From Bradyrhizobiaceae bacterium (GTDB lineage Bacteria > Pseudomonadota > Alphaproteobacteria > Rhizobiales > Beijerinckiaceae): a stretch of 64,000 nucleotides of DNA. The notes under the pieces are model-generated. The model saw only the letters and a list, made by a program, of their open reading frames with translations. It ran no database searches and had not been told where the DNA came from. Below are positions 1 to 64,000 of this stretch, in pieces (within the stretch, counting starts at the first letter, position 1; each line of letters starts with the position of its first letter). The DNA is taken from positions 2,180 through 66,179 of the forward strand of contig JAKFDB010000067.1 of the NCBI GenBank assembly GCA_036676315.1. The letters run 5' to 3'. Made by a program: the position numbers and the translations under genes.

Positions 1-2
1 AT

Positions 3-1676
3 CAGTTCCGGAGATTTGGCGCGGCGCGGCTGGCGGCGATGCTGGCGGTGACGCTGGCGCTGGTCGGCTTCTTCGGCTTCGTCATGCTGCGCATGTCGCA
101 GCCGGCGATGGGCGTGCTGTTCGCCGACCTGTCGAGCCAGGATGTCAGTGCGATCCTGAAGGACCTCGATGCGCGTGGCGTCAAATACGAGCTGCGCGGC
201 GACGGTCAGACCATCCTGGCTCCCCGAACCGAGGTGCCGCGCCTGCGGCTTGATCTTGCCGGCAAGGGCATTCCGTCCGGCGGTGGCGTCGGCTACGAGA
301 TCTTCGACAAGGGCGACGCCTTCTCGTCGACCAGCTTCGTCCAGAACATCAACCATCTGCGCGCGCTCGAGGGCGAGCTGTCGCGCACCATCCGCTCGAT
401 CAGCCGGGTTCAGGCCGCCCGCGTCCACCTCGTCATCCCCGAGCGCCGCCTGTTCGAGCGCGACCGCGAGCCGCCGCGCGCCTCGATCGCGCTCAAGCTC
501 GCCGGTGATCTCGACGCCGCCCAGGTCCGGGCGGTACGCCATCTCGTCGCCTCGGCAGTGGACGGGCTGAAGCCCGAGCGGGTCTCGATCGTCGACGAGC
601 GCGGCCGGTTGCTGGCCGACGGTGCCCAGGGCGAGCAGGGCATGGCCGGCGTCGGCCTCGATGAGCGCCAGGGCGCGATCGAGCGGCGGATCAAGTCGCA
701 GGTCGAGGACATCGTCGCCAGCATCGTCGGTCCCGGCCGGGCGCGCGTCCAGGTCTCGGCCTCGCTCGACAGCAACCGCATCGAAAGCCGTTCGGAGACT
801 TTCGACCCCGAGAGCAAGGTCATCCGCTCGAGCCAGAACCGCAACGAGACCTCGAGCACCAACGAGGCGCGCGAGGGCGTCACCGTCGGCAACGAGCTGC
901 CGGGCGCCCAGCAGCCCAACCAGGCCCAGCAGGGCGTGCAGAAGGACGCCACCAACAAGAACGAGGAAGTGGTCAACTACGAGATCTCGCGCACCACGCG
1001 CACCGAGGTGCTCGAGGGCGGACGGGTGCGCAAGCTTTCGGTTGCGGTGCTGGTCGACGGCAACTATGCCCGCGGCCAGGGGGCCGAGGCGAGCTACCAG
1101 CCGCGCACCCAGGAGGAGCTGGAGCGGATCAGCCAGCTGGTGCGCACCGCCATCGGCTTCGATCGCCAGCGCGGCGACCAGGTCGAGGTCGTCAACCTGC
1201 GCTTCGCCGAAGGGCCGCAGGCGCAGGCGGATCTCATCGAGCAGAGCCTGATGCAGCAGCTCCTCTCCTTCACCAAGGAGGACATGGTCCGCTTCGCCGA
1301 GATCGGCGTGATCTCGCTCTTGATCCTGATCGTGCTGATGGTGGTGGTCCGCCCGCTGCTGAAGCAGGTGCTGGCACCCGAGCGCGATTTCCGGGCGATT
1401 CCGACCTTCATGCGCAATGGCGTGATCGTCACCACTGCCGAGCAGGGCACCGGCGATCCGGCCAGCTTGCCCTCCGGTTCCGGCGCCGGCTCGGGCTCGG
1501 GCGGGATCGGGGAGATCGACGTCGCCGCTCCGTCCGAGCGGATGCTGGCGATCGCCCAGGTCAAGGGCCAGCTCAAGGCCCAGTCGGTCGAGAAGATCGG
1601 CGCCATGGTCTCGCAGAACCCGGCCGATTCGGTCGCGGTGTTGCGCGGCTGGATCCACGAAAAAGCACCGGCGTAA
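3..1676 (+). CDS. fliF: Flagellar MS-ring protein FliF (5' end truncated by window edge)
   Basis: Frame is open from position 3 (QFRRFGAARLAAM). Contains GYEIFD, RALEGELSRTI and ARVHLVIPE motifs and two TM segments; directly upstream of fliG. Confidence 0.97.
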   Translation, partial: QFRRFGAARLAAMLAVTLALVGFFGFVMLRMSQPAMGVLFADLSSQDVSAILKDLDARGVKYELRGDGQTILAPRTEVPRLRLDLAGKGIPSGGGVGYEIFDKGDAFSSTSFVQNINHLRALEGELSRTIRSISRVQAARVHLVIPERRLFERDREPPRASIALKLAGDLDAAQVRAVRHLVASAVDGLKPERVSIVDERGRLLADGAQGEQGMAGVGLDERQGAIERRIKSQVEDIVASIVGPGRARVQVSASLDSNRIESRSETFDPESKVIRSSQNRNETSSTNEAREGVTVGNELPGAQQPNQAQQGVQKDATNKNEEVVNYEISRTTRTEVLEGGRVRKLSVAVLVDGNYARGQGAEASYQPRTQEELERISQLVRTAIGFDRQRGDQVEVVNLRFAEGPQAQADLIEQSLMQQLLSFTKEDMVRFAEIGVISLLILIVLMVVVRPLLKQVLAPERDFRAIPTFMRNGVIVTTAEQGTGDPASLPSGSGAGSGSGGIGEIDVAAPSERMLAIAQVKGQLKAQSVEKIGAMVSQNPADSVAVLRGWIHEKAPA

Positions 1677-1687
1677 GGGGCTGAGAC

Positions 1688-2767
1688 ATGGCCACACGCT
1701 CGATCGCCACCCGCAGCTCCGGCGACAACGACCTCGTCGAAAGCGGCGGCGGGATGCTGCCGATGTCGCTCGAGGGCATGACCGGCCCGCAGCGCGCCGC
1801 CGTCATCCTGCTGGTTCTCGGCGAGGATCATGGCCGGGTGATCTGGCAGGAGTTCGACGACGAGGAGATCCGGATCATCACCCGGGCGATGGCGGAGCTC
1901 GGCACGGTCGATTCCGACCAGGTCGAGCGGCTGATGCTCGAATTCGTCGGCAAGCTCTCCAGCGCCGGCGCGATCACCGGCTCTTTCGACCGGACGATCT
2001 CGCTGCTGGAGAAGATCCTGCCGACCGATCAGGTTGCCCTGATCATGGAGGAAATCCGCGGCCCGGCCGGCCGCAACATGTGGCAGAAGCTCGGCAATAT
2101 CGACGCCGTCGTGCTCGCCAACTTCCTCAAGAACGAGTACCCGCAGACCATCGCGGTGATCCTGTCGCGCATCCGTCCCGAGCATTCCGCCAATGTGCTG
2201 CGCAATCTGCCCGGTGAGCTCTCGATCGAGGTGGTGAGCCGGATGCTGCGGATGGAATCGGTGCAGAAGGAAGCGCTCGACCATATCGAGAACACGCTGC
2301 GCACGGAGTTCGTCTCGACCTTGACGCAGACGCGCCGGCGCGACCCGCACGAGATGATGGCCGAGATCTTCAACGGCTTCGACCGTCAGACCGAGATGCG
2401 TTTCCTCGCCGCGCTCGATGCCACCAACCAGGAATCGGCCGAGCGCATCCGGGCGCTGATGTTCACCTTCGAGGACCTCGCCAAGCTCGATTCTGCCGGG
2501 CTGCAGACGCTGATGCGCCAGATCGACAAGGACACGCTGGCGCGCGCCCTAAAGGGTGCAGGCGAAGAAATGCGCAACTTCTTCCTCGGCGCCATGTCGC
2601 AACGCGCCGCGAAAAATCTGCTGGACGACATGCAGGGACTCGGGCCGCTGCGCCTCAAGGAAGTCGATGAGGCGCAGATGAAGATGGTGACGCTGACCAA
2701 GGACCTCTCCGAGAAGGGCGAGATCGTCATCGCCAAGGGCAATTCCGAAGACGAGCTGGTGTACTGA
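1688..2767 (+). CDS. fliG: Flagellar motor switch protein FliG
   Basis: EYPQTIAVILS, MFTFEDL and MSQRAAKNL motifs; operon position. Confidence 0.97.
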   Translation: MATRSIATRSSGDNDLVESGGGMLPMSLEGMTGPQRAAVILLVLGEDHGRVIWQEFDDEEIRIITRAMAELGTVDSDQVERLMLEFVGKLSSAGAITGSFDRTISLLEKILPTDQVALIMEEIRGPAGRNMWQKLGNIDAVVLANFLKNEYPQTIAVILSRIRPEHSANVLRNLPGELSIEVVSRMLRMESVQKEALDHIENTLRTEFVSTLTQTRRRDPHEMMAEIFNGFDRQTEMRFLAALDATNQESAERIRALMFTFEDLAKLDSAGLQTLMRQIDKDTLARALKGAGEEMRNFFLGAMSQRAAKNLLDDMQGLGPLRLKEVDEAQMKMVTLTKDLSEKGEIVIAKGNSEDELVY

Positions 2768-2769
2768 CG

Positions 2770-3372
2770 ATGGCCGCAGCCAAGAAATTCCTGTTCGAGA
2801 CCGATTTCCGCAGCGATGGCCGCCGCGGGGTCGACGAGGCGGCGCTCGCTGCCGCCCGGGCCGAAGGGGTGCGCAGCGGCCAGGAGCAGGCACGGCGCGA
2901 GGCCGACGAACAGGCCGGGGTGGCACTGTCGCAACTGGTCCGGTCCTGCGAGCGGCTCCTGGCGCAGCAGGACGAGCGGCTCGCCGCGATCGAGGAACAA
3001 GCTGCGCATCTTGCGGTGGCTGCGGCGCGCGGCCTTGCAGGAGCAGCGCTGGCGGACAAGCCGCTGGTGCAGCTCATGGCGGCTGCCCGTGAATGCCTCG
3101 GTCATGCGCGGCAGGCGCCGCATCTGGTGATCCACGTGCATGAGAGCCTGGTGGAGACCGTCGAGGGCAAGCTGGCAGGCCTGGCGCGCGAAACCGGTTT
3201 CGCCGGACGGGTCGTCGTGCTCGGCGAGCCGGACATCGCTCTCGGCGACGGGCGGATCGAATGGGCCGATGGCGGGCTGGTCATCGACCGCTCCCAGCTC
3301 GATGACGCAATCGAGACGGCGATCAGAAGCGTATTTGGCCCGGCGTCTTCGCCCGGCCAGGCGGAGAGGTGA
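2770..3372 (+). CDS. fliH: Flagellar assembly protein FliH
   Basis: N-terminal KKFLFETDF and C-terminal GDGRIEWADGG; lies between fliG and fliN. Confidence 0.9.
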   Translation: MAAAKKFLFETDFRSDGRRGVDEAALAAARAEGVRSGQEQARREADEQAGVALSQLVRSCERLLAQQDERLAAIEEQAAHLAVAAARGLAGAALADKPLVQLMAAARECLGHARQAPHLVIHVHESLVETVEGKLAGLARETGFAGRVVVLGEPDIALGDGRIEWADGGLVIDRSQLDDAIETAIRSVFGPASSPGQAER

Positions 3373-3377
3373 CAGAC

Positions 3378-3728
3378 ATGGCCGACAACGACCTCAACCT
3401 GCCGCCGCTCAATCCCGCCGATCTGTCCTTCGATCACAACAACGACACCTCCGTCGCCCGCTCGGGCCCGGTGCCGGTGAAGACGGCCGAGGATCTGGAG
3501 CAGGTCTTCGACGTGCCGGTGACCGTCTCGGCGGTGCTCGGTTCCTCGCGCATCGCGGTCGGCGATCTCCTGCGGATCACCCCGGGCGCCGTGCTCGAGC
3601 TCGACCGGCGCGTCGGCGAGGCCATCGACATCTTCGTCAACGAGCGCCTGGTGGCGCGCGGCGAGGTGGTGGTGGTCGAGGAGCGCCTCGGCGTCACCAT
3701 GACGGAAATCATCAAGGCCGACCGGTGA
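3378..3728 (+). CDS. fliN: Flagellar switch protein FliN
   Basis: SpoA domain VFDVPVTVSAVLG...VGEAIDIFVNERLVARGEVVVV. Confidence 0.95.
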   Translation: MADNDLNLPPLNPADLSFDHNNDTSVARSGPVPVKTAEDLEQVFDVPVTVSAVLGSSRIAVGDLLRITPGAVLELDRRVGEAIDIFVNERLVARGEVVVVEERLGVTMTEIIKADR

Positions 3729-3772
3729 CGAACTGGGCAGCCACCGCAGATCACGCAAGGAAGGCCTGAGCC

Positions 3773-5137
3773 ATGCGCCTCATCATCGTCGGTAGCCTCA
3801 AGGGCCAGCTCATCACCGCGGCCAAGATCGCCGTCTCGCACGGCGCCGCCGTGACCCATGCGGAGAGCATCGAACAGGCGCTTGCGGTGCTGCGCGCCAA
3901 GGGCGGCGACCTCTTGATGGTCGATGTCGAGCAGCCGATCGCCAAACTGGTCGCGGCGCTGGAGGCCGAGCGCATCCGCACCCCGCTGGTCGCCTGCGGT
4001 ACCTCGACCGATGCGCGGGCCGCGGTCGCGGCGATCCAGGCCGGCGCGCGCGAATATGTGCCCCTGCCGCCTGATCCCGAGCTGATCGCGGCGGTGCTCG
4101 CCGCCGTCGCCTCCGACAAGGCCAGCCTGATCTGGCGCGATCCGGCGATGGAGCGTGTCGTCCAGCTCGCCAACCAGATCGCCCGCTCCGACGCGCCGGT
4201 GCTGGTGACCGGCGAGAGCGGCACCGGCAAGGAGATGATCGCCCAGCATCTGCACCAGAAGTCGCTGCGCAAGGACAAGCCCTTCGTCGCGGTGAACTGC
4301 GCGGCCATTCCCGACAACCTGCTGGAATCCGAGCTGTTCGGCCATGAGAAGGGCGCTTTCACGGGGGCGATCGCCCGGCGCATCGGCAAGTTCGAGGAAG
4401 CCAATGGCGGCACGCTGCTGCTCGACGAGGTCTCGGAGATGGACGTCCGGCTGCAGGCCAAGCTGCTGCGCGCCCTGCAGGAACGGATGATCGACCGGGT
4501 CGGCGGTTCCCAGCCCGTCAAGGTGGACCTGCGCATCATCGCGACCTCGAACCGCAATCTCGGCGACGCCGTGCGCGAAGGTTCGTTCCGCGAGGATCTG
4601 TTCTACCGGCTCAATGTCGTGCACCTGCGTCTGCCGGCGCTGCGCGAGCGGCCGGGCGACATCCTGGCGCTGGCCGACCATTTTGCCAGGAAATATGCCG
4701 AGCTGAACGGACTGCCGCTGCGCCCGATCGCCACCGAGGCGCGCAAGCTGCTGCTCGCCAATGGCTGGCGCGGCAATGTCCGCGAACTCGAGAACACCGT
4801 GCATCGCGCCGTGCTGCTGGCGCAGGGCGTCGAGATCGGCACGGAGGCGATGCTGACGCCGGAGGGCGAGACGCTCGGGCCGGCCACCGGCCGCGATGCC
4901 GCCTCGCGCGCCGCCCAGACGGCGGAGGCGATGACGCGCGGCCTGGTCGGGCGCACCGTCGCCGATGTCGAGCGCGACCTGATCCTCGACACTCTCGACC
5001 ATTGCCTCGGCAATCGCACGCATGCGTCGAAGATCCTCGGCATCTCGATCCGGACCCTGCGCAACAAGCTCGGCGAATATCTTTCTGCCGGAATCCCGGT
5101 CGCGGAGCCGGGGCAGGCGCGGACGCAGTCGCTCTGA
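3773..5137 (+). CDS. flbD: Sigma54-dependent flagellar activator FlbD (atypical REC, AAA+, HTH)
   Basis: [21 protein letters not shown] and C-terminal [12 protein letters not shown]; follows fliN as in Caulobacter-type clusters. Confidence 0.92.
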
Positions 5138-5154
5138 CGGACGCTCAAACGAAG

Positions 5155-5180
5155 CGGGCCGGAGCGAAGGCTCCGGCCCG
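5155..5180. terminator. GC-rich hairpin between convergent flbD and small protein gene
   Basis: CGGGCCGGAGC-gaag-GCTCCGGCCCG, a perfect 11-bp stem. Confidence 0.7.
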
Positions 5181-5191
5181 TCGAAAACCGC

Positions 5192-5512
5192 TCAGTAGTA
5201 GTAACGGCGGCGATAATAGGGCCGCGGGCGATAATAGTAGCGCGGGCGATAATAGGGACGCCGATAATAGCGCGGACGATAGTAAGGGCGCCGATAATAG
5301 GGGCGGCGATAATAATACTGGCTGAAATCAGCGTCGGTCTTGTCCAGCGCGGCGCTGGTCTCGGCGTCGAGTGCTTCCGGCGCCTTGGGCTCGGGCTCAG
5401 GCGTCGGCGTCGGAACGAGCTTCGGCTGCGCCGCTTCCGCGGCGGCGATGCCGCCGATGCTGGCAGCGGCGAGACCGCCGAACAGCGCCATCACGAATGA
5501 ACGTCTATCCAT
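5192..5512 (-). CDS. Small Tat-signal protein with Tyr/Arg/Pro repeat C-terminus (106 aa)
   Basis: GGAGG RBS and ATG at 5512; MDRRSF twin-arginine motif, hydrophobic stretch, AEA site, Pro-rich linker, LDKTDADFSQ, then 41 aa made only of Y, R and P. Confidence 0.85.
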   Translation of the reverse strand: MDRRSFVMALFGGLAAASIGGIAAAEAAQPKLVPTPTPEPEPKAPEALDAETSAALDKTDADFSQYYYRRPYYRRPYYRPRYYRRPYYRPRYYYRPRPYYRRRYYY

Positions 5513-5716
5513 GCATTCCTCCATCAGGTTCGATCCGAGCGCCGCGTTCCCGCGAGGCCACTCTATTCCCCGTCCGACCATCCGTCACGTCCGGGACGCG
5601 CCGAGAGCCGGCGGGAACTGACGGCGCGGGAGTCCGGCCGTTAGCGCTTTGGGGCGATCTGAGGCGGAATCGCCGCGCCTCGTCAGGGCCCCGCAATTTC
5701 ACGCGCCCGGGCGGCT

Positions 5717-7150
5717 TCATAGCGCACCGAGCGGCCGGCTGACGTCCTCCAGGGAGCGTCGTTCGGCCCGTACCGCGAATTTCCAGGCGATCAGCCCGGC
5801 GCCGATCATCAGCACGGCACCGAACAGATAGCCGCCGAAGACGCTGCCGCGCGAGCCGGTGTCGATCAGCGCGCCGAACAGCCAGGGACCGGCAACGCCG
5901 CCGAGACCGGTGCCGAGCGCATAGAAGACGGCGATGGCGAGCGCCCTGATCTCGAGCGGATAGGTTTCGCTCACCGTCAGATACGCCGAACTTGCCGCGG
6001 CGGATGCGAAGAAGAAGACGACGCTCCAGCAGGCGGTGAGCTGCGCGGCGCTGAGCCAGTCGCGCTCGAAGAGGAAGCCGGTTCCGGCCAGAAGAACGCC
6101 CGACAGCACATAGGTCGCCGCGATCATCGTCCGTCGCCCGAGGCTGTCGAAGAGCCGGCCGAGCAGGAGCGGGCCGAGGAAGTTGCCGGCGGCGAAGGGC
6201 AGGATGAACCAGCCGATCGCATTGGACGGGACATCGTAGAAATCGGTCAGGATCAGCGCATAGCTGAAGAAGATGGCGTTGTAGAAGAAGGCCTGCGAGG
6301 ACATCAGCGCCAGCGCCACCAGCGTGCGCGGGCGGTGGGTCACGAACAGGGTGTGGCCGACTTCCTTCATCGGCGTGAAGCTTCGCGGCCGGAGCGTCAG
6401 CGTCGGCAACGGTAGCTGCGATGCGGGCGCGGGGCCGAAGGCCTCGATCTTCGCCACGACGGCTTCCGCCTCGGCGATGCGACCATGGCTCATCAGCCAG
6501 CGTGGGCTTTCGGGAATCCAGCGACGCAGGACGAGGATGATCAGGCCGAGCGCGGCGCCGATGAAGAAGGCGAGGCGCCAACCGAGCTCCGGATCGATCA
6601 CCCTGGGGTCGAGCAGCACGATGGCGCCGACGCCACCCATCGCGGCGCCGACCCAGAAGGAGCCGTTGATGACGAGGTCGGTCCAGCCGCGGACGCGGGC
6701 CGGGATCAGCTCCTGGATGGTTGAGTTGATCGCCGTGTATTCGCCGCCGATGCCCATTCCGGTCACGAAGCGGAAGAGCAGGAAGCTCCAGAGATTCCAC
6801 GAGAAGGCGGTGGCGGCGGTGGCGGCGAGGTAGACGAAGAGGGTGATCGAGAACAGGCGCTTGCGGCCGAGCCGGTCGGTCAGCCAGCCAAAGAGCAGGG
6901 CGCCGATCACCGCACCGGCCAGATAGGCGGCGCCGGCCAGTCCGACATCGGTATTGCTGAAGCGCAGGACCGGGCTTTCCTTGAGTGCGCCGGAGACTGC
7001 GCCAGCCAGCGTGACCTCGAGCCCGTCGAGGATCCAGGTGATGCCGAGGGCGACGACGACGAGCGTGTGGAAGCGCGACCAGGACAGCCGGTCGAGCCTG
7101 GCTGGAATGTCGGTGACGATCTCGCGGGGGATGTCGCGCGCTTCGTTCAC
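5717..7150 (-). CDS. MFS transporter (sugar/aromatic acid porter-like)
   Basis: About 12 TM segments; GWLTDRLGRKR, GMGIGGEY and IPESPRWL motifs; GTG start. Confidence 0.92.
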   Translation of the reverse strand: MNEARDIPREIVTDIPARLDRLSWSRFHTLVVVALGITWILDGLEVTLAGAVSGALKESPVLRFSNTDVGLAGAAYLAGAVIGALLFGWLTDRLGRKRLFSITLFVYLAATAATAFSWNLWSFLLFRFVTGMGIGGEYTAINSTIQELIPARVRGWTDLVINGSFWVGAAMGGVGAIVLLDPRVIDPELGWRLAFFIGAALGLIILVLRRWIPESPRWLMSHGRIAEAEAVVAKIEAFGPAPASQLPLPTLTLRPRSFTPMKEVGHTLFVTHRPRTLVALALMSSQAFFYNAIFFSYALILTDFYDVPSNAIGWFILPFAAGNFLGPLLLGRLFDSLGRRTMIAATYVLSGVLLAGTGFLFERDWLSAAQLTACWSVVFFFASAAASSAYLTVSETYPLEIRALAIAVFYALGTGLGGVAGPWLFGALIDTGSRGSVFGGYLFGAVLMIGAGLIAWKFAVRAERRSLEDVSRPLGAL

Positions 7151-7189
7151 TGCTCCCGTCCCGTCAAGGCGCGGCTGAGTGGCCGCGAG

Positions 7190-7219
7190 AAGGAAAAGGC
7201 CGGCGCCTTGGCGCCGGCC
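7190..7219 (-). terminator. Rho-independent terminator after second small Tat protein
   Basis: 9-bp stem GGCCGGCGC/GCGCCGGCC followed by TTTTCCTTCT on the minus strand. Confidence 0.7.
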
Positions 7220-7228
7220 CGTTCGGCA

Positions 7229-7573
7229 TCAGCGCACGTAGACGCGGCGCGGGCGTACGACGGTGGTGCGCCGGACCACGACCGGGCGGCGGTAATAGCC
7301 GGGCGGCCGGCGGACTACCGTGGTGCGCCGGACCACGACCGGACGGCGATAATAGCCGGCCGGACGGCGCACGACGGTGGTACGGCGGACGACGGCCTGG
7401 CTGAAATCGGCCTCGGTCTGGTCGAGCCCGGCCTTCAATTCGGGCGCGAGATCCTCGGGATTGGGAACCGGGGTGGCCGCAGCAGGAGCGGCCGCCTGGG
7501 CCAGGCTGACGCCGCCGAGGCCGGCGGCGGCGAGGCCGCCGAAAAGGCTCAGTACAAATGAACGTCTATCCAA
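7229..7573 (-). CDS. Small Tat-signal protein with VVRRTTVVRRPxGYYRRPV repeats (114 aa), paralog of 5192-5512
   Basis: GGAGG RBS and TTG start at 7573; (M)DRRSFVLSLFGGLAAA, LDQTEADFSQ, then 19-aa tandem repeats. Confidence 0.85.
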   Translation of the reverse strand: MDRRSFVLSLFGGLAAAGLGGVSLAQAAAPAAATPVPNPEDLAPELKAGLDQTEADFSQAVVRRTTVVRRPAGYYRRPVVVRRTTVVRRPPGYYRRPVVVRRTTVVRPRRVYVR

Positions 7574-7665
7574 GATTTCCTCCAATAAATCCGGCCCGAA
7601 AGCCCGAGTTCGTCGACCCGGTGCGAGTTGGCTGGCCGAATGCGGCCAGAACGGGGCCATTCGAT

Positions 7666-7690
7666 AACGGTCTGTTCAGGGAAAGGTTCC
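7666..7690 (-). promoter_or_regulatory. EcfG/sigmaT-type promoter GGAAC-N16-CGTT
   Basis: Minus strand reads GGAAC CTTTCCCTGAACAGAC CGTT, about 90 nt upstream of the TTG at 7573. Confidence 0.75.
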
Positions 7691-7712
7691 AGACGGGATT
7701 TTTTCGCCTGCC

Positions 7713-7729
7713 TTAACCACTCGTTCACC
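7713..7729 (+). promoter_or_regulatory. CtrA-binding box upstream of flhA
   Basis: TTAA-CCACTCG-TTCACC, one mismatch to TTAA-N7-TTAAC. Confidence 0.75.
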
Positions 7730-7798
7730 ATGCACCCGGCAAGAATTGCCGGGTACGGGTCGCGCCTCGCGATGACCGTGCATGGGGCGGGCTACTCG

Positions 7799-9925
7799 AT
7801 GAGCGATGTGACAGCAGGCGCGAGCGGCGGCATGACGATGCCGACCCGCGGCCAGATGGGCACCTGGCTCAACCGGCCGGACCTGTTCCTCGCCATCGGC
7901 GTGATGGGCATCCTCGTGGTGCTGATCTTCCCGCTGCCGGCGGTTCTGCTCGACCTGCTGCTGGCGCTCTCGATCATCCTGTCGGTGCTGGTGCTGATGA
8001 CGGCGCTGTTCATCGAGGAGCCGCTCGAGTTCTCCGCCTTCCCGACCGTGCTGCTGATCGTCACCATGTTCCGGCTGGCGCTCAACCTCGCCTCGACGCG
8101 CCTGATCCTGTCGCATGGGCATGAGGGCGGCGCGGCTGCCGGCCATGTCATCGAGGCCTTCGGCAACTTCGTGATGAGCGGCAATTTCGTGATCGGGGTG
8201 ATCGTCTTCACCATCCTGATCATCGTCAACTTCGTCGTCATCACCAAGGGTTCGGGCCGCATCGCCGAGGTTGCGGCGCGCTTCGCGCTCGACGCCCTGC
8301 CGGGCAAGCAGATGGCGATCGACGCCGATCTCTCGGCCGGGCTGATCGACCAGGATGTCGCCAAGGCCCGCCGCAAGGCGCTGGAGGACGAGGCCTCGTT
8401 CTTCGGCTCGATGGACGGCGCCTCGAAATTCGTGCGCGGCGACGCCATCGCCGGCCTGCTGATCACCTTCATCAACGTCATCGGCGGCATCATCATCGGC
8501 GTCGCGCAGCAGGGCATGAGCTTCGGCGCCGCCGCCACCAACTACACTCAGCTGACCGTCGGCGACGGCCTCGTCAGCCAGATCCCGGCCTTGATCGTCT
8601 CGACCGCGGCGGGCCTGCTCGTCTCGAAATCGGGCGTGCGCGGTGCCGCCGACAAGGCGCTGGGCAAGCAGCTCTCGGGCTATCCCAAGGCGCTCGGCAT
8701 GTCGGCGGCGGTGATGGCGCTGATCGCGGTCCTGCCCGGCATTCCCATGCTGCCTTTCCTCGCGCTCGCCGGCGGCGCGGCCTGGCTCGCCCGCCATTTC
8801 GGCCAGATCGGCAAGGCGCGCGAAGCGGAGACCGCGGCGCGGGCGGCGCAGGAGGCCTCGCCGCTGGCTGCCGACGGCACGCCGAAGGAAGAGACGCTGA
8901 ACGATCTGCTGAAGCTCGACGAGCTCAAGATCGAGATCGGCTACGGGCTGCTGCCGCTGGTCAACGCGCCGGGCGGGGCCGATCGCTTGACCGACCAGGT
9001 GAGGGCGCTGCGCCGCCAGCTTGCCGCGGAACTGGGCTTCGTCATGCCGGCGGTGCGGATCGTCGACAACGTCCAGCTCGAGGCGAACCACTACTACATC
9101 AAGATCAAGGAGATCGATGCCGGTCACGGCATCGTCTATGCCGGCCAGTACATGGCGATGGATCCGATGGGCGGCAGCGTCAACCTGCCGGGCCACAACG
9201 TGCTGGAGCCGACCTTCGGCCTGCCAGCGACCTGGATCGACGCCGCCCTGCAGGACGAGGCGCAGCTGCGCGGCTTCACCGTCGTCGACGCCGCGACCGT
9301 GATCTCGACGCATCTCACCGAGGTGCTGAAGTCGCACATGCCGGAGCTGCTCTCGCATGGCGAGGTGCAGAAGCTGCTGCGCGAACTACCCAAGGACCAT
9401 GCCGACCTGGTCAAGGAGATCGTGCCGAGCCAGATCTCGACCACCGGCATCCAGCGCGTGCTGCAGCTCCTGCTCGCCGAGCGCATCTCGATCCGCGACC
9501 TTGCGACCATCGTCGAGGGCATCGCCGAGGTCGCCGGCGGCATCAAGAACCCGCGCGACATTGCCGAGCACGTCCGGGTGCGGCTCGCCCGCCAGATCTG
9601 CGCGCAGTTCTCCAACCAGCACGGGCAGTTGCCGATCATCACGATGTCACCGGCCTGGGAGAGCGTCTTCGCCGAATCGATCGTCGGCCAGGGCGAGGAT
9701 CGCCACCTCGCCATGCAGCCCTCGCGCCTGCAGGACTTCGTCCATGCGGTGCGCGACAAGTTCGAGGATGCGGCGCGGATGGGCGAGATGCCGGCGCTCG
9801 TCACCTCCGGCATGTCGCGGCCCTTCGTGCGCCAGATCGTCGAGCGCTTCCGGCGCGAGACCCCGGTGCTCTCGCAGGGCGAGATCCATCCGCGGGCCAA
9901 GCTCCGGACGGTGGGGAGCGTGTAA
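7799..9925 (+). CDS. flhA: Flagellar export protein FlhA
   Basis: FSAFPTVLL, RIAEVAARFALDALPGKQMAIDADL and GSMDGASKFVRGDA; likely start MSDV at 7799. Confidence 0.97.
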   Translation: MSDVTAGASGGMTMPTRGQMGTWLNRPDLFLAIGVMGILVVLIFPLPAVLLDLLLALSIILSVLVLMTALFIEEPLEFSAFPTVLLIVTMFRLALNLASTRLILSHGHEGGAAAGHVIEAFGNFVMSGNFVIGVIVFTILIIVNFVVITKGSGRIAEVAARFALDALPGKQMAIDADLSAGLIDQDVAKARRKALEDEASFFGSMDGASKFVRGDAIAGLLITFINVIGGIIIGVAQQGMSFGAAATNYTQLTVGDGLVSQIPALIVSTAAGLLVSKSGVRGAADKALGKQLSGYPKALGMSAAVMALIAVLPGIPMLPFLALAGGAAWLARHFGQIGKAREAETAARAAQEASPLAADGTPKEETLNDLLKLDELKIEIGYGLLPLVNAPGGADRLTDQVRALRRQLAAELGFVMPAVRIVDNVQLEANHYYIKIKEIDAGHGIVYAGQYMAMDPMGGSVNLPGHNVLEPTFGLPATWIDAALQDEAQLRGFTVVDAATVISTHLTEVLKSHMPELLSHGEVQKLLRELPKDHADLVKEIVPSQISTTGIQRVLQLLLAERISIRDLATIVEGIAEVAGGIKNPRDIAEHVRVRLARQICAQFSNQHGQLPIITMSPAWESVFAESIVGQGEDRHLAMQPSRLQDFVHAVRDKFEDAARMGEMPALVTSGMSRPFVRQIVERFRRETPVLSQGEIHPRAKLRTVGSV

Positions 9926-9948
9926 CTTCCCCGCTTCAAGACATGCCG

Positions 9949-10053
9949 GTCATCCCGGCCGAAGCGAAGCGCAGAGCCGGGATCCATGCCCGAACCTCTC
10001 CGACCAAGGCTCAGGCATGGATCCCGGGCCTCCCTGCGGTCGCCCGGGATGAC
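9949..10053. repeat. Palindromic intergenic repeat (GTCA/CGTC-tagged REP-like), subfamily A
   Basis: GTCATCCCGG...CCGGGATGAC terminal inverted repeat with inner GGATCCATGCC/GGCATGGATCC; closely similar to 49775-49879. Confidence 0.85.
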
Positions 10054-10091
10054 ACGCGTTCCATGAACTCCTTGAGAGAGTCCCTAGGAGC

Positions 10092-10652
10092 TCAACGCCG
10101 CGCCACCACCACGAGATAGCGTGCCGACTCCGTACCCGGATTGCTGAAGCGGCAATCGCTCGGCGGACCGAGCTCCATGCAATCACCCGGTCCGAGCCGC
10201 GTGACGATGCCACCTTCGTCGAAGTCGAGCAGGCCCGACTGCATCCAGATCTGCTGGCGGATGAAGGCGTAGGAACTGGCGGGATAGCCGATCGCCGCGC
10301 CGGGCGGGAGTTCGCCGGCGACGAGCTCGAGGTCGCCATTGCCGGCCGGCGAAATCGCACGCCGGACAAAGCCGGTCTCGGGATCGCGCCAGGCAGGCTG
10401 GTCGGCGGCACGCCGGAGGCGCTCGCCGGTGCTCTCGATGCGGGCGAGCAGGTTGGATAGCGTCAGGCCGAAGGCACCGGAGAGGCGGCCGAGCAGCACC
10501 GCCGTCGGGCTGGCCTCGCCGCGCTCGATCCGGCTGATCATGGCGCGCGACACGCCCGAGCGCTCGGCGAGATCGTTCAGGCTCCAGCCGCGCGCCTCGC
10601 GCTCGCCGCGCAGCCGTTCCGCCATTCTTGACGCGAGATCGTCCACCATCAT
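10092..10652 (-). CDS. XRE-family HTH transcriptional regulator with cupin domain
   Basis: GWSLNDLAERSGVSRAMISRIERGEASPT followed by a cupin-like C-terminus. Confidence 0.9.
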   Translation of the reverse strand: MMVDDLASRMAERLRGEREARGWSLNDLAERSGVSRAMISRIERGEASPTAVLLGRLSGAFGLTLSNLLARIESTGERLRRAADQPAWRDPETGFVRRAISPAGNGDLELVAGELPPGAAIGYPASSYAFIRQQIWMQSGLLDFDEGGIVTRLGPGDCMELGPPSDCRFSNPGTESARYLVVVARR

Positions 10653-10769
10653 AGCGTCGATTCTCTTATCGTAGAAATCCGCCGCCGCCAACCGGCCCTG
10701 CGCGCTGGCCATGCCGGCATGCCGCGCCTGCTATGGCGGCCCTTGCCTGCTTCACCTAAGCCCCGCTTC

Positions 10770-11657
10770 ATGTCGCGCAACGCCATCCTCTTCGCCCTGA
10801 TGTGCCTCGTCTGGGGCCTGACATGGTTGCCGGTCAAGGTCGGCTCCAGCCATGTGCCACCGGTCTTCCTGGCGGCCTGCCGTTTCACCATCGCCGGTGT
10901 GTTGATGCTCGCCTGGGCGCGGCGCGACCTGCTGAAGGTACCTGCGGATGCATGGCCGCGCCTGATCGTGACCGCGCTGCTGCTCAACACCGGAAACTAT
11001 GCCCTGCTGTTCTGGGGCGCCGCGCAGGCGCCGAGCGGTCTTGCGGCGATCGTCAACTTCGCCACCATCCCGATCTTCACGATCGTCGCCAGCCGAATGA
11101 TCGAAGGGCATCACGTCGGCGCCCGCAAGCTGGCCGCCATCGGCCTCGGCACCCTGGGGCTCGGCTTCCTGTTCGCGACGCGTGCTCTCGGCGGGCTGCA
11201 GGCGGCAAGCGGCAATCCGCTGGAGATCTGGGGCCTGGCGGCGATCGCGCTGGGAACCTTGCTGTACTGCTTCGGCGCGGTGCTCGCGCGGCCGATCACC
11301 AGCCGCATGCCGACGCTTGCGCTCGCCGGCTGGCAGACGCTGATCGGCGGGCTCGGACTCAGCATCGTTTCGGCCAGCTTCGAGACCGTGACGGCCGAGC
11401 ATGTCCGGGCGCTCGGCATGTGGCCGACCCTGCCATCGCTTCTCTTCCTGATCGTCGGCGGCTCGCTGATCGGCTTCACCGTCTACATGCGGCTGGTGCG
11501 CGACTGGGGCGCCTTCCGGGCGGGGCTCTACGCCTTCATCAGCCCGGCGGTCGCAGTGGCGGCCGGCGTCTTCGTGCTGTCGGAGCCATTCGGCTGGCGC
11601 GAGGCGGTCGGCAGCCTATTGATGTTCGGCGCGGCCGCGATCGCCCTCAAGCGCTAG
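10770..11657 (+). CDS. EamA/DMT family transporter
   Basis: LMCLVWGLTW start, 10 TM segments in two EamA repeats; divergent from the XRE regulator. Confidence 0.9.
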   Translation: MSRNAILFALMCLVWGLTWLPVKVGSSHVPPVFLAACRFTIAGVLMLAWARRDLLKVPADAWPRLIVTALLLNTGNYALLFWGAAQAPSGLAAIVNFATIPIFTIVASRMIEGHHVGARKLAAIGLGTLGLGFLFATRALGGLQAASGNPLEIWGLAAIALGTLLYCFGAVLARPITSRMPTLALAGWQTLIGGLGLSIVSASFETVTAEHVRALGMWPTLPSLLFLIVGGSLIGFTVYMRLVRDWGAFRAGLYAFISPAVAVAAGVFVLSEPFGWREAVGSLLMFGAAAIALKR

Positions 11658-12728
11658 CGCCTCCGCCTTGGCGGCTGCTTGTGCCTGCGCCTTTATCTGG
11701 ATTTCATGCGCCAGCGCCTTGCGTAATTGCGCCCGCTCGAAGGCAAGCACGATCGGCAGCGAGAGCACCAGCGGCAGGATGAGATAGAACAGGCGCCAGA
11801 TCAGCAGCGCCGCGAACACGGCCGGGGCCGGCACGCCGGGCATGACGGCGAGGAACACCGCCTCCATCACTCCGACGCCGCCCGGAACTTGGCTGAGCAG
11901 GCCGGCCGAGAACGAGATCAGGAAGGCGCCGAGCACGATGAAGAAGCCGGGATTTCCCTGGTCCGGCAGGGCGAAATAAATGATGCCGGCGGCGCCCATC
12001 AGCTCCAGCGGCGCGGCGAGATACTGCCGTGCGACGATCGGCAGGCGCGGATAGACCAGCTCGAACTTGCCGATCTTCAGCGGCTTGAAGCGCAGCCAGG
12101 AGCCGATCGTGTAGAGCACGCAGAAGGCGAGCAGGCCGAAGCCGATCAGGCGGGCCTGCGAGTCGCCGATGCCGAACCATTGCGAGAGCCGGTGCAGTGG
12201 CCGCAGGATCTGCGGCTCACCGATGAGGACGAGGCCGAGCAGCAGGATCGTGCCGAAGGCGAAGGTGAACGAGCACAGGGCGACGAGCACAGCGATCTCG
12301 GCCCCGGTCAGCCCCTTCGCGTGATAGGCGCGGTAGCGCACCATGCCGCCGGAGAAGACCGAGGCGCCGATGTTGTGGGAGAGCGCGTAGGTGACGAAGG
12401 AGCAGAGCGAGATGTAGGGCCAGGAAATGCCCTTCTCCTTGCCGAGATGGAGCAGGGCGATGCGGTCGTACCAGGCGAGCGCGGCATAGGCGACGAGCGT
12501 CGCCAGGCCGGCATGGAAGAAGGCGGCGGGCGAGATCAGCGCGATCTTTTCGCCGATGCCGCCGGCGACGATGGCGATGCTGTCCCATAGCCCGGCATGC
12601 TCGAGGCGCGCATTCATCGCCTCGTTGGTAAGCGCCTCGGCCTTGAGCTTGTCCCAGAGCAGGTCGATCGACCAGATGACAGCGACGAGGCCGATCAGCG
12701 GCCAGAGGTAGTCGAGATACTTCTTCAT
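11616..12728 (-). CDS. UPF0104/YbhN-like (lysylphosphatidylglycerol synthase TM domain) membrane protein
   Basis: YALSHNIGASVFSGGMVRYRAY, SQVPGGVGVMEAVF and ALLIWRLFYLILP motifs. Confidence 0.85.
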   Translation of the reverse strand: MKKYLDYLWPLIGLVAVIWSIDLLWDKLKAEALTNEAMNARLEHAGLWDSIAIVAGGIGEKIALISPAAFFHAGLATLVAYAALAWYDRIALLHLGKEKGISWPYISLCSFVTYALSHNIGASVFSGGMVRYRAYHAKGLTGAEIAVLVALCSFTFAFGTILLLGLVLIGEPQILRPLHRLSQWFGIGDSQARLIGFGLLAFCVLYTIGSWLRFKPLKIGKFELVYPRLPIVARQYLAAPLELMGAAGIIYFALPDQGNPGFFIVLGAFLISFSAGLLSQVPGGVGVMEAVFLAVMPGVPAPAVFAALLIWRLFYLILPLVLSLPIVLAFERAQLRKALAHEIQIKAQAQAAAKAEALALEGDRGRAEHQ

Positions 12729-12911
12729 GAAACCCGCAGGCGGCCGGACGGCGACGGAGGTGGCAGGAGAGGGACGAAGCTATGCGCAATCTGCAGCCTG
12801 CGCATGCGAAAACCGCGCGGGTCGCGTCCGCTTCTCTCTGCCAGCGGGCGGCGGCGAGGGCAAGCAGCCCGACAGGATTTAGCTCTCCCCGGGCGGCCTG
12901 CAGTAAGCTTC

Positions 12912-13286
12912 TCAGTGGCCGTTCTTCTTCAGCCAGGCGCGCATGACCGCGATCTCCTTCTCCTGCTCGGCGATGATGCCGTTCGCCAGCTTGCGCAGTT
13001 CCGGGTCCTTGCCATGGGCGAGCACGACCTTCGCCATATCGATCGCGCCCTGGTGGTGCGGGATCATGCCGCGAACGAAATCGGCGTCCGCATCGCCGGT
13101 GAAGGTGATCGTCATGTCCTTGTGCATCTTGTCGTTGGCAGCCTTGTAGGCGGCGGTCGCCGCGCTGTCGGAGGCGGCGCTGCCATGGCCGGCATGACCC
13201 TGATGGCCCTGGGCGAAGGTCTGGCCGGAGAGGGCGAGCGCACCGGAAAATGCGAGGCCGGCCAGAATCCTGCGGTTGCTGATCAT
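12912..13286 (-). CDS. DUF305/CopM-like periplasmic metal-binding protein
   Basis: Signal peptide, His-rich N-terminus, MIPHHQGAIDMA and IIAEQEKEI. Confidence 0.85.
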   Translation of the reverse strand: MISNRRILAGLAFSGALALSGQTFAQGHQGHAGHGSAASDSAATAAYKAANDKMHKDMTITFTGDADADFVRGMIPHHQGAIDMAKVVLAHGKDPELRKLANGIIAEQEKEIAVMRAWLKKNGH

Positions 13287-13454
13287 CGGGGAAGTCCTTT
13301 CGAGAAACGGGCTTGGCGACCCGTCGGGCCGGGTCGGCGGCGCTGGCCGCCATAGGACGCGGCCTGCTCCAGTTGGGCCGGGATCATGTCATGATCGCGG
13401 CGAATCGAGACCGAGCCTGGACCCGTCGGTCCGGCGAGCCGCCAGCGGAGCCCC

Positions 13455-14069
13455 ATGTCCGAGACTTTCAGCATCAGCCTGCACGGCACCACCGACCTGC
13501 CGCCGGGCAAGGTCGCCGCCATCGTCACTTCGCTCGAAATGCTGTCCGCCCCGCCGCTGCGGCCGGATCCGCCCGGAACCGACGGGCTGACGCTGGAGCC
13601 GATCGGAGCACCGGACACGGCACGCTATCTGGCGATCTACCGGGTGCTCGGCGAGCGCTGGATGTGGTTCAGCCGCCTCGTCAAGCCGGCGGCCCATAGC
13701 GAGGCGATCCTCGGCGACCCGGCAGTACAATGCTTCGCCGTGCGGTGGCAGGGGCGCGATGTCGGCCTGCTCGAGCTTGATTTCCGGGTGGCGGGGGAGG
13801 GCGAGCTCGCCTTTTTCGGCCTCGAGGAGAGCGTCTTGGGCAAGGGCGCCGGGCGCTGGCTGATGAACCGGGCGCTGGAGCTGGCCTGGGCGCAGCCGAT
13901 CGGGCGCTTCTGGGTGCATACCTGCACGCTCGACCACCAGGGCGCGCCGGAATTCTACCAGCGCTCAGGCTTCACGGCGTTCAAGCGCAGCATCGAGGTG
14001 GTCGACGACCCCAGGCTCGCGGGGCATATGCCCCGCGCCGCCGTGCCGCATCATCCGGTGATCGAATGA
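13455..14069 (+). CDS. GNAT family N-acetyltransferase
   Basis: FFGL...GKGAGRWLM acetyl-CoA motif and WVHTCTLDH...FYQRSGF. Confidence 0.85.
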   Translation: MSETFSISLHGTTDLPPGKVAAIVTSLEMLSAPPLRPDPPGTDGLTLEPIGAPDTARYLAIYRVLGERWMWFSRLVKPAAHSEAILGDPAVQCFAVRWQGRDVGLLELDFRVAGEGELAFFGLEESVLGKGAGRWLMNRALELAWAQPIGRFWVHTCTLDHQGAPEFYQRSGFTAFKRSIEVVDDPRLAGHMPRAAVPHHPVIE

Positions 14070-14082
14070 TGCGGGCGGGCGT

Positions 14083-14496
14083 TCAGAAGCCGGGGCGGGG
14101 CGAGCGCAGGCCGATCGAATCCATCATCGCCTGATCGCGGGCGGCGTCGGCCGCGCGCTCCGAGGCGCGCTCGCGGTCCTCGAGAATCTCGACCTTCTTC
14201 ATTTCCTCGAAGGCTTCCTGCAGCTCGCCCTTGGCCTCCTCGAGCTGCCCCTGCAGGTTGTCGGCCGACTGGCGCAGATTGTCCCGGCGGCCGAGCGCGG
14301 CCTTGGCATAGGTCGGATAGGCGAAATGGGCGGGGTCGGAGATGCCGGCGCGGGTCTCCTCGTTCTGGATCTCGCGATCCAAATCCCCCGCCATGCGGTG
14401 AAACTCGGCGATCATCATCTCGATCTGGCTCACGCGGCGACGCTTCTCGTCCACCTGGAACCGTTTGAGACGTAAAAGGGTCTCTCGCGACTTCAT
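14083..14496 (-). CDS. fliJ: Flagellar export chaperone FliJ
   Basis: MKSRETLLRLKRFQVDEKRR...HFAYPTYAKAA, the alphaproteobacterial FliJ signature. Confidence 0.9.
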   Translation of the reverse strand: MKSRETLLRLKRFQVDEKRRRVSQIEMMIAEFHRMAGDLDREIQNEETRAGISDPAHFAYPTYAKAALGRRDNLRQSADNLQGQLEEAKGELQEAFEEMKKVEILEDRERASERAADAARDQAMMDSIGLRSPRPGF

Positions 14497-14595
14497 GTCG
14501 GTTCTAACTCCTGATTACGCATGGTGTCGCACCGACCCCTCGGCGCGGCACCCGAACGACTTCCGCGAGACGAAAAGGACAATGGCGCAAGGAGG

Positions 14596-14610
14596 TTGAC
14601 CGTTCCTTAC
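14596..14610 (-). promoter_or_regulatory. CtrA-like box upstream of fliJ
   Basis: Minus strand GTAA-GGAACGG-TCAACC, two mismatches to consensus, about 100 nt upstream of fliJ. Confidence 0.45.
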
Positions 14611-14731
14611 CGGCAATGACCGCATTTGATGCATGTTGCATCTGCGCCGCGGAGCCTGTCGGCGGGGCGCTGCCTCGACTAATCTCGGCGGAATCAAGAA
14701 CCAGCACAACACGTGCTGCCGGACGTTCGCC

Positions 14732-15934
14732 TTGCCTGGCTTTTCCCGCCTTCCCCAACATGGACCGCTGCTCGCTGGTCTCGCCCTCACCCGCATCATC
14801 GGCTGGGGCTCGATCTACTATGCGCCCTCGGTGCTGGCCGCCTATCTCGACAGAGAACTCGGCCTCGGCCCGGCCGTCGTCTTCAGCGGCGTGACCATCC
14901 TGCTGATCACCGGCGCTGCGCTTTCGCCGGCGCTCGGGCGCCATCTCGATCAGCGCGGCACGCGGCAGGCGATGTGCATCGGCGCAGTGATCGCCGCCAT
15001 CGGGCTCGCGCTGCTCTCCCAGGCCCAGGGACCGGTGAGCTATCTTGCGACCTGGTTCGTCATCGGCATCGGCCATGCGATGCAGCTCGCCAACACCGGC
15101 AATGTCACTGTCGCGCAATTGATGGGTGAGCGCACGCGCCGGGTCATCGGGCTGATGATGCTGGTGACCGGGCTCGCCTCCAGCGTGTTCTGGCCACTCA
15201 CCGCGGCGCTTTCCGCTGCCTATGGCTGGCGTGCCTGCCTGCTGATCTTCGCCGCGATCCAGCTGTTCGTCGTCCTGCCGATCCACCTCGCCATCCCGCG
15301 CTATCGGACGAAACCTGCCGCCGAAACGGCGGAGGCTGGTCGGCTGCCGGAAGATGAGGGCAGGGTGCCGGCGGCCGAGCGGCGCGTCACCTTCTGGCTG
15401 ATGGCGCTCAGCTTCTCCGCCAGCGGCCTGGTGTCCTGGGGCCTGCCGCTGCACGTGATCGGCCTGATGCAGAGTGCCGGCCTCAGCAATGCCACGGCGG
15501 TCGCGATCGCCACGCTCAGCGGCCCGGCGACGCTGGTCGCCCGGGCGGTCGACACGCTCGCGGGCGACAGGCTGCCGGTGGAGCGCGTCGCGCTGGCAGG
15601 GCTTGCGCTCGGGCCGGCCTCCTGCCTGCTGATGGCGTTCGCACCCGGCTCTGCCGCGATCGCGACCAGCTTCGTCCTGCTTTTCAGCGCCGCGATGGGG
15701 GTGATCGCGGTCGCACGCGCGACCCTGCCGCTGGCGCTGTTCGGCCGGCGCGGCTTCGGCAGCATGCTCGGACGGCTGGCGGTTCCGCAGAACCTGACCT
15801 TCGCCGCGGCGCCGGTGCTGTTTGCGCTGATGATCGAGCGGATCGGCCCGTCCGGAACCCTCTACATCTCCGCTGCTATCCAGTTTGCGGCGCTGCTGAC
15901 GATGTTCGCTCTGGTGCGTCGGCTCAGGGCCTGA
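14732..15934 (+). CDS. MFS transporter (YbfB/ArsK-like subfamily); start uncertain (TTG 14732 or ATG 14633)
   Basis: TRIIGWGSIYYAPSVL, ASSVFWPL and GWRACLLIFA; about 12 TM segments. Confidence 0.82.
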   Translation: MPGFSRLPQHGPLLAGLALTRIIGWGSIYYAPSVLAAYLDRELGLGPAVVFSGVTILLITGAALSPALGRHLDQRGTRQAMCIGAVIAAIGLALLSQAQGPVSYLATWFVIGIGHAMQLANTGNVTVAQLMGERTRRVIGLMMLVTGLASSVFWPLTAALSAAYGWRACLLIFAAIQLFVVLPIHLAIPRYRTKPAAETAEAGRLPEDEGRVPAAERRVTFWLMALSFSASGLVSWGLPLHVIGLMQSAGLSNATAVAIATLSGPATLVARAVDTLAGDRLPVERVALAGLALGPASCLLMAFAPGSAAIATSFVLLFSAAMGVIAVARATLPLALFGRRGFGSMLGRLAVPQNLTFAAAPVLFALMIERIGPSGTLYISAAIQFAALLTMFALVRRLRA

Positions 15935-16083
15935 ACCTGCCGGGCGCAAATGTCGCGGCCCGTGCCTTGAGTACGCCGTGTTAGCGCGGGAACGGTCTCA
16001 TACCGCAGTTCTTTCCCTCCCGAGACGATCGTGCCATCGCGGTGGCGATGTGCGCGGGCCCAATGTGAGAATCGCCCAGACCA

Positions 16084-16671
16084 ATGCCGTTTCCGCTTCT
16101 TTCCCGCCGCCTGGCCCTGCAGACCTTGCTCGGCGGGCTCGCCGTCTCGGCTCGCGCCGGGGAACGTCCGCCGGTTTTCCGCACCTCCCGCTATCAATTC
16201 AGAGAGCTCGACCCGGTCGTCGCCATGACGCCGCTGGCGCTGTCACGGCTCGACGGCAAGCCGGCATTGGCAAGACCGCCGGCCGGCAAGGTCACGCTGG
16301 TCTATCTGTGGGCGACCTGGTGCCCGGTGTGCCGGATCGAATTGCCGCGCTTCGAGCGTCAGCTCGCCGAGTTCAGGCGCAACGGCATCGAATTGCTGAC
16401 GATCGCCACCGATGAGCGCGAACCGGCGCATGTTCGGGCCTATCTTGCCCGGCTCGGCGTGAAGCAGCTCCCGGTCTTCCTCGATCGCGGCGGGGTGCGG
16501 CTCTCGGCGCGGCGCGAGGATGGCAGCGAGTCCCCATTCTCGCTCGCCGAGGGGCAGCCGATCACCTATGCGGTCGATGCACGGGGCGGGGTGCGCGGAT
16601 ATCTTCTCGGAGAGGCCGACTGGACCTCGCCGCAGGCGCAAGCCTTGCTGGCCCATTTCGCCAGGGCCTGA
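16084..16671 (+). CDS. TlpA-like thioredoxin/disulfide reductase with Tat-like signal
   Basis: YLWATWCPVC active site; SRRLAL at the N-terminus. Confidence 0.85.
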   Translation: MPFPLLSRRLALQTLLGGLAVSARAGERPPVFRTSRYQFRELDPVVAMTPLALSRLDGKPALARPPAGKVTLVYLWATWCPVCRIELPRFERQLAEFRRNGIELLTIATDEREPAHVRAYLARLGVKQLPVFLDRGGVRLSARREDGSESPFSLAEGQPITYAVDARGGVRGYLLGEADWTSPQAQALLAHFARA

Positions 16672-16683
16672 AGGCCCCGGCGC

Positions 16684-18024
16684 TCACATCGACATGATGC
16701 GCGCCAGCCTGGCATAGCCCTCGTCCAGGCCCGTCGCCTCGTCCTTGGCCTGCTTCAGGAAGGCCTCGAGCTCCGGATTGAGCCGGATCGCCTCGTCGAC
16801 TTCGGCGGAGGCGCCCTGGCGGTAGGCGCCGAGGCGAATCAGTTCCTCCATGTCGGCATAGGTGGCGAGCGTGGCGCGCGCCTTCTGCACGACCGGGTAA
16901 TAGCCCGGGTCGCAGGAGCGCGGCATGGTGCGCGAGACCGATTTCAGCACGTTCACGGCGGGATAGCGCCCGCGCTCGGCGATGCCGCGTTCCATCACGA
17001 TATGGCCGTCCAGGATGCCGCGCACCGCGTCCGCGACCGGCTCGTCATGGTCGCCGCCATCGACCAGCACGGTGAACAGGCCGGTGATGGCGCCGTCGCC
17101 GGTGCCCGGCCCGGCACGCTCCAGCAGGCGCGGCAATTCGGCGAAGACGGTTGGAGTGTAGCCTTTGGTGGTCGGCGGCTCGCCGGCGGCCAGCCCGATC
17201 TCGCGCATCGCCATGGCAAAGCGCGTCACCGAGTCCATCAGGCACATCACCTGCAGGCCCTGGTCGCGGAAGAACTCGGCGAGCGCCAGGGTCGTCAACG
17301 CCGCCTGCTTGCGCATCAGGGCGGGCTCGTCCGAGGTCGCGACGACGACGACGGAGCGGGCGAGCCCTTCCGGCCCGAGATCGTCCTGCAGGAACTCCTG
17401 GACCTCGCGACCGCGCTCGCCGACCAGGCCGATGATGTTGACGTCGGCCCTGGCATAGCGCGCGAGCATCGAGAGCAGGACCGATTTGCCGACGCCTGAG
17501 CCGGCGAAGATGCCCATGCGCTGGCCAAGGCAGCAGGTCAGGAAGGTGTTCAGCGCCCGCACGCCGAGATCGAGCGGCGGCCCGACGCGCCGCCTGGCAT
17601 GCGCCGGAGGCGGGTCGTTGCGGAACGGAATGGTGCGCTCGCCGAGCGGCAGGGCCGGGCCGCCATCGACCGGGCGGCCGAGCGCATCGACGACGCGGCC
17701 GAGCCAGGCGGTCGTGGGACGCAGGCCCGGCACGGTGCGCTCGACATAGGCCGGGCAGCCGCGCCTGACGCCGTCGAGCCCGCCATAGGGCATGACCAGC
17801 GCCTTCTCGCCGGAAAAGCCGATGACCTCGCAAGGTATCCGGGTGCCGGCTGCGATCTCGATCCCAACCCGTCCGCCCAGGCTCATCGCCGAGATCGGTC
17901 CCGACACCTCGACCATCAGCCCGCGGACCGCGGTGACCCGGCCATAGACGGTTGTCTCCTCGATGCCGCCGATGAGGGCGGTGAGGTGGGACAGCCGGTC
18001 CGGATCGCGCTGTGCGCCGCTCAT
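16684..18024 (-). CDS. fliI: Flagellar export ATPase FliI
   Basis: [31 protein letters not shown] and [22 protein letters not shown]. Confidence 0.97.
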
Positions 18025-18177
18025 AATGCCTCCCGTAAACCTTTCATTTACCTCTGTGATTAACACTGCGTATCGAAGTTATGCCGAGGGGAAGGGCCGT
18101 TTTGACGGAATTCCTCGGAGCGAACTTCCGCGAAGGGCGTTTTCGCGGCTGAAGCCAGACCGATCCGTGTCAAATTC

Positions 18178-18328
18178 GACTCACCTCGACAAGGATCGTT
18201 AGCTTTTACCGAAGAAGCGCTTGCGCCAGGGAATCAGGGTTTGTTAACCATTTCCCCGTAGCGTGTCGCGTGGCGTTTCATCAGGCAAGCTTTCGCCGTC
18301 CAGGGCCGTGGGGGTTCGGGGCGGAGTC
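18178..18328 (+). promoter_or_regulatory. ctrA promoter region with three GANTC (CcrM) sites and a CtrA half/near site
   Basis: GACTC 18178, GAATC 18231, GAGTC 18324; ATCA-N7-TTAACC at 18233-18249 overlaps the middle GANTC. Confidence 0.6.
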
Positions 18329-18368
18329 AATCGGATCGCTGGCCTCGGGGCGAAATTGGGGACGTGAC

Positions 18369-19070
18369 ATGCGGGTTCTGCTGATCGAAGACGATAGCGC
18401 AACCGCCCAAAGCATCGAGCTGATGCTGAAGTCAGAGAGCTTCAACGTCTACACGACGGACCTGGGCGAAGAGGGCGTCGATCTCGGCAAGCTCTACGAT
18501 TACGACATCATCCTGCTGGACCTCAACCTGCCCGACATGTCGGGCTACGAGGTGCTGCGCTCCTTGCGCGTCGCCAAGGTCAAGACCCCGATCCTGATCC
18601 TCTCGGGCCTTGCCGGCATCGAGGACAAGGTCAAGGGCCTCGGCTTCGGGGCCGATGACTACCTGACCAAGCCGTTCCACAAGGACGAGCTGGTTGCGCG
18701 CATCCACGCCATCGTCCGCCGCTCGAAGGGCCACGCCCAGTCGGTGATCACGACCGGCGACCTTATCGTCAACCTCGACACCAAGACCGTCGAAGTGGAT
18801 GCAGCCCGGGTGCACCTGACCGGCAAGGAATACCAGATGCTGGAGCTGCTCTCGCTCCGCAAGGGCACGACGCTCACCAAGGAGATGTTCCTCAACCATC
18901 TCTATGGCGGCATGGACGAGCCCGAGCTCAAGATCATCGACGTCTTCATCTGCAAGCTGCGCAAGAAGCTGGCGAATGCCTCCGACGGCAAGAACTACAT
19001 CGAGACGGTGTGGGGCCGTGGCTATGTCCTGCGCGAGCCGTCCGAAGTCGAGGAACGCATCCCGGCCTGA
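18369..19070 (+). CDS. ctrA: Cell cycle master regulator CtrA
   Basis: [20 protein letters not shown]...[12 protein letters not shown], the canonical CtrA sequence. Confidence 0.99.
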
Positions 19071-19150
19071 GTTTCGTCATCAGCGCGTCATCGCCGGCGC
19101 GCTACCAGTAAGTCGCCTGATCGTCGGATGTACACGACAGGTGCACGGGG

Positions 19151-19178
19151 ACCCCGCCGAGAGGCGGGGTTTTTGTTT
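19151..19178 (+). terminator. Rho-independent terminator after ctrA
   Basis: ACCCCGCC-gaga-GGCGGGGT followed by TTTTGTTT. Confidence 0.85.
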
Positions 19179-19208
19179 GGCGCCCTCTCGGATTGGGTGC
19201 GGGGCGGC

Positions 19209-20093
19209 TCAGGCCAGCTGCGCAAGGGTGCGCGCGCGCTGCTCTGCCGGGGTGGCCGGCGCGGGACGCTGCGCCGGCCGGGTCGCGGCGTCGCGATACA
19301 GGCCGCGATGGACGGCGTCGGGAACCAGCGTCGTGGTGATGCCGATCACGGTCTCGGCCGCGCCGAGAATGAAGGCGCCGTTCGGTGCCAGGCGCTGGGA
19401 CAGCGCGGCCATGACCCGGGCCTTGGTCGGCACGTCGAAATAGATCAGGACGTTGCGGCAGAAGATGACGTCGAACTGCCCGAGATGGGCGCTCGATTCG
19501 AGCAGATTGTGCTGCTTCAGCTCGACCATGGCGCGAATGCGCTCGTTGACCCGCCATTTGTCGCCTTCCTGGCGAAAATACTTCAGCAGGAGCTGGATCG
19601 GCAGGCCGCGCTGGACCTCGAACTGGCTGTAGATGCCCTGGCGGGCCTTCTCGAGCACCTCCGTCGAGATGTCGGTGCCGAGGATCTCGACCTTCCAGCC
19701 GGCAAGCCGGCCGGCGGCGTCGTCGAGCAGCATCGCCAGCGAATAGGCCTCCTGTCCGCTCGAGACCGCCGCGCACCAGATGCGCAATTGCCGGCTCTGC
19801 GCGTTGGCTGCAAGCTTCTCGGGCAGGATCACGTCGCGGAACAGGTCGAACGGCGTCCGGTCGCGGAAGAACAGGGTCTCGTTGGTCGTCATCGCCTCGA
19901 CGACGGCGTTCTCGAGCTCGCGGCCGGGCTCGCGCCGCAGGGTCGCGACGAGCGCGCTGATGCCTTCGATGCTGCGTCGCCGGCAGAGCATGCCGAGACG
20001 GCTCTCGACCAGATAGCGCTTCTCCTGGCTGAGATGGAGGCCGGAGCGGACCTGGAGCAGGATGCGCAGGAAGTCGAAGTCTTGCTCCGTCAT
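19209..20093 (-). CDS. cheR: Chemotaxis methyltransferase CheR
   Basis: MTTNETLFFRD, IWCAAVSSGQEAYS, GTDIS and IFCRNVLIYFD. Confidence 0.97.
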   Translation of the reverse strand: MTEQDFDFLRILLQVRSGLHLSQEKRYLVESRLGMLCRRRSIEGISALVATLRREPGRELENAVVEAMTTNETLFFRDRTPFDLFRDVILPEKLAANAQSRQLRIWCAAVSSGQEAYSLAMLLDDAAGRLAGWKVEILGTDISTEVLEKARQGIYSQFEVQRGLPIQLLLKYFRQEGDKWRVNERIRAMVELKQHNLLESSAHLGQFDVIFCRNVLIYFDVPTKARVMAALSQRLAPNGAFILGAAETVIGITTTLVPDAVHRGLYRDAATRPAQRPAPATPAEQRARTLAQLA

Positions 20094-21208
20094 GCGCCGC
20101 GGCCTCCGCCGACGAGGGCGCGGATGGCTGGGCCGATATTGCCGAGCGGGACGATGGCGCTGGCGTGGCGGGCCCGGACGACGGAGCCGGGCATGCCCCA
20201 GATGGTGCTCGACGCCTCGTCCTGGGCAATGACGGCAGCGCCGGCGCGCCGCAGCGCTGCGGCGCCCTCGGTGCCGTCGCTGCCCATGCCGGTCATCACC
20301 AGGCCGAGTGCGGCAGGGCCGAGATGGCGCGCCGCCTCGTTGAACAGGACGTCGACGGCCGGGCGGCAGAAGCGCACTGGCGGGCCGTCGCTTACACTGG
20401 CGACGATGTGGCCGAGCTTGCGCTCGATGCCGAGATGGCGCCCGCCCGGCGCGATGTAGACGGTGCCGCGCGCCAGCCGCTCGCCATCATAGGGCTCGCG
20501 TGCGGGAACGCCGATCTGGGCGGCGATCTGGTCGGCGAAGGAAGCGGTGAACAGCGGCGGCATGTGCTGCACGATCAATGTCGTCAGATTGTGCACGGCG
20601 TCGCCGAGGTCGGACAGCACGCGGGCGACAGCGCGCGGACCGCCGGTGGAAGCGCCGATCACGAGATAGCGCGGCAGCACCGAGATCAGTGGCTTGAGGT
20701 CGACCACGCCGCTCAGGGACGTGGTCGGCGGCGGTGACAATTCGGAATCGGCAAGGGCAGTCCGGCTGCGGGACTGGCCGATGCTGGCGAGCTTGCCGAG
20801 GAACTCGCCGCGGAAATCGAGCGACAGGGTGAGGCCGCTGCGGCTATCGGGCTTCGGCAATACATCGACGGCGCCCATGGTCATGCATTGCAGCGCGAGG
20901 CGGGCATTGCGTTCAGTCAGCGTCGTCGTCATCAGCACGGCGGTGCCGGGGCTCTCCTTGACCAGCCGGGGGAGGGCGGCGACGCCGTCCAGCCCGGGCA
21001 TGTCGATGTCGAGCACCACGATGTCGGGGTGATAGCGGGCGGCATGCTCGATCGCCATCTCGCCGTCGCCGGCGACGGCGACGACATGGAATTTGCCGCT
21101 CTCGCCAAGCCAGCGCGCAAACAGCCCGCGCACGACGACGGAATCGTCGGCGATCACCACGGTACTGGGCCGCGGGCTGGTTTGGGGCGTGGGGCTCGTG
21201 GTCAGCAT
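20090..21208 (-). CDS. cheB: Chemotaxis methylesterase CheB (REC plus esterase)
   Basis: GASTGGP, QHMPP and MTGMGSDG catalytic triad; N-terminal REC domain. Confidence 0.97.
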   Translation of the reverse strand: MLTTSPTPQTSPRPSTVVIADDSVVVRGLFARWLGESGKFHVVAVAGDGEMAIEHAARYHPDIVVLDIDMPGLDGVAALPRLVKESPGTAVLMTTTLTERNARLALQCMTMGAVDVLPKPDSRSGLTLSLDFRGEFLGKLASIGQSRSRTALADSELSPPPTTSLSGVVDLKPLISVLPRYLVIGASTGGPRAVARVLSDLGDAVHNLTTLIVQHMPPLFTASFADQIAAQIGVPAREPYDGERLARGTVYIAPGGRHLGIERKLGHIVASVSDGPPVRFCRPAVDVLFNEAARHLGPAALGLVMTGMGSDGTEGAAALRRAGAAVIAQDEASSTIWGMPGSVVRARHASAIVPLGNIGPAIRALVGGGRGA

Positions 21209-21267
21209 CGGTGGCGCATGTCCCGGAAAGGTCGCGGCGTCAGGAGCCGAGCCGCAGGTGCGTCCCG

Positions 21268-21633
21268 TCAGAGCAGGCCGACCTGATGGAACTTCGAGGC
21301 CACGATTTCCTTGTCGAACGGCTTCATGATGTACTCGTCGGCGCCGGCATGCATGGCGCGGGCGATATGGGCGATGTCGTTCTCGGTGGTGCAGAACACG
21401 ACCTTGGGGCGCTTGCCGCCCGGCATCTGCCGCAGGTTCCGCAGGAAATCATAGCCGTCCATGATCGGCATGTTCCAGTCGAGCAGCACGGCGTCGGGCA
21501 TCTCGCCCTTGCAGGCGTCGATCGCGCGCGCGCCGTCCTCGGCCTCGGTAATGCGGAACTGCAGGCCCTCGAGGATCCGGCGGGCGACCTTGCGAATGAC
21601 GGCGGAGTCATCGACCACGAGGCAGTATTTCAT
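21268..21633 (-). CDS. cheY: Chemotaxis response regulator CheY
   Basis: LVVDDS...LLDWNMP...FCTTE...IMKPF single REC domain. Confidence 0.92.
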   Translation of the reverse strand: MKYCLVVDDSAVIRKVARRILEGLQFRITEAEDGARAIDACKGEMPDAVLLDWNMPIMDGYDFLRNLRQMPGGKRPKVVFCTTENDIAHIARAMHAGADEYIMKPFDKEIVASKFHQVGLL

Positions 21634-21661
21634 TTTCAATTCTCCGGGCAGGGTCGGCACC

Positions 21662-22168
21662 TCAGGCGGCGACCGGCAATTCGATTTTGAGGATGGCGTC
21701 GACGTCGAGAACGACCAGCAGGCGATCTTCGAGCCGGTGCACGCCCTTGGCGAGACCGGCCCAGCCGCGGTCGAGATGGATCGGCACAGGCTCGAAGGTA
21801 GAGCGCTCGAGGCGCATGACTTCGCCGACCTTGTCGACGATCAGCGCGAAGGCTTCGCCGCCCTGGTCGATGCCGACCGCGACGAGCTCGCAATCGGCGC
21901 CGCTTTTCGGGGCGGGGGCAGGGGCGGGCAGGAGGCCCATGCGCTGGCGCATGCAGATGGCGGTGACGATGCGGCCGCGCAGGTTCAGGAGGCCGACGAT
22001 CTCGCGCGGCGCCAGCGGCACCGGCGTGATGCGCGTGGCGATGAAGACGTCCTGGACGCGGCCGATCGGCAGGCCGAGCAGCTGTTCACCGATGGAGACG
22101 GTGACGTAGTCGAGCGAATCCTCGAAGCCGGAGCTGCCGGTCTCGTCCCTGGTGACCTCTGTGCTCAT
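21662..22168 (-). CDS. cheW: Chemotaxis coupling protein CheW
   Basis: ITPVPLAPREIVGLLNLRGRIVT and LIVDKVGEV. Confidence 0.95.
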   Translation of the reverse strand: MSTEVTRDETGSSGFEDSLDYVTVSIGEQLLGLPIGRVQDVFIATRITPVPLAPREIVGLLNLRGRIVTAICMRQRMGLLPAPAPAPKSGADCELVAVGIDQGGEAFALIVDKVGEVMRLERSTFEPVPIHLDRGWAGLAKGVHRLEDRLLVVLDVDAILKIELPVAA

Positions 22169-24750
22169 GCGGCTTGCCTCAGTCCCGGCCGGCACTCGGT
22201 CAACTCCGCGATCAGGGCGCGGCGGTCGAATTTGGTCACGACCTCGTCGAAGCGGGCCTGTGCCGCAGCGACATGCAGCTCGGGAGTGGGCAGGGTCGAC
22301 AGCCCGATGATCCGCAGGCCGGCATGTCTGGGTTCGGCGCGCAGACGGATGGCGAGCGCGAGGCCGGCCTCGGGATCGCGGTCGAGATCGAGCACGATCG
22401 CCGCGAGATCGGCGTGGCCGGCCGCGATGCCCGCCGCGAGTGCGATATCGCCGCTCTGGCTGACCCGCATGCCCGAGGCCTTGAGCACGGGCACCAGCAT
22501 CTCGCGCAGGAAGTCGGAAGGCTCGATCAGCAGGACATGCGGCCCATTGGCCAGCGTCTCGTCGCGGCGGCTGCGCAGCCAGTTGGCGTTGGCCTGGGGC
22601 AGGTAGTGGGCGAGATCGAGGATTTCGGTGGCGCGCCCGCGGATGATCGCCGAGCCGACGACACCATTCTCGACCATGGCGACCATCTCGATGTCGAGCG
22701 TTTCCTCGACGATGTCGACGATGGCATCGACGGCGAGCGCCATGGTGAACTCGCCATCCGAGAAGATGACCAGCGGCTGCAGGCCGCTCTGCCGGATCTC
22801 GACGCCCTCGACGGGGACGATCGGCATCAGCTTGCCGCGATAATTCAACAGGGAGCGTCCGCCGCCGCTTTCGAAAAGCGCGGCGTCGACCTCTTCGAGC
22901 CGGGTGACCAGCGCGAGCGGCACGGCCTTGAGCTGATTGGCGCCGGCCCGGAAGACCAGCATGGTGGTCCGCTCGGCGGCCGAGACGATGTCGCCGGCGG
23001 TGCTTTGGACAGCAGCCTCGTGGCCGCCGGAGAGGGCGCCGACCAGGCGCGCGACGCCGTTGGGGTCGATGATCAGCACGACCGCGCCGTCGCCCAGTAT
23101 GGTGTTGCCGGAGAACAGCGGGATGTGCCGCAGCTTGGTCGACATCGGTTTGACGACGATTTCCTCGGTATGGAACACCGAGTCGACGAGGATGCCGAAC
23201 TGGCGCTCGCCGACCTGCGTCACCACGATGAAGCCATCCTCCATCGGCGCTGAGCCCCGGTTCATGACGCCGGCGAGCGCGATGATCGGGAGCAACCGGT
23301 CACGCAGGCGCAGCACCGGCGAGTCGTTGATGCGCTCGATACGGTGCTCGCTGCCGGCCTTGACCCGCACCAGTTCGCGCACGACGACCTGCGGAATGGC
23401 GAAGCGCTGAGCGCCCGAAGCGACGATCAGTGCCGAGACGATCGCCAGCGTGAGCGGGATCTTGATGGTGATCGCGGTGCCGACGCCGGCGATGCTGGCG
23501 ATGTCGACGACGCCGCCGATCGCGTCGACATTGACCTTGACGACGTCCATGCCGACGCCGCGCCCGGAAATCGCGGTGATGTCCTCGGTGGTCGAGAAGC
23601 CCGGATGGAAGACGAAGCGCAGGATCTGCGCCTCGGTCATCTTCTCGATCTCCGCCTCGCTCGCCAGCGCGTGCTGGATCGCCTTGCTGCGGATGCGAGC
23701 GACGTCCATGCCGCGGCCGTCATCATTGATGGCGATGGTGACCGAACCGCCCTCGTGATAGGCCGAGACGCGGATCGTGCCGTTCTCGGGCTTGCCGAGG
23801 GCCAGCCGCTCCGCCGGCGGCTCGATGGCATGGTCGGCGCAGTTGCGCACCATGTGGGTGAGCGGATCCTTGATCAGGTCCAGGATCTGCCGGTCGAGTT
23901 CGGTGTCCTCGCCCTCCATCACCAGCTCGATCTTCTTGTCGAGATCGGTGGAGAGATCACGCACGATGCGCGGCAGCTTCGACCAGGCGTTGCCGATCGG
24001 CTGCATGCGGGTCTTCATCACGCCGTCCTGCAGTTCGGCAGTGATCAGGGACAGCCGCTGCAGCGGCGCCTTCAGTCCAGCATCCTCCTGCTGACGCGAG
24101 ATCTCGAGGAGCTGGTTGCGGGTCAGCACCAGCTCCGAGACCATCGTCATCAGATGCTCGAGCGTGTCGACGTTGACGCGCAGCGTGGCGGGGCCGACGG
24201 CGCGCGCCACCGTCTCCTCGCTGCCGGGCGCACGCGGCTGGTCGAGCGGACTGGGCGCCGCCCGGAAGACCAGGTCGAGATCATCGGGCTTGCCCGCTCC
24301 GGCCGATTTGGCGAGATAGGCCGCGACCGGATCGAGGCCAGCGGTGGGTTCTTGCCGGGCTGCCAGTTCCTGCTTGGCCTTGGCCGCGAGCGCGCGCAGC
24401 TCGCCGATCAGCGGGTCGTCATTGCCCGGCGGCTCCTGCCCCTTCTCGGTCAGCTCGGCCATGATCTCCTTGATCTGGTCGATCGTCTCGAGGATCGCGG
24501 TGACGGCGGTGGAGGAGACCGAGGCCCCGTCGCGGAACTGGCCCATCACCGATTCCGCGGCGTGGGTCAGCGCTTCCAGACGCGGCAGGCCGATGAAGCC
24601 GCAGGTGCCTTTGACGGTGTGGACCAGCCGGAAGATGTTGCGCAGGATGTCGGTATTGTTCGGTTCCTGCTCGAAGCGAACGAGCTCGCGATCCACCGTG
24701 TCGAGATGCTCGCCGGTCTCGCTAAGGAACTCTTGCAGCAACTCGTCCAT
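22165..24750 (-). CDS. cheA: Hybrid CheA kinase (Hpt, dimerisation, HATPase, two CheW domains, C-terminal REC)
   Basis: FRLVHTVKG, HMVRNCADH, DDGRG and SGRGVGMDVV; two P5 domains; REC-like tail. Confidence 0.97.
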   Translation of the reverse strand: MDELLQEFLSETGEHLDTVDRELVRFEQEPNNTDILRNIFRLVHTVKGTCGFIGLPRLEALTHAAESVMGQFRDGASVSSTAVTAILETIDQIKEIMAELTEKGQEPPGNDDPLIGELRALAAKAKQELAARQEPTAGLDPVAAYLAKSAGAGKPDDLDLVFRAAPSPLDQPRAPGSEETVARAVGPATLRVNVDTLEHLMTMVSELVLTRNQLLEISRQQEDAGLKAPLQRLSLITAELQDGVMKTRMQPIGNAWSKLPRIVRDLSTDLDKKIELVMEGEDTELDRQILDLIKDPLTHMVRNCADHAIEPPAERLALGKPENGTIRVSAYHEGGSVTIAINDDGRGMDVARIRSKAIQHALASEAEIEKMTEAQILRFVFHPGFSTTEDITAISGRGVGMDVVKVNVDAIGGVVDIASIAGVGTAITIKIPLTLAIVSALIVASGAQRFAIPQVVVRELVRVKAGSEHRIERINDSPVLRLRDRLLPIIALAGVMNRGSAPMEDGFIVVTQVGERQFGILVDSVFHTEEIVVKPMSTKLRHIPLFSGNTILGDGAVVLIIDPNGVARLVGALSGGHEAAVQSTAGDIVSAAERTTMLVFRAGANQLKAVPLALVTRLEEVDAALFESGGGRSLLNYRGKLMPIVPVEGVEIRQSGLQPLVIFSDGEFTMALAVDAIVDIVEETLDIEMVAMVENGVVGSAIIRGRATEILDLAHYLPQANANWLRSRRDETLANGPHVLLIEPSDFLREMLVPVLKASGMRVSQSGDIALAAGIAAGHADLAAIVLDLDRDPEAGLALAIRLRAEPRHAGLRIIGLSTLPTPELHVAAAQARFDEVVTKFDRRALIAELTECRPGLRQAA

Positions 24751-24803
24751 GCGAGGACCGTTCACTCACGCCACTGATGCAGCCTCGGATAGTGCGGGCG
24801 AAG

Positions 24804-24820
24804 GGTTTATGATCAGTTGA
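24804..24820 (-). promoter_or_regulatory. CtrA-like box upstream of cheA
   Basis: Minus strand TCAA-CTGATCA-TAAACC, two mismatches. Confidence 0.4.
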
Positions 24821-24876
24821 GATCGCCCGGAAAGCTGGTCGAGATCGTGCTTTCGGCTGATTTGACCGGCCGTGGC

Positions 24877-25515
24877 TCAGGCCGGATCGGCGGAGATGCT
24901 GACGGTGTCGCCTTCGATGCTGAAGCTGATCGTCATTCCGGCCGCGCGGGCCACCATTCCGGTATAGACCGGCTGGACGGCGTGGGCGTCGATCGTGCCG
25001 CCCTCGGCCCGGCCGGCGATGAGTTCTTCGACATGGGCGGGGATGCGGGCATGCGAGCCCGTCGCCGTGATCCTGAAGCTGCCCTGCTCGCCGGTCACCG
25101 TGGTACGGCAGATGATCTTGCCGCCGCGCGGGATCGCCTGCGTCGCCAGCACCAGCAGGTTGAGGACGAGCTTGACCTGGTTCTTCGGCAGCAGCGCGCG
25201 CGGCGCTTCCCAGTCGAGCGAGAGCTTCTCGTCGTTGAGGAAGCCGTTGGCGACGTTGCCGGCGTCGCCGAGGTCGATCATCGCACCGGCAGATCCGGCC
25301 GCGCCGAAGGCAAGGCGGGCGAACTGCAGGCGGGCCGAGGCGTTGCGTGCACTCTTCTTGATCAGGTCGAGCGCGAACTCCTTCATCGAGGGATCGTCCT
25401 CCTCGAGCACCTCAAGCGCGTTGACGATGGCACCGACCGGGCTGATCACGTCATGGCAGACGCGGCTGCACAGAAGCGCGGCCAGATCGAGCGGCTCGAG
25501 CGTGATGGCGGTCAT
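24877..25515 (-). CDS. chpT: Histidine phosphotransferase ChpT
   Basis: LAALLCSRVCHDVISPVGAI...ARLQFARLAFGAAGS. Confidence 0.96.
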   Translation of the reverse strand: MTAITLEPLDLAALLCSRVCHDVISPVGAIVNALEVLEEDDPSMKEFALDLIKKSARNASARLQFARLAFGAAGSAGAMIDLGDAGNVANGFLNDEKLSLDWEAPRALLPKNQVKLVLNLLVLATQAIPRGGKIICRTTVTGEQGSFRITATGSHARIPAHVEELIAGRAEGGTIDAHAVQPVYTGMVARAAGMTISFSIEGDTVSISADPA

Positions 25516-25755
25516 GATCTGGTCCTAGGTCATAAGGGGGGCGGCGCCTTCGGCACCGGCCATAAGCACCGCAGAATGCGCGAGTCTGGTTTGCAGGGAG
25601 TTAAGCATGCGGAGCCGGCAGGAATAACTTCGGCGAGCATGCTCCGGCAGGATGGCGGCCAGAAGGCGAGCCGGCTTTCCCTTTCTGCTGCAATGCTCTA
25701 GGTGATCTCATATCGCGCGGCGCGGCTGATCAGCTGCGGATTTGGCTCGGAACCC

Positions 25756-26601
25756 ATGACGATTGCTCCCGATGATCCGCTCCTGCTGGACCGGGACCGG
25801 CTTGCCGGCCTGCTGGGTGAAGCGGCATGCCGCAGTGCCGCGGTGCTGCTGGCCAAGCGCTCGGCCTGCGACGTCAAGCTGAAGCCCGACGGCTCGCCGG
25901 TCTGCTCCGCCGACATTGCGGCTGACGAGGCGGCGAAGGCGGCGCTGGCGCAACTGCTGCCCGACTTTCCGGTGATCAGCGAGGAAAGCGTCGGCGAGGT
26001 CGAGGTCAAGCCGGTCTTCATCCTGCTCGACCCGCTGGACGGTACGCGTGAATTCCTGGCAGGCGGCGACAGCTATTGCGTCTGCATCGCCATCATCTGC
26101 GCCGGGCGGCCGATCGCGGGGGCGATCGCGGCTCCCGGCCTCGGCCGGCTCTGGTATGGCGGCGAGCGAGCCTTCGCCCAGGCACTGGGTCCGGATGCGG
26201 CGCCGGCCGGTGCGCCCGTCATGATCCAGGTCCGGGCCGAGCCGCCGGCGGGACCGCGCATGCTGGTCAGCCGCTTTCATGGCGATGCGCTGAGCGCTGG
26301 AATCGCTGCTGCCATGGGCGATGGCGAAGGTGCTCCGGTGTCCTCCGCGGTGAAATTCGGCCTGATCGCCGCTGGCGAGGCGGATCTGCATGTCCGTGGC
26401 GGCGCGACGATGGAATGGGACGTCGCCGCCGGGGAAGCGATCCTCGACGCTGCCGGCGGCGTGGTCCGCACCCTCACGGGAGCGGTGCCCGCCTATGGCT
26501 GCAGCGAGCGCGCCTTCCGCAATCCGCCTTTCGTCGCGGCCGGCAGCGAGGATCTCGCGGCGCGCGCCATCGCACAGGCGCTCGGCGGGCCTTCGGCCTG
26601 A
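25756..26601 (+). CDS. cysQ: 3'(2'),5'-bisphosphate nucleotidase CysQ / inositol monophosphatase family
   Basis: KPDGSPV, DPLDGTREF and EWDVAAG motifs. Confidence 0.85.
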   Translation: MTIAPDDPLLLDRDRLAGLLGEAACRSAAVLLAKRSACDVKLKPDGSPVCSADIAADEAAKAALAQLLPDFPVISEESVGEVEVKPVFILLDPLDGTREFLAGGDSYCVCIAIICAGRPIAGAIAAPGLGRLWYGGERAFAQALGPDAAPAGAPVMIQVRAEPPAGPRMLVSRFHGDALSAGIAAAMGDGEGAPVSSAVKFGLIAAGEADLHVRGGATMEWDVAAGEAILDAAGGVVRTLTGAVPAYGCSERAFRNPPFVAAGSEDLAARAIAQALGGPSA

Positions 26602-26604
26602 GAT

Positions 26605-27129
26605 TCAGCGAGCGACCTGGCGTGCGACGGCCGGCCAGTTGGCCCGCGCCTGCTCCCGCAGCGGGGCTTCGGCAAGGAAGCGGCGACGGCTTTCCTCGGT
26701 CCGGAAAAAGAACAGCTCGTTGTCGATGACGGCGTAGCGGCGGGGATCGGCATCGACCGCGTGCCCTGCGGCGACAGCGCTGGCGTCGAAGCCGGCGAAA
26801 CGCGGCTCGTAGAGCGCGGGAGCGTCGAGGAAGGCGTCGCGATTGGCGGCGCTGGCGAAGCGCCAGACCGCGCCGTCATGGGTCAGTTCATGCTCCGGCA
26901 GTCCCGGTGCCAGGCCGTTGTCGAGATGATAGGCGACAGGATCGAAGCCGGCGAGCGCGATCGGCGAACGCGTCCCGCGCATCATCGTTTCGCCGAGACC
27001 CGGCAGATCGGGCAATCCTGCCGGCAAGGCAGAGGCCGATTCCTGGCTACCGGCGGGGCTGGCAGACAGAAAGATCAGGGCTCCGATGACGGCGAGCAGG
27101 TGCCGCCTCTGCCTTGCTGCGGCCTTCAT
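26605..27129 (-). CDS. YHS-domain-type secreted protein
   Basis: Signal peptide; GFDPVAY, WRFASAANRDAF and YEPRFAG. Confidence 0.75.
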   Translation of the reverse strand: MKAAARQRRHLLAVIGALIFLSASPAGSQESASALPAGLPDLPGLGETMMRGTRSPIALAGFDPVAYHLDNGLAPGLPEHELTHDGAVWRFASAANRDAFLDAPALYEPRFAGFDASAVAAGHAVDADPRRYAVIDNELFFFRTEESRRRFLAEAPLREQARANWPAVARQVAR

Positions 27130-27182
27130 TGCCGTAAAATCCTCGGAAAAGCGTCGTCGCGCCGGCAGGCGGGCGGTTCTTC

Positions 27183-27217
27183 ACTGCTTGGATACACATG
27201 CAGGGTATCCAAGCAGT
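27183..27217. promoter_or_regulatory. Perfect 13-bp inverted repeat in a divergent promoter region
   Basis: ACTGCTTGGATAC-N9-GTATCCAAGCAGT. Confidence 0.5.
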
Positions 27218-27323
27218 TACCGTAATCGCGTGAATCGACGCGCATTGGCGCGCTCTTGCGCCGCCGCCGCCCGGGTCGAAAGGCCGCAAGCCTTGAGTCC
27301 GGCGCTGGCCTGGAGACGATGTG

Positions 27324-27893
27324 ATGGACCATACCCGCCGCAACCTTTTGGCAGCCGCGCTCCTGCTCGCGGCCACTGCCGCCAGCGCTCCTGCCGCCGC
27401 CCAGAACGAACGCTCCTTCTCGCAGAACGAGCTGGTCGGCTCCGGTCACCAGTTCTTCGGCAATGTCTCGCGCGGCTTCGCGCTCACCGTCGAGGAGGCG
27501 GTGCGCCGCTGGGGCGAGCCGAACGGCTATGTGCTTGGCCAGGAAGCGTCAGGCGCCTTCGTCGGCGGCCTGCGTTATGGCGAGGGCACGCTGTTCACCC
27601 GCAATGCCGGCGACCGCAAGGTCTTCTGGCAGGGACCCTCGGTCGGCTTCGACTTCGGCGGCGAGGGCGCCCGCACGATGATGCTGGTCTACAACCTGCC
27701 CAGCGTCAGCGCGCTCTATCAGCGTTTCGCCGGCGTCGACGGCTCGGTCTATTTCGTCGGTGGCTTCGGCTTCACGGCGATGACGGCCGAGGGCGTCATG
27801 CTGGTGCCGATCCGCACCGGCGTCGGCTGGCGGCTCGGCGTCAATCTCGGCTACCTGAAGTTCACGCCGCAGGCGACCTGGAATCCGTTCTGA
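27324..27893 (+). CDS. eipA: DUF1134 periplasmic protein (EipA family)
   Basis: GLRYGEG, FWQGPSVGFDFG and PIRTGVGWRLGVNLGYLKFT; sits near chpT/ctrA as known for eipA. Confidence 0.8.
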   Translation: MDHTRRNLLAAALLLAATAASAPAAAQNERSFSQNELVGSGHQFFGNVSRGFALTVEEAVRRWGEPNGYVLGQEASGAFVGGLRYGEGTLFTRNAGDRKVFWQGPSVGFDFGGEGARTMMLVYNLPSVSALYQRFAGVDGSVYFVGGFGFTAMTAEGVMLVPIRTGVGWRLGVNLGYLKFTPQATWNPF

Positions 27894-27964
27894 GCGATCG
27901 AGCTGCCGTTACTGGAATTGTGCTTTCGGTCATGGCAAGCTGACTTTTCGCGCCATAGTCTAGA

Positions 27965-29230
27965 ATGGAGCCGCCAGCCTTGATTGAAGCCGTCATGCTC
28001 GTCACGCTCGGCTTCCTGGCTGCCAGTCTGCTTGCGCTTGCAGCGCTGCCGGCTCTGGCACGCCGGGCGGACAGGTTGGCGCGCCGACGGGCCGAAGCCG
28101 CCTTTCCGCTTTCGCTGGCGGAGATCGCCGCTGACCGCGACCATCTGCGGGCCGAACTCGCCATGCGCGAGCGGGCGCTCGAGCAGCGGGCCGAGAGCGG
28201 CTTTGCCGCCAAGGCCGGCGCGATGAACGAGATCGGTCGGCGCGACATGGCGATCAGCCAGCTCGAGCGCGATCTCGCCGAGCGGCGAAAGCGCGTCGCG
28301 GGGCTCGAAACGGAGCTGGCACAGACCGAGCAGAATCTCGCCCGGACCCGCGAGGAGCTCGCCCGGGAGAGCGCCGGCCACCAGACGACGCAAGCAACGC
28401 TTTCGGTGCGCGTCAGCGACCTCGCGGCGCTGGAGCAGCGCCTGGCCGAGACGCGGACCGCGCTCAGCGGCACCAGCGCCGATCTCGCTGCGCGAAGCCA
28501 TGAGCTCTCGGAGACACGGGCGACGAACGGGCGGCTGGAAGCCGTCCTGACGGAGCGCGATGCGGCGCTGGCGACGCTCAGGAGCGAGCATGCCGGCCAG
28601 CATGTCGCTTTGGTCGAGGCCGGCACGCTGCGCCTGACGCTGGAGACCAGGCGCGACGAGCTTGCCGGGCGGCTGACGGCGAGCGAGAAGGCCCTGGCCG
28701 AGACCAGGACTGCGCTGGCTGCGATGAAGGTCGACCGCGACAGCGAGAGACTGCGCGCCGACGCGGTCACTGGCCGTGCGGTCGAGGCCGAGGCGGCTCA
28801 GGCGAGCGCCGATGCCAACGCCGCCAAGCTCGGCGCCGAGATCGCCAGACAGGAGGCCGCCGTGAAGCAGGGATCTGTCGAGCTCGCCGTGGCGCTGGCC
28901 CGGATCGCGACGCTGGAAAGCGAGCTGGGCGCGGCGGCCGCCGCCAATGCCGAACTCAAGCAGGAATTCGTCGCCGAGGCCAAGCGGCAGCGCGAGGGCA
29001 TGCGCCAGCGCGACGAGGCGGTTGAGGCGATACATGCCGAAATGCTCACCCTCCAGGGCGCGCGCGACCAGGCGAGGGCCGACCGCGCCGGCCTGAAGCG
29101 CGAGCTTGCGAAGCTGCGGCGCGAGGGCGGCACCGGCGACAAGGCGGACGAGACCGCCTTGCGCCAGGAGATCGTGAGGCTCGCCGACGCGCTGCTGACC
29201 TCGGCCGAGAACCGCGAGGCGGCGGAGTAG
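27965..29230 (+). CDS. Membrane-anchored long coiled-coil protein, unknown function
   Basis: One N-terminal TM segment followed by about 380 aa of A/E/R/L heptad-rich sequence. Confidence 0.8.
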   Translation: MEPPALIEAVMLVTLGFLAASLLALAALPALARRADRLARRRAEAAFPLSLAEIAADRDHLRAELAMRERALEQRAESGFAAKAGAMNEIGRRDMAISQLERDLAERRKRVAGLETELAQTEQNLARTREELARESAGHQTTQATLSVRVSDLAALEQRLAETRTALSGTSADLAARSHELSETRATNGRLEAVLTERDAALATLRSEHAGQHVALVEAGTLRLTLETRRDELAGRLTASEKALAETRTALAAMKVDRDSERLRADAVTGRAVEAEAAQASADANAAKLGAEIARQEAAVKQGSVELAVALARIATLESELGAAAAANAELKQEFVAEAKRQREGMRQRDEAVEAIHAEMLTLQGARDQARADRAGLKRELAKLRREGGTGDKADETALRQEIVRLADALLTSAENREAAE

Positions 29231-29332
29231 CCGCCACTTCGTCAGTATGGATGGCGGTCCCTCCGGTTCATCCAGGCTTCATAGGCCCTGAGCCCGGTCT
29301 CACCTTCCGTCAGGTGCCGGTTGGCGGGAGGG

Positions 29333-29371
29333 TCGGAAAACCGGTTTCCCCTTTTCGGCGGGATGCTCTAG
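29333..29371 (-). repeat. Partial copy of the Rhizobiales TAGAGCAT...GAAAAG...AACCGGTTTTCCG repeat
   Basis: Minus strand CTAGAGCATCCCGCCGAAAAGGGGAAACCGGTTTTCCGA resembles the 61281-61328 element. Confidence 0.5.
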
Positions 29372-29411
29372 GGAGACGGCGCGCCTTCTCGGCACGGCTT
29401 TCTCGGTTGGG

Positions 29412-30347
29412 ATGATGACGGATATCGTTTGTATCGGTGAGCCCCTGGGCGAGTTCAACGCGACGCGCGGCGAGGCGGGGGCCTATCGCTTCGGCCTGGG
29501 TGGAGACACCTCCAATTGCGCCATCGCGGCGGCCAGGCAGGGCGCCAGGGTCGCCTATGCCGGGGCGCTCGGCAATGACGATCCCGGCCGCGCCCTCCGC
29601 ACGGCCTGGGCGCAGGAAGGCATCGACGACCGCCATGTCGCGACCCACCCGTCGGCGCCGACAGGGCTCTACTTCGTGGCGCACGGCCCGCAGGGGCATG
29701 TCTTCTCCTATCTGCGCGCCGGCTCGGCGGCGAGCCTTTACGGCCCGGCCGATCTGCCGACGGAACTGATCGCCTCGGCCAAGGTGGTCCAGGCCTCCGG
29801 CATCAGCCAGGCGATCTCGGCCAGCGCCTGCGATGCGGTGTTCGAGGCTTTCGCGCTGGCGCGCCAGAACGGCGTTCTCACCGCCTACGACACCAATCTG
29901 CGCCTCAAGCTCTGGCCGCTGACGCGGGCGCGGGCGATCATCCATGCCGCTTGCGAGATGGCGGACATCGTCCTGCCGGGCGATGCCGACGCCAAGCTGC
30001 TGACCGGGCTGGAGCAGCCCGACGCCATCGTCGACTTCTATCTGGGGCTGGGCGCCAAGGTCGTGGCGCTGACGCTCGGCCATGAGGGCTCGCTGGTGGC
30101 GACACCCGGGCGGCGCGAGCGCTTCGTGCCGATCAAGGTCGAGGCGATCGACGCGACAGGCGCCGGCGACTGCTATGACGGCGCTTTCCTCGCCGAATAT
30201 ATCCGCACCGGCGACGCCTTCGCCGCCGGAGCCTATGCCAATGTCGCGGCGGCGCTGTCGACCCAGGGCTATGGCGCGGTGGCCCCATTGCCGCGCCGGG
30301 CCGAGATCGAGGCGCGGATCGCAGCAGAGGCGGCTCTCCAGGCATGA
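29412..30347 (+). CDS. PfkB-family sugar kinase (KdgK-like)
   Basis: GGDTSNCAIAAARQG and DATGAGDCYDG. Confidence 0.88.
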   Translation: MMTDIVCIGEPLGEFNATRGEAGAYRFGLGGDTSNCAIAAARQGARVAYAGALGNDDPGRALRTAWAQEGIDDRHVATHPSAPTGLYFVAHGPQGHVFSYLRAGSAASLYGPADLPTELIASAKVVQASGISQAISASACDAVFEAFALARQNGVLTAYDTNLRLKLWPLTRARAIIHAACEMADIVLPGDADAKLLTGLEQPDAIVDFYLGLGAKVVALTLGHEGSLVATPGRRERFVPIKVEAIDATGAGDCYDGAFLAEYIRTGDAFAAGAYANVAAALSTQGYGAVAPLPRRAEIEARIAAEAALQA

Positions 30348-31204
30348 ATATCCCGATCCTGACTGAAGCGGGCGAGCTCCTCGCCCGCTACGAAGTGCTG
30401 ATCAGCGACGTCTGGGGCGTCGTCCATGACGGCGTGCTGGCGCTGCCCCCGGCTTGCGAGACGCTGATGCGCTATCGCGAGGCGGGCGGAATCGTCGTCC
30501 TGCTCTCGAATGCGCCTGGCCCGTCGGAGCAGATCGCCGGCGTGCTCGACGACAAGCGTGTGCCGCGCACCGCCTGGGACCGGCTGGTCACCTCCGGCGA
30601 CGTGACGCGGGCGCTGGTCAGCGCGAGCCATCTGCGCAAGGCCTATCATATCGGCTGGCATGAAGACCGCGCCGTGTTCGATGGCTTCGACGTCGAACTC
30701 GTCGACGAGGCGCAAGCCGAATTCGTCGTTGCGACCGAGCTGAACGACTACCGGACCGAGACGCCGGAGCAGTACCGGCCGCAGCTGGAGCGCTTCGCGG
30801 CGCGGGGCCTGCCCTTCATCTGCGGCAATCCCGATCTCGTCGTGCATGTCGGCGAGGATCTGCTGCCCTGCGCGGGCGCACTGGCGACGATCTATGAGGA
30901 GCTCGGCGGTCGGGTCGCCTGGGCCGGCAAGCCGCATCGGCCGGCCTATGACCTCGCCCTGGCGGCGGTGCGCGACGTGCGCGGCGGCCGCGATGTCGAT
31001 GCCGGCAAGGTGCTGGTGATCGGCGATGCGGTGCGCACCGATCTCGCCGGAGCCCGTTTGATGGGCTTCGACAGCCTGTTCATCGCCGGCGGCATCCATC
31101 GCGACGAGACGATCCGCGACGGCGCGGTCGAGCCGGCGGGACTGGCACAGGTCCTGGCGGCACACCGGCCATTGCCGGTCGCGGCGATGGTGGCGCTGAG
31201 CTGA
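30344..31204 (+). CDS. HAD-superfamily class IIA hydrolase (TIGR01459-like)
   Basis: SDVWGVVHDG, CGNPD, GKPHRPAY and IGDAVRTD. Confidence 0.9.
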   Translation: MNIPILTEAGELLARYEVLISDVWGVVHDGVLALPPACETLMRYREAGGIVVLLSNAPGPSEQIAGVLDDKRVPRTAWDRLVTSGDVTRALVSASHLRKAYHIGWHEDRAVFDGFDVELVDEAQAEFVVATELNDYRTETPEQYRPQLERFAARGLPFICGNPDLVVHVGEDLLPCAGALATIYEELGGRVAWAGKPHRPAYDLALAAVRDVRGGRDVDAGKVLVIGDAVRTDLAGARLMGFDSLFIAGGIHRDETIRDGAVEPAGLAQVLAAHRPLPVAAMVALS

Positions 31205-31232
31205 CGGCGCCAGGCTCGCGCGGAACCGCCGC

Positions 31233-31374
31233 GTCATTCCGGGACGCCGCGGAGCGGCGGGCCCGGAACCCATGAACACGACCTCCCGCGAATACGCCGC
31301 GGTCGTCTCGTCGTATTCGGAGCCGTCCTGGTCATGGGTTCCGGGCTCAGGCCTTTCGGCTGCCCCGGAATGAC
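31233..31374. repeat. CGTC-tagged palindromic intergenic repeat
   Basis: GTCATTCCGGG...CCCGGAATGAC with inner GGAACCCATGA/TCATGGGTTCC; between convergent genes. Confidence 0.85.
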
Positions 31375-31397
31375 GGCAAGGCGCCGGATCTTTCACT

Positions 31398-33764
31398 CTA
31401 CACCGGCGGCGCGTTGGCCTTGCGGACGCGCTCGCCGACCGCCCGGAAGAGACCTTCGAAGGGGCGGAAGACGAAGCGGATCGTCGAGCGGCCGGGCGGC
31501 ACCTGCACGGCGCGGAAGATGACGTTCGCCCGAAGCAGCTCGGCCGGCTTGCCGTTGACCTCGACCTGCCACCAGGGCTGCCAGACATCGTTGAGGACGA
31601 CGAAGCCGCCGCGCGGCGCCTCCGCCTCCAGCGTGACCTCCGTGGTGCCGTAATCGCGGATGCTCACCGTGCCGGGCCCGGCAGCGCCGCCCGGCAGTAC
31701 GGGCGGCGTCCTGTCGAGCAACACCGTGCGCCGCGGATCGAAGCCGGCGGGCCATTGGCCGCTCTTCAGGATGGCGTCGAAATCGGCAGCTTGCGCCTCG
31801 CTGACGAGCAGGACGCGCGGCAGGGCGCGCGGGTTCTCGTAGATGAAGGCGTCGGCAGTGCGGGCGATCTGGATGAGGTCGCCGGGCTTCAGCGCCTTGT
31901 CGATCTGCTCGACCGGCACGCCGGTGGCGATGAAGCGCAGGCCGAGCATGTCGGCGAGCAGCGAGCGATAGGACGGCATCAGCGCCGAGAAGGTCCGCTG
32001 GTCGGGCAGGGCGACATGATCGCCGGCCCCGGTGGCGGCGCTGTAGAGGCCGAGCCGCAGGGGATTGTAGCCCAGCGTGTTGTCGAGGCCGTGGACGAGG
32101 CTGGCATTGGGCCAGTGGAAATCGATGCCGGCGAGCTCGATACGGTCGCGCCGGTCAGGCCCGGCGGTGCGGGCGGTCTCACGCTTGAGCAGTCCGATGG
32201 TCTCGTTGCTGCTGTCGGCGCGCAGCACCTCGTATCTGGATGCGGGCAGCGCCGTCGATTCGCTCGGGCCGTTGTTGACCGAGAGATCGATGGTCATGGT
32301 CATGGCGAGAATGATGGCAGCGCCCATGCCGGCGCCCTGCAGGGCCAGCCCGCGCGCCGCGACGAGGGCGCCTGCGACCAGCAGCAGGCAGAGTGCGGCG
32401 GTGATCAGCGGGATTGCGGCCACGCCGAGCCTTCCGCTCGTCCAGGCCAGCCAGATGGCGAGGCCGAAGGCGCCGCCGAGCAGCGCAACCTCGAGGACGA
32501 TCTGCCAGGGCCGGGGCCGCGGCGCCGTATCCGTCAGGACGAGGTGGGTGAAATAGCCGCCGAGGATCGCGAGCAGTGCGCCGAGGATGAAGAGCGCATC
32601 GGCCGGCCGGCGATAGAGATCGATGCCGGGAAGCGCGGCGAAGAGGATCTGGAAGCCCGGCGTGTAGCGTCCGAGCGCGTAGACCAGCACGAGGATGGCG
32701 GCGATGCTGAGCGCCACGATCTCGCGCCGCCAGAGGCCGCCGCGCACGAGGCCGACACCGACGACCAGCAGCAACGGCAGCAGGCCGAGATAGAGCTCGC
32801 TCATGTTGCGGGCGAGATAGAGATCGACCGGGCCGAAGCGTGCCTCCCAGGCCGGGCTCGGCGGCCCCCAGAAATTCTCCAGCGGGCCGGCGGCGCCATA
32901 GAGATTGGCGACGATCCCGGTCAGCAGCGAGGCCGGGTGCAGCGAGCCCTTGCCGGCACCGGCAAGGTCGATCGCGGGCCGGTTGGATTCCTGGGCCAGG
33001 AAGGCGGTGAGCAGGATCGGTACAGCGGCGACCAGCACCGCGCCGACGACGCCGAGGCAAAGCGGCATCAGGCTGGCCCGGAGGGCCTTCAGCGGCCGGC
33101 TCGCCATGGCGATCGCGGCGAGCACCAGGCCGGAGAGGACATAGACGCCGATCAGCGCGACCTGGTCGCGCCCGAGCACCATGAAGCCGGCGACGATGCC
33201 GGCGCAGAAGCCATAGCTCCAGGAGCCGCGCTCCAGCGCCCGCGAGAGCAGCAGCAGGGTGACGGCGAAATAAGCCAGGCTGAGTACCTGGCCGACATGC
33301 TGGATGCGCCAGGCGGCGGCGGCCCCGAAAGCGAAGGCGAGGGCGCAGACCACAGCGCCGGCCGGATGCCAGTTCCGGTCGCGGAAGACCAGGGCGAGGC
33401 AGAGCGCGCCGACCAGCAGGGAGCCGAGCAGCGCCCCGTCGCTCCAGCGGAAATCCGGGGTCGGGTTGACCAGGGCGATCAGGGCGAAGGGCGGCGAGAA
33501 GATCAGCGATTGCGGATCGGCGACCTGCGGCGAGCCGGCGAAGACGAAGGGCGTCCAGAACGGCGAAAGCCCCTTGTGCAGGGCGCTGGCGAGGAACTGC
33601 AATTGCGGGTGGAAATGCGCCTTGGCGTCCCAGGGAACGGTGAGGACGCCGGAAAGCCAGGGCCAGGACAGGGCGAGCCAGGCGGCGCAGATGATCAGGA
33701 AGACCTTGGCGACGGGCCAGGGTGCGCGCGCTGGCGCGGGATCGGGACGCTCTTGCTCGGACAT
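31398..33764 (-). CDS. YfhO-like polytopic membrane protein (putative GT-C glycosyltransferase)
   Basis: About 13 TM segments, N-terminal PWDAKAHF...WTPFVFAGSPQVADPQ and C-terminal GFVVLNDVWQPWW...RANVIFRAVQVPPG typical of YfhO. Confidence 0.7.
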   Translation of the reverse strand: MSEQERPDPAPARAPWPVAKVFLIICAAWLALSWPWLSGVLTVPWDAKAHFHPQLQFLASALHKGLSPFWTPFVFAGSPQVADPQSLIFSPPFALIALVNPTPDFRWSDGALLGSLLVGALCLALVFRDRNWHPAGAVVCALAFAFGAAAAWRIQHVGQVLSLAYFAVTLLLLSRALERGSWSYGFCAGIVAGFMVLGRDQVALIGVYVLSGLVLAAIAMASRPLKALRASLMPLCLGVVGAVLVAAVPILLTAFLAQESNRPAIDLAGAGKGSLHPASLLTGIVANLYGAAGPLENFWGPPSPAWEARFGPVDLYLARNMSELYLGLLPLLLVVGVGLVRGGLWRREIVALSIAAILVLVYALGRYTPGFQILFAALPGIDLYRRPADALFILGALLAILGGYFTHLVLTDTAPRPRPWQIVLEVALLGGAFGLAIWLAWTSGRLGVAAIPLITAALCLLLVAGALVAARGLALQGAGMGAAIILAMTMTIDLSVNNGPSESTALPASRYEVLRADSSNETIGLLKRETARTAGPDRRDRIELAGIDFHWPNASLVHGLDNTLGYNPLRLGLYSAATGAGDHVALPDQRTFSALMPSYRSLLADMLGLRFIATGVPVEQIDKALKPGDLIQIARTADAFIYENPRALPRVLLVSEAQAADFDAILKSGQWPAGFDPRRTVLLDRTPPVLPGGAAGPGTVSIRDYGTTEVTLEAEAPRGGFVVLNDVWQPWWQVEVNGKPAELLRANVIFRAVQVPPGRSTIRFVFRPFEGLFRAVGERVRKANAPPV

Positions 33765-33788
33765 GGCCGCTTCCTGCCCCAGGCCCCG

Positions 33789-33836
33789 CACGGGATCAAT
33801 GCCCGACACGGGATCAGTGCCCGGCGCGAGGTCAAT
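33789..33836. repeat. 18-nt-period tandem repeat at the ribA 3' end
   Basis: CACGGGATCAATGCCCG (33789), CACGGGATCAGTGCCCG (33807) and a degenerate third copy CGCGAGGTCAAT overlapping the ribA stop. Confidence 0.6.
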
Positions 33837-34959
33837 CCTTCGGTGCGGCCCGCGCCATCAGCGCGTCCATGTCGATGAAATGGCCGGCCCGGTCGCGCTT
33901 CGAGGCGAGGTAGCGGACATTGTGGACGTTGGGGCGCCCGAGCACGCGCTGGGTCGCCGCGACTTCCAGCCCGGCCGCCTTGATCGCGCCGACCTTGAGC
34001 GGGTTGTTGGTCAGCGCCGTGATCCTGCTGACGCCGAGCTGGGTCAGCATCGCGGCGGCGAAGTCGAAATGGCGCTGGTCGAGATCGAAGCCGAGCACTT
34101 CGTCGGCGTCGTAGGTGTCCCAGCCCTGGCTCTGCAGCTTGTAGGCGCGCATCTTGTTGGAGATGCCGTTGCCGCGGCCTTCCTGGTCGAGATAGAGCAG
34201 GATGCCGCCCTCGTTCTGGGCCATCCACTCGACCGTCTCGCGCAACTGGTCGCCGCAATCGCATTTCAGCGAGCCGAACAGGTCGCCGGTCAGGCAGGCG
34301 GAGTGCAGGCGCACCGGTACGGCGGCCGAGAGGTCCGGCTTGCCGACGATGATCGCCACCTGATCGCGCAGGCCCTCGCCGCCGCGGAAGACCACGAATT
34401 CGGTATCGGGCGCGCCTTCCAGCGGCACCGGCGCGCGGCCGACGATGGCGAGCGTCGCCACCTGCGCGGCACGGTAGCCGTTGATGGCGGTGATGTTGGC
34501 CTCGACCAGCGGCTCCCCGGCGATTTGCGCCGCGGCAACCGGCACCAGGACCACCGCCGGCAGGACGAGCGCAAGCCGTGCCAGTTCGAGTGCCGCGGTG
34601 TCGAGCGCGTTGGCCGGACCGACCGGCGCATCGACGCGCGCCTCGATCTTGAGGGCAAGGGCTTCGACGCGGGCGATGTCGATTGCGGGCATGGCGAGGA
34701 CGCCGGTCTCGCTGCGGCCCTTGGCTCCAAGGCGGCGCAGGCGTGCGGCGCTCAGCACCAGCCGGGCATTGCCTTCGGCGAGGCCGTCGAGCCGCCCGGC
34801 GATGTCGGTGTCGGCGAGCTCTGCCGAAAGCGCCAGCGCCAGCGTCTCGCCGTCGCGCAGCAGCACGGGTCGGCCGGCACGGAATTCGGCGAGTGCCCGG
34901 TCGACTGCGATGATCTCGGTCTCGCCGGGACGGCCGAAAAGCGTACGCGACTTAGGCAT
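33832..34959 (-). CDS. ribA: GTP cyclohydrolase II with degenerate RibB-like N-terminal domain
   Basis: VRLHSACLTGDLFGSLKCDCG Zn motif, QEGRG and TNNPLK. Confidence 0.92.
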   Translation of the reverse strand: MPKSRTLFGRPGETEIIAVDRALAEFRAGRPVLLRDGETLALALSAELADTDIAGRLDGLAEGNARLVLSAARLRRLGAKGRSETGVLAMPAIDIARVEALALKIEARVDAPVGPANALDTAALELARLALVLPAVVLVPVAAAQIAGEPLVEANITAINGYRAAQVATLAIVGRAPVPLEGAPDTEFVVFRGGEGLRDQVAIIVGKPDLSAAVPVRLHSACLTGDLFGSLKCDCGDQLRETVEWMAQNEGGILLYLDQEGRGNGISNKMRAYKLQSQGWDTYDADEVLGFDLDQRHFDFAAAMLTQLGVSRITALTNNPLKVGAIKAAGLEVAATQRVLGRPNVHNVRYLASKRDRAGHFIDMDALMARAAPKD

Positions 34960-35060
34960 GGCTGCGTCCGTCAGATTGCGCCGGCTAGCGGCGGAGGAGA
35001 TGGTCTAATACGCTCGTCTCGGCGGGACGGATGCCATCCGGCGCAATACGGCGTTGCTAC

Positions 35061-35085
35061 AACGTGTCCAGTCGTGTGTGGTTCC
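35061..35085 (-). promoter_or_regulatory. EcfG/sigmaT-type promoter upstream of ribA
   Basis: Minus strand GGAAC CACACACGACTGGACA CGTT (N16), about 100 nt upstream of the ATG. Confidence 0.75.
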
Positions 35086-35229
35086 CAAATTCGTGAGCTC
35101 AGCCGGATTTCAGGCGACTTTCGAAAGCCATCCGGTTGGCCGCAGTGTGGCGTATAAGAACGGGACGTTGAACGCGAGATGAATGGCGGTGCCAGGCCCT
35201 AATCTGGGGCATCGAGGGGTGGATGCGAA

Positions 35230-35814
35230 ATGATGCAGGCACATGACCCCATGACCGGGATCGCAGGTCGTGATGCCGTCTACAGCGCCGCGGCGCGGCG
35301 GTTCCACTGGGTCACGGTGGCGGCGGTCTTCGTGATGATCCCGCTGGGCCTTGGCATGACCTATCGCGGCAACACGCTCAATCTCTGGGACGGGCTGACC
35401 AACGGGCTCTATTCCGCGCACAAGCTGCTCGGCTTCATCGTGCTCTGGCTGACTGCCGGCCGGCTGGTCCACCGGCTGCTGCGCGGCGCTCCGCCTGACG
35501 AGCCGACACTCGAATGGTGGCAGAAGGCCGCGTCCCATCTGGTCCATTGGGCGCTCTACGGATTGCTGCTCGCGGTGCCCTTGCTGGGCTGGATCGGGGT
35601 CTCGCTGTTTCCGGCGCTGACGATCTTCGACCTGTTCAACCTGCCGGCGCTGGCCAGGCCCGATGAGGAGGCTGCCAAGCGGGTGCTTGCGCTGCATGGC
35701 TGGCTCGCGAGGCTGCTGGCGCTCGCCATAGTCGGGCATATCGGCGCGGCGCTCTATCACTACTTCATCCGCAAGGATGGCGTGCTGCGGCGCATGCTGC
35801 CGGGGGTGAGATAG
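35230..35814 (+). CDS. Cytochrome b561 (YceJ/CybB-like)
   Basis: RRFHW, HKLLG, SHLVHWALY and HGWL...GHIGAALYHYF...VLRRML heme-ligand pattern. Confidence 0.9.
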   Translation: MMQAHDPMTGIAGRDAVYSAAARRFHWVTVAAVFVMIPLGLGMTYRGNTLNLWDGLTNGLYSAHKLLGFIVLWLTAGRLVHRLLRGAPPDEPTLEWWQKAASHLVHWALYGLLLAVPLLGWIGVSLFPALTIFDLFNLPALARPDEEAAKRVLALHGWLARLLALAIVGHIGAALYHYFIRKDGVLRRMLPGVR

Positions 35815-35817
35815 GCC

Positions 35818-36336
35818 TCACCAACGGCCGTCGGCGGGTTCCCCCGCGGCGATTTCGGCGAGCCGGCGACGTGTGCCGGGCGTCGTGCCTTCCGGCAGGG
35901 CCGAAAGCGCGAAGAAGCCCGCTTCGGCGATCTCGTAATCGGGCCGTTTCGGCGCGGGTGGCGCGAAATCGCGGACCACGAAGACCGCGACATGATCGCG
36001 CTGCGAGCTCTCGCAGCTGAGAAACAGCCCGTGCAGCACGGCCGGCCCGCTCAGCACGACATTGGCCTCCTCGCGTAGCTCCTTGCTGAGCGCCTCGGCG
36101 GCGGTCTCGCCCGGCTCGACGCCGCCGCCCGGCAGGTGCCAGCCGGGCGTGTAGGTGTGGCGCACCAGCAGGACCTCGCCCGCCTCGTTCAGGACGGCGC
36201 CGCGGACGCCCAGCGTCATGCCGCGGCTGACCCGGAAATACAGGTGCAGCACCTGGCCGATCAGGCGCCGCAGCGGCCTGGGCAGCCGATCGATGGGCGC
36301 GCGCGACGGGTTTCGCATCGGAGTCGAACTGCTCAT
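35818..36336 (-). CDS. NUDIX hydrolase (start 36336 or 36318)
   Basis: LPGGGVEPGETAAEALSKELREEA Nudix box. Confidence 0.9.
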   Translation of the reverse strand: MSSSTPMRNPSRAPIDRLPRPLRRLIGQVLHLYFRVSRGMTLGVRGAVLNEAGEVLLVRHTYTPGWHLPGGGVEPGETAAEALSKELREEANVVLSGPAVLHGLFLSCESSQRDHVAVFVVRDFAPPAPKRPDYEIAEAGFFALSALPEGTTPGTRRRLAEIAAGEPADGRW

Positions 36337-36371
36337 TTCAGCGCCATTTTCCAAAGCGTCGCTCAATTGTC

Positions 36372-36388
36372 TATGCAAGGTATGCATA
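36372..36388. promoter_or_regulatory. LysR-type palindrome (T-N11-A)
   Basis: TATGCA-AGGTA-TGCATA, i.e. ATGC-N7-GCAT, in an AT-rich divergent intergenic region. Confidence 0.55.
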
Positions 36389-36474
36389 ACAGCTCTCTGT
36401 TTGGCCTCGGGCTCCAACACAAACGCGCCGCAAATCAGGAGGATAAAGCCGACATCACCGCTGGGGAATTCGTC

Positions 36475-36591
36475 ATGTTGCTCGCCCTCATCACCTCCTG
36501 GTTTCAGGCCAAGCCCGCCTTCGTCTGGAAGCCGGCGTTGACCCTGACCGACCCGCGCATCGTCTCCGAGCTGACCGCCTCGCTCAACTGA
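36475..36591 (+). CDS. Putative 38-aa small protein MLLALITSWFQAKPAFVWKPALTLTDPRIVSELTASLN
   Basis: Nearly all codons end in G/C like host genes; sits in an otherwise empty gap downstream of the palindrome. Confidence 0.6.
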   Translation: MLLALITSWFQAKPAFVWKPALTLTDPRIVSELTASLN

Positions 36592-36674
36592 GCCGGCCGC
36601 GGGCCCTGCGTCACATTCATCCGATTGCGCGTCTGCGCTTGACTGCGCCTGCCTGCTGAGGGCAAGCGCAAGGC

Positions 36675-37574
36675 GTGTTCACGCTTGCGCATCTGTCGGA
36701 CCCGCATCTCGGGCCGCTCGCCCGGTTCTCCCTGCGGGAGCTGATCGGCAAGCGCGCGACCGGCTATGTCAACTGGCGGCGGAAACGCCGCCATGCGCAT
36801 GACATGGAGATCCTCGGGCTGATCGTCGCCGATATCCTGGCGCAGAAGCCCGACCACATCGCCTGCACCGGCGACGTCTCCCATATCGGCCTGCCGAACG
36901 AGTTCAAGACGGCGCTGACCTTCCTCGACACGCTCGGCCCGCGCGAGAAGGTCTCGTTCGTCCCCGGCAATCACGACGCCTATGCCCGCTCCTCGCTGAA
37001 AGCGCTGGCCGGCGAACTCGGTCCCTGGTGCGCCAGCGACGACGGCGAGGCCGGCTACCCCTGGTATCGCCGGCGCGGCCCGGTCGCTCTGATCGGCATG
37101 AACACCGGCATCCCGACGCTGCCGCTGATGGCGACCGGCCGCATCGGCCCGGCGCAGATCGTCCTGGCGGAGCGAATGCTCGCGCAGGCCAAGGCCGACG
37201 GCCTGATCCGCGTCATCCTGATCCATCACCCGCCCTATGTCGGCGGTGCCCGGCGCACCCGTGAACTGCTCGACGCGCCGGCCTTCGAGGCGATGCTGGC
37301 GCGTGTCGGGGCCGACCTCGTCCTGCACGGCCATAATCACCGCTTCTCACTGGCCTGGCGGCCGGGCGCGGGCCGGGACGTGCCGATCGTCGGCGTGCCC
37401 TCGGCCTCGATCGGGCCGCGCGGCGGCCATGGCGAGCTCGCCTCCTGGCATCTGCTGCGGATCGAGGGGACGGCGGAGGCTCCGGCGATCACCCTCGAAC
37501 GGCGCTGCTTCGACCTCGACGGCACGGTGAAGCTGCAGCAGTCGATACCGCTGATCGGCGGCGGGATGGTCTAG
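36675..37574 (+). CDS. Calcineurin-like metallophosphoesterase
   Basis: LSDPH, TGD, VPGNHD, HHPP and LHGHNH motifs; GTG start. Confidence 0.92.
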   Translation: MFTLAHLSDPHLGPLARFSLRELIGKRATGYVNWRRKRRHAHDMEILGLIVADILAQKPDHIACTGDVSHIGLPNEFKTALTFLDTLGPREKVSFVPGNHDAYARSSLKALAGELGPWCASDDGEAGYPWYRRRGPVALIGMNTGIPTLPLMATGRIGPAQIVLAERMLAQAKADGLIRVILIHHPPYVGGARRTRELLDAPAFEAMLARVGADLVLHGHNHRFSLAWRPGAGRDVPIVGVPSASIGPRGGHGELASWHLLRIEGTAEAPAITLERRCFDLDGTVKLQQSIPLIGGGMV

Positions 37575-37585
37575 GAACCGGCGTC

Positions 37586-37681
37586 GTCATTCTCGGGCGA
37601 AGCGCAGCGCAGACCCGAGAATCCCATGACGAGAAGGTGCCTCTTCCGGCGCGAGATGCTCGGATCAAGTCCGAGCATGAC
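37586..37681. repeat. CGTC-tagged palindromic repeat, subfamily B
   Basis: GTCATTCTCGGGCGAAGCGCAGCGCAGACCCGAGAATC...GATGCTCGGATCAAGTCCGAGCATGAC; similar to 52807 and (reversed) 41034. Confidence 0.85.
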
Positions 37682-37694
37682 GCGTGTCTCGCCG

Positions 37695-38441
37695 TCAGAC
37701 GCAGCGGCCGCCGTCGACGGCGAGCACCGAGCCGGTCACCATCTCGGATTCATCCGAGCACAGGAACAGCGCTGCGTTGGCGATGTCCTGCGGCGTCGAG
37801 AAGCGGCCCCAGGGTATCGTCGCGGTGAAGGCCTTGCGCTTCTCCGGCGTGTCCTCGCCCATGAAGGTCGCGAGCAGCGGCGTCTCGCCGGCGACCGGGG
37901 CGATGGCGTTGACGCGGATCCGGTCAGGCGCGAGCTCGACGGCCATCGACTTGGAGAGCAGGTTCGCGGCGCCCTTCGAGCCATTGTACCAGGTCAGACC
38001 GGGCCGGGGGCGCACGCCCGCGGTCGAGCCGATATTGAGGATGACGCCGCCGCCATGCTCGCGGAAATGCGGCACCGTCGCCTTGGCCATCAGGTAGATC
38101 GACTTGACGTTGACGTCGAAGACGCGGTCGAATTCGGCCTCGCTGACGTCGAGCATCGGCTGGTTGCGATGGCTGATGCCGGCATTGTTGACGACGATGT
38201 CGAGCCGGCCGAAGCGGGCGATCACCTTCGCCACGGCGCTGTCGACGCTCTTGCCCTTGCCGACGTCGCAGGCGACCGCGAAGGCCTTGCGGCCGATCGC
38301 CTTAGCCGCTTCCTTCGCCTTGTCGCCGTTGATGTCGAGCACGGCGACGCGGGCGCCCTCGCGCACGAAGGTCTCGGCGATGCCGAAGCCGAACCCCTGC
38401 GCCGCGCCGGTAATCAGCGCGGTCTTGCCCTTCAGTCTCAT
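37695..38441 (-). CDS. SDR family oxidoreductase (FabG-like)
   Basis: TGAAQGFG, NNAG and YNGSK motifs. Confidence 0.92.
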   Translation of the reverse strand: MRLKGKTALITGAAQGFGFGIAETFVREGARVAVLDINGDKAKEAAKAIGRKAFAVACDVGKGKSVDSAVAKVIARFGRLDIVVNNAGISHRNQPMLDVSEAEFDRVFDVNVKSIYLMAKATVPHFREHGGGVILNIGSTAGVRPRPGLTWYNGSKGAANLLSKSMAVELAPDRIRVNAIAPVAGETPLLATFMGEDTPEKRKAFTATIPWGRFSTPQDIANAALFLCSDESEMVTGSVLAVDGGRCV

Positions 38442-38580
38442 GGTGTTTCCTCGGATGCTTTCTGCCGCGCGACTGTGGGGCGATTTGCCGGCCGGGATAA
38501 ATACGCTTTCGCGATTGGGCGGATAGCGAAAAGGTATGGGCCGATGGCGTTCTCGGGCGGAGCGCCGGATGAAGGGCGCG

Positions 38581-38720
38581 GGGAACCCTTCTCCCGTGTG
38601 GGAGAAGGGCAGGGATGAGGGCCTGCCCTATCCGCAGAAGGCACAGCGACCCTGCATCGCTTCAATAATCAGCGGCGGTCCCTCACCCCTGCCCCTCTCC
38701 CATCCGGGAGAGGGGTTCCC
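38581..38720. repeat. MITE-like CCCTCTCCC/GGGAGAGGG family repeat
   Basis: 15-bp near-perfect terminal inverted repeats GGGAACCCTTCTCCC / GGGAGAGGGGTTCCC, each end folding into its own hairpin. Confidence 0.75.
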
Positions 38721-38726
38721 CGCGCC

Positions 38727-40538
38727 TTACGCCCCGATTTCCTCGCGCAGCATCTCCAGCTCCAACCAGCGCTCCTCGGCCTCGGCGATCTCGCGCGTCA
38801 CCTCGTCCAGCCGGGCGGTCGCCTTGGCGAAGAGCTTCGGGTCGCGGGTGTAGAGATCGCCCGCCAGCGCGGCGTTGAGTTTGCCGGCCTCGGTCTGCAG
38901 CTTCCCGAGCTGCTGGGGCAGCGTCTTCAGAGCGTGCTGCTCGTTGAAGGAGAGCTTGCGCTTCGGGGCTGTCGCGCCTGCTGCGAGGGCGGCCTTCTGC
39001 GGCCCGGACGCAGCCGTCTTCACCGGGACGGCGCGCGCCTTGGCGCCGACGCCGCGGCCGCGCTGGGCCAGCATGTCGGAATAGCCGCCGGCGAACTCGG
39101 TCCAGACGCCGTCGCCGTCCGAGATCAGGGTCGAGGAGACGACGCGGTCGAGGAAGTCGCGGTCATGGCTGACCAGCAGCACGGTGCCGGCATAGTCGGC
39201 GAGCAGTTCCTGCAGCAGGTCGAGCGTTTCGATGTCGAGATCGTTGGTCGGCTCGTCGAGCACCAAGAGGTTGGAGGGCTTGGCGAGGGCGCGGGCCAGC
39301 ATCAGCCGGCCACGTTCGCCACCCGAGAGCGCGCCGACCGCGGTGCCGCGCTGGATCGGCTGGAACAGGAAGTCCTTCATGTAGCTGATGACATGGCGCG
39401 GCTGGCCGCCGACCATGATCTGGTCCGAGCCGCCGCCGGTCAGCGCGTCGCCGAGCGGCGTCGCCGGATCGAGGCTCTCGCGGCGCTGGTCGAGCGTCAC
39501 CATCTCGAGCGTGGCGCCGAGCTTGACCTTCCCTGAGTCGGGCTTGAGCGCGCCGGTGAGCAGGTTGATCAGTGTCGTCTTGCCGGCGCCGTTGGGACCG
39601 ACAATGCCGATGCAGTCGCCGCGGGCGACGCGCAATGAGAAGTCCTTGACCACCGGCCGACCGTCATAGGCCTTGGCGATGTCGACGGCCTCGATCACCA
39701 GCTTGCCGGAGGCCTGCGCCTCGCTCGCTTCGAGCCGGACGGAGCCGACGGCGTGGCGGGCGGTGCGGCGCTGCTCGCGCAGGCCATGCAGTTCGCCGAG
39801 CCGGCGCTGATTGCGGGTGCGCCGGGCGCTGACGCCGTAGCGCAGCCAATCCTCCTCGCGGGCGATCTTGCGGTCGAGCTTGTGGCGGTCGAGTTCCTCC
39901 TGCGCCAGCACCTCGTCGCGCCAGGCCTCGAACTCGCCGAAGCCGCGCTCGACGCGCCGGGTGACGCCGCGGTCGAGCCAGATCGTGGCGCGCGAGAGCG
40001 AGCTCAGGAAGCGGCGGTCATGGCTGATCAGCACCATGGCCGAGCGCAACGATTTCAGCTCCTGCTCGAGCCATTCGATCACGGGCAGGTCGAGATGGTT
40101 GGTCGGCTCGTCGAGCAGCAGGATGTCGGGCTCGGGCGCGAGCACGCGGGCGAGTGCGGCGCGGCGCGATTCGCCGCCCGACATGCTGGCCGGATCTTCC
40201 TCGCCGGTCAGGCCCAGTTCCTCGATCAGGTATTGCGCGCGATAGGCATCGTCGCCGGGTCCGAGCCCCGCCTCGACATAGGAAAGCGAGGTCTTGTAGC
40301 CGGAAAAGTCGGGCTCTTGCGGCAGATAGCGGATGGTCGCGCCCGGCTGGACGAACCGCTCGGCGCTGTCCGGCTCGACCAGCCCAGCCACGATCTTGAG
40401 CAGGGTCGACTTGCCGGAGCCGTTGCGGCCGACCAGGCAGACCCGCTCGCCGGCGGAAACCGCGATCTCGGCGCCCTCGAGCAGCGGATGGCCGCCGAAG
40501 GTGAGAGCAACGTCGCGGAGATGCAGCAGGGGGGCCAT
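38727..40538 (-). CDS. uup: ABC-F ATP-binding protein, Uup-like
   Basis: Two ABC domains (GRNGSGKST, GPNGAGKTT), LLDEPTNHLD and a C-terminal KRKLSFNEQ coiled coil; no TM segments. Confidence 0.85.
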   Translation of the reverse strand: MAPLLHLRDVALTFGGHPLLEGAEIAVSAGERVCLVGRNGSGKSTLLKIVAGLVEPDSAERFVQPGATIRYLPQEPDFSGYKTSLSYVEAGLGPGDDAYRAQYLIEELGLTGEEDPASMSGGESRRAALARVLAPEPDILLLDEPTNHLDLPVIEWLEQELKSLRSAMVLISHDRRFLSSLSRATIWLDRGVTRRVERGFGEFEAWRDEVLAQEELDRHKLDRKIAREEDWLRYGVSARRTRNQRRLGELHGLREQRRTARHAVGSVRLEASEAQASGKLVIEAVDIAKAYDGRPVVKDFSLRVARGDCIGIVGPNGAGKTTLINLLTGALKPDSGKVKLGATLEMVTLDQRRESLDPATPLGDALTGGGSDQIMVGGQPRHVISYMKDFLFQPIQRGTAVGALSGGERGRLMLARALAKPSNLLVLDEPTNDLDIETLDLLQELLADYAGTVLLVSHDRDFLDRVVSSTLISDGDGVWTEFAGGYSDMLAQRGRGVGAKARAVPVKTAASGPQKAALAAGATAPKRKLSFNEQHALKTLPQQLGKLQTEAGKLNAALAGDLYTRDPKLFAKATARLDEVTREIAEAEERWLELEMLREEIGA

Positions 40539-40659
40539 GGCGTTCCTTCGATGTCAGGCCGCCCGGATAGACCGCCCGGCCGCCACTGTCACGCCCGGCA
40601 CCGAATTTGCCTGTCCACCATAGGATACGAATCGTATCTTTTAGTGGATGAGAGGCCCT

Positions 40660-41016
40660 GTGAGACAGCCGAAGCTTCGCAAGCCCCGCCCGGCGAGGAT
40701 GGGCGACAATGGCGGCCCGCCGCTGGTGGAGAAGCCGCATGAACCGGAATGGGGCAAGGGCGAGATCGCCCGCTATTTCGAGTGGCGTACCGCGCATCGC
40801 AAGGCCTGGCGCAAGCCGAGCGGCATCGTGCTGCGGCGGATGGAGCGGGCCGAGGAACTCGGCCTGACCTATGAGGAATATACGCTGGAAATCATGGAGC
40901 GCGGCTATTTCCCGCAGCCCGAACATGTCGCGGCGATTGTGGCGAGACGGCCGGAGCGGCGGCGCGCCGGCGGCGTGGTCGGCCAATCGCTGAAGGGCAT
41001 GCGGCTGAAGGGGTAG
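40660..41016 (+). CDS. Small conserved-looking hypothetical protein (GDNGGPPL...GLTYEEY)
   Basis: GAGG RBS before the GTG at 40660; host-like codon usage. Confidence 0.7.
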   Translation: MRQPKLRKPRPARMGDNGGPPLVEKPHEPEWGKGEIARYFEWRTAHRKAWRKPSGIVLRRMERAEELGLTYEEYTLEIMERGYFPQPEHVAAIVARRPERRRAGGVVGQSLKGMRLKG

Positions 41017-41033
41017 CGGACGAGCACGGGGCC

Positions 41034-41144
41034 GTCATGCCCGGGCTTGACCCGGGCATCCCCGGGCAGAGATTCTCGGATCTGCGCGGAGTTTATCCTT
41101 GGGCCGACCGAAGGTCGGACCCGAGGGCTCCGCCCGAGAAGGAC
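41034..41144. repeat. Subfamily B repeat (reverse orientation) carrying a nested 39-nt hairpin insert
   Basis: GTCATGCCCGGGCTTGACCCGGGCATC...GCTCCGCCCGAGAAGGAC; extra segment at 41088-41126. Confidence 0.75.
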
Positions 41145-41159
41145 GCGGCGCTCAGGCTT

Positions 41160-42203
41160 TCACGCCCGCAGCAGGCGCCGCAGCGTCTTCGTCAGCGGCC
41201 GCTCGAACCAGCGGTACACGGCGAAGGCGGCAAGGATCGCGGCGGCCAGCGCCGCCACGACGAACAGTCCCGTCGCCCCGGGAGCGACGCGCAGGAAAAG
41301 CTCGCGCATGGCGCGCATCGCAAAGGGATGGATGAGATAGAGCGCATAGGAGGCGTCGCCGAGCCGGGCGAGCAGGCGCACCAGCGCCGAGGGCGCCGAC
41401 CGTCCCTTGCCGCAGGCGGCGGCGGTAACGAGGAGGAGCGCCGCCGGGCCGCGAAAGGCGAGGGATCCCCAGGGCGTCTCGGCCCAGGCATTGCCGACTG
41501 CCGCGACCAGCAGCGCCGTTCCGGCCGCGACCATCAGCCAGCGCAAACGGCCATCGAGGCGCAGGCCGCGGTTCCGTAGCAGGGCGACCGCCATGCCGCC
41601 GGCGAATTCGAGCACGATCGGCTGGCCCCAGAAGCCGAAAGGCAGCGGCAGGGGGCCGGCAGCCTCGGCGGCGACCAGCCCCGCCAGCGCCAGAGCCGTC
41701 GCCGGCACGACCAGCGCGCGCGGCAGCAGCAGCGCCGCCGCGAACAGGGCGTAGAACAGCATCTCATAGTTCAGCGTCCAGCCCAGCGAATAGACCGGCT
41801 GGAGGGCGCCGGCGGCGTTGGGAGCCGGCCAGAACAGGTAGGAGGCGGCGATCTGCCCGAATGTCGGGGCGGCCGAGTTGACCAGGGCCGGCGAGGCAGC
41901 GAGCACGAGCAGGAACAAGGTCGTCGCCGCCCAGTAGAGCGGCACGATCCGGGCGACGCGGCGGGCGAGGAAAAGGCGCGCGCCGTCGCGTTTGCCGAAC
42001 AGGCCGGCCGAGGCGTGGACCATGATGAAGCCGGAGATGACGAAGAACAGGTCGACGCCGGCGGTCCAGGGCAGCAGGTGCCAGGGCGAGAACTGCGCGC
42101 CGGCCCGCTCCGCCAGGAAGCCGGCATCCGACTGGACATGGTGCACGGCGACCATCAGCGCCGCGAGCGCGCGCAGGACCTGGATGCCGTAGAGCTGGGA
42201 CAA
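41160..42203 (-). CDS. Acyltransferase-3 (OafA-like) membrane O-acyltransferase; start uncertain (TTG 42203)
   Basis: IQVLRALAALMV, GVDLFFVISGF, GWTLNYEMLFY and LGDASYALYLIH. Confidence 0.88.
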   Translation of the reverse strand: MSQLYGIQVLRALAALMVAVHHVQSDAGFLAERAGAQFSPWHLLPWTAGVDLFFVISGFIMVHASAGLFGKRDGARLFLARRVARIVPLYWAATTLFLLVLAASPALVNSAAPTFGQIAASYLFWPAPNAAGALQPVYSLGWTLNYEMLFYALFAAALLLPRALVVPATALALAGLVAAEAAGPLPLPFGFWGQPIVLEFAGGMAVALLRNRGLRLDGRLRWLMVAAGTALLVAAVGNAWAETPWGSLAFRGPAALLLVTAAACGKGRSAPSALVRLLARLGDASYALYLIHPFAMRAMRELFLRVAPGATGLFVVAALAAAILAAFAVYRWFERPLTKTLRRLLRA

Positions 42204-42264
42204 GGCGGGCGCGGCTCGAAAGCGAGAAAGGGAGTGCTGCGGCGTCAGGCGAGCCGCAGCGGGT

Positions 42265-43269
42265 TCACGCAAACCACAACCGCGCGGGATCGTCGAGCCC
42301 GAAACGCGCCGGCGCGCTGGCGATCGCGGCGATACCCCGTTCGGCGGGGGCGTCGCAGGTGATGACATGCAGGGCGAAGCGGGCTGCGAGATCCTCGACC
42401 GGCGGCTTGCCGCTGAACACGGCGTGGATCGTCGCTTTGTCGGCGAGCGGCAGGATACGCGGCGCGATGCCGCCGGCAAGATAGACCCCGCCGGTCGCCT
42501 TGAAGGCGAGGGCGAGATCGCCGGCGACGCGCGCCAGCAAGCGCCAGAAGCAGATGACGGCCTTCAGCGCCGCCGGGTTGCCGTCGAGGGCGAGGGTGGT
42601 GACGTCGGCGGCGCTGACATCGGGCTCGGAGAGGCCGGATTCCTGCACTACGGCCCGGTGGAAGCGCACGAGCCCGTCGCCGCGCAGCAGCGCCTCGATC
42701 GTCACACGCGGCAGGCCTTCCGCCAGTGCTGGCCAGAGCCGTGTCTCGGCCGGGTCCTCCGGGCCGATGCCGATATGGCCGCATTCGGTCGGCACCAGCA
42801 CGCCGGCCTTGCCGCGCATCAACAGCGCTGCGGCGCCGAAGCCGGTGCCGGGCCCGAGCACCAGGCGCGGGCCGGTCGCCTCGGGCCGGCCCGGCACCAG
42901 GGTCGTGACGTCGCCCTCGCGCAGCACGGCGAGCGAAGCGGCCAGAGACTCGAAATCATTGACCAGCAGGCCCTGCTCGAACCCGAGCGCCTGCGCCAGC
43001 TGCGGCCCGTCGAAGTGCCAGTTTGCATTGGTCAGCTGGGCCGCGCGCCCGTCGAGCGGACCGGCGACCGCCAGGATCGCCGAGCGCGGCCTGTCGTGGA
43101 GCGTGGCGAGCACTGCTTCGAGTGCGGCTTCCGGGGTCGGATGGGCACCAGTACTGATGCGGGCGAGGGGCTCCGGCTCGGCGCCGTGCTTGGACAGCAG
43201 CGACAGACGACAGTTCGTGCCGCCGATGTCGGCGATCAGGACCGGGCAGGGGAAGAGCGGGGCGCTCAA
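42265..43269 (-). CDS. glk: Glucokinase (Glk family)
   Basis: DIGGTN, VNDF, GPGTGFG, TECGH and YLAGGI. Confidence 0.88.
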   Translation of the reverse strand: MSAPLFPCPVLIADIGGTNCRLSLLSKHGAEPEPLARISTGAHPTPEAALEAVLATLHDRPRSAILAVAGPLDGRAAQLTNANWHFDGPQLAQALGFEQGLLVNDFESLAASLAVLREGDVTTLVPGRPEATGPRLVLGPGTGFGAAALLMRGKAGVLVPTECGHIGIGPEDPAETRLWPALAEGLPRVTIEALLRGDGLVRFHRAVVQESGLSEPDVSAADVTTLALDGNPAALKAVICFWRLLARVAGDLALAFKATGGVYLAGGIAPRILPLADKATIHAVFSGKPPVEDLAARFALHVITCDAPAERGIAAIASAPARFGLDDPARLWFA

Positions 43270-44045
43270 GCCGGCGCCTTCCAGTCGGCAAACCAGCCCA
43301 GCCCTTCGAGCGTGCCGGCGCGCGGGCGGTACTCGCAGCCGACGAAGCCGGGATAGCCGAGCGAATCGAGCTGGGTGAACAGTCGCGGATAGTCCGGCCT
43401 GGTGCCGTCAGGCTCGTGCCGGCCCTCGGCATTGGCGATCTGGACATGGCCGACGAGCGGGTAGAGTGCCTCCAGGCGTGCGCCGACACCGCCGTGGATC
43501 AGCTCGCAGTGATACATGTCGAACTGCAGCTTGACGTTCGGCCGGCCGGATTCGCGGACATAGGCCGCTGCCTGGTCGAAGTCGTTGAGGAAATAGCCCG
43601 GCATGTCCTTGCCGTTGATCGGCTCGAGCAGGAGGTCGATGCCGTGCTCGCCGAGCTTGTCGGCGGCATAGGCGAGCGAGGCACGATAGGCCTCCTGCGC
43701 CGCGGGATCGTTCGGGTCGGCGTGGCCGGCCATCATGTGAAGGCGCTTGACCCCGGTCTCGTGGACATAGGCCAAGGCAGTCTCGATGCCCTTGCGGAAT
43801 TCGGCCTCGCGGCCGGGGATCGCGGCCATGCCGCGCTCGCCCTTGTCCCAGTCGCCCGGCGGCAGGTTGAACAGGGCCTGTTCGAGTTCGCCGCCGGCCA
43901 GGGCGAGACCGACCTTCTCCGCTGGGTGCTCATAGGGAAAGAGGAATTCGACGGCCTCGAAGCCGGCCTCGGACGCCGCCTTGAAGCGGTCGAGGAAGGC
44001 CCATTCGGTGAACATCATCGAAAGGTTGGCGGCGAAGCGAGGCAT
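43266..44045 (-). CDS. hyi: Hydroxypyruvate/2-oxo-tetronate isomerase family (Hyi/OtnI)
   Basis: MPRFAANLSMMFTE, LLEPIN, QFDMYH and GHVQIA...GRHEP. Confidence 0.85.
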   Translation of the reverse strand: MPRFAANLSMMFTEWAFLDRFKAASEAGFEAVEFLFPYEHPAEKVGLALAGGELEQALFNLPPGDWDKGERGMAAIPGREAEFRKGIETALAYVHETGVKRLHMMAGHADPNDPAAQEAYRASLAYAADKLGEHGIDLLLEPINGKDMPGYFLNDFDQAAAYVRESGRPNVKLQFDMYHCELIHGGVGARLEALYPLVGHVQIANAEGRHEPDGTRPDYPRLFTQLDSLGYPGFVGCEYRPRAGTLEGLGWFADWKAPA

Positions 44046-44110
44046 GGAATTCTCTTCAATCGATTCAGCCGGGGCAAGCTAGTCCGATCCGCCCGCCGCG
44101 TCATGCGGAT

Positions 44111-44135
44111 AACGCGACTGGCGGCACTCCGTTCC
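44111..44135 (-). promoter_or_regulatory. EcfG/sigmaT-type promoter upstream of hyi-glk-acyltransferase
   Basis: Minus strand GGAAC GGAGTGCCGCCAGTCG CGTT (N16), about 65 nt upstream of the ATG. Confidence 0.72.
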
Positions 44136-44185
44136 GGCATGCTGGGCAGGATGTCGGCTCAGCTGCGGCTCTGGCCCGGCGCCAT

Positions 44186-44938
44186 TCAGAAGCGGCCTGC
44201 GAGCTTCGGCAACGACGATGCGAGCAGAGCAAAGCCGGACAATGTCAGCAGCCCCAGCACGATCCTGCGGAAGGCCGCTTCGCTGATGCCGATGTAAAGC
44301 CGCGTACCCAGCAGCGTCGGGATCAGCATGGCCGGAGCGACGACGGCGAACATCGGCAGCATCTCGCGGGTGACCGTGCCGCTGGCGAGATAGGCCGCCA
44401 TGGTGACGGCGAGCGTCGCCAGGTTGAAGTTCTGGATGATGCTGCGCTGGGTATGCTTGTCGAGCCGGCGCAAGGTGCACCACAGCGTCGGGAACACGCC
44501 GGTAAAGCCGCCGAATCCGCCCATGATGCCGCCTGCGAGCCCGATCACGCCATCGGCCACGCGGCCGCCGAAGCGGATGGCCGGCAAATGCGGCGCGAGC
44601 AGCATGGTCGGGCACCAGATGACGAGCAGGCAGCCGAGCGCCGCCTTGAACAGGTTCGCATCGAGCAACGGCAGCAGCCCGACGCCGATCGGGATGCCGG
44701 CGAGGCCGCCGAGCAGGAAGGGCCAGAGCCGGGCGAAGTCGAAGCCGCGGCGAACCGAGAGGGCGGCGATGATCTGCCCGGTGAGGCTGCCGAAGACCGC
44801 CATGACGGCAGCGAGCTTGGGATCCAGCGTCCAGGCCCAGATCGTCATGGCGACCAGGCTGAAGGCGAAGCCGGAGAGACCCTGCACGAAACCAGCCACG
44901 ATCGCACCGAGGGCGAGGCTCAGGATCGTCACGTCCAT
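44186..44938 (-). CDS. TauE/SafE family exporter
   Basis: GFVQGLSGFAFSLV and GGIMGGFGGFTG; about 8 TM segments. Confidence 0.88.
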   Translation of the reverse strand: MDVTILSLALGAIVAGFVQGLSGFAFSLVAMTIWAWTLDPKLAAVMAVFGSLTGQIIAALSVRRGFDFARLWPFLLGGLAGIPIGVGLLPLLDANLFKAALGCLLVIWCPTMLLAPHLPAIRFGGRVADGVIGLAGGIMGGFGGFTGVFPTLWCTLRRLDKHTQRSIIQNFNLATLAVTMAAYLASGTVTREMLPMFAVVAPAMLIPTLLGTRLYIGISEAAFRRIVLGLLTLSGFALLASSLPKLAGRF

Positions 44939-45000
44939 GAAGAGGCCCCCGGTCCGCAATCTGACGCCTAGCCCATGCGCCTCGCTCTGAAAACTCGCTA

Positions 45001-45098
45001 TCGTCCCGGGCGACCGCAGGGAGACCCGGGACCCATGCCGGAACCGTTCAGGCATGGGTCCCGGATCGGCGCCGCTGACGCGGCTTGTCCGGGATGAC
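45001..45098. repeat. Mosaic GTC-tagged palindromic repeat
   Basis: Left half is the reverse complement of the subfamily A right arm; right half GGATCGGCGCCGCTGACGCGGCTTGTCCGGGATGAC is shared with 62868. Confidence 0.8.
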
Positions 45099-45124
45099 CT
45101 TCGAGGGAGTCGCTCGTGCGAAGG

Positions 45125-46117
45125 CTACTTCTTCGCTTCCGGCTTGGCCGGCGGGTTCGGGTCCTTCGAGAAGTTGCGGAAGACCATGTCGGGCGAGGAG
45201 GTGTTGTGGCGCGAATGGGTGGCGCGGCCCATCCAGACATCGGTCGCCTTGCCGCCGGTGAAGGGCATCAGGGGCTCCTCGCGCCAGCCCTTGGCGCCGG
45301 GCTCGCGGATGGCGATGCGGGCGACGTCGTTGTTGAATTCGGTGACATACATCGAGCGCAGCGCGGCGAAGGCCTTGCCGCCGGTGACCGGCTTGTCGAG
45401 CACCGCGTCGAGCACCATGCGGTTCTGGTCGACGCTGTCGAGCTTGAGCGTGCCGGCGGAGCCGTCCTTGAAGGCGAGGTTGAAGGAGAGCGTCTTCGGG
45501 TCGAAGGCGATCTCCCTGATGTTCACCACCGGCCGGGCGCCGTCCTGCTCGACCGGGCCGAACAGGAAGGAGGAGCCGTAAGCCGCGGCGGAGAGCTGCT
45601 GCGGCGGCAGCGGCCGGACGCGCCAGTAGCCGTCCTGCGGATAGACGACGAGCACCTCATAGGAGCCGGTCTTGCCGAGCTTCCAGAGTTGGACGAGGTG
45701 CAAGCCCTTCTCGACGCGGTCGCCGACCCGGAAGGTCGTCTCGGCCGGGCGCCAGAAGCTCTCGAAGGTGTAGCCGACCAGCCAGTACTCGATGCTCTCG
45801 TAGAAGGTGACCCGCTGCGGCGGCACGGGTGCCTTGAAGACCGGATCGCCGGTCATGTCGCAATCCGTCCAGTCGGCATCCCAGTTGTCGCGCAGGAGCC
45901 CGGCGATGTAGGCCGGATGCGCCGCCTCGATGCGGAAGCGCCGGACCTCCGGCGAGATCGCCTTGATGGTGACGTTGTCCTTTTCGGCACAAAGCACCGG
46001 CTCGGATTCGTTCTTGACCTCGACGGCGACATCGCTGGCAGCATGGGCCGGCAGGGCGAACAGAAGCGCCAGTGGAACGAGCAGTGGGCGCAGGCGCGCA
46101 GGAAGCGTCATCATCAT
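45125..46117 (-). CDS. Secreted/periplasmic hypothetical protein, beta-rich
   Basis: Sec signal ending AHA; starts 4 nt after the fkbM stop; host-like codons; no family recognised. Confidence 0.8.
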   Translation of the reverse strand: MMMTLPARLRPLLVPLALLFALPAHAASDVAVEVKNESEPVLCAEKDNVTIKAISPEVRRFRIEAAHPAYIAGLLRDNWDADWTDCDMTGDPVFKAPVPPQRVTFYESIEYWLVGYTFESFWRPAETTFRVGDRVEKGLHLVQLWKLGKTGSYEVLVVYPQDGYWRVRPLPPQQLSAAAYGSSFLFGPVEQDGARPVVNIREIAFDPKTLSFNLAFKDGSAGTLKLDSVDQNRMVLDAVLDKPVTGGKAFAALRSMYVTEFNNDVARIAIREPGAKGWREEPLMPFTGGKATDVWMGRATHSRHNTSSPDMVFRNFSKDPNPPAKPEAKK

Positions 46118-46121
46118 CGAA

Positions 46122-46880
46122 TCAACCTTGCAGGATGGCGTAGATATCGCCCGAATTGGCGGTGTGCGGCAGGTCGCGGATATAGCCGCCCATGACCTCG
46201 GTGCCGACCGCCTCCGGGAAGACCAGCTTCTGGCTTTCACCGAGCGCGACATTGAAACGGTAGGGACCGAGCGCCTCGACGAGAGCGAGGCAGGCCTCGG
46301 CGACGTCGCGCTGGATGGTGGTGAATTCGAAGGAGAGTGCTGGGACCGGCCGCGTCAGCCCGGCCAGCACATGCGCCTCGAAACCCTCGACATCGATCTT
46401 GACGAAGGCCGGCAGGCCGTACCGGCAGATCAGCGCATCGAGCGTGGTGCAGGGAACCGAGAGTTCACGGTCCCAGACCTGTTCGCGCCAGCCATCGGCA
46501 TTGCTGGCGGCGCCGACGAAATCCTGTGAAACGGTCGAGACCGTCGGGTTGGCGCTGTTGATCCGGAGCGCCACCGTGCCCGGCCGGTCGCCGCAGGCAG
46601 CCTCGACCAGGGTGACATCGGGGTCGCGGCCATGGATCAGCCGGATGGCGCGGGCCGGGCCCGGCTGCGGCTCGAGGGCGACGACGCGCGCGCCGAGCCG
46701 GCGGAAGGAGGAGATGCGATCGCCGACATGCGAGCCGATATCGAAGGCGAGGTCGCCGGGGCCGAGAAACCGGGCGTAGAGGGTATCCATCGCGGCGTTG
46801 CGGACCCGGTCGCCATGGTAGACGCGCAGCGAGCGCGACAGGCTTTTCGCCGTGCCCTTGGGATAGGCGACGGACTTCAT
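46122..46880 (-). CDS. FkbM family methyltransferase
   Basis: FDIGSHVG, VALEPQP and FVKIDVEGFE; ATG overlaps the opgH stop (ATGA). Confidence 0.9.
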   Translation of the reverse strand: MKSVAYPKGTAKSLSRSLRVYHGDRVRNAAMDTLYARFLGPGDLAFDIGSHVGDRISSFRRLGARVVALEPQPGPARAIRLIHGRDPDVTLVEAACGDRPGTVALRINSANPTVSTVSQDFVGAASNADGWREQVWDRELSVPCTTLDALICRYGLPAFVKIDVEGFEAHVLAGLTRPVPALSFEFTTIQRDVAEACLALVEALGPYRFNVALGESQKLVFPEAVGTEVMGGYIRDLPHTANSGDIYAILQG

Positions 46881-48709
46881 TTCGGCTCGCCCGCCAGAAT
46901 GGCGGTGAGCTCGGCCGGCGGATCGAAATCCTCCGGGATGCCGCAGAGGCCGCGGCGCGCGAACCAGCGGCCGAGCGCCGGCGAGGCGGTGAGCATGGCG
47001 AAGGGGATCGCCAGCACGTAGCCCGCGGTCAGCGGCAGCGACCAGAGCAGCACCGTCGGCGAAAGCAAGGCGAGCGCCCCGAAGATGTAGAGGCCGAAGA
47101 GCAGGTGCGGCCACAAGCCCGCGAAGGCGGTGGCGAAGGAGAGGGCGTGGGCATCGCGGGCCTGGCCGTTCCAGCCGATCCTCGCCTTGCCGAAGGCGAG
47201 GCCGACCATGAAGATCGTGGTCCGGAAGGTCGAGACCGCGCCCTGCAGGAAGGCGAAGACGATCTCGATCAGCGAGGAGGCGACGAAGCGGCCGGTCCCG
47301 CCATAGCGCTTGGTGCCGCCCTTGCTGAGCAGGATGTCGGCGAAGCCGGCGAGCTTCGGCGAGAGATACATCGCGAAGAACAGGACATAGAGAGTGGCGG
47401 CCAGGCCGGCCGGGTAATCGGCGAGGCCGCGATCCTCCCAGACCTTCACCGGCAGCAGCGCGATCATCAGCGTCCAGGCCGGCAGGCCGATGAACATCAG
47501 GATCGCCCAGGCGAGCTGGAAGCGGCTCATGAACTTGAGCCCCGGGATATCCATCAGCTTGAGATATTGCAGGTTGCCGAGGCACCAGCGCAGGTCGCGC
47601 CGGGCGAATTCGAGCATGGTCGGCGGGTTCTCCTCCCAGCTGCCCATCTCGACCGGCAGGACGCGCACTTCATAGCCGGCGCGGCGCATCAGGGTCGCCT
47701 CGACCTGGTCATGGCTCATGACATGGCCGCCGAGCGGCGGGCCACCCGGCAGGACCGGCAGATGGCACTCGTCGCGGAAGGGCGCGATCCGGACCATGGC
47801 GTTATGGCCCCAGAACGGGCCGCAATCGCCGATCCACCAGGCCGAGCCCATGGTGTAGGGCCGCATGCCGTGGCGCATGCCGAACTGGAAGATGCGCGCA
47901 AAGGCCGATTTGCTCGGCATGCCGACGACGAGGCTCTGCAGGATGCCGAGCTTCGGCCAGGCCTGCATCATCCGGGCGAGTTTCACGATCGCCGCGCCGG
48001 ACATGACGCTGTCGGCGTCGAGCGGCAGCATGACCTCGTAGCGCTCGCCCCAGCGTTCGCAGAAGTCGCGGACATTGCCGGCCTTGTAGCCGGTATTATC
48101 GGTGCGGCGGCGATAGGTCAGGCGCGAGGCGTCGCCGATCGTGGCGGCAAGGGAGGCGGCGAGCTTTTCCTCCGCCGCGGCGACTGCCGGGTCGTCAGTG
48201 TCGGAGAGCACGAAATAGTCGAACCACTCGCCTTCGCCGGTGGCATCGAGGCTCGCCTTGACGATCTCGAGGCGGCGGAAGGCGCGAGCCGGGTCCTCGT
48301 TGCGCAGCGTCATCAGGATTGCGGTGCGGATCGCGATCGGCGTCGGGGCATCGCCTGCGGCGGCGAAGGGCGCAACGCGGCGCTGCCCATCCTCGATGCC
48401 ATGCAGCAGCCAGAGGCCGATCACGGCGTTCCAGAAGCCGAGCACCGTCCAGGGCGCGCCGAACAGGAAGGCGATGAAGATCACGATGTCCGCCGCACTC
48501 CAGCCGCCGGCCGAGAGGACGCGCGAGAGGCCGTAGAGCAGGGCGGCGAGCGTCGCCAGGTTGAGGCCTGCGACCAGCAGCCGGCGCGCACGCAGCGTTC
48601 CTGTCGCCTGGAGGCCGGCCGGGGTCAGGCCCGGACCAAGCCGTTGCTCTTGCGCCGCCGCCTGGAACGTGGTCGGACCGGGACGCTGGTTCATGGCGGA
48701 CTCTGTCAT
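46877..48709 (-). CDS. opgH: Glucans biosynthesis glucosyltransferase OpgH/MdoH-like GT2 (short form; start 48709 or 48694)
   Basis: RNEDP, YFVLSDTDD, GYKAGNV, LDADS, FWGHNA, SHDQVEA and RRDLRWCLGNLQ. Confidence 0.88.
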   Translation of the reverse strand: MTESAMNQRPGPTTFQAAAQEQRLGPGLTPAGLQATGTLRARRLLVAGLNLATLAALLYGLSRVLSAGGWSAADIVIFIAFLFGAPWTVLGFWNAVIGLWLLHGIEDGQRRVAPFAAAGDAPTPIAIRTAILMTLRNEDPARAFRRLEIVKASLDATGEGEWFDYFVLSDTDDPAVAAAEEKLAASLAATIGDASRLTYRRRTDNTGYKAGNVRDFCERWGERYEVMLPLDADSVMSGAAIVKLARMMQAWPKLGILQSLVVGMPSKSAFARIFQFGMRHGMRPYTMGSAWWIGDCGPFWGHNAMVRIAPFRDECHLPVLPGGPPLGGHVMSHDQVEATLMRRAGYEVRVLPVEMGSWEENPPTMLEFARRDLRWCLGNLQYLKLMDIPGLKFMSRFQLAWAILMFIGLPAWTLMIALLPVKVWEDRGLADYPAGLAATLYVLFFAMYLSPKLAGFADILLSKGGTKRYGGTGRFVASSLIEIVFAFLQGAVSTFRTTIFMVGLAFGKARIGWNGQARDAHALSFATAFAGLWPHLLFGLYIFGALALLSPTVLLWSLPLTAGYVLAIPFAMLTASPALGRWFARRGLCGIPEDFDPPAELTAILAGEPK

Positions 48710-48755
48710 GCGATGGGCTGAGCGGAAGCTGGCAGGGAACGTCGCGGAGGTCGGA

Positions 48756-49754
48756 GTGATAGAACCGGCAAAGGCCGCCAAGGCAAGCGGCAAAGCGGCT
48801 GCAACAGCGCTCTGGTATGTCGCGCCGCGTGAATGCGCCCTGAACGACCTCGAGCTGCCGCAGCGCGGACCGCAGGACTGCCTTGTCCGCGCGCTGTGGA
48901 GCGGCATCAGCCGCGGTACGGAACGGCTGGTCTTCGAAGGGCGGGTTCCGGTTTCCGAGCATGACCGCATGCGCGCTCCGTTCCAGGAGGGCGCCTTCCC
49001 GTTCCCGGTCAAATACGGCTACTGCGCCGTCGGAACCGTCGAAGAAGGCCCTCCGGTGCTCGTCGGCGAGACCGCGTTCTGCCTCTATCCGCATCAGGAT
49101 CGCTTCGTCGTGCCGGCCGGCCGCGTCGTGGTGGTGCCGAAGGCGGTGCCGGCGCGGCGGGCCGTGCTCGCCGCCAACATGGAAACGGCGCTGAACGCGC
49201 ATTGGGACGCCGGCTCCGGCCCGGCCGACCGGACCGTCGTGGTCGGCGGCGGCGTGCTCGGCCTGCTCGTCGCCTATATCGGCGCGCGGTTGCCGGGCGC
49301 GCAGGTGACTTTGGTCGACATCGATCCGGGGCGCGCTGCGCTGGCGGCGGCGCTCGGCTTCGACTTCGCCTTGCCGCAGGACTGCCCCGGCGAAGCCGAT
49401 CTCGTTTTCCACGCCAGCGCCAGCGCGGCGGGCCTGTCGACCGCCATCGGCGCGGCCGGCTTCGAGGCCCGCATCGTCGAATTGAGCTGGTATGGCGAGG
49501 GCGTGGTCGCGGTTCCGCTCGGCGGCGCCTTCCATTCGAAGCGGTTGCAACTGGTCTCGTCACAGGTCGGGCAGGTCTCGCCGTCGCGCCGGCCGCGCTT
49601 CGACTATGCGCGCCGGACGCAGGCCGCGCTGTCGCTGCTGGCGGACGCCCGGCTCGATGCGCTGATCACCGACGAGATCGCCTTCACGGAAGCGCCGGAA
49701 CGGTTACCGGCGCTGTTCGCCGGCGCAGGGCTGACCGCGGTTCTGCGCTATTGA
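48756..49754 (+). CDS. MDR/zinc-binding alcohol dehydrogenase-like protein
   Basis: GGAGG RBS and GTG; SGISRGTE, PVKYGY, ANMETALN and VVGGGVLG. Confidence 0.85.
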   Translation: MIEPAKAAKASGKAAATALWYVAPRECALNDLELPQRGPQDCLVRALWSGISRGTERLVFEGRVPVSEHDRMRAPFQEGAFPFPVKYGYCAVGTVEEGPPVLVGETAFCLYPHQDRFVVPAGRVVVVPKAVPARRAVLAANMETALNAHWDAGSGPADRTVVVGGGVLGLLVAYIGARLPGAQVTLVDIDPGRAALAAALGFDFALPQDCPGEADLVFHASASAAGLSTAIGAAGFEARIVELSWYGEGVVAVPLGGAFHSKRLQLVSSQVGQVSPSRRPRFDYARRTQAALSLLADARLDALITDEIAFTEAPERLPALFAGAGLTAVLRY

Positions 49755-49774
49755 GTGCTCAAACTCATTGCCGG

Positions 49775-49879
49775 GTCATCCCGGCCGGAGCGCAGCGAAG
49801 AGCCGGGATCCATGCCTGAGCCTTGCCGATAAAGGTTCCGGCATGGGCCCCGGGTCTCCCTTCGGTCGCCCGGGACGAC
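49775..49879. repeat. Subfamily A palindromic repeat inside the dehydrogenase-PTPS operon gap
   Basis: Closely similar to 9949-10053. Confidence 0.85.
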
Positions 49880-49946
49880 TCGCGTCGGGGAGGGTAGGCA
49901 GAAGCGCGCGGCGGCCTTAAGCAGACTGTGCTGAAGGAGACCACGC

Positions 49947-50348
49947 ATGTTTTCCGTCGAAGTCCGCGACCGCATCATGATCGGCCACTCCCTGCCGGAC
50001 CCGTTCTTTGGCCCGGCGCAGGGGATGCATGGTGCGACCTTCATCGTCGATGTCGCCTTCTTCCGCGAACATCTGACGAAGCAGAACGTGGTGGTCGACA
50101 TCGGCGCCGCGCTCGATGTCCTCAACAAGACGCTGAAGCCGCTGAACTACCAGAATCTCGACGCGCTGCCGCAGTTCAAGGGCGTGCTGACGACCACGGA
50201 ATTCCTCTGCAAGCACATCTTCGACGCGATGTCGGCCGCGGCGAAATCGGGCGCGCTCGGCGCCGACGGCGCCGGCCTCGCCAAGATCCGCGTCACCCTG
50301 CACGAAACCGACCTCGCCCGCGCCAGCTATGAGGGCGCGCTCGCGTGA
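49947..50348 (+). CDS. 6-pyruvoyl-tetrahydropterin synthase-like (COG0720) protein, atypical subfamily
   Basis: T-fold pattern IGHSL...FFGPAQGMHGAT...NYQNLD...TTTEF; lacks CxxxHGH and ExxHGH. Confidence 0.85.
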   Translation: MFSVEVRDRIMIGHSLPDPFFGPAQGMHGATFIVDVAFFREHLTKQNVVVDIGAALDVLNKTLKPLNYQNLDALPQFKGVLTTTEFLCKHIFDAMSAAAKSGALGADGAGLAKIRVTLHETDLARASYEGALA

Positions 50349-51394
50349 GCGAGATCGCCTTCGCCATTCCCGGCGATCTGTCGCTGCCGACCGGCGGCTA
50401 TGCCTATGACCGGCGGCTGCTGGCGGAGTGGGCGCAGATGGGCGTGGCGGCGCATCATCTCGAGCTTCCGGGCAGCTTTCCCGCTCCGAGCGAGGCCGAT
50501 CTCGCCGAGACCGGCAGGGCGATCCTGTCGCAGCCCTATGACCGGGTGCTGCTGATCGATGGGCTTGCCTATGGCGCCTTCCCGGAGAGCATCGCGGCCG
50601 GGCTTGCCGGCCGTGTCGTCGCACTGGTGCACCATCCGCTCGGGCTCGAGGCGGGGCTTTCCCCGGAACGCGCGGCGGCCTTGCTGGCGAGGGAAGCCGC
50701 AGCGCTGCGCCATGCCAGTGCCGTCATCGTCACCAGCCCAGCCACAAAGCGTCTGCTCGTCAGCGATTTTTCCGTGCCGGAAACCCGCATCACCGTGGCC
50801 GAGCCGGGCGTTGATCCGGCGCCGCGCGCCACAGGCTCTGCCGCAGGCGCGCCGCTCCAGCTGCTCGCGGTGGGCTCGCTGGTGCCGCGCAAGGGCTATG
50901 ACGTGCTGGTCGAGGCGCTCGCCGGACTGGCCGAGCGGAACTGGCGGCTGACCATCATCGGCGCCGACCGGGCGCCGGCGACCGCGGCAGCGCTGGCGGC
51001 GCAGATCGCTGCAGCCAGTCTCGGCGATCATGTCCGGATTGCCGGTGCGGTCGACCAGGCGACGCTCGAGGCCGCCTATGCCGGCGCGGATCTCTTCGTC
51101 CTGCCCTCGCTGTTCGAGGGCTATGGCATGGTGCTGACGGAAGCGCTGGCGCGCGGCCTGCCGATCCTCTGCACCACCGGCGGTGCGGCGGCAGAGACGG
51201 CGCCCGATGCGGCAGCGCTGAAGGTTTCCCCCGGCGATGCCGAAGCGTTGCGCGCCGGGCTCGCCCGCCTCCTTGCCGATGGCGAGGAGCGCAAACGGCG
51301 TTCCGACGCCGCCTGGCATGCCGCCGGCGCATTGCCAGCTTGGCGGCAGACCGCGACAATCGTCGCCGAAACCTGTGCGAAGGTGTCACCATGA
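50345..51394 (+). CDS. Glycosyltransferase family 4
   Basis: TGGYAYDRR, VGSLVPRKGYD and PSLFEGYGMVLTEA; GTGA overlap with the PTPS-like gene. Confidence 0.9.
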   Translation: MSEIAFAIPGDLSLPTGGYAYDRRLLAEWAQMGVAAHHLELPGSFPAPSEADLAETGRAILSQPYDRVLLIDGLAYGAFPESIAAGLAGRVVALVHHPLGLEAGLSPERAAALLAREAAALRHASAVIVTSPATKRLLVSDFSVPETRITVAEPGVDPAPRATGSAAGAPLQLLAVGSLVPRKGYDVLVEALAGLAERNWRLTIIGADRAPATAAALAAQIAAASLGDHVRIAGAVDQATLEAAYAGADLFVLPSLFEGYGMVLTEALARGLPILCTTGGAAAETAPDAAALKVSPGDAEALRAGLARLLADGEERKRRSDAAWHAAGALPAWRQTATIVAETCAKVSP

Positions 51395-52230
51395 GTGGAT
51401 TTTCCCCGGACTGGCTCGCCTTGCGCGAGCCGGCCGACCATGCCGCCCGCAACCCGCAGGTGCTGGCCGCGGTCGGCGCCACCTTCTCCAGCCGGCAATC
51501 GCTGACGATCGTCGATCTCGGCTGCGGCGCCGGCTCGAATCTGCGCGGCACCTACTCGGTGCTGCCGGCGCGTCAGTACTGGACGCTGGTCGATTTCGAT
51601 GCGCGCCTGCTTGCGGTGGCTCGCGAGCGCCTCACCGATTGGGCCGACGAGGCGGAAGGGCTGGGTGAGGAGCTCGTGCTGCGCAAGGGCGAGAAGTCGC
51701 TGACGGTCGATTTCCGCCGCGCCGACCTCAATACCGATCTCGAATGGGTGCTGGGCTGGCAGCCCGACCTTGTCACCGCCGCCGCGCTGTTCGACCTGAC
51801 TTCGGTGCGCTGGCTGGAGCGCTTCGTCGCCTCGCTGGCGAGCCAGCGGCTGCCGCTCTACACGGCGCTGACCTATGACGGGCGGGAGAGCTGGGAGCCG
51901 GCCCATCCGGCCGATGCCAGGATGCTCGTCGCCTTCAACCACCACCAGCACAGCGACAAGGGTTTTGGTCCCGCCGCCGGACCGGAGGCGACCGAGACGC
52001 TGGCGCAGGCCTTCCGCAAGTCGGGCTGCGCCGTTACCGTCGGCGAAAGTCCCTGGCTGCTCGACGCGGGGAGCGCGACGCTGACGCGCGAACTGGCCGC
52101 CGGCATCGCCGCGGCGGTCGCCGAGACCGGACATGTCGAGCCGGAGACGATCGAAAGCTGGCTTGCGGCCAAGCGCGAGGCGGTTTCCGGCCGCATCGGC
52201 CATCAGGACCTATGGGCACGCCCGGTCTGA
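51391..52230 (+). CDS. Class I SAM-dependent methyltransferase-like protein
   Basis: DWLALREPAD, VDLGCGAGSN and ALFDL; start overlaps the GT4 stop (ATGA). Confidence 0.82.
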   Translation: MSGFSPDWLALREPADHAARNPQVLAAVGATFSSRQSLTIVDLGCGAGSNLRGTYSVLPARQYWTLVDFDARLLAVARERLTDWADEAEGLGEELVLRKGEKSLTVDFRRADLNTDLEWVLGWQPDLVTAAALFDLTSVRWLERFVASLASQRLPLYTALTYDGRESWEPAHPADARMLVAFNHHQHSDKGFGPAAGPEATETLAQAFRKSGCAVTVGESPWLLDAGSATLTRELAAGIAAAVAETGHVEPETIESWLAAKREAVSGRIGHQDLWARPV

Positions 52231-52296
52231 CGCCACGGCGACCTGCATCGCCGCCAATTGCCATTTCCGACAAATTCCGCCATCCCGCTCGCGACC

Positions 52297-52797
52297 ATGA
52301 CCTCCCTGCCTCTGACCATCCGCCAGGAACTGCCGGGCGACGCCGCCGCGATCGAGCGCCTGCATGAGCGTGCCTTCGGGCCGGGGCGCTATGCCCGCAC
52401 CGCCTTTCGCCTGCGCGAGGGCCGGCCGCCGGACCCGGCCCTGTCTTTCGCCAGCCATGTCGGCACCTTCCTCGTCGGCTCGGTGCGGGTGACGCCGATC
52501 CTGGCCGGTGGCGGACCAGGGCTGATGCTTGGGCCGCTGACGGTCGATCCGGCTTTCGAGGGGCGCGGCATCGGGGCTGCACTGATGAACGCCGCGATCG
52601 AGGCGGCGCGGGCCGCCGGCCACGAGCTGGTCCTGCTCGTTGGCGACGCGCCCTATTACGCGCGCTTCGGCTTCAAGCCGATCAGGCCGGGACAGCTGAT
52701 GCTTCCGGGCCCGGCCGACCCCGGCCGCTTCCTGGCGCTCGAGCTCGTCGAAGGCGTGCTGGCAAAGCGCAGCGGCGCGGTTGTGCCGCTGCGCTAG
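52297..52797 (+). CDS. GNAT acetyltransferase (YhbS-like)
   Basis: FGPGRYARTAFRLREG, LGPLTVDPAFEGRGIG and VGDAPYYARFGF. Confidence 0.88.
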   Translation: MTSLPLTIRQELPGDAAAIERLHERAFGPGRYARTAFRLREGRPPDPALSFASHVGTFLVGSVRVTPILAGGGPGLMLGPLTVDPAFEGRGIGAALMNAAIEAARAAGHELVLLVGDAPYYARFGFKPIRPGQLMLPGPADPGRFLALELVEGVLAKRSGAVVPLR

Positions 52798-52806
52798 ATA
52801 AAGCGC

Positions 52807-52912
52807 GTCGTTCTCGGGCGGAGCGAAGCGCAGACCCGAGAATCTCTCGACGAGAAGACGCCGACCGGCACCTCGTCCGGCCTGAGATGCTCGGGACAAG
52901 CCCGAGCATGAC
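52807..52912. repeat. Subfamily B palindromic repeat
   Basis: GTCGTTCTCGGGCGGAGCGAAGCGCAGACCCGAGAATC...GATGCTCGGGACAAGCCCGAGCATGAC. Confidence 0.85.
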
Positions 52913-52919
52913 GCGAGTG

Positions 52920-55007
52920 CTATGCCTCGCGCTTGAACCTGCGGCCGCTCTCGCCGATCCAGCCGGCGACCAGCGCGCCGAAGAGCAGGGCAAGTCCGAT
53001 CAGCCCGATGAACAGCGGCGAGATCTGGACACCGCGGACGATGCCGGAATCGCTGATGTGCAGGCCGATCCAGTCGGCCCCCGCGAATTGCCGCCCCGAG
53101 CGCACCGGCACGATCCGCGGCACGCTGACGCCGGAGCCGCTCTCCTGGCCGATCCGGCGCGAGGAGCCGCCGGTGGCCTCGGCGAGCGTTTCGAGCTTGG
53201 TCGGATCGCTGACCACCTCCATCAGCTCGCGCGGGTTCTCCGGGCCGACGCTGGCGAAGGCGGTGAGGTTCTCGGTGGTGATCTTGTGCAGGCCGAACTC
53301 GGTCGTCGCCGTGCGGGCGGTGAACAGCCCGGGGCGGCCGGGCTCGAAGGGCACGGTGCGGGTCGAACCGTCGGGAGCGGTGATCGTCGCCGGAGCCGGC
53401 GCATCGCCCAGCGTCTGACGCTCGATCTCGAGATTGCGGCCGCGCGCGACGGCACGCAGCGCCTCCTCCTCCAGATCGGGCTCCTTCATCAGCCAGTGGC
53501 CGAGCCGGCGCAGCAGGTCGAGATGCGGGCCGCCATCGCGGAAGCCGCGGGCCCAGAGCCAGGCATGGTCGGAGAGGAAGAGGGCGACGCGGCCCTTCTG
53601 CTCGCGTGCCAGCATCAGCAGCGGGCGCTCGCCCGGGCCGGTCATCACGGCCGAGCCGGTGCGGGCGCGGGCGCCGACCATGCGCAGCCATTCGCCCCAG
53701 CGCGGCGGCTCGACCTCGGCGCCCGGCAGGTCGCGGGTGACGGGGTGGCGGCGGCCGGGCTCGCTGACGCGGGCGCGATAGGCCTCGTCGATGACGCTGC
53801 CATCGGGCTGGGCCGGCAGGATCTGGCCGAGCGGCGTGCGCGCCAGCGATTGCGAGCCGGAATATTCCGGCCCGGCGGCAACCAGCAGGGCGCCGCCCTC
53901 GCGGACATAGCGGACGATGTTGTCGAAGTAGAGCAGCGGCAGGATCGACTGGTTGGCGTAGCGGTCGAAGATGATCAGGTCGAAATCCTTGATCTTGACC
54001 TGGAACAGCTCGCGCGTCGGGAAGGCGATCAGCGAGAGCTCGTTGATCGGCGTGCCGTCCTGCTTCTCCGGCGGGCGCAGGATGGTGAAGTGCACGAGGT
54101 CGACATTGGCGTCGGCCTTGAGCAGGTTGCGCCAGGTGCGCTCGCCCGGATGCGGCTCGCCGGAGACCAGAAGCACACGCAATTTGTCTCTGACGCCATC
54201 AATCGTAATGACGGCGCGGTTGTTGGCGAGCGTCAGCTCGTTGTCGAGCGGGGCGGCCTCGATCTCGACGACGTTCGGCCCGCCGCGGTCGATCCGGACC
54301 GGCACCTGCACCGTCTGCCCGGCGATGACCTCGCGGCGCGCGATGACCTCCCCGTCGCGGCGCACAGTCAGCGCGGCGCGGCCGGGCCCGCCCTTCTCGA
54401 CGACGCGCAGGCGGATGTTCTGGTCCTTGCCGACGATGCCGAAGCGCGGCGAATCGACCAGCACGATGCGGCGGTCGATCTCGGCCTCGCGGCCGGTGGT
54501 CAGGACATGCAGCGGGGCACGCAGGCCGAGAGCCTCGGCCGTCGCCGGCGCGTCATGGGCGAGGCCGTCGCTGATCACGATCGCGCCCGCGACGCGCTCG
54601 GAAGGCACGTCGGCGAGGCTCGATGCCAGCGCCTCGAACAGCCGGGTGCCGTCGCCGGCGCCCTGCGCGTCGGTGACTTCCACGGTGCGCGACTCGACGC
54701 CGCTGACGCCGCGAAGCTGGCGCTCGACCTCCGCCTGGGCGGCCTGCGTCTGCGCCGAGCGGTCGGACAGTCGGTTCGAGCCGGAGCGGTCGACGACGAC
54801 GGCGACCACGTCCTTGACCGGCTCGCGCTCCTCGAAGACCAGCGAGGGGTCGGCGAGCGCCAGCGTCAGCACGGTCAGCGCCAGCGCCCGCAGGATGGCG
54901 CTGCGGCCGGCGAGCACCAGCGCCGCGCCGGCGGCAAGCGCGGCCAGCACCGCAAGCCCGATCAGCAGCGGCAGCGGCACCAGCGGCGCGAAGGTGAGAC
55001 TCCACAT
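52920..55007 (-). CDS. Membrane protein with vWA-like and class I GATase-like domains (MoxR cluster)
   Basis: N- and C-terminal TM segments, VVDRSGS and VLLVSGEPHPGERTWRNLLK. Confidence 0.75.
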   Translation of the reverse strand: MWSLTFAPLVPLPLLIGLAVLAALAAGAALVLAGRSAILRALALTVLTLALADPSLVFEEREPVKDVVAVVVDRSGSNRLSDRSAQTQAAQAEVERQLRGVSGVESRTVEVTDAQGAGDGTRLFEALASSLADVPSERVAGAIVISDGLAHDAPATAEALGLRAPLHVLTTGREAEIDRRIVLVDSPRFGIVGKDQNIRLRVVEKGGPGRAALTVRRDGEVIARREVIAGQTVQVPVRIDRGGPNVVEIEAAPLDNELTLANNRAVITIDGVRDKLRVLLVSGEPHPGERTWRNLLKADANVDLVHFTILRPPEKQDGTPINELSLIAFPTRELFQVKIKDFDLIIFDRYANQSILPLLYFDNIVRYVREGGALLVAAGPEYSGSQSLARTPLGQILPAQPDGSVIDEAYRARVSEPGRRHPVTRDLPGAEVEPPRWGEWLRMVGARARTGSAVMTGPGERPLLMLAREQKGRVALFLSDHAWLWARGFRDGGPHLDLLRRLGHWLMKEPDLEEEALRAVARGRNLEIERQTLGDAPAPATITAPDGSTRTVPFEPGRPGLFTARTATTEFGLHKITTENLTAFASVGPENPRELMEVVSDPTKLETLAEATGGSSRRIGQESGSGVSVPRIVPVRSGRQFAGADWIGLHISDSGIVRGVQISPLFIGLIGLALLFGALVAGWIGESGRRFKREA

Positions 55008-55042
55008 CGGCTAGACTTCCAATCTCATGCCGGCCCGCCCCA

Positions 55043-57865
55043 TCACTGGCCGAGCCTTTCGAGCAGGGCCGGGACATGGACCTGATCGGCCTTGTAGTTG
55101 CCGGTGAGCGCGTACATCACGAGGTTGACGCCGGCCCGCAGCGCCATTTCGCGCTGGCGCGGATCGCTGCCCGACATCGGCACCACCGCCTCGCCGCGCC
55201 GCCCCACGGCCCAGGCCGCGGCGAGGTCGTTCGAGGTGATGACGATCGGCGAGACGCTGTCGCCGGCCCGGGCCGGCCGCCGGCCGTCCTCGCCTGCAGG
55301 CGGCAGGATCTCGACCCAGGTCGTGCCGGTGTCGTAGCGGCCGACGAAGCCGTCGAGGATGTAGAAGGTCTTGGTCAGCACGTGGTCGCGCGGGATCGGC
55401 TCCAGCTCCGGGATGTCGAGGGTCTGCAGCATGCGGCGGAGCTGGTCGCCCTCGGGTGTGACGCCGCCGCCGGGACGCGCGCTCATCGCGTCGCGGGTAT
55501 CGAAGATCACGAGGCCGCCGCCCTTCATATAGGCTTCGAGCTTGCGCAGGGTCTCCGCCGAGGGGATCGGCCGGCCGGCGACGACCGGCCAGTACAGGAT
55601 CGGGAAGAAGGCGAGCTCGTCGCGGGCGGCATCGACGCCGACCGCTTCGCCGGGTTCGAGCGCAGTGCGGGCGCCGAGCACGATGTTGAGGCCGGCAAGA
55701 CCGGCCTTCGACATGTCGTCGACCGCCTTGTCGCCGGTGATGACATAGGCCAGCCGCGTCACCGCGCCGGCGGCGAAGAGCTCGCGCGGGATCGGCGGGC
55801 GCTGGTCGGGCGGCGCGGCGGGGACAGGGGCGGGCTGCGCCAGCAGAGGTTGGGGAGCGGCGAGCATGCCGAAGGCAAGCGCGACCAGGATCGCGACCGG
55901 CGCGGCCCGGCGCAGGCGCGCCAGATTGAGCCGGCCGCCGAGCCAGAGCGTCGCCAGCGTGTCGGCGACCAGCAGGACGAGTGCGAGCACCAGGAGCTGG
56001 GGCCTTATGTCCTTGGCCACCGGCTGGTCGACCGGCAGGAGCGGGGCGCCGAGTGCGGCGAGATCGAGCGTAGCGAGGCTGTCGGCCGGAGCGAGCGTGT
56101 TTACGGCCATGGTTCCGTCGCTGGGCCCATAGATGCCGGGCGGGTGGGCAAGGGTGGCGCGGCCGGTGAAGCTGCGCGGCACCGGTTGTGCCGTCACCGG
56201 CGGACTGCGGAAGGCGCCGAGCCCGTCGAGGACACGGGTCGGCGACAGGGTCTCGACCCGGGCGTCGCCGGCCTGCGGCTCCGCCGCATTGGTTCCCGAC
56301 AGGGCAACGATCTTGCGCAGCATTTCGACGAACAGGCCCGAGAGCGGCAGGTTCGACCAGGTCGTGTCGGCGGTGACGTGCATCATGGCCAGCATGCCGT
56401 CGCCGCGGCGCTCGCCGGTGACGACCGGGGTGCCGTCCTCCAGCGCCGCCCAGGTCTTGCGGGCGAGGTCGGCCTCGGGCTCGGCCAGGATCTGGCGGCT
56501 GACGCGGATGTCGTCGCTGATCTGCGTGCCGAAGAACGGGCTCTCGCGGCTGAACGGTGCGAGCTTGCGCGGCGTCTCCCAGGACAGGCCGCCGCCGAGC
56601 GTGCGGCCGCCGCGGCGCAGGCGCACCGGCGTCAGCTCGTCGGACGCCGCGGCGAGGCGCGCGCCTGCGAAGCGCAGCAGCACGCCGCCGCGCTCGATGA
56701 AGGCGTTGACCTTGTCGGCGGTGTCGCGATCGAGCGCGCCGATATCGGCCAGCACGAGCACCGAGAGGTTCTGCGCCAGCAATTCGCCGATCGGATCGGT
56801 CGAGCCCGGGCGCGGCTCGCGAATCTCGGCGAAGGGCGAAAGCGCGCGCGAGACGTAATAGGTCGGCGAGAGCAGGGGCTGGGCGGTGTCGGCCGTGGCG
56901 CCCGAGACGATGCCGACGCGGCGGCGCTTGGCGCGGTCGTCGAGCAGGGCGACGGCACCGGCGCTGCGCTCGCCGACGATCTCGAGCCGGGAGACGGCAT
57001 TGCGAACCTCGATCGGCAGCGTTAGCCGGGCCGTGGTCTGCAATTCCGTGGCGCCGAAGACGAAGGGCGCGTCGCCGAGCGGCAGGCCCTTGAGATCGAG
57101 TGCCCGGACCTGGCCGCTGGCGGCGGCATTCACGCTCGGACGCAGCACCTTGACGGTGAGCGCGCCGGCAAGGTTCTCGGCCGCGGTCAGCGCGAGCTGG
57201 TCGGCCGGGCTGGTGTGGATCGACAGGCGTCCGGCCGAGCCTTCCTGCCGCAGCCGGGCGAGGAAATCATCGTCGCCGCCGAGACCCAGCCCGTCGGCGA
57301 TCCAGACGGCTTCGGCCTGCGGCTGGGCGCGCCAGAAGGCTTCGAGCCGCTGCAGATGGGCGCCGCGATCGGGCGCATGCGGCTGCAGCGAGAAGGCGCG
57401 CAAACGTTCCAGCGCGGCGCGCGGCTCCGAAAGCGCGATCTCGGCTGGCGCCTCGGCGAGGCCGACCAGGGCGACGGCGCGGCCGTCACGGGCTGCGGCG
57501 GCGACCCGGTTCTCGGCGATGGCGAGGCGTTCCGTCCAATCGGTCGCGGCACCGAAGCCGTTATCGATCACCAGCAACATCGGGCCACGCAGGACTGCGG
57601 CGTCGCGCACCGGATTCCAGACCGGGCCGGCGACGGCCAGGATCGCCAGCGTCGCCACCGCCATGCGCAGCGCCAGCAGCCACCAAGGGGTGTGGGCCGG
57701 CATCTCGCGCTTGGCGACGAGGTCGCGCATGATCTTCAGCGGCGGAAAGTCGATCCGCCGCGGCCGCGGCGGCGTCACCCGCAGGATCAGCCAGAGCGCC
57801 GGAAGCAGGGCGAGCGCGATCAGGGCCAGCGGGGCGGAGAAGGCGATCGGCAGGGATGACAGCAT
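55043..57865 (-). CDS. BatA-domain / DUF4159 protein
   Basis: N-terminal [12 protein letters not shown]...FPP...LLALRM (BatA); C-terminal [10 protein letters not shown]...YMKGGG...[13 protein letters not shown]. Confidence 0.8.
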
Positions 57866-57878
57866 CGTTCGCCCTCCC

Positions 57879-58793
57879 TCAGCCGCCGGGGCCGCGTGAG
57901 GCGGCGATCAGGCTGGCGATGCGGAGCACGCCCTCGCTGGCCGGGCGGTCGGTCCGGTGCAGGGTCAAGGTCCAGCCGGCATGGCGGCAGGCATCGCGAA
58001 CGGCGTCGCGATGTGCCTGCAGGCGCTGGCGATATTCCTCGCCCCAGGCACCGGCGTCGCCGACGCGCAGCGACAGGCCGTCCTCGAGGTCGAACAGTTC
58101 GGCCTGGCCGGAGAAGGGGAAGGTCTCCTCGATCGGGTCGGCGATCAGCAGGAGATGCCCCTTGGCGCCGCTGCTCGCCATGGTGGCGATGCGCCTCGCC
58201 AGGCCTTCGGCCGGGGTGAGCGCGTCGGTGATCAGGATGGCGTCGGCAAGGCGCGGCAGCGGCTGGTCCGGCGGCAGGTCGGCGTCGCCGCCATGCCGGT
58301 CGGCCAGGATCGCCTGCGCCAGCAATTCGACGATGCGGCGCGAGGCGAGCGCCCGGGTAAGGCCCATATGGCCGACGCGCTCGCCACCCTCGACCAGCGT
58401 CTCCGCCAGAGCGAAGCCGGCGATGAGGGCACGGTCGACCTTGCTGGCCAGCGCCAGCGAGGAGGAGAAACCCATCGATGCCGAGCGGTCGATCCACAGC
58501 CAGATGGCGTGCGAGGCCTCCCATTCGCGCTCGCGCACGAAAAGGTGGCCGTCTCTAGCCGAGCGGCGCCAGTCGATGCGCGAGGCGGCCTCGCCGGTGA
58601 CCAGCGGCCGGTACTGCCAGAAGGTCTCGCCAGGGCCGGAACGGCGGCGGCCATGGATGCCGTGCACGCTGGCCGAGACCCGGCGCGCCTCAAGCACCAG
58701 CCGCGGCAGGCGTGCGGCCAGATCGAGCGAAGCCTTGAGGACCGGCTGGGCCGGCTGGCGTTCGGCCGGCCCGAGGACGCGCGTACGCAGCAT
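57879..58793 (-). CDS. DUF58 (vWA-like) protein
   Basis: [26 protein letters not shown] and WIDRSASM. Confidence 0.9.
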
Positions 58794-58803
58794 CAGCTTT
58801 CCC

Positions 58804-59832
<1,029 letters not shown>

Positions 59833-60017
59833 GGCGATCTCCTTCAGCCTCGCCGCGGCGCGGCCATGACGTGTAATCCGGAACTGTGGGCCCGGGGCGG
59901 GACCGGCTCAAGGGGCCTCAGAGCCGCGGTGCACAACAGTGCGCTTCACGATTATGTAGAGTTCAAGGCGAGAAAGCGATGCAACCGGCATGCCGCAGAT
60001 GAGGAAACGGGTCACAG

Positions 60018-60599
60018 ATGAGTGAGACGGGGAGCGCCATGGACCGGCTGCTCAGCGCGCTGGGCAGTGGAAAAACGCGCGGCCTGCCGCCTGTAGAGCG
60101 CTGGAATCCACCTTTTTGCGGCGATCTCGACATGCGCATCGCCAGCGACGGAACCTGGTTCTATCTGGGGACGCCGATCGGCAGACCGGCGTTGGTCAAG
60201 CTCTTCTCCTCGGTGCTGTGGCGGGAAGGGCCCGATTACTTTCTCGTGACCCCGGTCGAAAAAGTCGGGATCAAGGTCGAGGATGCGCCGTTCCAGGCGG
60301 TCGAGATGGCGGTTTCGGAGGAGGGGGACGCACGCAGCATCGCCTTCAGGACGCAGGTCGACGATCTCGTGAATGTCGACGGCGAGCATCCGATTCGTTT
60401 CGAGCGCTCCGTCGGTGACGGAGTGAAACCCTATATCCATGTTCGGCGCGGCCTCTGGGCGCGGGTGACGCGGGCGCTGACCTACGATCTCCTGGCCCTC
60501 GGCGAAGTGCGCGAGGTCGATGGCGTGGCGCAGTTCGGCGTCGCCATCGCCGAGGCGTTCTACGTCGTCGCGCCGGCGAGCGAGATCGAGGGGCTGTGA
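60018..60599 (+). CDS. DUF1285 family protein
   Basis: [19 protein letters not shown]...GTWFY.GTPI.R...LVTPVEK. Confidence 0.85.
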
Positions 60600-61276
60600 T
60601 GCCGGTTCCAGAGAGGCTGTCGGAAGCCGGGCAGGATTGGGATTTCGCCGACATCGCCCGTCTGCTAGCGGGGCGACTGCGCGAGACGCCGCCCGCCTAT
60701 GGCGACCTGATCGCCCGGCCGCGCGGCGACCACGACCTGCAGGAAGGACCGGCCGAGATTCCCGACGAGGCCAGCGCGATCGAAGCGGCGGTGCTGATCC
60801 CGATCGTGCTGCATCCCGCCGGGCCGACGGTGCTGCTGACGCAGCGGGCGACGGCGCTGCGCAATCATTCAGGGCAGATCGCCTTCCCCGGAGGCCGGGT
60901 GGATGCGGTCGACGGCTCGCCGCTGGTCGCGGCGCTGCGCGAGGCGGAGGAGGAGATCGGGCTGGCGCGCGAGCGGGTCCGGATCGTCGGCTATCTCGAC
61001 GCCTATCTCACCGGCACCGGCTATCGGGTTACGCCGGTGGTCGGGCTGGTCGAGCCGCCGCTGGAGCTGGTGATCAACCCGCACGAGGTCGACGACGCCT
61101 TCGAGACACCGCTCGCCTTCCTGATGGATCCGGCCAACCACCAGCGCCATGGCCGCGAATGGAAGGGGCGACATCGCACCTACTATGCGATGCCGCATGG
61201 CGATCGCTATATCTGGGGCGCAACGGCCGGGATGATCCGCAATCTCTACGAACGTCTCGCCGGCCGAAGCTTATGA
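60596..61276 (+). CDS. nudL: CoA pyrophosphatase (NudL/PCD1-like Nudix)
   Basis: AAVLIPI, HSGQIAFPGG, ALREAEEEIG and IWGATAGM. Confidence 0.85.
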   Translation: MMPVPERLSEAGQDWDFADIARLLAGRLRETPPAYGDLIARPRGDHDLQEGPAEIPDEASAIEAAVLIPIVLHPAGPTVLLTQRATALRNHSGQIAFPGGRVDAVDGSPLVAALREAEEEIGLARERVRIVGYLDAYLTGTGYRVTPVVGLVEPPLELVINPHEVDDAFETPLAFLMDPANHQRHGREWKGRHRTYYAMPHGDRYIWGATAGMIRNLYERLAGRSL

Positions 61277-61280
61277 GAAA

Positions 61281-61328
61281 AGCATGATGCTGCCCAAAAA
61301 CCGGAAGCCCGTTTTCGGCATCATGCTC
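61281..61328. repeat. Rhizobiales AGCATGATGC...GCATCATGCT short palindromic repeat
   Basis: Perfect 10-bp terminal inverted repeat with internal AAAAACCGG...GTTTTCG. Confidence 0.7.
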
Positions 61329-61348
61329 ATGGGGATAGGTCACGCCTA

Positions 61349-61615
61349 ATGCTGCGCACGCTGATCGAGGAGTTCCTGCTCTTCGTCCTGCCGTTCTGCC
61401 TGTTCGCGGGCTATCTCGTGCTGCGGCGGCGCAATCCGTTCGACGTCGAGCACTGGAGCGGCCACTTGTTCTGGCTCTCGGTGGTCGGGCTCGCGTTCGG
61501 CATCGCCTCCTTCATCTATGCCGGCATCGTCGCGCCGCGGCATCAGGGTGCCTTCGAGCCGCCGCATGTCGAAGGCGGCCGGCTGGTGCCAGGCCAGTTC
61601 AATGACAGGCCCTGA
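61349..61615 (+). CDS. Small membrane protein (DUF6111-like)
   Basis: Two TM segments and C-terminal PPHVEGGRLVPG; precedes cca. Confidence 0.72.
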   Translation: MLRTLIEEFLLFVLPFCLFAGYLVLRRRNPFDVEHWSGHLFWLSVVGLAFGIASFIYAGIVAPRHQGAFEPPHVEGGRLVPGQFNDRP

Positions 61616-62858
61616 GCACGGTCGGCTCGGCCCGCTGCTGGCGCGGCACGACATTGCGGCGCTGATGGCGGCGCTGAACCGCGACGGCGAGGAGGCGCGC
61701 ATCGTCGGCGGGGCCGTCCGCAACGCGCTGCTCGGCGAAGCGGTGGCGGACATCGATGTCGCGACGACCGCGCTGCCGCTGGAAACGGTGCGGCGGGCGA
61801 GGGCAGCCGGCTTCAAGCCGGTGCCGACCGGGATCGAGCACGGCACCATCACGGTCGTCGTCGCCGGCACGCCCTTCGAGGTGACGACGCTGCGGCGCGA
61901 TGTCGAGACCGATGGCCGCCATGCCGTCGTCGCCTTCGGTCGGGATTTCCGGCAGGACGCGCTGCGGCGTGATTTCACCATCAATGCACTCGGGCTCGAC
62001 GCGGCCGGGGCCCTGCACGACTATGCCGGAGGGCTGGGCGATCTTGCGGGCCGCCGGGTCCGCTTCATCGGCCAGGCGCGCGATCGCATCGCCGAGGATT
62101 ATCTGCGCATCCTGCGCTTCTTCCGCTTCCATGCCCGTTATGGCGCGGGCGAGCCGGACAAGGGGGCGCTCGAAGCCTGCACGGCCGGGCGGGCCGGGCT
62201 GGAGGGCCTGTCGCGCGAGCGGGTCAGGGCCGAGCTGCTGAAACTGCTCGTCGCACCGCGCGCCACCGCGACCCTGCGGGCGATGGCCGGGGCGGGGCTG
62301 TTGATGCCGGTTCTCGGCAGCGTGCCGCTGCTCTCGCGCTTCGCTGCGATCGCCGGCGATGGCGAGGAGGGTGGGGATCGTGTCCATCCGGCCTTCAGGC
62401 TGGCGGCTCTGACAGTGGCGACGCGGGAGGATGCGGCGCGACTGCGCGAGAGATTGCGCCTGTCGAACGCCGAGTTCGAGCGGATCGAGGCCATCGCGCT
62501 GGCGCTCGAGGCGCTATCGGGGCTGGAAGAGCTGCCCGGCCTTGCCGAACTGCGCGAGACGGCGCATCGCGTCGGGACGGATGCGGTCGCTGCCGGACTG
62601 GTGCTGCTGAATGCCGTCGCCGACAAGGCGCGGGCAGCGGAAGTGCGTGAGCTCATCGCCGGGCTCGGCCGCACGCCGCACTTTCTGCCGAGCGGCCGCG
62701 ATGTAATGGCGCTCGGCGCGGCGGCGGGGCCGCTGGTCGGCAAGGTGCTGGAGCAGGCGCGGCGCGACTGGATCGCGGCCGGCTGCCCGGCCGGGCGGGA
62801 TGAGCAGATGGCGCTGGTCGCGAGGGTGGCCGCCCTCGACGGGATTCCATCGGTATAA
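61602..62858 (+). CDS. cca: CCA tRNA nucleotidyltransferase / poly(A) polymerase family
   Basis: VGGAVRN, DIDVAT, TTLRRD, RRDFTINAL and EDYLRILRFFRF. Confidence 0.9.
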   Translation: MTGPEHGRLGPLLARHDIAALMAALNRDGEEARIVGGAVRNALLGEAVADIDVATTALPLETVRRARAAGFKPVPTGIEHGTITVVVAGTPFEVTTLRRDVETDGRHAVVAFGRDFRQDALRRDFTINALGLDAAGALHDYAGGLGDLAGRRVRFIGQARDRIAEDYLRILRFFRFHARYGAGEPDKGALEACTAGRAGLEGLSRERVRAELLKLLVAPRATATLRAMAGAGLLMPVLGSVPLLSRFAAIAGDGEEGGDRVHPAFRLAALTVATREDAARLRERLRLSNAEFERIEAIALALEALSGLEELPGLAELRETAHRVGTDAVAAGLVLLNAVADKARAAEVRELIAGLGRTPHFLPSGRDVMALGAAAGPLVGKVLEQARRDWIAAGCPAGRDEQMALVARVAALDGIPSV

Positions 62859-62867
62859 GCTCGGCCG

Positions 62868-62914
62868 GTCGTCCCGGGGGATCGGCGCCGCTGACGCGGC
62901 TTGTCCGGGACGAC
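62868..62914. repeat. Internally deleted derivative of the 45001-type repeat
   Basis: GTCGTCCCGGG joined directly to GGATCGGCGCCGCTGACGCGGCTTGTCCGGGACGAC. Confidence 0.75.
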
Positions 62915-62948
62915 CGGGCGTCGCGACGAAGAGTTCTGACGTCGGCCG

Positions 62949-63872
62949 CTACGGCCACCTCACCGTCGGCGGCAGCGAGGACAGGATCGAATCGACATTG
63001 CCGCCGGTCCGCAGCCCGAAGATCGTGCCGCGGTCATGCAGCAGGTTGAACTCGACATAGCGGCCGCGGCGGACCTGCTGCTCGTGCCGGTCGGCCTCGG
63101 ACCAGGGCGTGCCGAGATTGGCGCGCATGATCTTCGGATAGATGTCGAGGAAGGCCTCGCCGACGGCGCGGGTGAAGGCGAGGTCGGCCTCCGGCTCGCC
63201 GCTCCAGAGATAGTCGTAGAAGATGCCGCCGATGCCGCGCGGCTCGCCCCGGTGCTTGAGGAAGAAGTACTCGTCGCACCAGGCCTTGAAGCGCGCATAG
63301 TCGGCGACGCCGGCATGGGCCTCGCAAGGCGCCCGCATGGCGGCGTGGAAGGCCTGCGCATCCGGATCGCCCTGCTCGCGGCGGCGCACCAGCACCGGCG
63401 TCAGGTCGGCACCGCCGCCGAACCAGGGCTTCGTCGTCACGACGAAGCGGGTGTTCATGTGCACGGTCGGCGCGTGCGGGTTCCAGGGATGGGCGATCAG
63501 CGAGATGCCGGTGGCGTGGAAGCGGGGATCCTCGGCAGTACCCGGAATCTGGGCGGCGAATTCGGGCGCGAAGCTGCCATGCACGGTCGAGACATGGACG
63601 CCGACCTTCTCGAAGACGCGGCCGCTCATCAGCGACATCACGCCGCCGCCGCCGGCCGCGCCGTCATGGTTGCGGCGCTGCCAGGGCGTGCGCACGAAGC
63701 GGCCCGGCTTGTCGGCCTCGGGCGGGAAGGGGCCCGTGGCCTCGTCCTCGATTTGCTCGAAGGCGGCGCAGATGCGGTCGCGCAGGCTTTCGAACCAGGC
63801 GGCGGCGCGCGGTTTCAGCGCCTCGACGACGGCAGGATCGAAGCTGGGGTTCGGGGCTTCTTGCTTTTGCAT
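62949..63872 (-). CDS. hemF: Oxygen-dependent coproporphyrinogen III oxidase
   Basis: [32 protein letters not shown] and RGRYVEFNL. Confidence 0.97.
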
Positions 63873-63892
63873 GTCTTTCTCGTCCGAAGGCG

Positions 63893-64000
63893 TCAGCCCG
63901 CCGGGTCGGGATACCCGCCAAGCTGCCGCAAGGCCTCGCCCAGTACCAGTGCGGCGGCGATCGCGACATTGAGCGAACGCAAGCCCGGGCGCATCGGCAC
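63893..64000 (-). CDS. trmL: tRNA 2'-O-methyltransferase TrmL (SPOUT), C-terminal fragment only
   Basis: Manual translation [27 protein letters not shown] matches the SPOUT IPM...RSLN motif; upstream of hemF. Confidence 0.8.

Follow-up and report, generated by a model that had tools for sequence, protein, structure and literature searches.

Two paralogous genes for putatively exported small proteins with arginine-rich, lysine-free tails in the flhA–flbD interval of a Bradyrhizobiaceae bacterium

The window that we analyzed, the whole stretch of 64,000 nucleotides of DNA from a Bradyrhizobiaceae bacterium of the genus Bosea, contains two paralogous genes, pepA and pepB, whose products combine a twin-arginine-type leader and an acidic linker with a polycationic tail. 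Our preferred reading, to which we assign a probability of roughly 0.5, is that both products are ordinary, unmodified, exported small proteins of three modules, driven by a stress promoter and serving as polycations of the envelope. The first module would be a short cleavable signal peptide, (M)DRRSF(V/L)xxLFGGLAAA...A(E/Q)A; the second, a Pro/Ala/Glu-rich acidic linker whose last part is a short amphipathic helix with the conserved Gln of the junction LDxxDAxFSQ; and the third, a presumably disordered, Arg-rich, Lys-free tail. pepA and pepB are real genes, since their tails are under strong purifying selection, their layout is kept throughout Bosea, and their homologues are many; and their products probably serve, unmodified, as polycations of the cell envelope, and not as precursors of modified peptides.

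The gene pepA (5192–5512, minus strand) has an ATG start and encodes 106 residues; its GGAGG ribosome-binding site (5518–5522) lies 5 nt before the ATG and is kept in the alignment of the Bosea upstream regions. The putative signal peptide (MDRRSF...AEA) comprises residues 1–27 (5512–5432), the Pro-rich acidic linker, which includes the LDKTDADFSQ helix, residues 28–65 (5431–5318), and the tail residues 66–106 (5317–5195). The gene pepB (7229–7573, minus strand), with 114 residues, starts with TTG, not with ATG, 5 nt after its own GGAGG (7579–7583), and encodes in succession a putative signal peptide ((M)DRRSF...AQA; residues 1–27, 7573–7493), an acidic linker with LDQTEADFSQ (residues 28–59, 7492–7397), and a tail of VVVRRTTVVRRPxGYYRRP units (residues 60–114, 7396–7232). 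Both genes accordingly follow one plan: behind the GGAGG site comes an invariant RRSF leader with its AxA site, next a Pro-rich acidic linker that closes on LDxT(D/E)ADFSQ, and last the polycationic tail. The 58% identity between the two proteins in BLASTP is confined to residues 1–65. A first-pass annotation of this DNA had described two such paralogues, each preceded by a GGAGG site and running from a Tat-type leader with its AxA site through a junction motif into a low-complexity polycationic tail, and the open reading frames, the BLASTP alignment, and the residue composition agree with that description. After FSQ, the pepA tail is made up of 41 residues, exactly Y19/R15/P7, and the pepB tail of 55 residues in 19-residue units, with two full copies plus 17 residues, while YYRRP occurs three times in pepA and twice in pepB; these counts match the 41-residue core, the 19-residue repeat in two full copies and a partial one, and the shared YYRRP that had been reported previously. 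In the DNA, the 57-nt unit of pepB extends over 2.6 copies with 82% nucleotide matches (Tandem Repeats Finder). Both tails are about one-third Arg and contain no Lys, the remainder being Tyr and Pro in pepA and Val/Thr/Pro/Tyr repeats in pepB; the linker carries a charge of −5, and the tails charges of +15 (pepA) and +18 (pepB). The AF2 model of pepA has helices at residues 3–25 and 50–68 and the tail as coil, at a mean pLDDT of 60, and the two tails are predicted to be intrinsically disordered.

The two genes flank, as had been stated in that annotation, a gene for an MFS transporter of 477 residues (5717–7150, minus strand) of the Sugar_tr / metabolite:H+ symporter type (Pfam Sugar_tr, E = 6e-45), which gene is kept in most Bosea loci and is absent in L029, L038, and L077. 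The layout flhA / pepB-MFS-pepA / flbD is maintained over about 70 Bosea loci. The neighbors in the window are fliN, flbD, and flhA, and the earlier statement that no modifying enzyme adjoins the pair consequently stands.

The leader and the motif LDxADA(D/E)FSQ, whose conservation in homologues the first-pass annotation had chosen as the yardstick for its proposal, are common to 124 close homologues, nearly all of them from Bosea, so that the similarity goes far beyond chance. The genome itself carries at least five paralogues of the family, of which paralogues C, D, and E are located elsewhere, next to unrelated genes. The wider family comprises 209 representative clusters at 50% identity (E ≤ 1e-3) and at least 1,293 clusters at 90% identity, the latter being named 'hypothetical', with at least one 'twin-arginine translocation signal domain-containing protein' among them. 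RRx[FLIVC] is present in 134 of the 139 new representatives and a basic tail in 129, and the tails of the family average 41% Arg versus 0.2% Lys. Scans of both peptides against Pfam, NCBIfam, and the defence library PADLOC gave no match, nor did either peptide match the BA14K family (PF07886) in Pfam at E ≤ 1; a profile search of the PDB sequences returned a signal-peptide look-alike only; and literature searches for Tat-exported Arg/Tyr-rich small proteins yielded no description of the family. Judged by sequence similarity, pepA and pepB belong to a large undescribed family, whose size, together with the near-total exclusion of Lys from the tails and the EcfG-type promoter described below, goes beyond what the first-pass annotation contained.

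The same annotation had interpreted the pair as RiPP-like precursors or pro-peptides, in which the leader and the acidic pro-region would hold a polycationic core inactive until a protease acting at DFS/Q, perhaps with formation of a pyroglutamate, freed an antimicrobial, DNA-condensing, or Tyr-cross-linked matrix peptide. We consider this interpretation unlikely, even though the leader and the junction motif are conserved, at least 85% of the wider family has a Gln where linker and tail meet, mostly with a Tyr after it, distant Bosea species have strongly divergent pepB tails (of V/R/T, H/R, and P/R/H types), and the AF2 helix over the junction motif could be a recognition element. The pattern of substitution among close relatives is the reverse of that of a conserved leader with a variable core: the pepA tail has accumulated 7–10 synonymous and no non-synonymous changes relative to the loci L022, L052, and L033, and the pepB tail 15 synonymous and 2 non-synonymous changes relative to L022, with the dN/dS against the nearest species being about 0–0.05 in the tails versus about 0.15–0.3 in the leaders. 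Purifying selection acts on either half of each gene, and the 57-nt repeats of pepB, only 82% identical in nucleotides, encode nearly identical peptides. Furthermore, neither the five paralogues nor the approximately 70 syntenic Bosea loci nor the relatives in other genera have a modifying enzyme, a recognition-element protein, a protease, or an ABC exporter among their neighbors; a linker of −5 is unable to neutralize a tail of +15 or +18, which imbalance also removes the proposed masking of the core; the genes are core and syntenic, outside any variable island; and a search of the 99.97%-complete genome, run without a positive control, gave no tyrosinase (PF00264). The arrangement of a leader plus a repetitive core at this locus thus constitutes a tempting RiPP misreading, which we correct here. 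Processing at the Gln junction is nevertheless possible: the acidic linker and the conserved Gln hint at an additional step, which would be superfluous in the model of unmodified envelope polycations.

With respect to transcription, the minus strand upstream of pepB carries a motif of the EcfG type (general stress sigma), GGAACCTTTCCCTGAACAGACCGTT (7666–7690; GGAACC-N16-CGTT), whose end lies 92 nt before the pepB start codon and which matches the published EcfG consensus (PMC6599016). A relaxed form of the motif occurs at a fixed distance in 53 of 58 Bosea pepB upstream regions and in 32 of 62 pepA upstream regions, versus none of the 58 pepB regions on the opposite strand; and the boxes and their spacing are kept across the Bosea pepB upstream regions while the sequence of the spacer varies. 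In six of the seven loci lacking pepB, a GGAAC...GTT promoter stands directly before the MFS gene; paralogue C has an EcfG-type motif as well; and in the same genome the motif precedes the genes for CsbD, DUF3309, PepSY_2, and phasin proteins and for another secreted cationic peptide. Over the whole genome the strict motif shows barely any enrichment, with 51 occurrences versus 22–38 in shuffled sequences and 47 after reversal of the genome, and therefore the promoter call rests on the conservation, the position, and the accompanying genes. No recognizable EcfG box is found upstream of pepA in the clade to which the pepA of the window belongs, and among the relatives outside Bosea an EcfG-like box is present in only 5 of 29, all of the Cys-hairpin subtype. 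We propose that pepB has a general-stress-type promoter at this motif and infer that it is induced by stress. Transcription would start mainly there and probably read on into the MFS gene, which gene probably forms part of the same stress-driven unit, and pepA would have a promoter of its own in most Bosea species.

A second set of elements upstream of pepB raises the alternative that pepB is a class-III-type gene under FlbD and sigma54, whose polycationic product would help to build the flagellum at a periplasmic stage or to attach the cell to surfaces. The pepB–flhA intergenic region contains a perfect FlbD/ftr-type palindrome, CCCGGCAAGAATTGCCGGG (7735–7753), assigned on the basis of the flgI, flgE, and flgF/G promoters of the same genome, and, on the minus strand, a sigma54-like −24/−12 match, TGGCCCCGTTCTGGC (7645–7659; TGGCCC-N5-TGGC), which starts 85 nt downstream of the center of the palindrome, in the geometry of those three promoters. 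The composite of ftr and sigma54 motifs occurs six times in the genome versus 0–1 times in shuffles, in all Bosea the pepB-MFS-pepA group lies between flhA and flbD, and relatives occupy this interval in two genera besides Bosea and, in a different family, lie 1.3 kb from flhA. The alignment across species, however, led us to demote this form of control, since the palindrome stays unchanged even where a Bosea locus has no pepB, and about 15 pepB-bearing species have lost the −24 GG while retaining the EcfG boxes. Because of that invariance we assign the palindrome to flhA and not to pepB, and its position beside a CtrA-like box upstream of flhA fits the repression of a class II gene by FlbD. 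In addition, of 20 loci in other genera, 19 lie away from flhA, flbD, and fliN, and paralogues C, D, and E lie in other parts of the genome. A flagellar role is accordingly improbable, and the sigma54-like match probably lies within the 5′ UTR of pepB without being a working promoter; the simple sigma54 pattern, with 75 matches in the window versus about 68 expected, is not above chance. The CtrA-like box itself (7713–7728) adjoins the palindrome just upstream of flhA. The relatives near flhA or flbD, which come from three other lineages, could still suggest a flagellar link.

The position of the MFS gene, retained between pepA and pepB in most Bosea, together with the diversification of the pepB tails among species and the Y/R/P composition of the pepA tail, whose RP and PRP-like spacing recalls the proline-rich antimicrobial peptides of animals, might be taken to indicate an unmodified secreted proline/arginine-rich antimicrobial used in competition, with the MFS protein as its exporter or immunity factor. 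We hold this to be quite improbable: a Tat or Sec leader takes its product no farther than the periplasm of the producer, with no linked outer-membrane export system; the MFS protein belongs to a symporter type and not to the peptide exporters, and some species do without it; the genes sit in a core, syntenic locus with a stress-type promoter; and the defence library contains no match.

As to the export route of the proposed envelope polycations, R3, R4, and F6 are invariant in both family alignments, pepA and pepB having D-R-R-S-F-V versus the Tat consensus (S/T)-R-R-x-F-L-K at the n/h boundary, and TatC (PF00902) is encoded in the genome (G000:C13, 237 bits). The curated models PF10518 (TAT_signal, Pfam) and TIGR01409 gave no match for pepA and pepB, and scored paralogues C and E at 13–14 bits versus a cut-off of 22.7 (E = 0.05–0.1); owing to these scores below threshold and to a very short n-region, export through Sec stays an alternative. 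The Tat system tolerates unstructured hydrophilic chains of 100–120 residues (PMC6708511). The nearly exclusive use of Arg as the basic residue of the tails would explain the invariant twin-arginine leader. We infer Tat dependence, signal cleavage, and localization from these sequence features. The opposite topology, in which an uncleaved hydrophobic segment would act as a signal anchor and leave the Arg-rich tail in the cytoplasm according to the positive-inside rule, there to bind nucleic acids or ribosomes at the membrane, can draw on the strong disfavoring of translocation by a tail of +15 to +18 and on the fact that Arg/Tyr-rich disordered tails are classic nucleic-acid binders, but is very improbable, because the positive N-terminal flank (MDRR) and the neutral to acidic 15 residues past the hydrophobic segment favor an N-in/C-out orientation, the A-x-A at the end of the hydrophobic region is conserved family-wide, and the invariant RRxF is a feature of Tat recognition.

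In the model of unmodified envelope polycations, the precursor would cross the inner membrane by the Tat pathway, because Arg is the residue that the Sec channel moves slowest, whereas the Tat system admits hydrophilic chains that are short and unstructured. Cleavage after AxA by signal peptidase I would follow, and the product of about 10 kDa would remain in the periplasm or envelope, where the polycationic aromatic tail might bind and condense anionic polymers such as the head groups of LPS and phospholipids, peptidoglycan, periplasmic glucans, and possibly eDNA or polyphosphate, which condensation would stabilize the envelope under stress. The choice of an envelope polyanion as the target of the tail is purely conjectural.

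Compared with known Tat substrates, pepA and pepB share the invariant RRxF(L/V), a Gly/Ala-rich, moderately hydrophobic h-region, and the subsequent AxA, in a genome that has TatC, but the chain of about 80 residues that follows their leader is polycationic, disordered, and devoid of cofactors, instead of being a folded cofactor-containing enzyme, their n-region has only two residues, and the curated Tat models do not reach threshold. They resemble the prepro-forms of the animal peptides Bac7, PR-39, oncocin, and apidaecin in the succession of a signal, an anionic pro-region, and a cationic, disordered, Arg/Pro/Tyr-rich peptide, but are bacterial, chromosomal, and non-homologous, with Tyr or Val outweighing Pro and no evident secretion past the periplasm. 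With RiPP precursors that have export signals (bufferins) and with the classical leader–core RiPPs they have in common a conserved N-terminal part followed by a low-complexity C-terminal part and the presence of several paralogues per genome; in contrast, their loci are without a maturase, a recognition-element protein, or a protease, their tail is under purifying selection, and what looks like a leader consists of an ordinary export signal joined to a linker. BA14K (PF07886) and other exported Arg/Tyr/His-rich small proteins of the alphaproteobacteria, which are common in Hyphomicrobiales and tied to envelope and stress biology, are likewise small and exported, with a cationic region rich in Arg, Tyr, His, and Trp, whereas pepA and pepB do not match PF07886, are without the Cys-containing C-terminal domain, and have a leader of the Tat type instead of the Sec type. 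Finally, with the small proteins of the PhyR-NepR-EcfG regulon (CsbD, DUF3309, and small secreted proteins; PMC6599016) they share small size, a putative direction to the envelope, and, at the usual distance from the start codon, a GGAAC-N16/17-CGTT motif that in this genome also precedes hallmark stress genes, though they are unrelated in sequence to any described member, and the motif is missing before the pepA of the window and before most of the relatives outside Bosea.

If the model of unmodified envelope polycations is true, these genes represent a large unannotated alphaproteobacterial envelope family of more than 1,200 clusters, with several paralogues per genome and tails of about 41% Arg and almost no Lys. 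The family would then offer a natural test of two current ideas on protein export, one being that Arg limits the rate of Sec and the other that Tat takes short hydrophilic chains in unfolded form; were these to hold, the placing of an Arg-rich disordered cargo behind an invariant twin-arginine leader would be the physiological use of this tolerance of Tat. The polycations would be tied to the general stress response and would be candidates for the protection of the envelope under desiccation or osmotic stress. A tentative extension, which we regard as rather doubtful, is that the family constitutes a stress-induced 'periplasmic protamine', namely disordered Arg/Tyr or Arg/Val polycations bound to the Tat route since Sec cannot move runs of Arg, that would condense with periplasmic glucans, LPS, or peptidoglycan and so form a protective gel or coacervate when the cell meets desiccation or osmotic stress; in which event unfolded Tat cargo would have in them its first natural class, and the bacterial envelope its first example of cation–pi phase separation.

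Each of the two genes is followed on the minus strand by a terminator-like hairpin. The hairpin 3′ of pepB (7197–7220) has a GC stem of 10 bp and then UUUUCCUUCUC; that 3′ of pepA (5155–5180) has a stem of 11 bp and a fold z-score of −4.2, faces the flbD end, and may work in both directions.

On either side of an MFS gene, and both on the minus strand, the window contains two small ORFs exactly where the first-pass annotation had placed them: pepA (5192–5512; ATG start, 106 aa) and pepB (7229–7573; TTG start, 114 aa), each preceded by a GGAGG 5 nt ahead of its start codon and followed, 3' of its stop codon, by a strong terminator-like hairpin. The two products are 58% identical across residues 1–65, with no alignable part beyond, and consist of a 27-residue signal, MDRRSFV..LFGGLAAA...A(E/Q)A; a linker of 32–38 residues that is acidic (net charge −5) and at whose end stands LD(K/Q)T(D/E)ADFSQ; and a polycationic tail. 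The residue and repeat counts reported earlier for the tails were all correct: that of pepA (41 aa, net +15) is composed of exactly Y19/R15/P7, and that of pepB (55 aa, net +18) is built from 19-aa units, encoded by 2.6 copies of a 57-nt repeat with 82% identity at the DNA level. With the family alignment as input, AlphaFold2 predicted helices only at residues 3–25 (the signal peptide) and 50–68 (around the motif), the tail being modeled as coil and the mean pLDDT being 60.

A homologue search with pepB as the query gave 124 close homologues, those named by organism being all Bosea or unclassified Hyphomicrobiales genome bins; the leader and the motif were common to all 124. Codon comparisons with the nearest species gave dN/dS values of ~0.15–0.3 for the leader, indicating purifying selection, and an even stronger purifying selection on the tails, with 7–10 synonymous and 0 non-synonymous differences between the pepA tail and those of three species, and 15 synonymous and 2 non-synonymous differences in the pepB tail. 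Judged by these substitutions, pepA and pepB are real genes with functional tails, and the pattern is the opposite of what a hypervariable RiPP core would show. At greater distances the pepB tail shifts in type (V/R/T, V/R/E, His/Arg-rich, Pro/Arg/His-rich), whereas the pepA tail stays YYYYRRPRYYARPRYY-like, so that the constant property is a strongly cationic, low-complexity tail. The first-pass annotation had interpreted the pair as RiPP-type precursors with an acidic pro-region masking the core, of which interpretation the parts on a leader of Tat type, on a conserved motif, and on polycationic tails stand. The RiPP logic, for its part, loses its main supports, since in the loci inspected no enzyme, protease, or peptide exporter was found beside any paralogue or relative, and since the tails are more constrained than the leader; masking is likewise untenable, a linker of −5 being too small against tails of +15 or +18.

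The genome to which the window belongs (99.97% complete, 198 contigs) encodes at least five paralogues including pepA and pepB: paralogue C (contig C3; L003 1501–1854) has a Y/R/P/W tail; paralogue D (C191; L004 1117–1341), of 74 aa, lies directly downstream of the gene for an NtrC-type activator; and in paralogue E (C1:19924–20235) the tail is of the His/Arg kind and closes with a Cys...Cys hairpin. A profile search across 1.84 billion representative proteins (E ≤ 1e-3) recovered 209 clusters, nearly all of 90–120 aa and aligned end to end, and among the new sequences RRx[FLIVC] was present in 134/139 and a basic tail in 129/139. A second profile gave at least 1,293 clusters at 90% identity, annotated as "hypothetical protein" and once as [quoted passage not shown]; searches of Pfam, NCBIfam, PADLOC, and PDB gave no match. 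Among the genomes sampled, members occur in 16/61 from the same GTDB family and in 17/201 from the order, the LDxADAxFSQ version being restricted to Bosea and close relatives. A subfamily from other genera (L102, L103, L105, L106, L107) has a Cys-x(n)-Cys hairpin at the tail end, e.g., ...RRVCRRVWRHGRWRRRCW..., with EcfG-like promoters 63–104 nt upstream in all five examples.

The twin arginines are invariant throughout the family, as is the Phe that comes after them, and TatC is present in the genome; curated Tat models did not reach threshold. We infer export through Tat, which reading is strengthened by the composition of the family's tails: 41% Arg, 17% Tyr, 15% Val, and 8% Pro, with Lys at only 0.2%. 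Arginine is reported to pass SecYEG much more slowly than any other residue and is under-represented among secreted proteins, while lysine can cross deprotonated (PMC10465204), and Tat accepts hydrophilic chains without structure as long as 100–120 residues (PMC6708511); a polycation that is small, hydrophilic, disordered, and Arg-only is the type of substrate for which Tat would be required.

Upstream of pepB, GGAACC-N16-CGTT (7666–7690, minus strand) ends 92 nt before the start and matches the published EcfG consensus (PMC6599016). In the Bosea pepB upstreams the boxes and their spacing are constant and the spacer sequence variable, as expected of an ECF promoter, and both are also kept in 6/7 loci without pepB, there facing the MFS gene. 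A relaxed motif was found at fixed distances in 53/58 pepB and 32/62 pepA upstreams, and in none on the opposite strand; paralogue C likewise has an EcfG-like box, 61 nt upstream. The motif also stands ahead of CsbD, DUF3309, PepSY_2, and phasin genes of this genome, of ribA, and of a further secreted cationic peptide. These data are evidence for a predicted working EcfG-type stress promoter of pepB. As caveats, the raw genome-wide motif count was not clearly above controls, no recognizable EcfG box stands upstream in the pepA clade of the window itself, and only 5/29 relatives outside Bosea have one. The other cationic peptide (contig C100, minus strand, motif index 36958; 76 aa) combines a signal of the Sec type, MKKLMLMVALV..., with a body rich in His/Arg/Tyr/Trp/Gly, and is unrelated in sequence to pepA/pepB; the ribA-like gene (375 aa; window ~31398–35085) stands behind the strict motif, in agreement with a separate earlier note on that locus. 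The predicted leader RNA of pepB contains a conserved hairpin, CTGGCCG-CATT-CGGCCAG (~7615–7633, minus strand), which overlaps the sigma54-like match of pepB.

Most likely, the pepA and pepB products would be transcribed from a stress promoter, exported through Tat, and, as unmodified, disordered polycations, act on anionic envelope polymers. As one alternative, processing at the linker/tail junction might free an active peptide, for which would speak the Gln that at least 85% of the family have at that boundary, with Tyr usually the next residue. A flagellar link might be suggested by the gene order flhA/pepB-MFS-pepA/flbD-fliN, conserved over ~70 Bosea loci (with the MFS gene, pepB, or both missing from a few species), and by the recurrence of that position in other lineages, with members in or beside the flhA–flbD interval in two related genera (L115/L116 5001–5294; L117 5001–5453) and 1.3 kb from flhA in another family of that order (L130 9156–9539); against this link, 19 of 20 other loci lie away from flagellar genes. 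In the three lineages with that position, the genes between the family member and flhA/flbD differ each time. An antimicrobial role, or an anchor protein with a cytoplasmic tail, would be further rivals to the envelope-polycation reading.

Our initial reading of the pepB–flhA intergenic region was FlbD control of pepB: a perfect FlbD/ftr-type palindrome, CCCGGCAAGAATTGCCGGG, lies at 7735–7753; the same type occurs ~100 bp (93–109) upstream of clear sigma54 −24/−12 promoters of flgI, flgE, and flgF/G, versus 85 nt for the −24/−12-like match of pepB; and a genome scan for the composite gave 6 matches versus 0–1 in shuffles. The cross-species alignment of Bosea loci countered that reading, the palindrome being invariant also in loci without pepB (core perfect or with ≤2 mismatches in 64/64 loci checked) and the −24 GG being lost in ~15 species that have pepB. 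It is also countered by the place of the palindrome, which together with a nearly as conserved CtrA-like box, TTAACCACTCGTTCAC, occupies 7713–7753, just upstream of flhA. This arrangement is that of FlbD-repressed class II genes in Caulobacter (PMC3930126) and suggests that flhA may be under such control, with CtrA activating and FlbD repressing. The palindrome–sigma54 sites (C9:33396, C133:7378, C118:8465, C169:1011), belonging to flgI, flgE, flgF/G, and one further gene, form a compact predicted FlbD regulon of this Bosea, and at all four the 93–109 bp of DNA between palindrome and promoter are AT-rich (IHF-like).

Follow-up and report, generated by a model that had tools for sequence, protein, structure and literature searches.

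Three predicted EcfG-type promoters precede a small Tat-signal gene, ribA and an otnI/hyi-glk-acyltransferase operon in a Bosea genome

The EcfG (ECF15; SigT / RpoE2 / RpoE4) promoters of bacteria such as Sphingopyxis granuli TFA, Rhizobium etli and Sphingomonas melonis, which are governed by the PhyR-NepR-EcfG partner switch, are the closest described systems. The conventional EcfG promoter reads GGAAC-N16-CGTT, in which the -35 box hardly varies and the -10 box is flexible (PMC7083833; PMC3892343; PMC6599016). By the established mechanism, as it would also operate here, stress-activated HWE/HisKA2 kinases would phosphorylate PhyR, and phospho-PhyR would sequester the anti-sigma factor NepR, freeing EcfG. 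The freed sigma factor would then bind GGAAC (-35) and CGTT (-10), 16-17 nt apart, so that transcription would start a few bases downstream.

The DNA analyzed here (the window, 64,000 nucleotides in all) belongs to a Bosea species. Contig C24 of its genome encodes phyR (NF006623, 376 bits versus a cut-off of 240), ecfG (NF009199, 252 bits versus 219) and the genome's single nepR (PF18557, 51 bits); genes for an HWE kinase and for a single-domain response regulator adjoin them. The motif GGAACCTTTCGCATTCAGGATCGTT (C24:40114-40138) is located 65 nt upstream of nepR. GGAAC..nGTT recurs upstream of nepR-ecfG in all 30 Bosea genomes examined, and in 29 of these GGAAC is followed by a T-run. As in known EcfG systems, the Bosea nepR-ecfG operon, which diverges from phyR, appears to be autoregulated; phyR itself has no exact motif upstream.

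Motif matches in the window and across the genome

An exact search of the window for GGAAC-N16-CGTT returned three matches, all on the minus strand (Table 1), which are the same three that a prior sequence-only reading had listed. Allowing spacers of N15-17 added no exact site. Shuffled versions of the window contained a mean of 0.20 matches, and none of 100 shuffles reached three. The gene map together with the sequence places all three sites in intergenic DNA, each directed at a minus-strand gene. The distances to the start codons are 92 nt at site 1 (80 nt to an alternative TTG), 101 nt at site 2 and 65 nt at site 3, so that the 65-100 nt given in the earlier reading becomes 65-101 nt as measured, with strand and intergenic position confirmed. 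Its chance estimate of ~0.4 matches per 64 kb is likewise near the real background of 0.46 per 64 kb, as derived from the 40 genome-wide N16 matches that are not both intergenic and oriented toward a gene.

Searching the window with one mismatch yielded just two candidates, both with an N17 spacer: one at 15989-16014 with a CTTT -10 box, preceding a TlpA-like gene, and one at 14581-14606 with a CATT -10 box, preceding fliJ. These were left uncounted because one-mismatch classes are only weakly enriched genome-wide. An Rfam search of the whole window detected no known RNA elements in the leaders. No sigma-70-like promoter close to any of the three sites emerged from a simple scan, although such a negative carries little weight in DNA of 68% G+C.

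Genome-wide, exact, intergenic and correctly oriented motifs within 300 nt of a start codon amount to 29 for spacer N16 and 10 for N17, as counted on a heuristic gene map that is wrong in places (e.g. contigs C113 and C166). At the control spacings 12-15 and 18-20 the corresponding counts are 0, 5, 0, 1, 1, 5 and 1. This strong excess, which depends on both spacing and orientation and answers the genome-wide scan proposed in the earlier reading, implies that ~85-90% of such matches are real; the regulon would comprise roughly 35-50 promoters. The genes downstream include classic stress families (NepR, CsbD, DUF892, PRC-barrel, DUF883) together with Transgly_assoc, DUF1236, BrkB, Phasin_2, GCS2, OpgC and MdoG.

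With 0.33-0.45 exact promoters expected per 64 kb, the three sites in the window are mildly above expectation: the Poisson probability of three is ~0.005-0.01 for a given window and ~0.3-0.6 for at least one window genome-wide. The proposal of a hidden regulon residing in this window is not upheld, as some 39 exact promoters are distributed over the genome and the window contains three of them. These are unremarkable, dispersed members of the genome's set of about 40 promoters and form no special system.

The three predicted transcription units

Table 1 Predicted promoters, genes and terminator in the window.
Feature	Position	Strand	Basis
Predicted EcfG-type promoter P1 (site 1)	7666..7690	-	exact match; -35 GGAAC 7690-7686, -10 CGTT 7669-7666
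Small exported protein gene, 114 aa from TTG at 7573	7229..7573	-	ORF and sequence
Intrinsic-terminator-like hairpin, T-rich tail	7197..7220	-	10-pair stem, 9 G-C pairs, TTTCCTTCTC tail
Predicted EcfG-type promoter P2 (site 2)	35061..35085	-	exact match; -35 GGAAC 35085-35081, -10 CGTT 35064-35061
ribA, GTP cyclohydrolase II	33832..34959	-	NF006456, 493 bits, above cut-off; PF00925; ATG at 34959
803-aa polytopic membrane protein	31398..33809	-	weak GT-C-type similarity; PMT_2 and YfhO below cut-off
Predicted EcfG-type promoter P3 (site 3)	44111..44135	-	exact match; -35 GGAAC 44135-44131, -10 CGTT 44114-44111
otnI/hyi-glk-Acyl_transf_3 operon	41160..44045	-	overlapping stop/start codons
otnI/hyi-type isomerase, TIM barrel	43266-44045	-	NF043033, 345 bits; ATG at 44045
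Glucokinase glk	42265-43269	-	PF02685
Acyl_transf_3 membrane acyltransferase	41160-42272	-	Acyl_transf_3 match

Site 1 combines an extended GGAACCTTT -35 box with a CGTTAT -10 box, both of which are common to the nepR promoter, and an A-tract (7704-7699) lies upstream of the -35 box. Transcription is predicted to start at ~7660-7658. The small gene begins at TTG 7573-7571, with an alternative TTG at 7585, and its product carries a twin-arginine signal (DRRSFV) and an arginine-rich repeat tail. No Pfam or NCBIfam profile matches the protein, and homologues are present in all 41 of 41 Bosea genomes. About 23 of 30 orthologous Bosea loci retain the promoter motif (13 exact, ~10 with a TGTT or GGTT -10 variant) in the form GGAACC(T/C)TT..TGAAC..(C/T/G)GTT, mostly 79-93 nt upstream of the gene and 115 nt upstream in locus L070. 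Since the terminator-like hairpin lies directly 3' of the small gene, the P1 transcript would be monocistronic, and EcfG would thus raise transcription of this Tat-exported, arginine-rich protein by itself; the small gene is the only one clearly placed under the predicted control of P1, and the MFS gene is probably not co-transcribed with it. A paralogous small gene (5192-5521) has no EcfG motif upstream. Placement of site 1 inside an N-terminally extended flhA was rejected: the N-terminus that such an extension would encode is implausible and not conserved, no third-position pattern is seen in the conserved DNA, and FHIPEP homology begins well downstream.

At site 2, transcription is predicted to start at ~35055-35053. 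Of 80 Bosea ribA loci, 64 have the exact motif 89-123 nt before the gene, and their spacers differ; an alignment of 69 ribA upstream regions displays the two boxes as conservation peaks separated by diverging spacer sequence. The N-terminal half of RibA is degenerate and RibB-like. ribA is nevertheless the genome's only zinc-site-retaining GTP cyclohydrolase II homologue assignable to riboflavin synthesis; a RibBA-like gene on contig C8 does not have the Cys-x10-Cys-x-Cys site. The gene for the 803-aa membrane protein directly follows ribA in 75 of 80 loci, no terminator is predicted in the interval between them, and the two are probably co-transcribed, in which case EcfG would raise transcription of ribA and the large GT-C-like protein together. 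This protein scores 22.4 bits against PMT_2 and 15.5 bits against YfhO, both under the cut-offs. The name yfhO used in the sequence-only reading is therefore unsupported, while its assignments of RibA, OtnI/Hyi, glucokinase and acyltransferase agree with profile matches.

The predicted start at site 3 is ~44105-44103, and EcfG would from there raise transcription of the OtnI/Hyi-type isomerase, the glucokinase and the membrane acyltransferase. GGAAC-N16/17-(C/G)GTT precedes hyi in all 30 Bosea loci (23 exact, 7 with AGGTT), at 62-71 nt in 27 and at 93-175 nt in three, and the motif remains with the operon where the upstream neighbor differs. hyi and glk adjoin each other in every one of the 30 Bosea loci, 27 of which also have the acyltransferase. 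The glk gene is the genome's only PF02685 gene. Outside Bosea, 22 hyi homologues have no upstream site with fewer than two mismatches, and the glk and acyltransferase neighbors are absent as well.

Sigma factor usage and the meaning of the shared motif

The genome encodes PhyR, NepR and EcfG, the same motif precedes nepR-ecfG, exact motifs are in excess genome-wide, and the motif positions upstream of orthologues, a comparison also proposed in the earlier reading, are conserved across Bosea at all three units. These findings support its identification of EcfG-type promoters. The three sites are very probably functional EcfG-type promoters, and there are strong grounds for expecting that the EcfG of this Bosea species directs RNA polymerase to them; the use of the sites by EcfG, the start positions and the stress induction of the genes are inferred from the sequence. 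A coincidental intergenic match without promoter activity at one or more of the sites might be suspected from the control spacings, which reach 5 intergenic, oriented matches genome-wide, so that 2-5 of the 29 N16 matches are expected to be false. This is extremely unlikely to apply here, as dozens of Bosea species keep each site at a constant distance from its gene while flanking and spacer bases vary, and the upstream regions of the 22 non-Bosea homologues contain no site with fewer than two mismatches.

Usage of genuine ECF-type promoters by a different ECF sigma factor, such as an EcfG paralogue encoded on contig C108 (44% identical) or another with GGAAC/CGTT-like specificity, would restrict the genes to a signal narrower than general stress. 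Five further ECF-like genes were found by tblastn, two of them 36-44% identical to EcfG, and in many ECF groups the -35 box contains AAC and the -10 box CGT. The AAC triplet is indeed typical of ECF sigma factors (PMC7083833). However, nepR-ecfG itself is preceded by this very motif, down to the extended GGAACCTTT and CGTTAT elements, the predicted regulon is composed of classic general-stress families, and the genome has one NepR only. A paralogue sharing these promoters would still act within the same response, for which Sphingopyxis and Rhizobium etli provide examples. Usage by another sigma factor is hence considered quite unlikely.

The suggestion that the three units act in one stress-protective process is not supported either. 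Such a dedicated pathway, for example one in which a GTP-derived compound is placed on an envelope glycan under EcfG co-ordination, draws on the 9-10 kb separation of the ribA and hyi units in every checked Bosea genome with both on one contig, on the constant succession of ribA and the GT-C-like membrane protein, and on the occurrence of OpgC, MdoG/OpgG and a ROK kinase in the predicted regulon, an envelope-glucan theme that would suit glk and the acyltransferase. Yet a global stress sigma factor in common does not imply a common pathway, and the same motif stands before about 39 unrelated units, ~36 of them besides those in the window. The small-gene unit ends at its own terminator, and in one Bosea clade it is found on another contig or ~0.9 Mb away. 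The conserved ribA-hyi spacing is explained by ordinary synteny within the genus, and ribA and glk, as sole canonical copies, point to ordinary metabolism. A single pathway is thus very unlikely. Because the genome has no other canonical gene of either kind, ribA and glk are more plausibly housekeeping genes boosted under stress than parts of a dedicated pathway. As single-copy housekeeping genes they need expression without stress, and another promoter or basal EcfG activity must provide it.

A looser version of the envelope theme is speculative and also unlikely. The Bosea general stress response would have recruited the sole functional GTP cyclohydrolase II with the GT-C-like protein and, separately, glk with the acyltransferase, alongside OpgC/OpgG. 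The ribA pair might then make or export a non-riboflavin product (a flavin or pyrimidine-derived envelope or secreted compound), and the glk-acyltransferase pair might feed a stress-induced acylated periplasmic glucan.

Comparison with known EcfG regulons

The searchable literature contains no experimental work on a Bosea general stress regulon, and no link of EcfG, RpoE2, SigT or PhyR to ribA, glucokinase, hydroxypyruvate isomerase or the other targets in the window. The genes reported here are a first list, drawn from sequence, of predicted general-stress targets in this genus. ribA acts at the first step of riboflavin synthesis and glk in glucose phosphorylation. These two single-copy housekeeping genes stand behind conserved predicted stress promoters in Bosea, whereas the rest of the order lacks this arrangement, a case that illustrates fast rewiring of EcfG regulons. 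The mechanism is that of the textbook; the practical value lies in annotation and in easily testable promoter predictions.

In Escherichia coli, ribA is a stress-inducible member of the SoxRS superoxide regulon. Bosea ribA would resemble it as a housekeeping gene, encoding the enzyme that opens riboflavin synthesis, that also answers to a stress regulator; the E. coli gene differs in depending on the SoxS activator instead of an ECF sigma factor and in having no co-transcribed membrane protein. The Bosea promoters share with known EcfG promoters the motif itself, GGAAC-N16(17)-CGTT, the nearly invariant -35 box, the flexible first base of the -10 box and a start-codon distance mostly below 100-150 nt. 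The predicted regulon, like those described, includes many small proteins of unknown function (CsbD, PRC, DUF883 and the ferritin-like DUF892). Unlike the EcfG regulons of the searchable literature, it extends to ribA with a GT-C-like protein, to the OtnI/Hyi-glk-acyltransferase operon and to an arginine-rich Tat-signal mini-protein, and the predicted EcfG wiring of these targets is confined to Bosea among the genomes sampled.

The motif in the window and in the genome

A pattern search of the 64-kb window returned three exact matches to GGAAC-N16-CGTT, each oriented toward a minus-strand gene when placed, by reading the sequence, against a whole-genome gene map built here from codon usage. 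Dinucleotide-preserving shuffles of the window contained a mean of 0.20 matches, with 0 of 100 reaching three, and relaxing the spacer to 15-17 yielded no additional site in the window. The sequence-only reading, which had reported three exact, intergenic and correctly stranded motifs, was right in every particular of their placement, and family searches upheld its identification of the downstream genes. Two one-mismatch N17 motifs were also seen in the window; they are probably chance occurrences, as motifs of this class show hardly any enrichment across the genome.

Positions of the features discussed; entries with a contig name (C) lie on other contigs of the same draft genome
Feature	Position	Strand	Description
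Site 1	7666-7690	minus	intergenic; ends 92 nt before TTG (7573-7571) of small Tat-signal gene
Site 2	35061-35085	minus	intergenic; ends 101 nt before ribA ATG (34959)
Site 3	44111-44135	minus	intergenic; ends 65 nt before ATG (44045) of OtnI/Hyi-type isomerase gene
Small-gene paralogue	5192-5521	minus	
MFS transporter gene	5717-7150		
Hairpin	7220-7197		strong, terminator-like; directly 3' of small gene
Small Tat-signal gene	7229-7573	minus	
Conserved block	7712-7754	plus	between site 1 and flhA
flhA	7772-9925		FHIPEP
One-mismatch N17 motif	14581-14606	minus	CATT -10 box; before fliJ
One-mismatch N17 motif	15989-16014	plus	CTTT -10 box; before TlpA-like thiol:disulfide protein gene
ribA leader block	34962-34990	minus	
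Isomerase leader block	44056-44105	minus	
phyR	C24		NF006623, 376 bits
nepR	C24		divergent from phyR; PF18557
ecfG	C24		NF009199, 252 bits
Six exact motifs	C24:34428-40138		around the stress locus
Back-to-back motif pair	C24:37898, 37933	minus, plus	before two small genes
Exact motif	C11:48715		before opgC
Exact motif	C78:43474		before mdoG/opgG
Exact motif	C162:12272		before ROK-family kinase gene
RibBA-like protein	C8:2931-4187		
N17 motif	C113:29988-30013	minus	before 53-aa peptide gene

The genome is a draft of 5.56 Mb with 67% G+C; nearly all RibA homologues at 80-95% identity are from Bosea, which indicates that it belongs to a Bosea. Raw genome-wide counts of GGAAC-Nx-CGTT for x = 12 to 20 were 24, 37, 16, 17, 69, 26, 10, 31 and 17, and a separate count for x = 13-19 was identical. 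Within coding regions, matches are most frequent at x = 13, 16 and 19, a three-base periodicity of codon phase, and the raw counts therefore exaggerate the signal; over the whole genome, this effect raises the raw N16 background about two-fold. Restricted to intergenic matches oriented to a gene start at most 300 nt away, the counts became 0, 5, 0, 1, 29, 10, 1, 5 and 1, values that shift slightly with a heuristic gene map that is wrong in places, leaving the spacing contrast unaffected. The excess at N16 (29) and N17 (10) over the other spacings (0-5) is unambiguous, and the enrichment is dependent on both spacing and orientation. From this excess, about 85-90% of the filtered matches are estimated to be real sites.

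Stress regulators and the predicted regulon

A canonical general-stress locus lies on contig C24: phyR is divergent from nepR and ecfG, and close by are genes for a single-domain response regulator and an HWE-type kinase. One filtered motif lies 65 nt upstream of nepR, as expected for an autoregulated promoter, and five further exact motifs surround the locus, giving six within 6 kb. In all 30 Bosea genomes examined, nepR-ecfG has GGAAC and an nGTT -10 box in the same place; a T-run follows GGAAC in 29 of the 30, and the -10 box reads CGTT in 13 and TGTT in most others. The back-to-back pair on C24 would serve two small genes of unassigned function.

The presence of the regulators, the same motif at the nepR promoter, the genome-wide excess, conservation at Bosea orthologues and agreement with the published consensus make it very probable that the three window sites are EcfG-type promoters, as had been proposed. 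Only one NepR is detectable in the genome, which encodes five other ECF-like sigma factors, the nearest 44% identical to EcfG. The motif shared with the nepR promoter and the content of the predicted regulon point to EcfG, rather than this paralogue, as the factor that would read the sites. Other predicted targets belong to typical general-stress families, namely CsbD, DUF892, PRC-barrel, DUF883 and transglycosylase-associated proteins, as well as DUF1236, BrkB, low-affinity iron permease, phasin and GCS2. The exact motifs before opgC, mdoG/opgG and a ROK-family kinase gene suggest that periplasmic-glucan genes are part of the Bosea stress regulon.

The three units in Bosea

The small gene downstream of site 1 encodes a product beginning with DRRSFV, a twin-arginine signal. 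Its motif is exact at 13 Bosea loci and differs solely in the first -10 base at about 10 more, at a distance of mostly 79-93 nt (115 nt in one) from the gene start. At these loci the spacer hardly varies and is similar to the nepR promoter (GGAACCTTT..CGTTAT), and an A-tract lies upstream of the -35 box. Given the hairpin directly after the gene, this promoter most likely serves the small gene alone and not the MFS transporter gene. The small gene and its paralogue flank the MFS gene; both encode a Tat signal and an arginine-rich repeat tail, and both have a terminator of their own; no EcfG motif was found at the paralogue. Many orthologues contain one in-frame TGA within the aligned region. 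The block between site 1 and flhA, invariant across the genus, comprises CTTAACCACTCGTTCAC, similar to a CtrA box (TTAA-N7-TTCAC), and after it a perfect hairpin, CCCGGCAAGAATTGCCGGG; it is probably an flhA promoter or operator.

Upstream of ribA, an exact N16/N17 motif occurs at 89-123 nt in 64 of 80 Bosea-type loci (13 of 16 in a first sample); the only loci without it are those of a farther clade, where protein identity is 68-70%, and a second ribA-like copy. The spacers differ widely between loci, and when 69 distinct ribA upstream regions were aligned without anchoring, both boxes stood out as conservation peaks over a 30-60% background. A gene for an 803-aa membrane protein follows within a few tens of bases in 75 of the 80 loci, with no terminator predicted between the two. 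Scores for this protein as YfhO or PMT_2 fall below both cut-offs, and "GT-C-like" is the limit of what the evidence permits. The RibBA-like protein on C8 combines a DHBP-synthase half with a cyclohydrolase-like half that lacks the Cys-x10-Cys-x-Cys zinc site, and is thus of the "RibBX" type, while a third GCHII homologue is URC1-like and adjoins upp. The window ribA is therefore the sole zinc-site-keeping GCHII homologue assignable to riboflavin synthesis. On C113 and at further loci (L025-L030), a conserved N17 EcfG-type motif precedes the gene of a very hydrophobic 53-aa peptide; this peptide gene lies about 240 nt upstream of the URC1-like gene, after which comes upp.

In the site 3 unit, the isomerase, glk and Acyl_transf_3 genes follow one another with each stop overlapping the next start. 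The isomerase and glk genes stand side by side in all 30 loci, joined by the acyltransferase gene in 27. The motif GGAAC-N16/17-(C/G)GTT is present in 30/30 loci, 62-71 nt upstream in 27 and 93-175 nt in three; it is exact in 23, and the other seven, from one clade, read AGGTT. It also accompanies the operon where a gene other than the TauE gene of the window lies upstream. As a negative control, 22 non-Bosea isomerase homologues from the same order (49-64% identity) have neither a site with fewer than two mismatches nor glk or acyltransferase neighbours. Conservation at orthologous loci indicates that all three sites are under selection in Bosea, and the promoter arrangement is genus-specific among the genomes sampled. 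The absence from close relatives that would have spoken against the sequence-only reading was not observed. Short blocks in the ribA and isomerase leaders (GCCGGCGCAATCTGACGGACGC, CATGACGCG, ACTAGCTTGCC) match the promoter boxes in degree of conservation; no Rfam match was found in the whole window, these blocks included.

Clustering in the window and physiological meaning

The sequence-only reading went on to propose that the three promoters define a hidden regulon whose genes may act in one stress-protective envelope or metabolite process, a view the analysis does not support. With 29 exact N16 promoters (39 with N17) in 5.56 Mb, 0.33-0.45 are expected per 64 kb, and three in one given window have a Poisson probability of ~0.005-0.01; the chance of at least three in some window among ~87 is ~0.3-0.6. 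The count is only mildly above expectation. In the Bosea genomes compared, 9-10 kb separates the ribA and isomerase units, a constant spacing that is ordinary synteny, and the small-gene unit is located elsewhere in one clade. The idea of a dedicated pathway is further tempered by the targets themselves. As housekeeping genes, ribA and glk (the sole PF02685 glucokinase of the genome) must be expressed without stress too, and the EcfG promoter is then either an added stress-responsive input or sufficient through basal EcfG activity. It is plausible, but no more, that flavin supply rises under stress, and the supply of glucose-6-phosphate for trehalose or periplasmic glucans may rise as well; this second effect fits OpgC/OpgG among the predicted targets and the trehalose genes among the targets of other EcfG regulons (PMC6599016).

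EcfG promoters conventionally read GGAAC-N16-CGTT, the -35 box scarcely varying and the -10 box being flexible (PMC7083833; PMC3892343; PMC6599016), and the pattern in Bosea agrees with this. The window thus offers a sound yet ordinary new example of a familiar regulatory system; its modest interest lies in its genus-specific targets, housekeeping genes among them.

Follow-up and report, generated by a model that had tools for sequence, protein, structure and literature searches.

Pteridine glycosides are known from cyanobacteria (biopterin glucoside and cyanopterin) and Chlorobium (limipterin and tepidopterin), and the routes to them begin with GTP cyclohydrolase I and a true PTPS, the latter with its Cys and three His. 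The archaeal and fungal riboflavin pathways start with GTP cyclohydrolase II (GCHII) or GCHIII, followed by a Rib7/ArfC-type reductase ahead of deamination; the archaeal formamide hydrolase ArfB belongs to the creatininase family. In toxoflavin synthesis (toxABCDE), a GCHII paralogue is dedicated to a product other than riboflavin, which is methylated later. Within COG0720, PTPS-IV is recognized by the signature FGPAQ, and GCHII (PF00925) was noted in the PTPS-IV neighbourhood for 561 PTPS-IV sequences (PMC5445326). For PTPS-IV, solely an unpublished link to archaeal F420 is cited (PMC5041015), and the genome studied here holds no CofD. The searchable literature yielded no link between PTPS-IV and an OpgH paralogue, cytochrome b561, a GT-C protein or a secreted protein.

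The window, the whole stretch of 64,000 nt that was analysed, derives from a Bosea chromosome. Its genes were chosen by third-position GC and named via Pfam and NCBIfam. An initial annotation had read 21 kb of it as a possible dispersed system in which a GTP-derived heterocycle is joined to an envelope glycan under general-stress control, and all genes and both EcfG-type motifs that it listed were recovered at their stated positions by our gene calls and motif scan. Comparative genomics backs the core of that interpretation and rejects its periphery. The three apparently scattered gene groups very probably constitute one widespread cluster, and half of the genes listed in the initial annotation lie outside it. 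The members are RibA, the GT-C protein and cytochrome b561; the MDR dehydrogenase, PTPS-IV, GT4 and a methyltransferase; and a short OpgH, FkbM and a secreted protein. The best explanation overall, with a probability of about 0.7, is that the window holds the Bosea copy of a widespread, PTPS-IV-centred and biochemically orphan cluster. Its core is a four-gene cassette:

48756..49754, +, MDR-type (Zn-ADH-like) dehydrogenase, first cassette gene (weak ADH_zinc_N and BchC matches)
49947..50348, +, PTPS-IV, COG0720 T-fold protein, 133 aa (FGPAQ signature; PF01242)
50345..51394, +, GT4 glycosyltransferase (PF00534, 5e-31)
51391..52230, +, class I SAM methyltransferase (weak Methyltransf_25 match)

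PTPS-IV is the signature gene of the cluster and the sole PF01242 gene of the genome. It aligns over its full length with SCO6650 of Streptomyces coelicolor (PDB: 3D7J; E 7e-38); its QueD score of 29 stays below the cut-off of 89. All family matches of the dehydrogenase fall below cut-off and its PDB matches are distant, while the nearest solved relatives of GT4 are sucrose-phosphate synthase, MshA, PimB and WaaG. Start and stop codons overlap inside the translationally coupled cassette, the GT4 start with the PTPS-IV stop and the methyltransferase ATG with the GT4 stop (ATGA).

The distribution of PTPS-IV, OpgH, GT-C and the secreted protein was followed in a class sample of 201 genomes. Of these, 20 carry PTPS-IV and represent 20 genera and nearly as many families, and the order MDR-PTPS-GT4-methyltransferase is colinear in 19 PTPS-IV flanks, with OpgH adjacent in 7, RibA in 6 and a RibD_C protein in 13. 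A second set of 80 further loci (99 related loci in all) contains the core members GT4, MDR and methyltransferase in 72, 69 and 65 cases, respectively, followed by OpgH (52), RibD_C (43), b561 (34), FkbM (30), RibA (24), the secreted protein (19) and GT-C (11). Because close relatives are frequent among the 99 loci, raw counts and p-values exaggerate their independence; the ranking of members was unchanged after collapse to 25 lineage groups at 70% PTPS identity, among which the dehydrogenase is present in 24 and GT-C and the secreted protein are restricted to few. The member genes are adjacent to one another in numerous Alphaproteobacteria as well as in some Beta- and Gammaproteobacteria. A lack of co-occurrence between the ribA-yfhO, opgH-fkbM and PTPS modules had been named as grounds for refuting the initial interpretation; the three are neighbours in many genomes, which leaves it unrefuted on this point, and in Bosea thiooxidans they form one contiguous run. 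Compared with that species, all cluster genes are under purifying selection (dN/dS 0.11-0.40). It is likely that the modules act in one pathway.

The presumed entry into this pathway is encoded in the first group:

33832..34959, -, RibA, GTP cyclohydrolase II, 375 aa (NF006456, 493 bits, cut-off 464)
35230..35814, +, cytochrome b561, di-haem membrane protein, divergent from ribA (PF01292, 2.5e-27)
31398..33809, -, GT-C-fold membrane glycosyltransferase, 803 aa (structure model and Foldseek)

RibA has a degenerate RibB-like N-terminus and retains both the Cys triad and, in RAY, the Tyr that corresponds in the alignment to E. coli Tyr105. Of the other GCHII-like genes of the genome, the RibBA has no Cys triad and the copy on C113 is divergent; as the only canonical GCHII, the window RibA must also serve riboflavin synthesis, and its presence alone carries little weight. 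In a phylogenetic reconstruction, it falls into a clade (support 100/96) of 14 cluster-linked RibAs and one copy on a 4.4-kb contig that does not reveal its linkage, and the second of the two RibA copies in genome G034 groups with the unlinked ones. This argues for the proposal that ribA belongs to the same system, in which it is probably the entry enzyme. The proposed GTP-derived aglycone gains further backing from a reductase-only RibD_C gene that adjoins the cassette in 18 of the 25 lineage groups. The cluster-type RibD_C is absent from Bosea, hence the first committed step of the other lineages is missing here. Cytochrome b561, formerly set aside as a housekeeping gene, is a recurrent member, located at its 34 loci (10 of the 25 groups) between the methyltransferase and RibD_C or RibA. 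The 803-aa protein had been labelled YfhO-like, a label without support since the whole-Pfam scan listed no YfhO match at E <= 0.001. Its PMT_2 match is weak (E 1.5e-4, below cut-off), and its model (pLDDT 78.5, pTM 0.80) matches solely GT-C enzymes, namely Emb, STT3, AftD, PglB and Pmt (Foldseek probability 1.00, E down to 8e-5). A C-terminal beta domain lies outside the membrane, and all 11 homologues compared share Asp61 in the first loop (WDAKAH). Transcribed after ribA, the gene is an accessory that the cluster has in a few lineages only: its 11 loci, equal to two lineage groups, place it after RibD_C or RibA, and strong homologues in the class sample occur in two genomes only, both with PTPS-IV.

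The third group runs divergently from the cassette, across a gap of 46 bp:

46877..48709, -, short OpgH paralogue, GT2 membrane glucan synthase, 610 aa (NF003963, 918 bits, cut-off 884)
46122..46880, -, FkbM-family methyltransferase (PF05050, 1.7e-11)
45125..46117, -, secreted all-beta protein, 330 aa, signal peptide, after fkbM (gene call; structure model)

The short OpgH retains the DAD and RDLRW motifs and shares roughly 40% identity, judged by eye, with the canonical OpgH of the genome, which is encoded in an opgG-opgH pair elsewhere (C20). In the class sample, 11 genomes, each of them with PTPS-IV, reach at least 660 bits with NF003963, and the best of the rest scores 497; three of the 11, including the window's genome, also possess the canonical OpgH. 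In a 200-genome sample, 10 of 10 carriers have PTPS-IV (hypergeometric p 4e-12, inflated by kinship). The start of fkbM overlaps the opgH stop, and FkbM is found by OpgH or by an alternative CDP-alcohol transferase. The secreted protein matches no Pfam or NCBIfam family, and no PDB structure matched the fold of its confident model (pLDDT 86, pTM 0.84; best E 0.016, TM below 0.2). All three class-sample carriers of this protein are PTPS-IV genomes, so that it and the short OpgH are both confined to such genomes, as expected if the opgH-fkbM module is tied to PTPS. The secreted protein is possibly the periplasmic partner of the short OpgH.

On the basis of these affiliations, the product is tentatively a GTP-derived glycoside ending in the envelope, a proposal to which we give slightly less than even odds. 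RibA would open GTP to 2,5-diamino-6-ribosylamino-pyrimidinone phosphate. In most lineages the reductase-only RibD_C, whose gene appears to have been lost in Bosea, would retain the 2-amino group and reduce the ribosyl chain. PTPS-IV and the dehydrogenase may then remodel the side chain, GT4 add a sugar and the methyltransferase methylate. The glycoside would be passed to a membrane output module, here the OpgH paralogue acting as membrane glucan synthase, with FkbM, the secreted protein and GT-C presumably at work on the outer side; a CDP-alcohol phosphatidyltransferase may replace the OpgH module in other lineages. Cytochrome b561 suggests a membrane redox step. We infer all chemistry after RibA, including dephosphorylation and the joining to a polymer.

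The combination of a PTPS-family protein, reductase, glycosyltransferase and methyltransferase resembles the known pteridine glycoside routes, and the two GTP cyclohydrolase I (FolE) genes of Bosea make the classical pterin precursor also available. The cluster might hence turn the product of GTP cyclohydrolase I into a soluble pterin glycoside that serves as cofactor, pigment or signal, the adjacency of RibA and OpgH being regulatory or historical only, which would suit the 9 of 20 PTPS-IV genomes in the class sample without the short OpgH. We regard this as unlikely: PTPS-IV keeps the ring-binding Glu but neither the catalytic Cys nor the third zinc His of true PTPS, the neighbours that recur are GCHII and the reductase-only RibD_C, a cluster-associated RibA clade exists, and one of the two membrane output enzymes or b561 is present at nearly every locus. 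FolE was not among the recurrent families in a general tally of neighbours.

The strict co-occurrence of the short OpgH with PTPS-IV, the sugar-directed families FkbM, GT4 and GT-C, and a secreted protein that could process glucan would also accord with a role of the cluster in decorating or priming a glucan, in which RibA, PTPS-IV and the dehydrogenase supply a cofactor or modified sugar donor for the OpgH paralogue and the heterocycle is absent from the product. However, no locus has both OpgH (found at 59) and the CDP-alcohol transferase (found at 11), and the whole cassette is kept where the latter replaces the former, which suggests a small-molecule head group rather than a function specific to glucans. 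Moreover, nucleotide-sugar enzymes are not recurrent in the neighbourhoods compared, and this reading appears quite improbable.

The dispersed order in the window is accounted for by a rearrangement; the block concerned and the further genes in and around it are the following:

35815..52257, no strand, inverted block relative to B. thiooxidans, NUDIX through cassette methyltransferase (gene-order comparison with G201:C22)
30344..31204, +, HAD-IIA hydrolase, TIGR01459 family (NCBIfam)
The remaining genes were named by Pfam/NCBIfam:
35818-36420, -, NUDIX
36675-37574, +, metallophosphoesterase
37695-38441, -, SDR
38727-40538, -, ABC-F protein Uup
41160-~42270, -, AT3 acyltransferase
42265-43269, -, glucokinase (glk)
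43266-44045, -, 2-oxo-tetronate isomerase (otnI)
44186-45055, -, TauE
52258-52797, +, GNAT

A single inversion of ~16.4 kb (about 35.8-52.25 kb), with breakpoints at b561/NUDIX and methyltransferase/GNAT, separates the window from B. thiooxidans, in which the order is GATl+ GNAT- NUDIX- MPE+ SDR- Uup- ... OpgH- MDR+ PTPS+ GT4+ MT+ b561- RibA+ GTC+ HAD- KDGK-. The window order is derived, as the contiguous order is common to other genera, and we have little doubt that one ancestral contiguous cluster was divided by this event. It separated ribA, GT-C and b561 from the cassette and the opgH operon, which it moved, and placed NUDIX, the phosphoesterase, SDR, uup, AT3, glk, otnI, tauE and GNAT between or beside the modules; NUDIX and GNAT adjoin the cluster only because of it. 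These nine genes were rejected as members, being Bosea-only neighbours. Five of them had been listed among the activities of the proposed system, which the comparison does not support: NUDIX and the metallophosphoesterase are found at none of the 99 related loci, SDR yields generic matches only (28-38% identity), and AT3 and GNAT are confined to Bosea loci. The HAD-IIA hydrolase is a weak candidate for an accessory phosphatase; it lies at the cluster edge in two arrangements, by GT-C (Bosea) and by the secreted protein (Hyphomicrobiaceae), its 13 edge loci all within one lineage group.

General-stress control had been proposed from two motifs found by pattern scan:

35061..35085, -, EcfG-type motif GGAAC-N16-CGTT, about 100 nt before ribA
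44111-44135, -, EcfG-type motif, 66 nt before otnI

The pattern GGAAC-N15-18-CGTT has three sites in the window against 0.87 expected, and at least three occurred in 7 of 100 shuffles, a count by itself within chance. Both sites keep their distance in two other Bosea genomes, B. thiooxidans and a Bosea MAG, where the ribA site lies at 93-95 nt and differs in its spacer sequence; no such site was found before ribA in other genera. Such control is thus at most a Bosea-specific feature of ribA and not of the cluster. Although housekeeping genes separate the modules in the window, RibA is its genome's only canonical GCHII and the motif count is not above chance, a coincidental linkage by inherited synteny, with ribA for riboflavin, opgH for ordinary periplasmic glucans and an unrelated PTPS operon, is very improbable, because the OpgH is a distinct paralogue limited to PTPS-IV genomes with the canonical pair elsewhere, the association survives differing gene orders, also in Beta- and Gammaproteobacteria, RibA has its cluster-associated clade and two copies in G034, and the flanks beyond the cluster show no conservation across the loci compared.

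The PTPS-IV-centred cluster has traits in common with several described systems. Like the pteridine glycoside pathways, it has a PTPS-family enzyme and a reductase or dehydrogenase for the side chain and would glycosylate a ring derived from GTP and, as in the case of cyanopterin, methylate it, but it is accompanied by GCHII and a reductase-only RibD_C and its end points are membrane enzymes. GCHII and a stand-alone RibD_C, with the deaminase absent beside the cassette in most lineages, recall the start of archaeal and fungal riboflavin synthesis, and a creatininase-family gene adjoins the cassette in 4 of the 25 lineage groups; in contrast, the cluster has no lumazine or riboflavin synthase genes, and Bosea lacks the reductase. 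The short OpgH resembles the OpgGH system of osmoregulated periplasmic glucans as a GT2 with DxD and RxxRW above the NF003963 cut-off, but it has FkbM and a secreted protein of unmatched fold in place of an adjacent OpgG. Toxoflavin synthesis offers the parallel of a dedicated GCHII paralogue that feeds a non-riboflavin product with later methylation, although to our knowledge toxABCDE lacks PTPS-IV, GT4 and membrane output enzymes and its accessory enzymes differ from those of the cluster. With the PTPS-IV subfamily of COG0720, to which SCO6650 belongs, the window protein agrees in the FGPAQ signature, the missing Cys and third His, and a GCHII nearby.

The PTPS-like protein of the window affiliates with PTPS-IV. 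FGPAQ is the signature of this subfamily of COG0720 (PMC5445326) and tells it from the CxxxHGH and ExxHGH types (PMC5445326, PMC5041015). In the window protein the stretch FFGPAQGMHGAT carries FGPAQ in place of either motif, and among 30 homologues the residues F21, G22, P23, A24, H28, G29, A30 and T31 vary little or not at all, with the conserved C-terminal Glu kept as E120. Its sole PDB match is SCO6650 (PDB 3D7J; E 7.4e-38, residues 1-132), and it is the only PF01242 gene of the genome. By these sequence features the protein is a PTPS-IV member. An assignment to QueD or to PTPS-I, -II or -III (motifs CxxxHGH, CxxxxxHGH or ExxHGH) was rejected, as neither Cys nor Glu precedes HG and Ala stands in place of the third His; the score against the QueD model TIGR03367 is 29.2 (cut-off 89.25). 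A link of PTPS-IV with archaeal F420 is given in PMC5041015 as unpublished only, and a role in F420 was rejected for the window genome, which has no CofD. Literature searches, including COG0720/PTPS with glycosyltransferase, the full gene set and SCO6650/SCO6655, returned nothing on the cluster, and no paper was found that connects PTPS-IV with any of the OpgH paralogue, b561, GT-C and the secreted protein. In several proteins of a representative library (P0159, P0160, P0178, P0184 and P0192; 375-855 aa), PTPS-IV-like domains are arranged in tandem, three or four per protein.

The window DNA has a G+C content of ~69%. Coding frames were picked by third-position GC and products named with Pfam and NCBIfam, by which all activities listed in the initial annotation were recovered in place; close homologues of the window proteins carry Bosea names. 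The genes of the cassette MDR-PTPS-GT4-MT are translationally coupled, the start of the methyltransferase gene (51391) overlapping the GT4 stop. The start codons of opgH and the MDR gene are 46 bp apart on opposite strands, and fkbM runs from 46880 to 46122 (minus strand).

Besides the window genome, the class sample comprised 200 further genomes drawn evenly from its class. The PTPS-like protein occurs in 20 of these 201 genomes, each of a different genus and nearly all of different families. When the 10 kb on either side of the 19 foreign copies were compared with the window proteins, the cassette was colinear almost everywhere, opgH adjoined it in 7/19 flanks and RibA lay within a few kb of PTPS in 6/19; one MAG holds b561-RibA-MT-GT4-PTPS facing OpgH-FkbM-secreted protein, all in 8 kb. 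The neighbouring ORFs of these flanks were also compared all-against-all, and several recurrent clusters that were antisense shadows of real genes were discarded. A reductase-only RibD_C protein, of a family absent from the window, stands beside the cassette in 13 of the 19 loci; further recurrent neighbours absent from the window are a CDP-alcohol phosphatidyltransferase, YceI and a creatininase-family protein. A broader search through a species-representative collection (one genome per species) yielded at least 591 stretches related to PTPS-IV, the best 80 of which were kept as loci. Since many loci are close kin, all 99 were collapsed at 70% PTPS identity to 25 groups, and the ranking of neighbours held.

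Neighbours of PTPS-IV in the best 80 loci of the broader search and in the 25 groups; the counts come from related genomes
GT4: 72/80 loci, 22/25 groups
MDR: 69/80 loci, 24/25 groups
MT: 65/80 loci, 22/25 groups
OpgH: 52/80 loci, 13/25 groups
RibD_C: 43/80 loci, 18/25 groups
b561: 34/80 loci, 10/25 groups
FkbM: 30/80 loci, 9/25 groups
RibA: 24/80 loci, 12/25 groups
Secreted protein: 19/80 loci, 3/25 groups
HAD-IIA: 13/80 loci
GT-C: 11/80 loci, 2/25 groups
CDP-alcohol transferase: 6/80 loci, 7/25 groups

NUDIX and metallophosphoesterase, which the initial annotation had counted among the members, occur in none of the 80 loci and none of the 25 groups, and its SDR likewise in 0/25; their membership is not upheld. 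GNAT and AT3, as well as glk, otnI and tauE, were met in Bosea loci only (80 loci), save one distant glk-like match of 37% identity.

The scattered layout of the window becomes clear by comparison with Bosea thiooxidans DSM 9653 (strands in brackets, breakpoints of the window as slashes).

B. thiooxidans DSM 9653: MoxR(+) DUF58(+) BatA(+) GATase-like(+) GNAT(-) NUDIX(-) phosphoesterase(+) SDR(-) Uup(-) h122(+) AT3(-) Glk(-) OtnI(-) secreted protein(-) FkbM(-) OpgH(-) MDR(+) PTPS(+) GT4(+) MT(+) b561(-) RibA(+) GT-C(+) HAD(-) KDG kinase(-)
Window: KDG kinase(+) HAD(+) GT-C(-) RibA(-) b561(+) / NUDIX(-) ... MT(+) / GNAT(+) GATase-like(-) BatA(-) DUF58(-) MoxR(-)

A single inversion from NUDIX to MT (about 35.8-52.25 kb of the window) separates the two orders, the contig order of the draft window assembly being taken as given. 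The contiguous cluster is ancestral and the window arrangement derived, because the order MT, b561, (RibD_C), RibA, GT-C is common to Rhabdaerophilum, Alsobacter and Hyphomicrobium-like genomes and to B. thiooxidans. GNAT next to MT and NUDIX next to b561 are thus by-products of the inversion. Bosea spp. Root483D1 and LjRoot237 have the MT-GNAT junction as well, suggesting that both carry this derived order. All cluster genes show dN/dS values of 0.11-0.40 against B. thiooxidans, the same range as glk, otnI and uup; the split cluster is therefore still maintained. Two further features lie within or beside the inverted segment:

44186-45055, minus strand, TauE/SafE gene, flanked by otnI and the secreted-protein gene
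52920-59832, minus strand, Bat-type operon (MoxR AAA ATPase, DUF58, BatA/DUF4159, glutamine-amidotransferase-like) adjoining the right inversion breakpoint

The TauE/SafE gene is present at this position in the window strain and in Root483D1 and LjRoot237 and absent in B. thiooxidans, a local insertion or loss.

RibA of the window keeps the zinc triad C-x10-C-x-C and RAY, with a Tyr aligned to E. coli Tyr105 (alignment to 2BZ0), and scores 493 against NF006456 (cut-off 464); by family criteria it is a predicted GTP cyclohydrolase II (GCHII). FAPy-forming GCHII is recognised by a Met-for-Tyr substitution, and such an activity, as in SCO6655, was rejected for the window protein, in which the Tyr is kept. 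A maximum-likelihood tree of 42 RibA sequences contains a clade (support 100/96) of 14 cluster-linked copies, that of the window included, and one copy on a 4.4-kb contig on which linkage cannot be judged. The second RibA of genome G034 groups with 17 unlinked copies in the other clade. The RibA of Xanthomonas nests among the alphaproteobacterial copies of the cluster-linked clade, a placement suggesting that the cluster was transferred horizontally as a whole. Conservation of the gene set extends from Alpha- to Gammaproteobacteria, and SCO6650, the nearest solved PTPS relative, is actinobacterial. Loci outside the Alphaproteobacteria are L092 (Xanthomonas sp. AmX2) and L088, L093 and L104 (Betaproteobacteria).

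The window RibA is also the only canonical GCHII of its genome, in which two relatives were found:

contig C8, 3093-4127, RibBA with a strong DHBP synthase domain and a GCHII-like domain without the zinc Cys triad (RibBX-like)
contig C113, 28381-28833, divergent GCHII-like gene with the triad present

Since the RibBA lacks the triad and the C113 copy is divergent, riboflavin synthesis of this genome probably depends on the cluster-lineage RibA of the window.

The short OpgH scores 918 against NF003963 (cut-off 884), and its GT2 motifs DAD and RDLRW were aligned to the canonical copy of the genome. NF003963 scores in the class sample fall into two classes, with 11 genomes at 660 bits or more and all others at 497 or less. 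All 11 carry PTPS-IV (hypergeometric p = 4e-12 for 10/10 co-occurrences, related genomes not being independent), and the window genome and two others of them additionally possess a canonical OpgH. Given this confinement to PTPS-IV genomes and the separate canonical copy, the window OpgH is a dedicated paralogue. Among the 99 loci, OpgH (59 loci) and the CDP-alcohol phosphatidyltransferase (11 loci) never occur together, and an FkbM or FkbM-like methyltransferase accompanies either. The transferase takes the place of the short OpgH in L010, L011, L016, L017, L020, L089, L092, L094, L103, L106 and L109.

The 803-aa protein encoded after ribA had been described as YfhO-like, a label that is not borne out: the Pfam scan of the window gave no match to the YfhO family (PF09586) at E <=0.001 and only a PMT_2 match below the cut-off. 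Its structural model (11 homologues; pLDDT 78.5) has GT-C enzymes as all top 22 Foldseek matches (probability about 1.0, TM 0.27-0.43) and shows a predicted GT-C fold; Asp61 in the first outer loop is invariant among the 11 homologues. Strong homologues in the class sample are limited to two PTPS-IV genomes. A second GT-C paralogue of the window genome (contig C192, 16642-19125; 51% identical) neighbours an allantoinase-like protein, HIU hydrolase and a urate-hydroxylase-like membrane protein; set among purine-catabolism genes, it is unrelated to the cluster and gives no clue. The secreted protein (330 aa) has a signal peptide and an invariant CAEKDN motif and occurs in the class sample in three PTPS-IV genomes only. 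For its confident all-beta model (pLDDT 86, pTM 0.84), Foldseek gave no PDB match (best E 0.016, TM below 0.2); the protein may represent an undescribed periplasmic fold, and an OpgG-like fold is unsupported. One hydrolase gene lies at the edge of the cluster:

30344-31204, plus strand, HAD-IIA hydrolase of the TIGR01459 family

Its position takes two forms, next to GT-C in Bosea and next to the secreted protein in Hyphomicrobiaceae; besides the window, the loci are L037, L038, L044-L046, L050, L053, L058, L061 and L062. The enzyme could be a pathway phosphatase, but all cases belong to one lineage group.

General-stress control, as proposed for the whole system, holds for a part of it at most. 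GGAAC-N16/17-CGTT-type sites lie before ribA (35061-35085) and otnI (44111-44135, minus strand); the EcfG-type pattern occurs three times in the window versus 0.87 expected, a number reached in 7/100 shuffles. The ribA motif is found 93-100 nt upstream in the window, B. thiooxidans and a Bosea MAG, with a different spacer sequence in each, and the otnI motif 66-71 nt upstream in the same three. Both are probably real Bosea promoters. In other genera no such motif was found ahead of ribA, and none lies before the cassette or opgH, so the predicted stress control would at most be a local feature of ribA and GT-C. The otnI motif would place the 2-oxo-tetronate isomerase/glucokinase operon (otnI 43266-44045, glk 42265-43269), which is outside the cluster, under predicted general-stress control.

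The initial annotation had proposed a single dispersed system leading from GTP to the envelope, with co-occurrence of its modules as a check. The proposal is borne out in part: the ribA/GT-C, opgH-fkbM and PTPS modules are neighbours across many genomes and contiguous in B. thiooxidans; the three belong together, and the peripheral genes do not. The OpgH and RibA lineages show more than inherited synteny. New here are the inversion that explains the dispersal, the list of genes inside and outside the cluster, the cluster-specific RibA and OpgH lineages and the mutually exclusive output modules. For annotation, a dispersed look can arise from a single inversion, and neighbourhood alone would wrongly recruit NUDIX, GNAT, SDR and phosphoesterase.

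The cluster would draw GTP away from riboflavin synthesis and seems to lead to membrane enzymes; its product may thus be an envelope component or cofactor that has not yet been described. In the proposed route, GCHII would supply the opened pyrimidine nucleotide, and the deaminase-less RibD_C reductase, where present, would keep the 2-amino-4-oxo edge, which T-fold proteins would bind via the conserved C-terminal Glu (E120 in PTPS-IV). The RibD_C step is missing in Bosea, where the ribosyl form might be used or a housekeeping RibD stand in. PTPS-IV and the dehydrogenase would then remodel the side chain, plausibly by C2' oxidation and subsequent ring closure to a neopterin-type pterin. GT4, whose nearest solved relatives (MshA, PimB, WaaG and sucrose-phosphate synthase) have polyol phosphates and lipids as substrates, would glycosylate and the methyltransferase methylate the product, which would be handed to one of the two membrane output enzymes, OpgH or the CDP-alcohol transferase. 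A more specific reading is speculative, with a probability of about 0.15: the short OpgH would be primed by a glycoside that GT4 forms on a ribityl-diaminopyrimidine or pterin derived from GTP, and would export a heterocycle-capped methylated glucan to the periplasm, ring and b561 forming an envelope redox or protective group, and the lineages with CDP-alcohol transferase would make this head group in a lipid-anchored version. If true, the product would found a new envelope glycoconjugate class, and an OpgH-type synthase would for the first time have a natural primer. Named culturable carriers, among them Bosea thiooxidans DSM 9653, Azorhizobium oxalatiphilum, Methylobacterium isbiliense, Neorhizobium sp. 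JUb45 and Agrobacterium larrymoorei, offer a direct path to genetics and metabolomics.

OpgH/MdoH glucan synthases work with a periplasmic OpgG or OpgD encoded next to them. In contrast, the short OpgH of the window is without such a neighbour: the window contains no MdoG gene, and four lie elsewhere in the genome, namely the opgG paired with the canonical OpgH on contig C20 and three further OpgG/D genes. The cluster may explain the purpose of this second, OpgG-less OpgH. A nearby GTP cyclohydrolase II gene is a criterion of PTPS-IV, in whose neighbourhood PF00925 has been recorded (PMC5445326); the window RibA lies 15 kb from PTPS-IV because of the inversion, and B. thiooxidans and 24/80 loci have an adjacent RibA.

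Follow-up and report, generated by a model that had tools for sequence, protein, structure and literature searches.

A short OpgH clade linked to an FkbM methyltransferase, a secreted protein family and a divergent PTPS-IV operon: a putative OpgG-independent system for an envelope glucan or glycoconjugate

Periplasmic glucans influence how Proteobacteria adapt to osmotic conditions, as well as their envelope signalling, symbiosis and virulence. FkbM-family O-methyltransferases, for example FkbM and NoeI, act on sugars and polyketide units, and O-methylated periplasmic glucans occur in Azospirillum, although the literature that we searched did not confirm the latter. The OpgG and OpgD proteins of family GH186 are periplasmic beta-1,2-glucanases or transglycosylases (PMC10514313, PMC11842490), and the product of Escherichia coli OpgH has not been confirmed with the pure protein (PMC10514313). 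In Caulobacter, OpgH is encoded by the only opg gene of the organism, has shorter periplasmic loops than E. coli OpgH and functions in the absence of OpgG and OpgD (Daitch et al. 2024, PMC11389396). The FGPAQ motif is the signature of the PTPS-IV subfamily of COG0720, which belongs to an orphan gene cluster (PMC5445326, PMC5041015), and the published analysis of its genomic neighborhood names FolE2, not OpgH (PMC5445326). The locus described here bears on two open questions, namely what primes OpgH and how the enzyme can act without OpgG.

A Bosea bacterium encodes a second, unusual OpgH in addition to its canonical copy. The opgH-like, fkbM and secreted-protein (Sec) genes are three consecutive genes on the minus strand, from 48709 down to 45125 of the window, which is the whole 64,000-nucleotide stretch of DNA that was analysed (Table 1). 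Our main reading, which we hold with a probability of roughly 0.55, is that opgH2-fkbM-sec and a divergent PTPS-IV operon form one conserved module that builds an envelope glucan or glycoconjugate without OpgG. Its product is probably an undescribed, OpgG-independent, methylated one.

Table 1. Genes and other features of the locus, in window coordinates.
Feature	Position	Strand	Boundaries, families and remarks	Product
RNA hairpin just 3' of the Sec gene	45023..45067	-	17-bp stem	
Sec gene	45125..46117	-	ATG 46117, TAG 45127-45125	330 aa
Predicted Sec-type signal peptide of the Sec protein	46040..46117	-	MMMTLPARLRPLLVPLALLFALPAHA/AS	residues 1-26
fkbM	46122..46880	-	ATG 46880, TGA 46124-46122	252 aa
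Short opgH (opgH2)	46877..48709	-	ATG 48709, TGA 46879-46877	610 aa
Zn-dehydrogenase-like (MDR/ADH), first operon gene	48756..49754	+	PF00107 weak; start 48693 or 48756	
PTPS-IV-type 6-pyruvoyl-tetrahydropterin-synthase homologue	49947..50348	+	PF01242, FGPAQ signature	133 aa
GT4 glycosyltransferase	50345..51394	+	PF00534, PF13692; conserved with operon	
Class I SAM methyltransferase, fourth operon gene	51340..52230	+	PF13649, PF08242 weak; start uncertain	

The stop codon of opgH2 and the start codon of fkbM share an ATGA at 46880-46877, and a spacer of 4 nt (46121-46118) separates fkbM from the Sec gene; both junctions, reported in an earlier sequence-only reading of this DNA, can be read directly. 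The minus-strand RNA of 45005-45127 folds at -68.9 kcal/mol (z = -4.66 relative to shuffled sequences). Together, the overlap, the short gap and the strong hairpin behind the last gene indicate that opgH2-fkbM-sec is a real operon. The hairpin is likely the 3' end of the operon transcript or a stabiliser; it lacks a U-tract, and a role as terminator is putative. A promoter scan upstream of opgH found no EcfG-type motif. In comparisons that included a search for related loci with an alignment of 11 sequences as query, the order opgH-fkbM-Sec was repeated in dozens of genomes, at identities as low as 41-47%, and the arrangement is therefore far above chance. The three genes are a conserved unit, and the trio occurs in this order in Bosea, in Hyphomicrobiaceae and in more distant lineages.

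By family membership, the product of opgH2 is a short OpgH paralogue, a GT2 membrane glucosyltransferase. It matches Pfam PF13632 and scores 918.8 bits against NCBIfam NF003963 (the MdoH equivalog, cut-off 884), where residues 24-608 align to positions 20-602 of 610, and on the E. coli-type model, which has 855 positions, its alignment spans just 203-740. The GT2 catalytic motifs (D, DxD, SHD and RxxRW), present as LSDTDD (residues 168-173), LDADS (230-234), SHDQVEA (332-338) and RRDLRW (370-375), align with those of the canonical 739-aa OpgH of the same genome, to which the protein is 34% identical with every catalytic motif conserved. The initial description of a short OpgH-like GT2 with intact catalytic motifs was thus correct. 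Hydropathy peaks at residues 44-93 and 403-575, in which the count of segments is rough, lie on both sides of the cytoplasmic GT2 domain. A sequence search of the PDB with short OpgH gave no match. Membership in the OpgH family is evident from these comparisons, and the product is putatively a beta-1,2-glucan backbone made from UDP-glucose.

We determined the distribution of these genes in a sample of 201 genomes of the order, using PF04349 as the marker for OpgG/OpgD. The NF003963 scores are bimodal, reaching at least 650 bits in 46 genomes and at most 455 bits for canonical OpgH, which indicates that short OpgH proteins form a distinct clade. In the class sample, short OpgH is present in 15 of 301 genomes. 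The Caulobacter control genome fails a threshold of E<=1e-150 on NF003963, whereas members of the short clade reach about 1e-195 or better, and Caulobacter OpgH therefore falls outside this clade. Where an opgH locus lacks FkbM and Sec, the genes downstream of short OpgH are variable and unrelated.

Sixteen of the 46 genomes with short OpgH encode neither a PF04349 protein nor any other OpgH, and the remaining 30 all carry canonical OpgH as well. Throughout the order sample, the presence of OpgG tracks canonical OpgH only. These patterns argue that the short clade functions without OpgG, so that an OpgH acting without this partner, proposed at first for a single locus, is found at the level of the clade. 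For the source genome itself, the claim of an opgH without opgG is true locally and not genome-wide: a PF04349 search of the whole genome returned four matches, none of them on the contig that contains the window. The genome-wide search suggested by the sequence-only reading thus recovered four opgG/D genes and one canonical opgH, arranged as a canonical opgGH operon on another contig, with opgG overlapping opgH, and three orphan opgG/D paralogues. Dependence on an OpgG or OpgD encoded alongside, as in canonical opgGH, is not seen at the short opgH locus, although with four paralogues available short OpgH may use OpgG in this genome.

The second protein of the operon scores above the cut-offs of both PF05050 (45 bits, cut-off 22.7) and TIGR01444 (77.3 bits, cut-off 37.7). 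It has the glycine-rich SAM motif DIGSHVGD at residues 47-54, has no hydrophobic or transmembrane segment and is predicted to be cytoplasmic. Its AF2 model (pLDDT 93.7) shows a Rossmann-type class I methyltransferase fold, and Foldseek returned 326 matches at E<=0.001; these neighbors are generic class I methyltransferases (TM about 0.45) that give no clue to the substrate, and a PDB sequence search with FkbM gave no match. OpgH-FkbM fusions make up 96 full-length protein clusters, always in the order OpgH then FkbM, and one of them was confirmed on DNA, where it lies beside a PTPS-IV operon. Since OpgH and FkbM form a single polypeptide in about 100 protein clusters, the two are expected to act together, which strengthens the coupling first suggested for this locus. 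A GT4-FkbM fusion was found in one case (its GT4 part is 40% identical to the GT4 of the window), and adjacency of GT4 and FkbM genes is also seen. The fusions to the C-terminus of OpgH and to GT4 argue that FkbM works at the cytoplasmic face of the short-OpgH pathway, and its ties to GT4 suggest that the methyl group may be placed on a glycoside primer instead of the glucan chain. On the basis of both kinds of fusion, FkbM is a putative sugar-hydroxyl O-methyltransferase; the coupling is visible in the fused genes, and the methylation chemistry is the putative part.

The strongest partner of short OpgH is the divergent PTPS-IV operon, not Sec. In 43 of the 46 genomes, across about 25 genera, short OpgH has the PTPS gene at a distance of 1-1.6 kb on the other strand; FkbM adjoins short OpgH in 19 and Sec is linked to it in 13. 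Neighborhood statistics of the kind that the sequence-only reading had called for therefore bear out an association with both FkbM and Sec, but place both below the PTPS-IV operon, and the trio that it read as a pathway is conserved but incomplete. Direct inspection showed the arrangement ADH-PTPS-GT4-MT in 18 of the 20 loci that were fetched and in the majority of loci at class level; in the fetched loci the dehydrogenase gene is divergent next to short OpgH, and the fourth-gene methyltransferase follows GT4 at almost every locus. The PTPS of the window carries FFGPAQ at residues 20-25. A GTP cyclohydrolase II gene adjoins the operon in eight loci and lies about 15 kb from it in this window, and creatininase-family and RibD_C genes also accompany PTPS in relatives. 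The module thus combines an FGPAQ-bearing PTPS with the GT4, methyltransferase, dehydrogenase and GTP cyclohydrolase II genes by which PTPS-IV clusters are recognised.

The PTPS-IV operon also occurs apart from short OpgH, which is missing from 17 of 60 PTPS-IV genomes. In four genomes without short OpgH, FkbM orthologues lie beside the PTPS-IV operon, and the substrate of FkbM may therefore be a small glycoside and never a glucan. This raises an alternative in which short OpgH transfers a single glucose or a few to the PTPS-IV-derived compound, or to a lipid that bears it, and flips it across the membrane, to give a small methylated glycoside or glycolipid and no glucan. Such a role agrees with the PTPS-IV operon adjoining short OpgH in nearly every case, with the ties of FkbM to GT4 as well as to OpgH, and with the genomes lacking short OpgH that place FkbM beside the PTPS-IV operon together with lipid head-group enzymes (a CDP-alcohol phosphatidyltransferase, an LtaS/OpgB-like sulfatase-family protein and an MprF-type flippase domain). 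However, short OpgH exceeds the curated MdoH equivalog cut-off and retains in full the C-terminal membrane region that forms the channel in processive OpgH, and we consider this alternative unlikely.

At E<=0.1, neither Pfam nor NCBIfam gave a family match for Sec, in agreement with its first description as a signal-peptide protein of no recognised family, and a Pfam search at E<=1 with 42 diverse members of the Sec family found no recurring family. Its sole hydrophobic segment is N-terminal and ends in AHA/AS (a cleavage site read by eye) without a lipobox Cys, and aligned relatives also show N-terminal hydrophobic leaders. The protein has only two cysteines, 43 and 86; in family alignments C86 is invariant, C43 is invariant or nearly so, and many Asp, Glu, His, Arg and Trp residues are invariant. 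A periplasmic location is suggested by the signal peptide together with the two conserved cysteines. The family comprises 722 clusters at 50% identity, and its relatives occur in fusions with domains of extracellular or carbohydrate type (PA14, Calx-beta, NosD and FG-GAP). The AF2 model (pLDDT 91.8, pTM 0.88) is all-beta with 25 strands. Foldseek searches of PDB and BFVD with this model returned nothing at E<=0.001, a threshold at which the FkbM model had 326 matches in the same kind of search, the top matches for Sec being E=0.02 at TM 0.16 in PDB and E=0.013 in BFVD, and a PDB sequence search with the Sec profile gave no match. Glycoside hydrolase and lectin folds, against which the sequence-only reading had proposed to compare the protein, were dropped together with CBM and OpgG-like folds, as Foldseek gave only insignificant beta-propeller-like noise.

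Sec-bearing genomes of the order have short OpgH in 20 of 24 cases, against a background of 46/201, and all 24 have some OpgH; in the class sample, short OpgH is present in 6/6 Sec-bearing genomes (background 15/301). Sec also occurs in 4 genomes without short OpgH and without PTPS-IV. It is often unlinked, its tree requires at least 11 linkage changes, and unlinked copies have a variable neighborhood in which a conserved partner is absent. In many Bosea genomes, an antisense gene sits between fkbM and the Sec gene. A RibA-like gene beside one lone Sec copy, in a genome without PTPS-IV, was read as coincidence. Overall, this distribution indicates that Sec is a lineage-specific accessory and not part of the core of the short-OpgH module.

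The sequence-only reading had offered a methylated periplasmic glucan pathway in which Sec takes the place of OpgG, the glucanase or transglycosylase that works with OpgH in the periplasm. The OpgG-less members of the short clade, the association of Sec with short OpgH across genomes, its periplasmic location, its enzyme-like set of invariant residues and one genome (G098) with the complete trio and no OpgG are all consistent with this proposal. As a general rule, however, it does not hold: Sec is present in only 2 of the 16 OpgG-less genomes, and most short OpgH proteins therefore need neither Sec nor OpgG. Sec was also rejected as a member of GH186 (MdoG superfamily), since hhalign against the four OpgG/D proteins of the genome gave a probability of 0.9%, PF04349 was not matched, and no solved fold, including the GH186 entries in PDB, was matched at E<=0.001. 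In addition, the source genome has Sec alongside its four OpgG/D genes, and we find replacement of OpgG by Sec distinctly improbable. The idea of an ordinary second OPG synthase that uses an orphan OpgG/OpgD encoded elsewhere, with fkbM, sec and the PTPS-IV operon sharing no product, would suit a genome in which three opgG/D genes are orphans and OpgH is encoded twice, and E. coli opgD is likewise unlinked, but the OpgH-FkbM gene fusions, the adjacency of the PTPS-IV operon across genera and an OpgG distribution that follows only canonical OpgH make it very improbable.

Under our main reading of a single module, the PTPS-IV operon would make a GTP-derived aglycone, which GT4 would glycosylate. 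FkbM, held at the cytoplasmic C-terminus of OpgH, would methylate either the primer sugar or the growing chain at its cytoplasmic end. Short OpgH would then add glucose from UDP-glucose and move the product through the inner membrane, and in the periplasm the all-beta Sec may bind or trim what is exported. A narrower version, speculative and in our view doubtful, is that the PTPS-IV operon makes a primer from GTP that is both glycosylated and methylated, and that short OpgH lengthens this primer and exports it, with Sec as a new-fold carbohydrate-active family that trims or cyclises the product. If true, primer elongation by short OpgH would yield periplasmic glucan conjugates of a new class and give the long-orphan PTPS-IV cluster a function, and Sec would perform the trimming or cyclising step that GH186 performs in the classical system. 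The cluster is a compact and widespread genetic system that ties a synthase to a methyltransferase, often by fusion, to a small-molecule pathway and to a secreted protein without a known fold; for the orphan PTPS-IV cluster, it points to a specific destination in the envelope that can be tested. The Sec family, which has no Pfam or NCBIfam model and no solved relative, is a candidate new carbohydrate-acting family.

Our literature search found no publication joining OpgH and FkbM, no tie of PTPS-IV to the OpgH clade, FkbM and Sec, and nothing on SCO6650. The PTPS-IV cluster resembles the one described here in that the PTPS of the window has FGPAQ and its relatives add GTP cyclohydrolase II, creatininase-family and RibD_C genes. 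FkbM shares with the known family its PF05050 and TIGR01444 membership and the class I SAM methyltransferase fold; unlike known FkbM enzymes, its translation is coupled to that of a membrane glucan synthase, to which FkbM is fused elsewhere. Like GH186 proteins, Sec is predicted to be periplasmic and all-beta and is encoded beside OpgH, but it has no sequence or structural relationship to them and is dispensable for most members of the short clade. Caulobacter OpgH is likewise an alphaproteobacterial OpgH independent of OpgG/OpgD, although a link to FkbM, Sec and PTPS-IV is not reported for it (PMC11389396). With the E. coli opgGH (mdoGH) system, short OpgH has in common the GT2 family, the catalytic motifs and the membrane architecture, and the true counterpart of that system in the source genome is the canonical opgGH copy, from whose OpgH the short protein differs in being shorter at both ends and in its shorter periplasmic loop. 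In contrast to E. coli opgGH, short opgH has no opgG partner and is coupled instead to FkbM, Sec and the PTPS-IV operon.

The opgH-like gene, fkbM and the gene for a secreted protein, here called Sec, form an operon in the window, and the genes read on the minus strand fall exactly where the sequence-only reading had placed them. A hairpin follows the operon, the next gene past it encodes a TauE-family permease, and simple promoter and terminator scans of the window added nothing. The window has a G+C content of ~68-70%, and its genes have their closest relatives in Bosea species. Between the opgH ATG and the GTG at which the divergent dehydrogenase gene probably starts lie ~46 bp (48710-48755; 46 bp to the divergent operon if the dehydrogenase starts at 48756), in which neither a sigma-70 nor an EcfG consensus was found; with a gap of this size, both promoters must overlap coding sequence or each other.

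Features of the opgH-fkbM-sec operon and its divergent neighbor
Feature	Coordinates	Strand	Description
opgH-like gene	48709-46877	-	610 aa
fkbM	46880-46122	-	252 aa; ATG overlaps opgH TGA as ATGA
Sec gene	46117-45125	-	330 aa; 4-nt spacer after fkbM
Hairpin, 17-bp stem	45023-45067		after Sec gene; z = -4.66 vs shuffles
Divergent operon upstream of opgH		+	Zn-dehydrogenase-like (ADH), PTPS homologue, GT4 glycosyltransferase, class I methyltransferase (MT)

Both enzymes belong to their families. The OpgH-like protein scores 918.8 bits on the MdoH equivalog model NF003963 (cut-off 884), also matches PF13632, and keeps the GT2 motifs LSDTDD, LDADS, SHDQVEA and RRDLRW in a catalytic domain flanked on both sides by hydrophobic segments. 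It was rightly described as short, since of the 855 positions in the E. coli-type model its alignment covers only 203-740. FkbM exceeds the PF05050 and TIGR01444 cut-offs, carries a DIGSHVGD motif and has no membrane segment; its model (pLDDT 93.7) adopts a class I methyltransferase fold with generic PDB neighbors. Scores on NF003963 fall into two groups among the 201 genomes of our order sample: 46 genomes, those with the short OpgH clade, have a match of at least 650 bits, and all remaining OpgH matches score 455 bits or less and are usually encoded beside an opgG. In the class sample the clade was found in 15 of 301 genomes. At two loci from metagenome-assembled genomes (L092:2521-4249 and L104:4376-6113) short opgH matches occur in several frames, representing either pseudogenes or assembly errors.

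The adjacency of short OpgH to the divergent operon is near-obligate. The window PTPS bears FGPAQ, the signature of PTPS-IV (PMC5445326), and position comparison across the order sample placed a PTPS gene on the opposite strand, 1-1.6 kb from short OpgH, in 43 of the 46 genomes; the other three cases are a contig end and two genomes that lack PTPS. The complete ADH-PTPS-GT4-MT set was present at 18/20 loci fetched around short OpgH genes. Within the 1.5 kb of flank read in 13 class-sample genomes (the 15 minus the window genome and genome G098), ADH and/or PTPS was found nearby in eight, with GT4-PTPS in one. The reverse association is weaker, as 17/60 PTPS-IV genomes are without short OpgH. 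At several loci the set is extended by RibD_C, a creatininase-family gene and a paralogue of GTP cyclohydrolase II (GCH II). A GCH II paralogue (33832-35004) is also encoded in the window, ~15 kb from the PTPS-IV operon, and is followed by a gene for a ~819-aa GT-C/PMT_2-like membrane protein (pair with upstream region 31398-35085, minus strand); because the paralogue adjoins the PTPS-IV operon in other genomes, the pair may be part of the pathway served by that operon.

At E<=1e-30, 33/201 order genomes encode an FkbM orthologue, and of the 46 clade genomes 19 have fkbM directly after short OpgH. Natural fusions show that FkbM is physically coupled with OpgH and also with a GT4. We found 266 long proteins bearing a domain similar to the window FkbM (P0002); among the best 120 of these 266, an OpgH part is present in 117, and 96 are full-length fusions of ~848 aa in which OpgH invariably comes before FkbM, with a median identity of 48% to the window OpgH and 58% to the window FkbM. 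The NCBI organism names of two of the best 120 matches are Pseudolabrys and Xanthobacteraceae (P0428, P0438). One fusion (P0401) was confirmed on its contig, where it lies opposite ADH-PTPS-GT4-MT-RibD_C-GCH II-creatininase. As FkbM is without an export signal and needs SAM, the fusion puts the enzyme at the C-terminus of OpgH, on the cytoplasmic side. A further protein, P0465, is a GT4-FkbM fusion that shares 40% identity with the window GT4 over its GT4 part, and in genome G198 a GT4 gene adjoins fkbM. The P0465 gene, on a metagenome contig (L144:1730-6942), has ABC-transporter genes ahead of it and converges on an opgG-opgH pair of canonical type; neither PTPS nor a dehydrogenase was found at this locus.

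In four genomes without short OpgH (G154, G158, G075, G118) FkbM is encoded 3.5-4.3 kb from PTPS. The neighbors of FkbM in short-OpgH-less genomes include a CDP-alcohol phosphatidyltransferase, a sulfatase-family (LtaS/OpgB-like) membrane protein and an MprF-type flippase domain, and these lipid-type neighbors point to a lipid-linked or envelope destination. They are a point in favor of a rival reading, in which the product is a small glycoside or glycolipid instead of a glucan. At two loci (L147:9488-12673 and L149:10788-15953) FkbM is found with the CDP-alcohol phosphatidyltransferase and the LtaS/OpgB-like protein next to a PTPS-IV operon, L149 alone adding an LPG_synthase_TM flippase-like protein, a possible sign of an unusual phospholipid head group.

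The description of this system as opgH without opgG held within the window and failed for the genome, where a search for opgG and for a second opgH found both. Four OpgG/OpgD paralogues were recovered with PF04349, every one on contigs other than that of the window, and one of them directly precedes, with overlapping stop and start, a gene for a 739-aa OpgH that is 34% identical to the short OpgH; these two genes are a canonical opgGH operon. A second rival reading is that the short OpgH is an ordinary second OPG synthase. Canonical OpgH is present in 30 of the 46 short-OpgH genomes; the other 16, eight of which are at least 96% complete, have neither a PF04349 match nor a second OpgH. OpgG thus follows canonical OpgH and not short OpgH, which forms an OpgH clade of its own with no requirement for OpgG. 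The OpgH of Caulobacter is a published example of OpgH without OpgG (PMC11389396), but its NF003963 score is below the level of the short clade.

Sec is an accessory and not a core part of the system. It follows OpgH-FkbM in 13/46 clade genomes, and the remaining rival reading, that it stands in for OpgG, is opposed by its presence in only 2 of the 16 OpgG-less short-OpgH genomes. Linked and unlinked copies are interspersed in the Sec tree, which requires at least 11 state changes, some 'lone' rows being contig ends; unlinked copies have no conserved neighbor. Many Bosea genomes have fkbM and Sec separated by an antisense gene for a membrane protein (130 aa, L029:6422-6814, minus strand), sometimes with more genes such as a LysR-type regulator and another gene (L031:4951-6834); the window has the compact form with no insert, and in Bosea sp. 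TND4EK4 fkbM is absent and Sec directly follows OpgH. Short OpgH is encoded in 20/24 Sec-bearing order genomes (background 46/201) and in 6/6 Sec-bearing class-sample genomes (15/301), and some OpgH in 24/24 of the former, counts that are phylogenetically non-independent, the 24 genomes representing 13 genera. The four Sec genomes without short OpgH have canonical OpgH only and no PTPS-IV, which suggests that whatever Sec acts on is shared by the two types of OpgH; this would be a glucan.

Sec has a single N-terminal hydrophobic leader ending AHA/AS and matched no family in Pfam or NCBIfam. Its only two cysteines are conserved, C86 without exception and C43 fully or almost fully; E45, D47, N48, D162, R166, D264, R298, H304, N305 and D310 are also invariant or near-invariant. 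The family comprises 722 clusters at 50% identity, with more than 575 loci in species-representative genomes; these are mostly from Hyphomicrobiales, and a few records are labelled otherwise. MAG records labelled as the distant taxa Hydrogenophaga (L065), Gemmobacter (L085), Candidatus Contendobacter (L105) and Reyranella (L052) contain Sec genes with 57-85% identity to that of Bosea, which could reflect horizontal transfer or contamination during binning. In some relatives the protein is joined to PA14, Calx-beta, NosD-like, FG-GAP, cohesin/PPC or trypsin domains, an architecture that fits an extracytoplasmic and possibly carbohydrate-related role. The AlphaFold2 model, built from 121 sequences, is confident (pLDDT 91.8, pTM 0.88) and predicts 25 strands; in PDB and BFVD, the libraries searched with Foldseek, it had no match at E<=0.001 (best TM ~0.16), and the identical search with the FkbM model returned 326. 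Comparison of Sec with the OpgG/D proteins of the genome by hhalign gave a probability of 0.9%.

Four genes downstream of Sec, an Acyl_transf_3 membrane acyltransferase (41160-42479, minus strand; PF01757, 95.7 bits; weak MdoC/OpgC match) is encoded that could acylate a glucan; the gene is syntenic in most Bosea loci and not conserved outside Bosea. The glucokinase gene (42265-43269) is preceded by a 2-oxo-tetronate isomerase-like gene (43266-44045), with an EcfG-like motif upstream of the latter (44111-44135, minus strand). Another such motif, GGAAC-N16-CGTT, lies ahead of the GCH II/GT-C pair (35061-35085, minus strand); the window contains three, a number not significant alone (at least three in 7/100 shuffles).

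We propose that the PTPS-IV operon would supply a glycosylated primer or substituent, that FkbM would O-methylate a sugar at the cytoplasmic face, and that short OpgH would elongate and export the product, which Sec may bind or process in the periplasm. In the literature searched, OpgH and FkbM did not occur together in any paper, nor did any paper link PTPS-IV to OpgH. The opgH-fkbM-sec system would work like the OPG synthase system, but differs from it in its partners and probably in its product.
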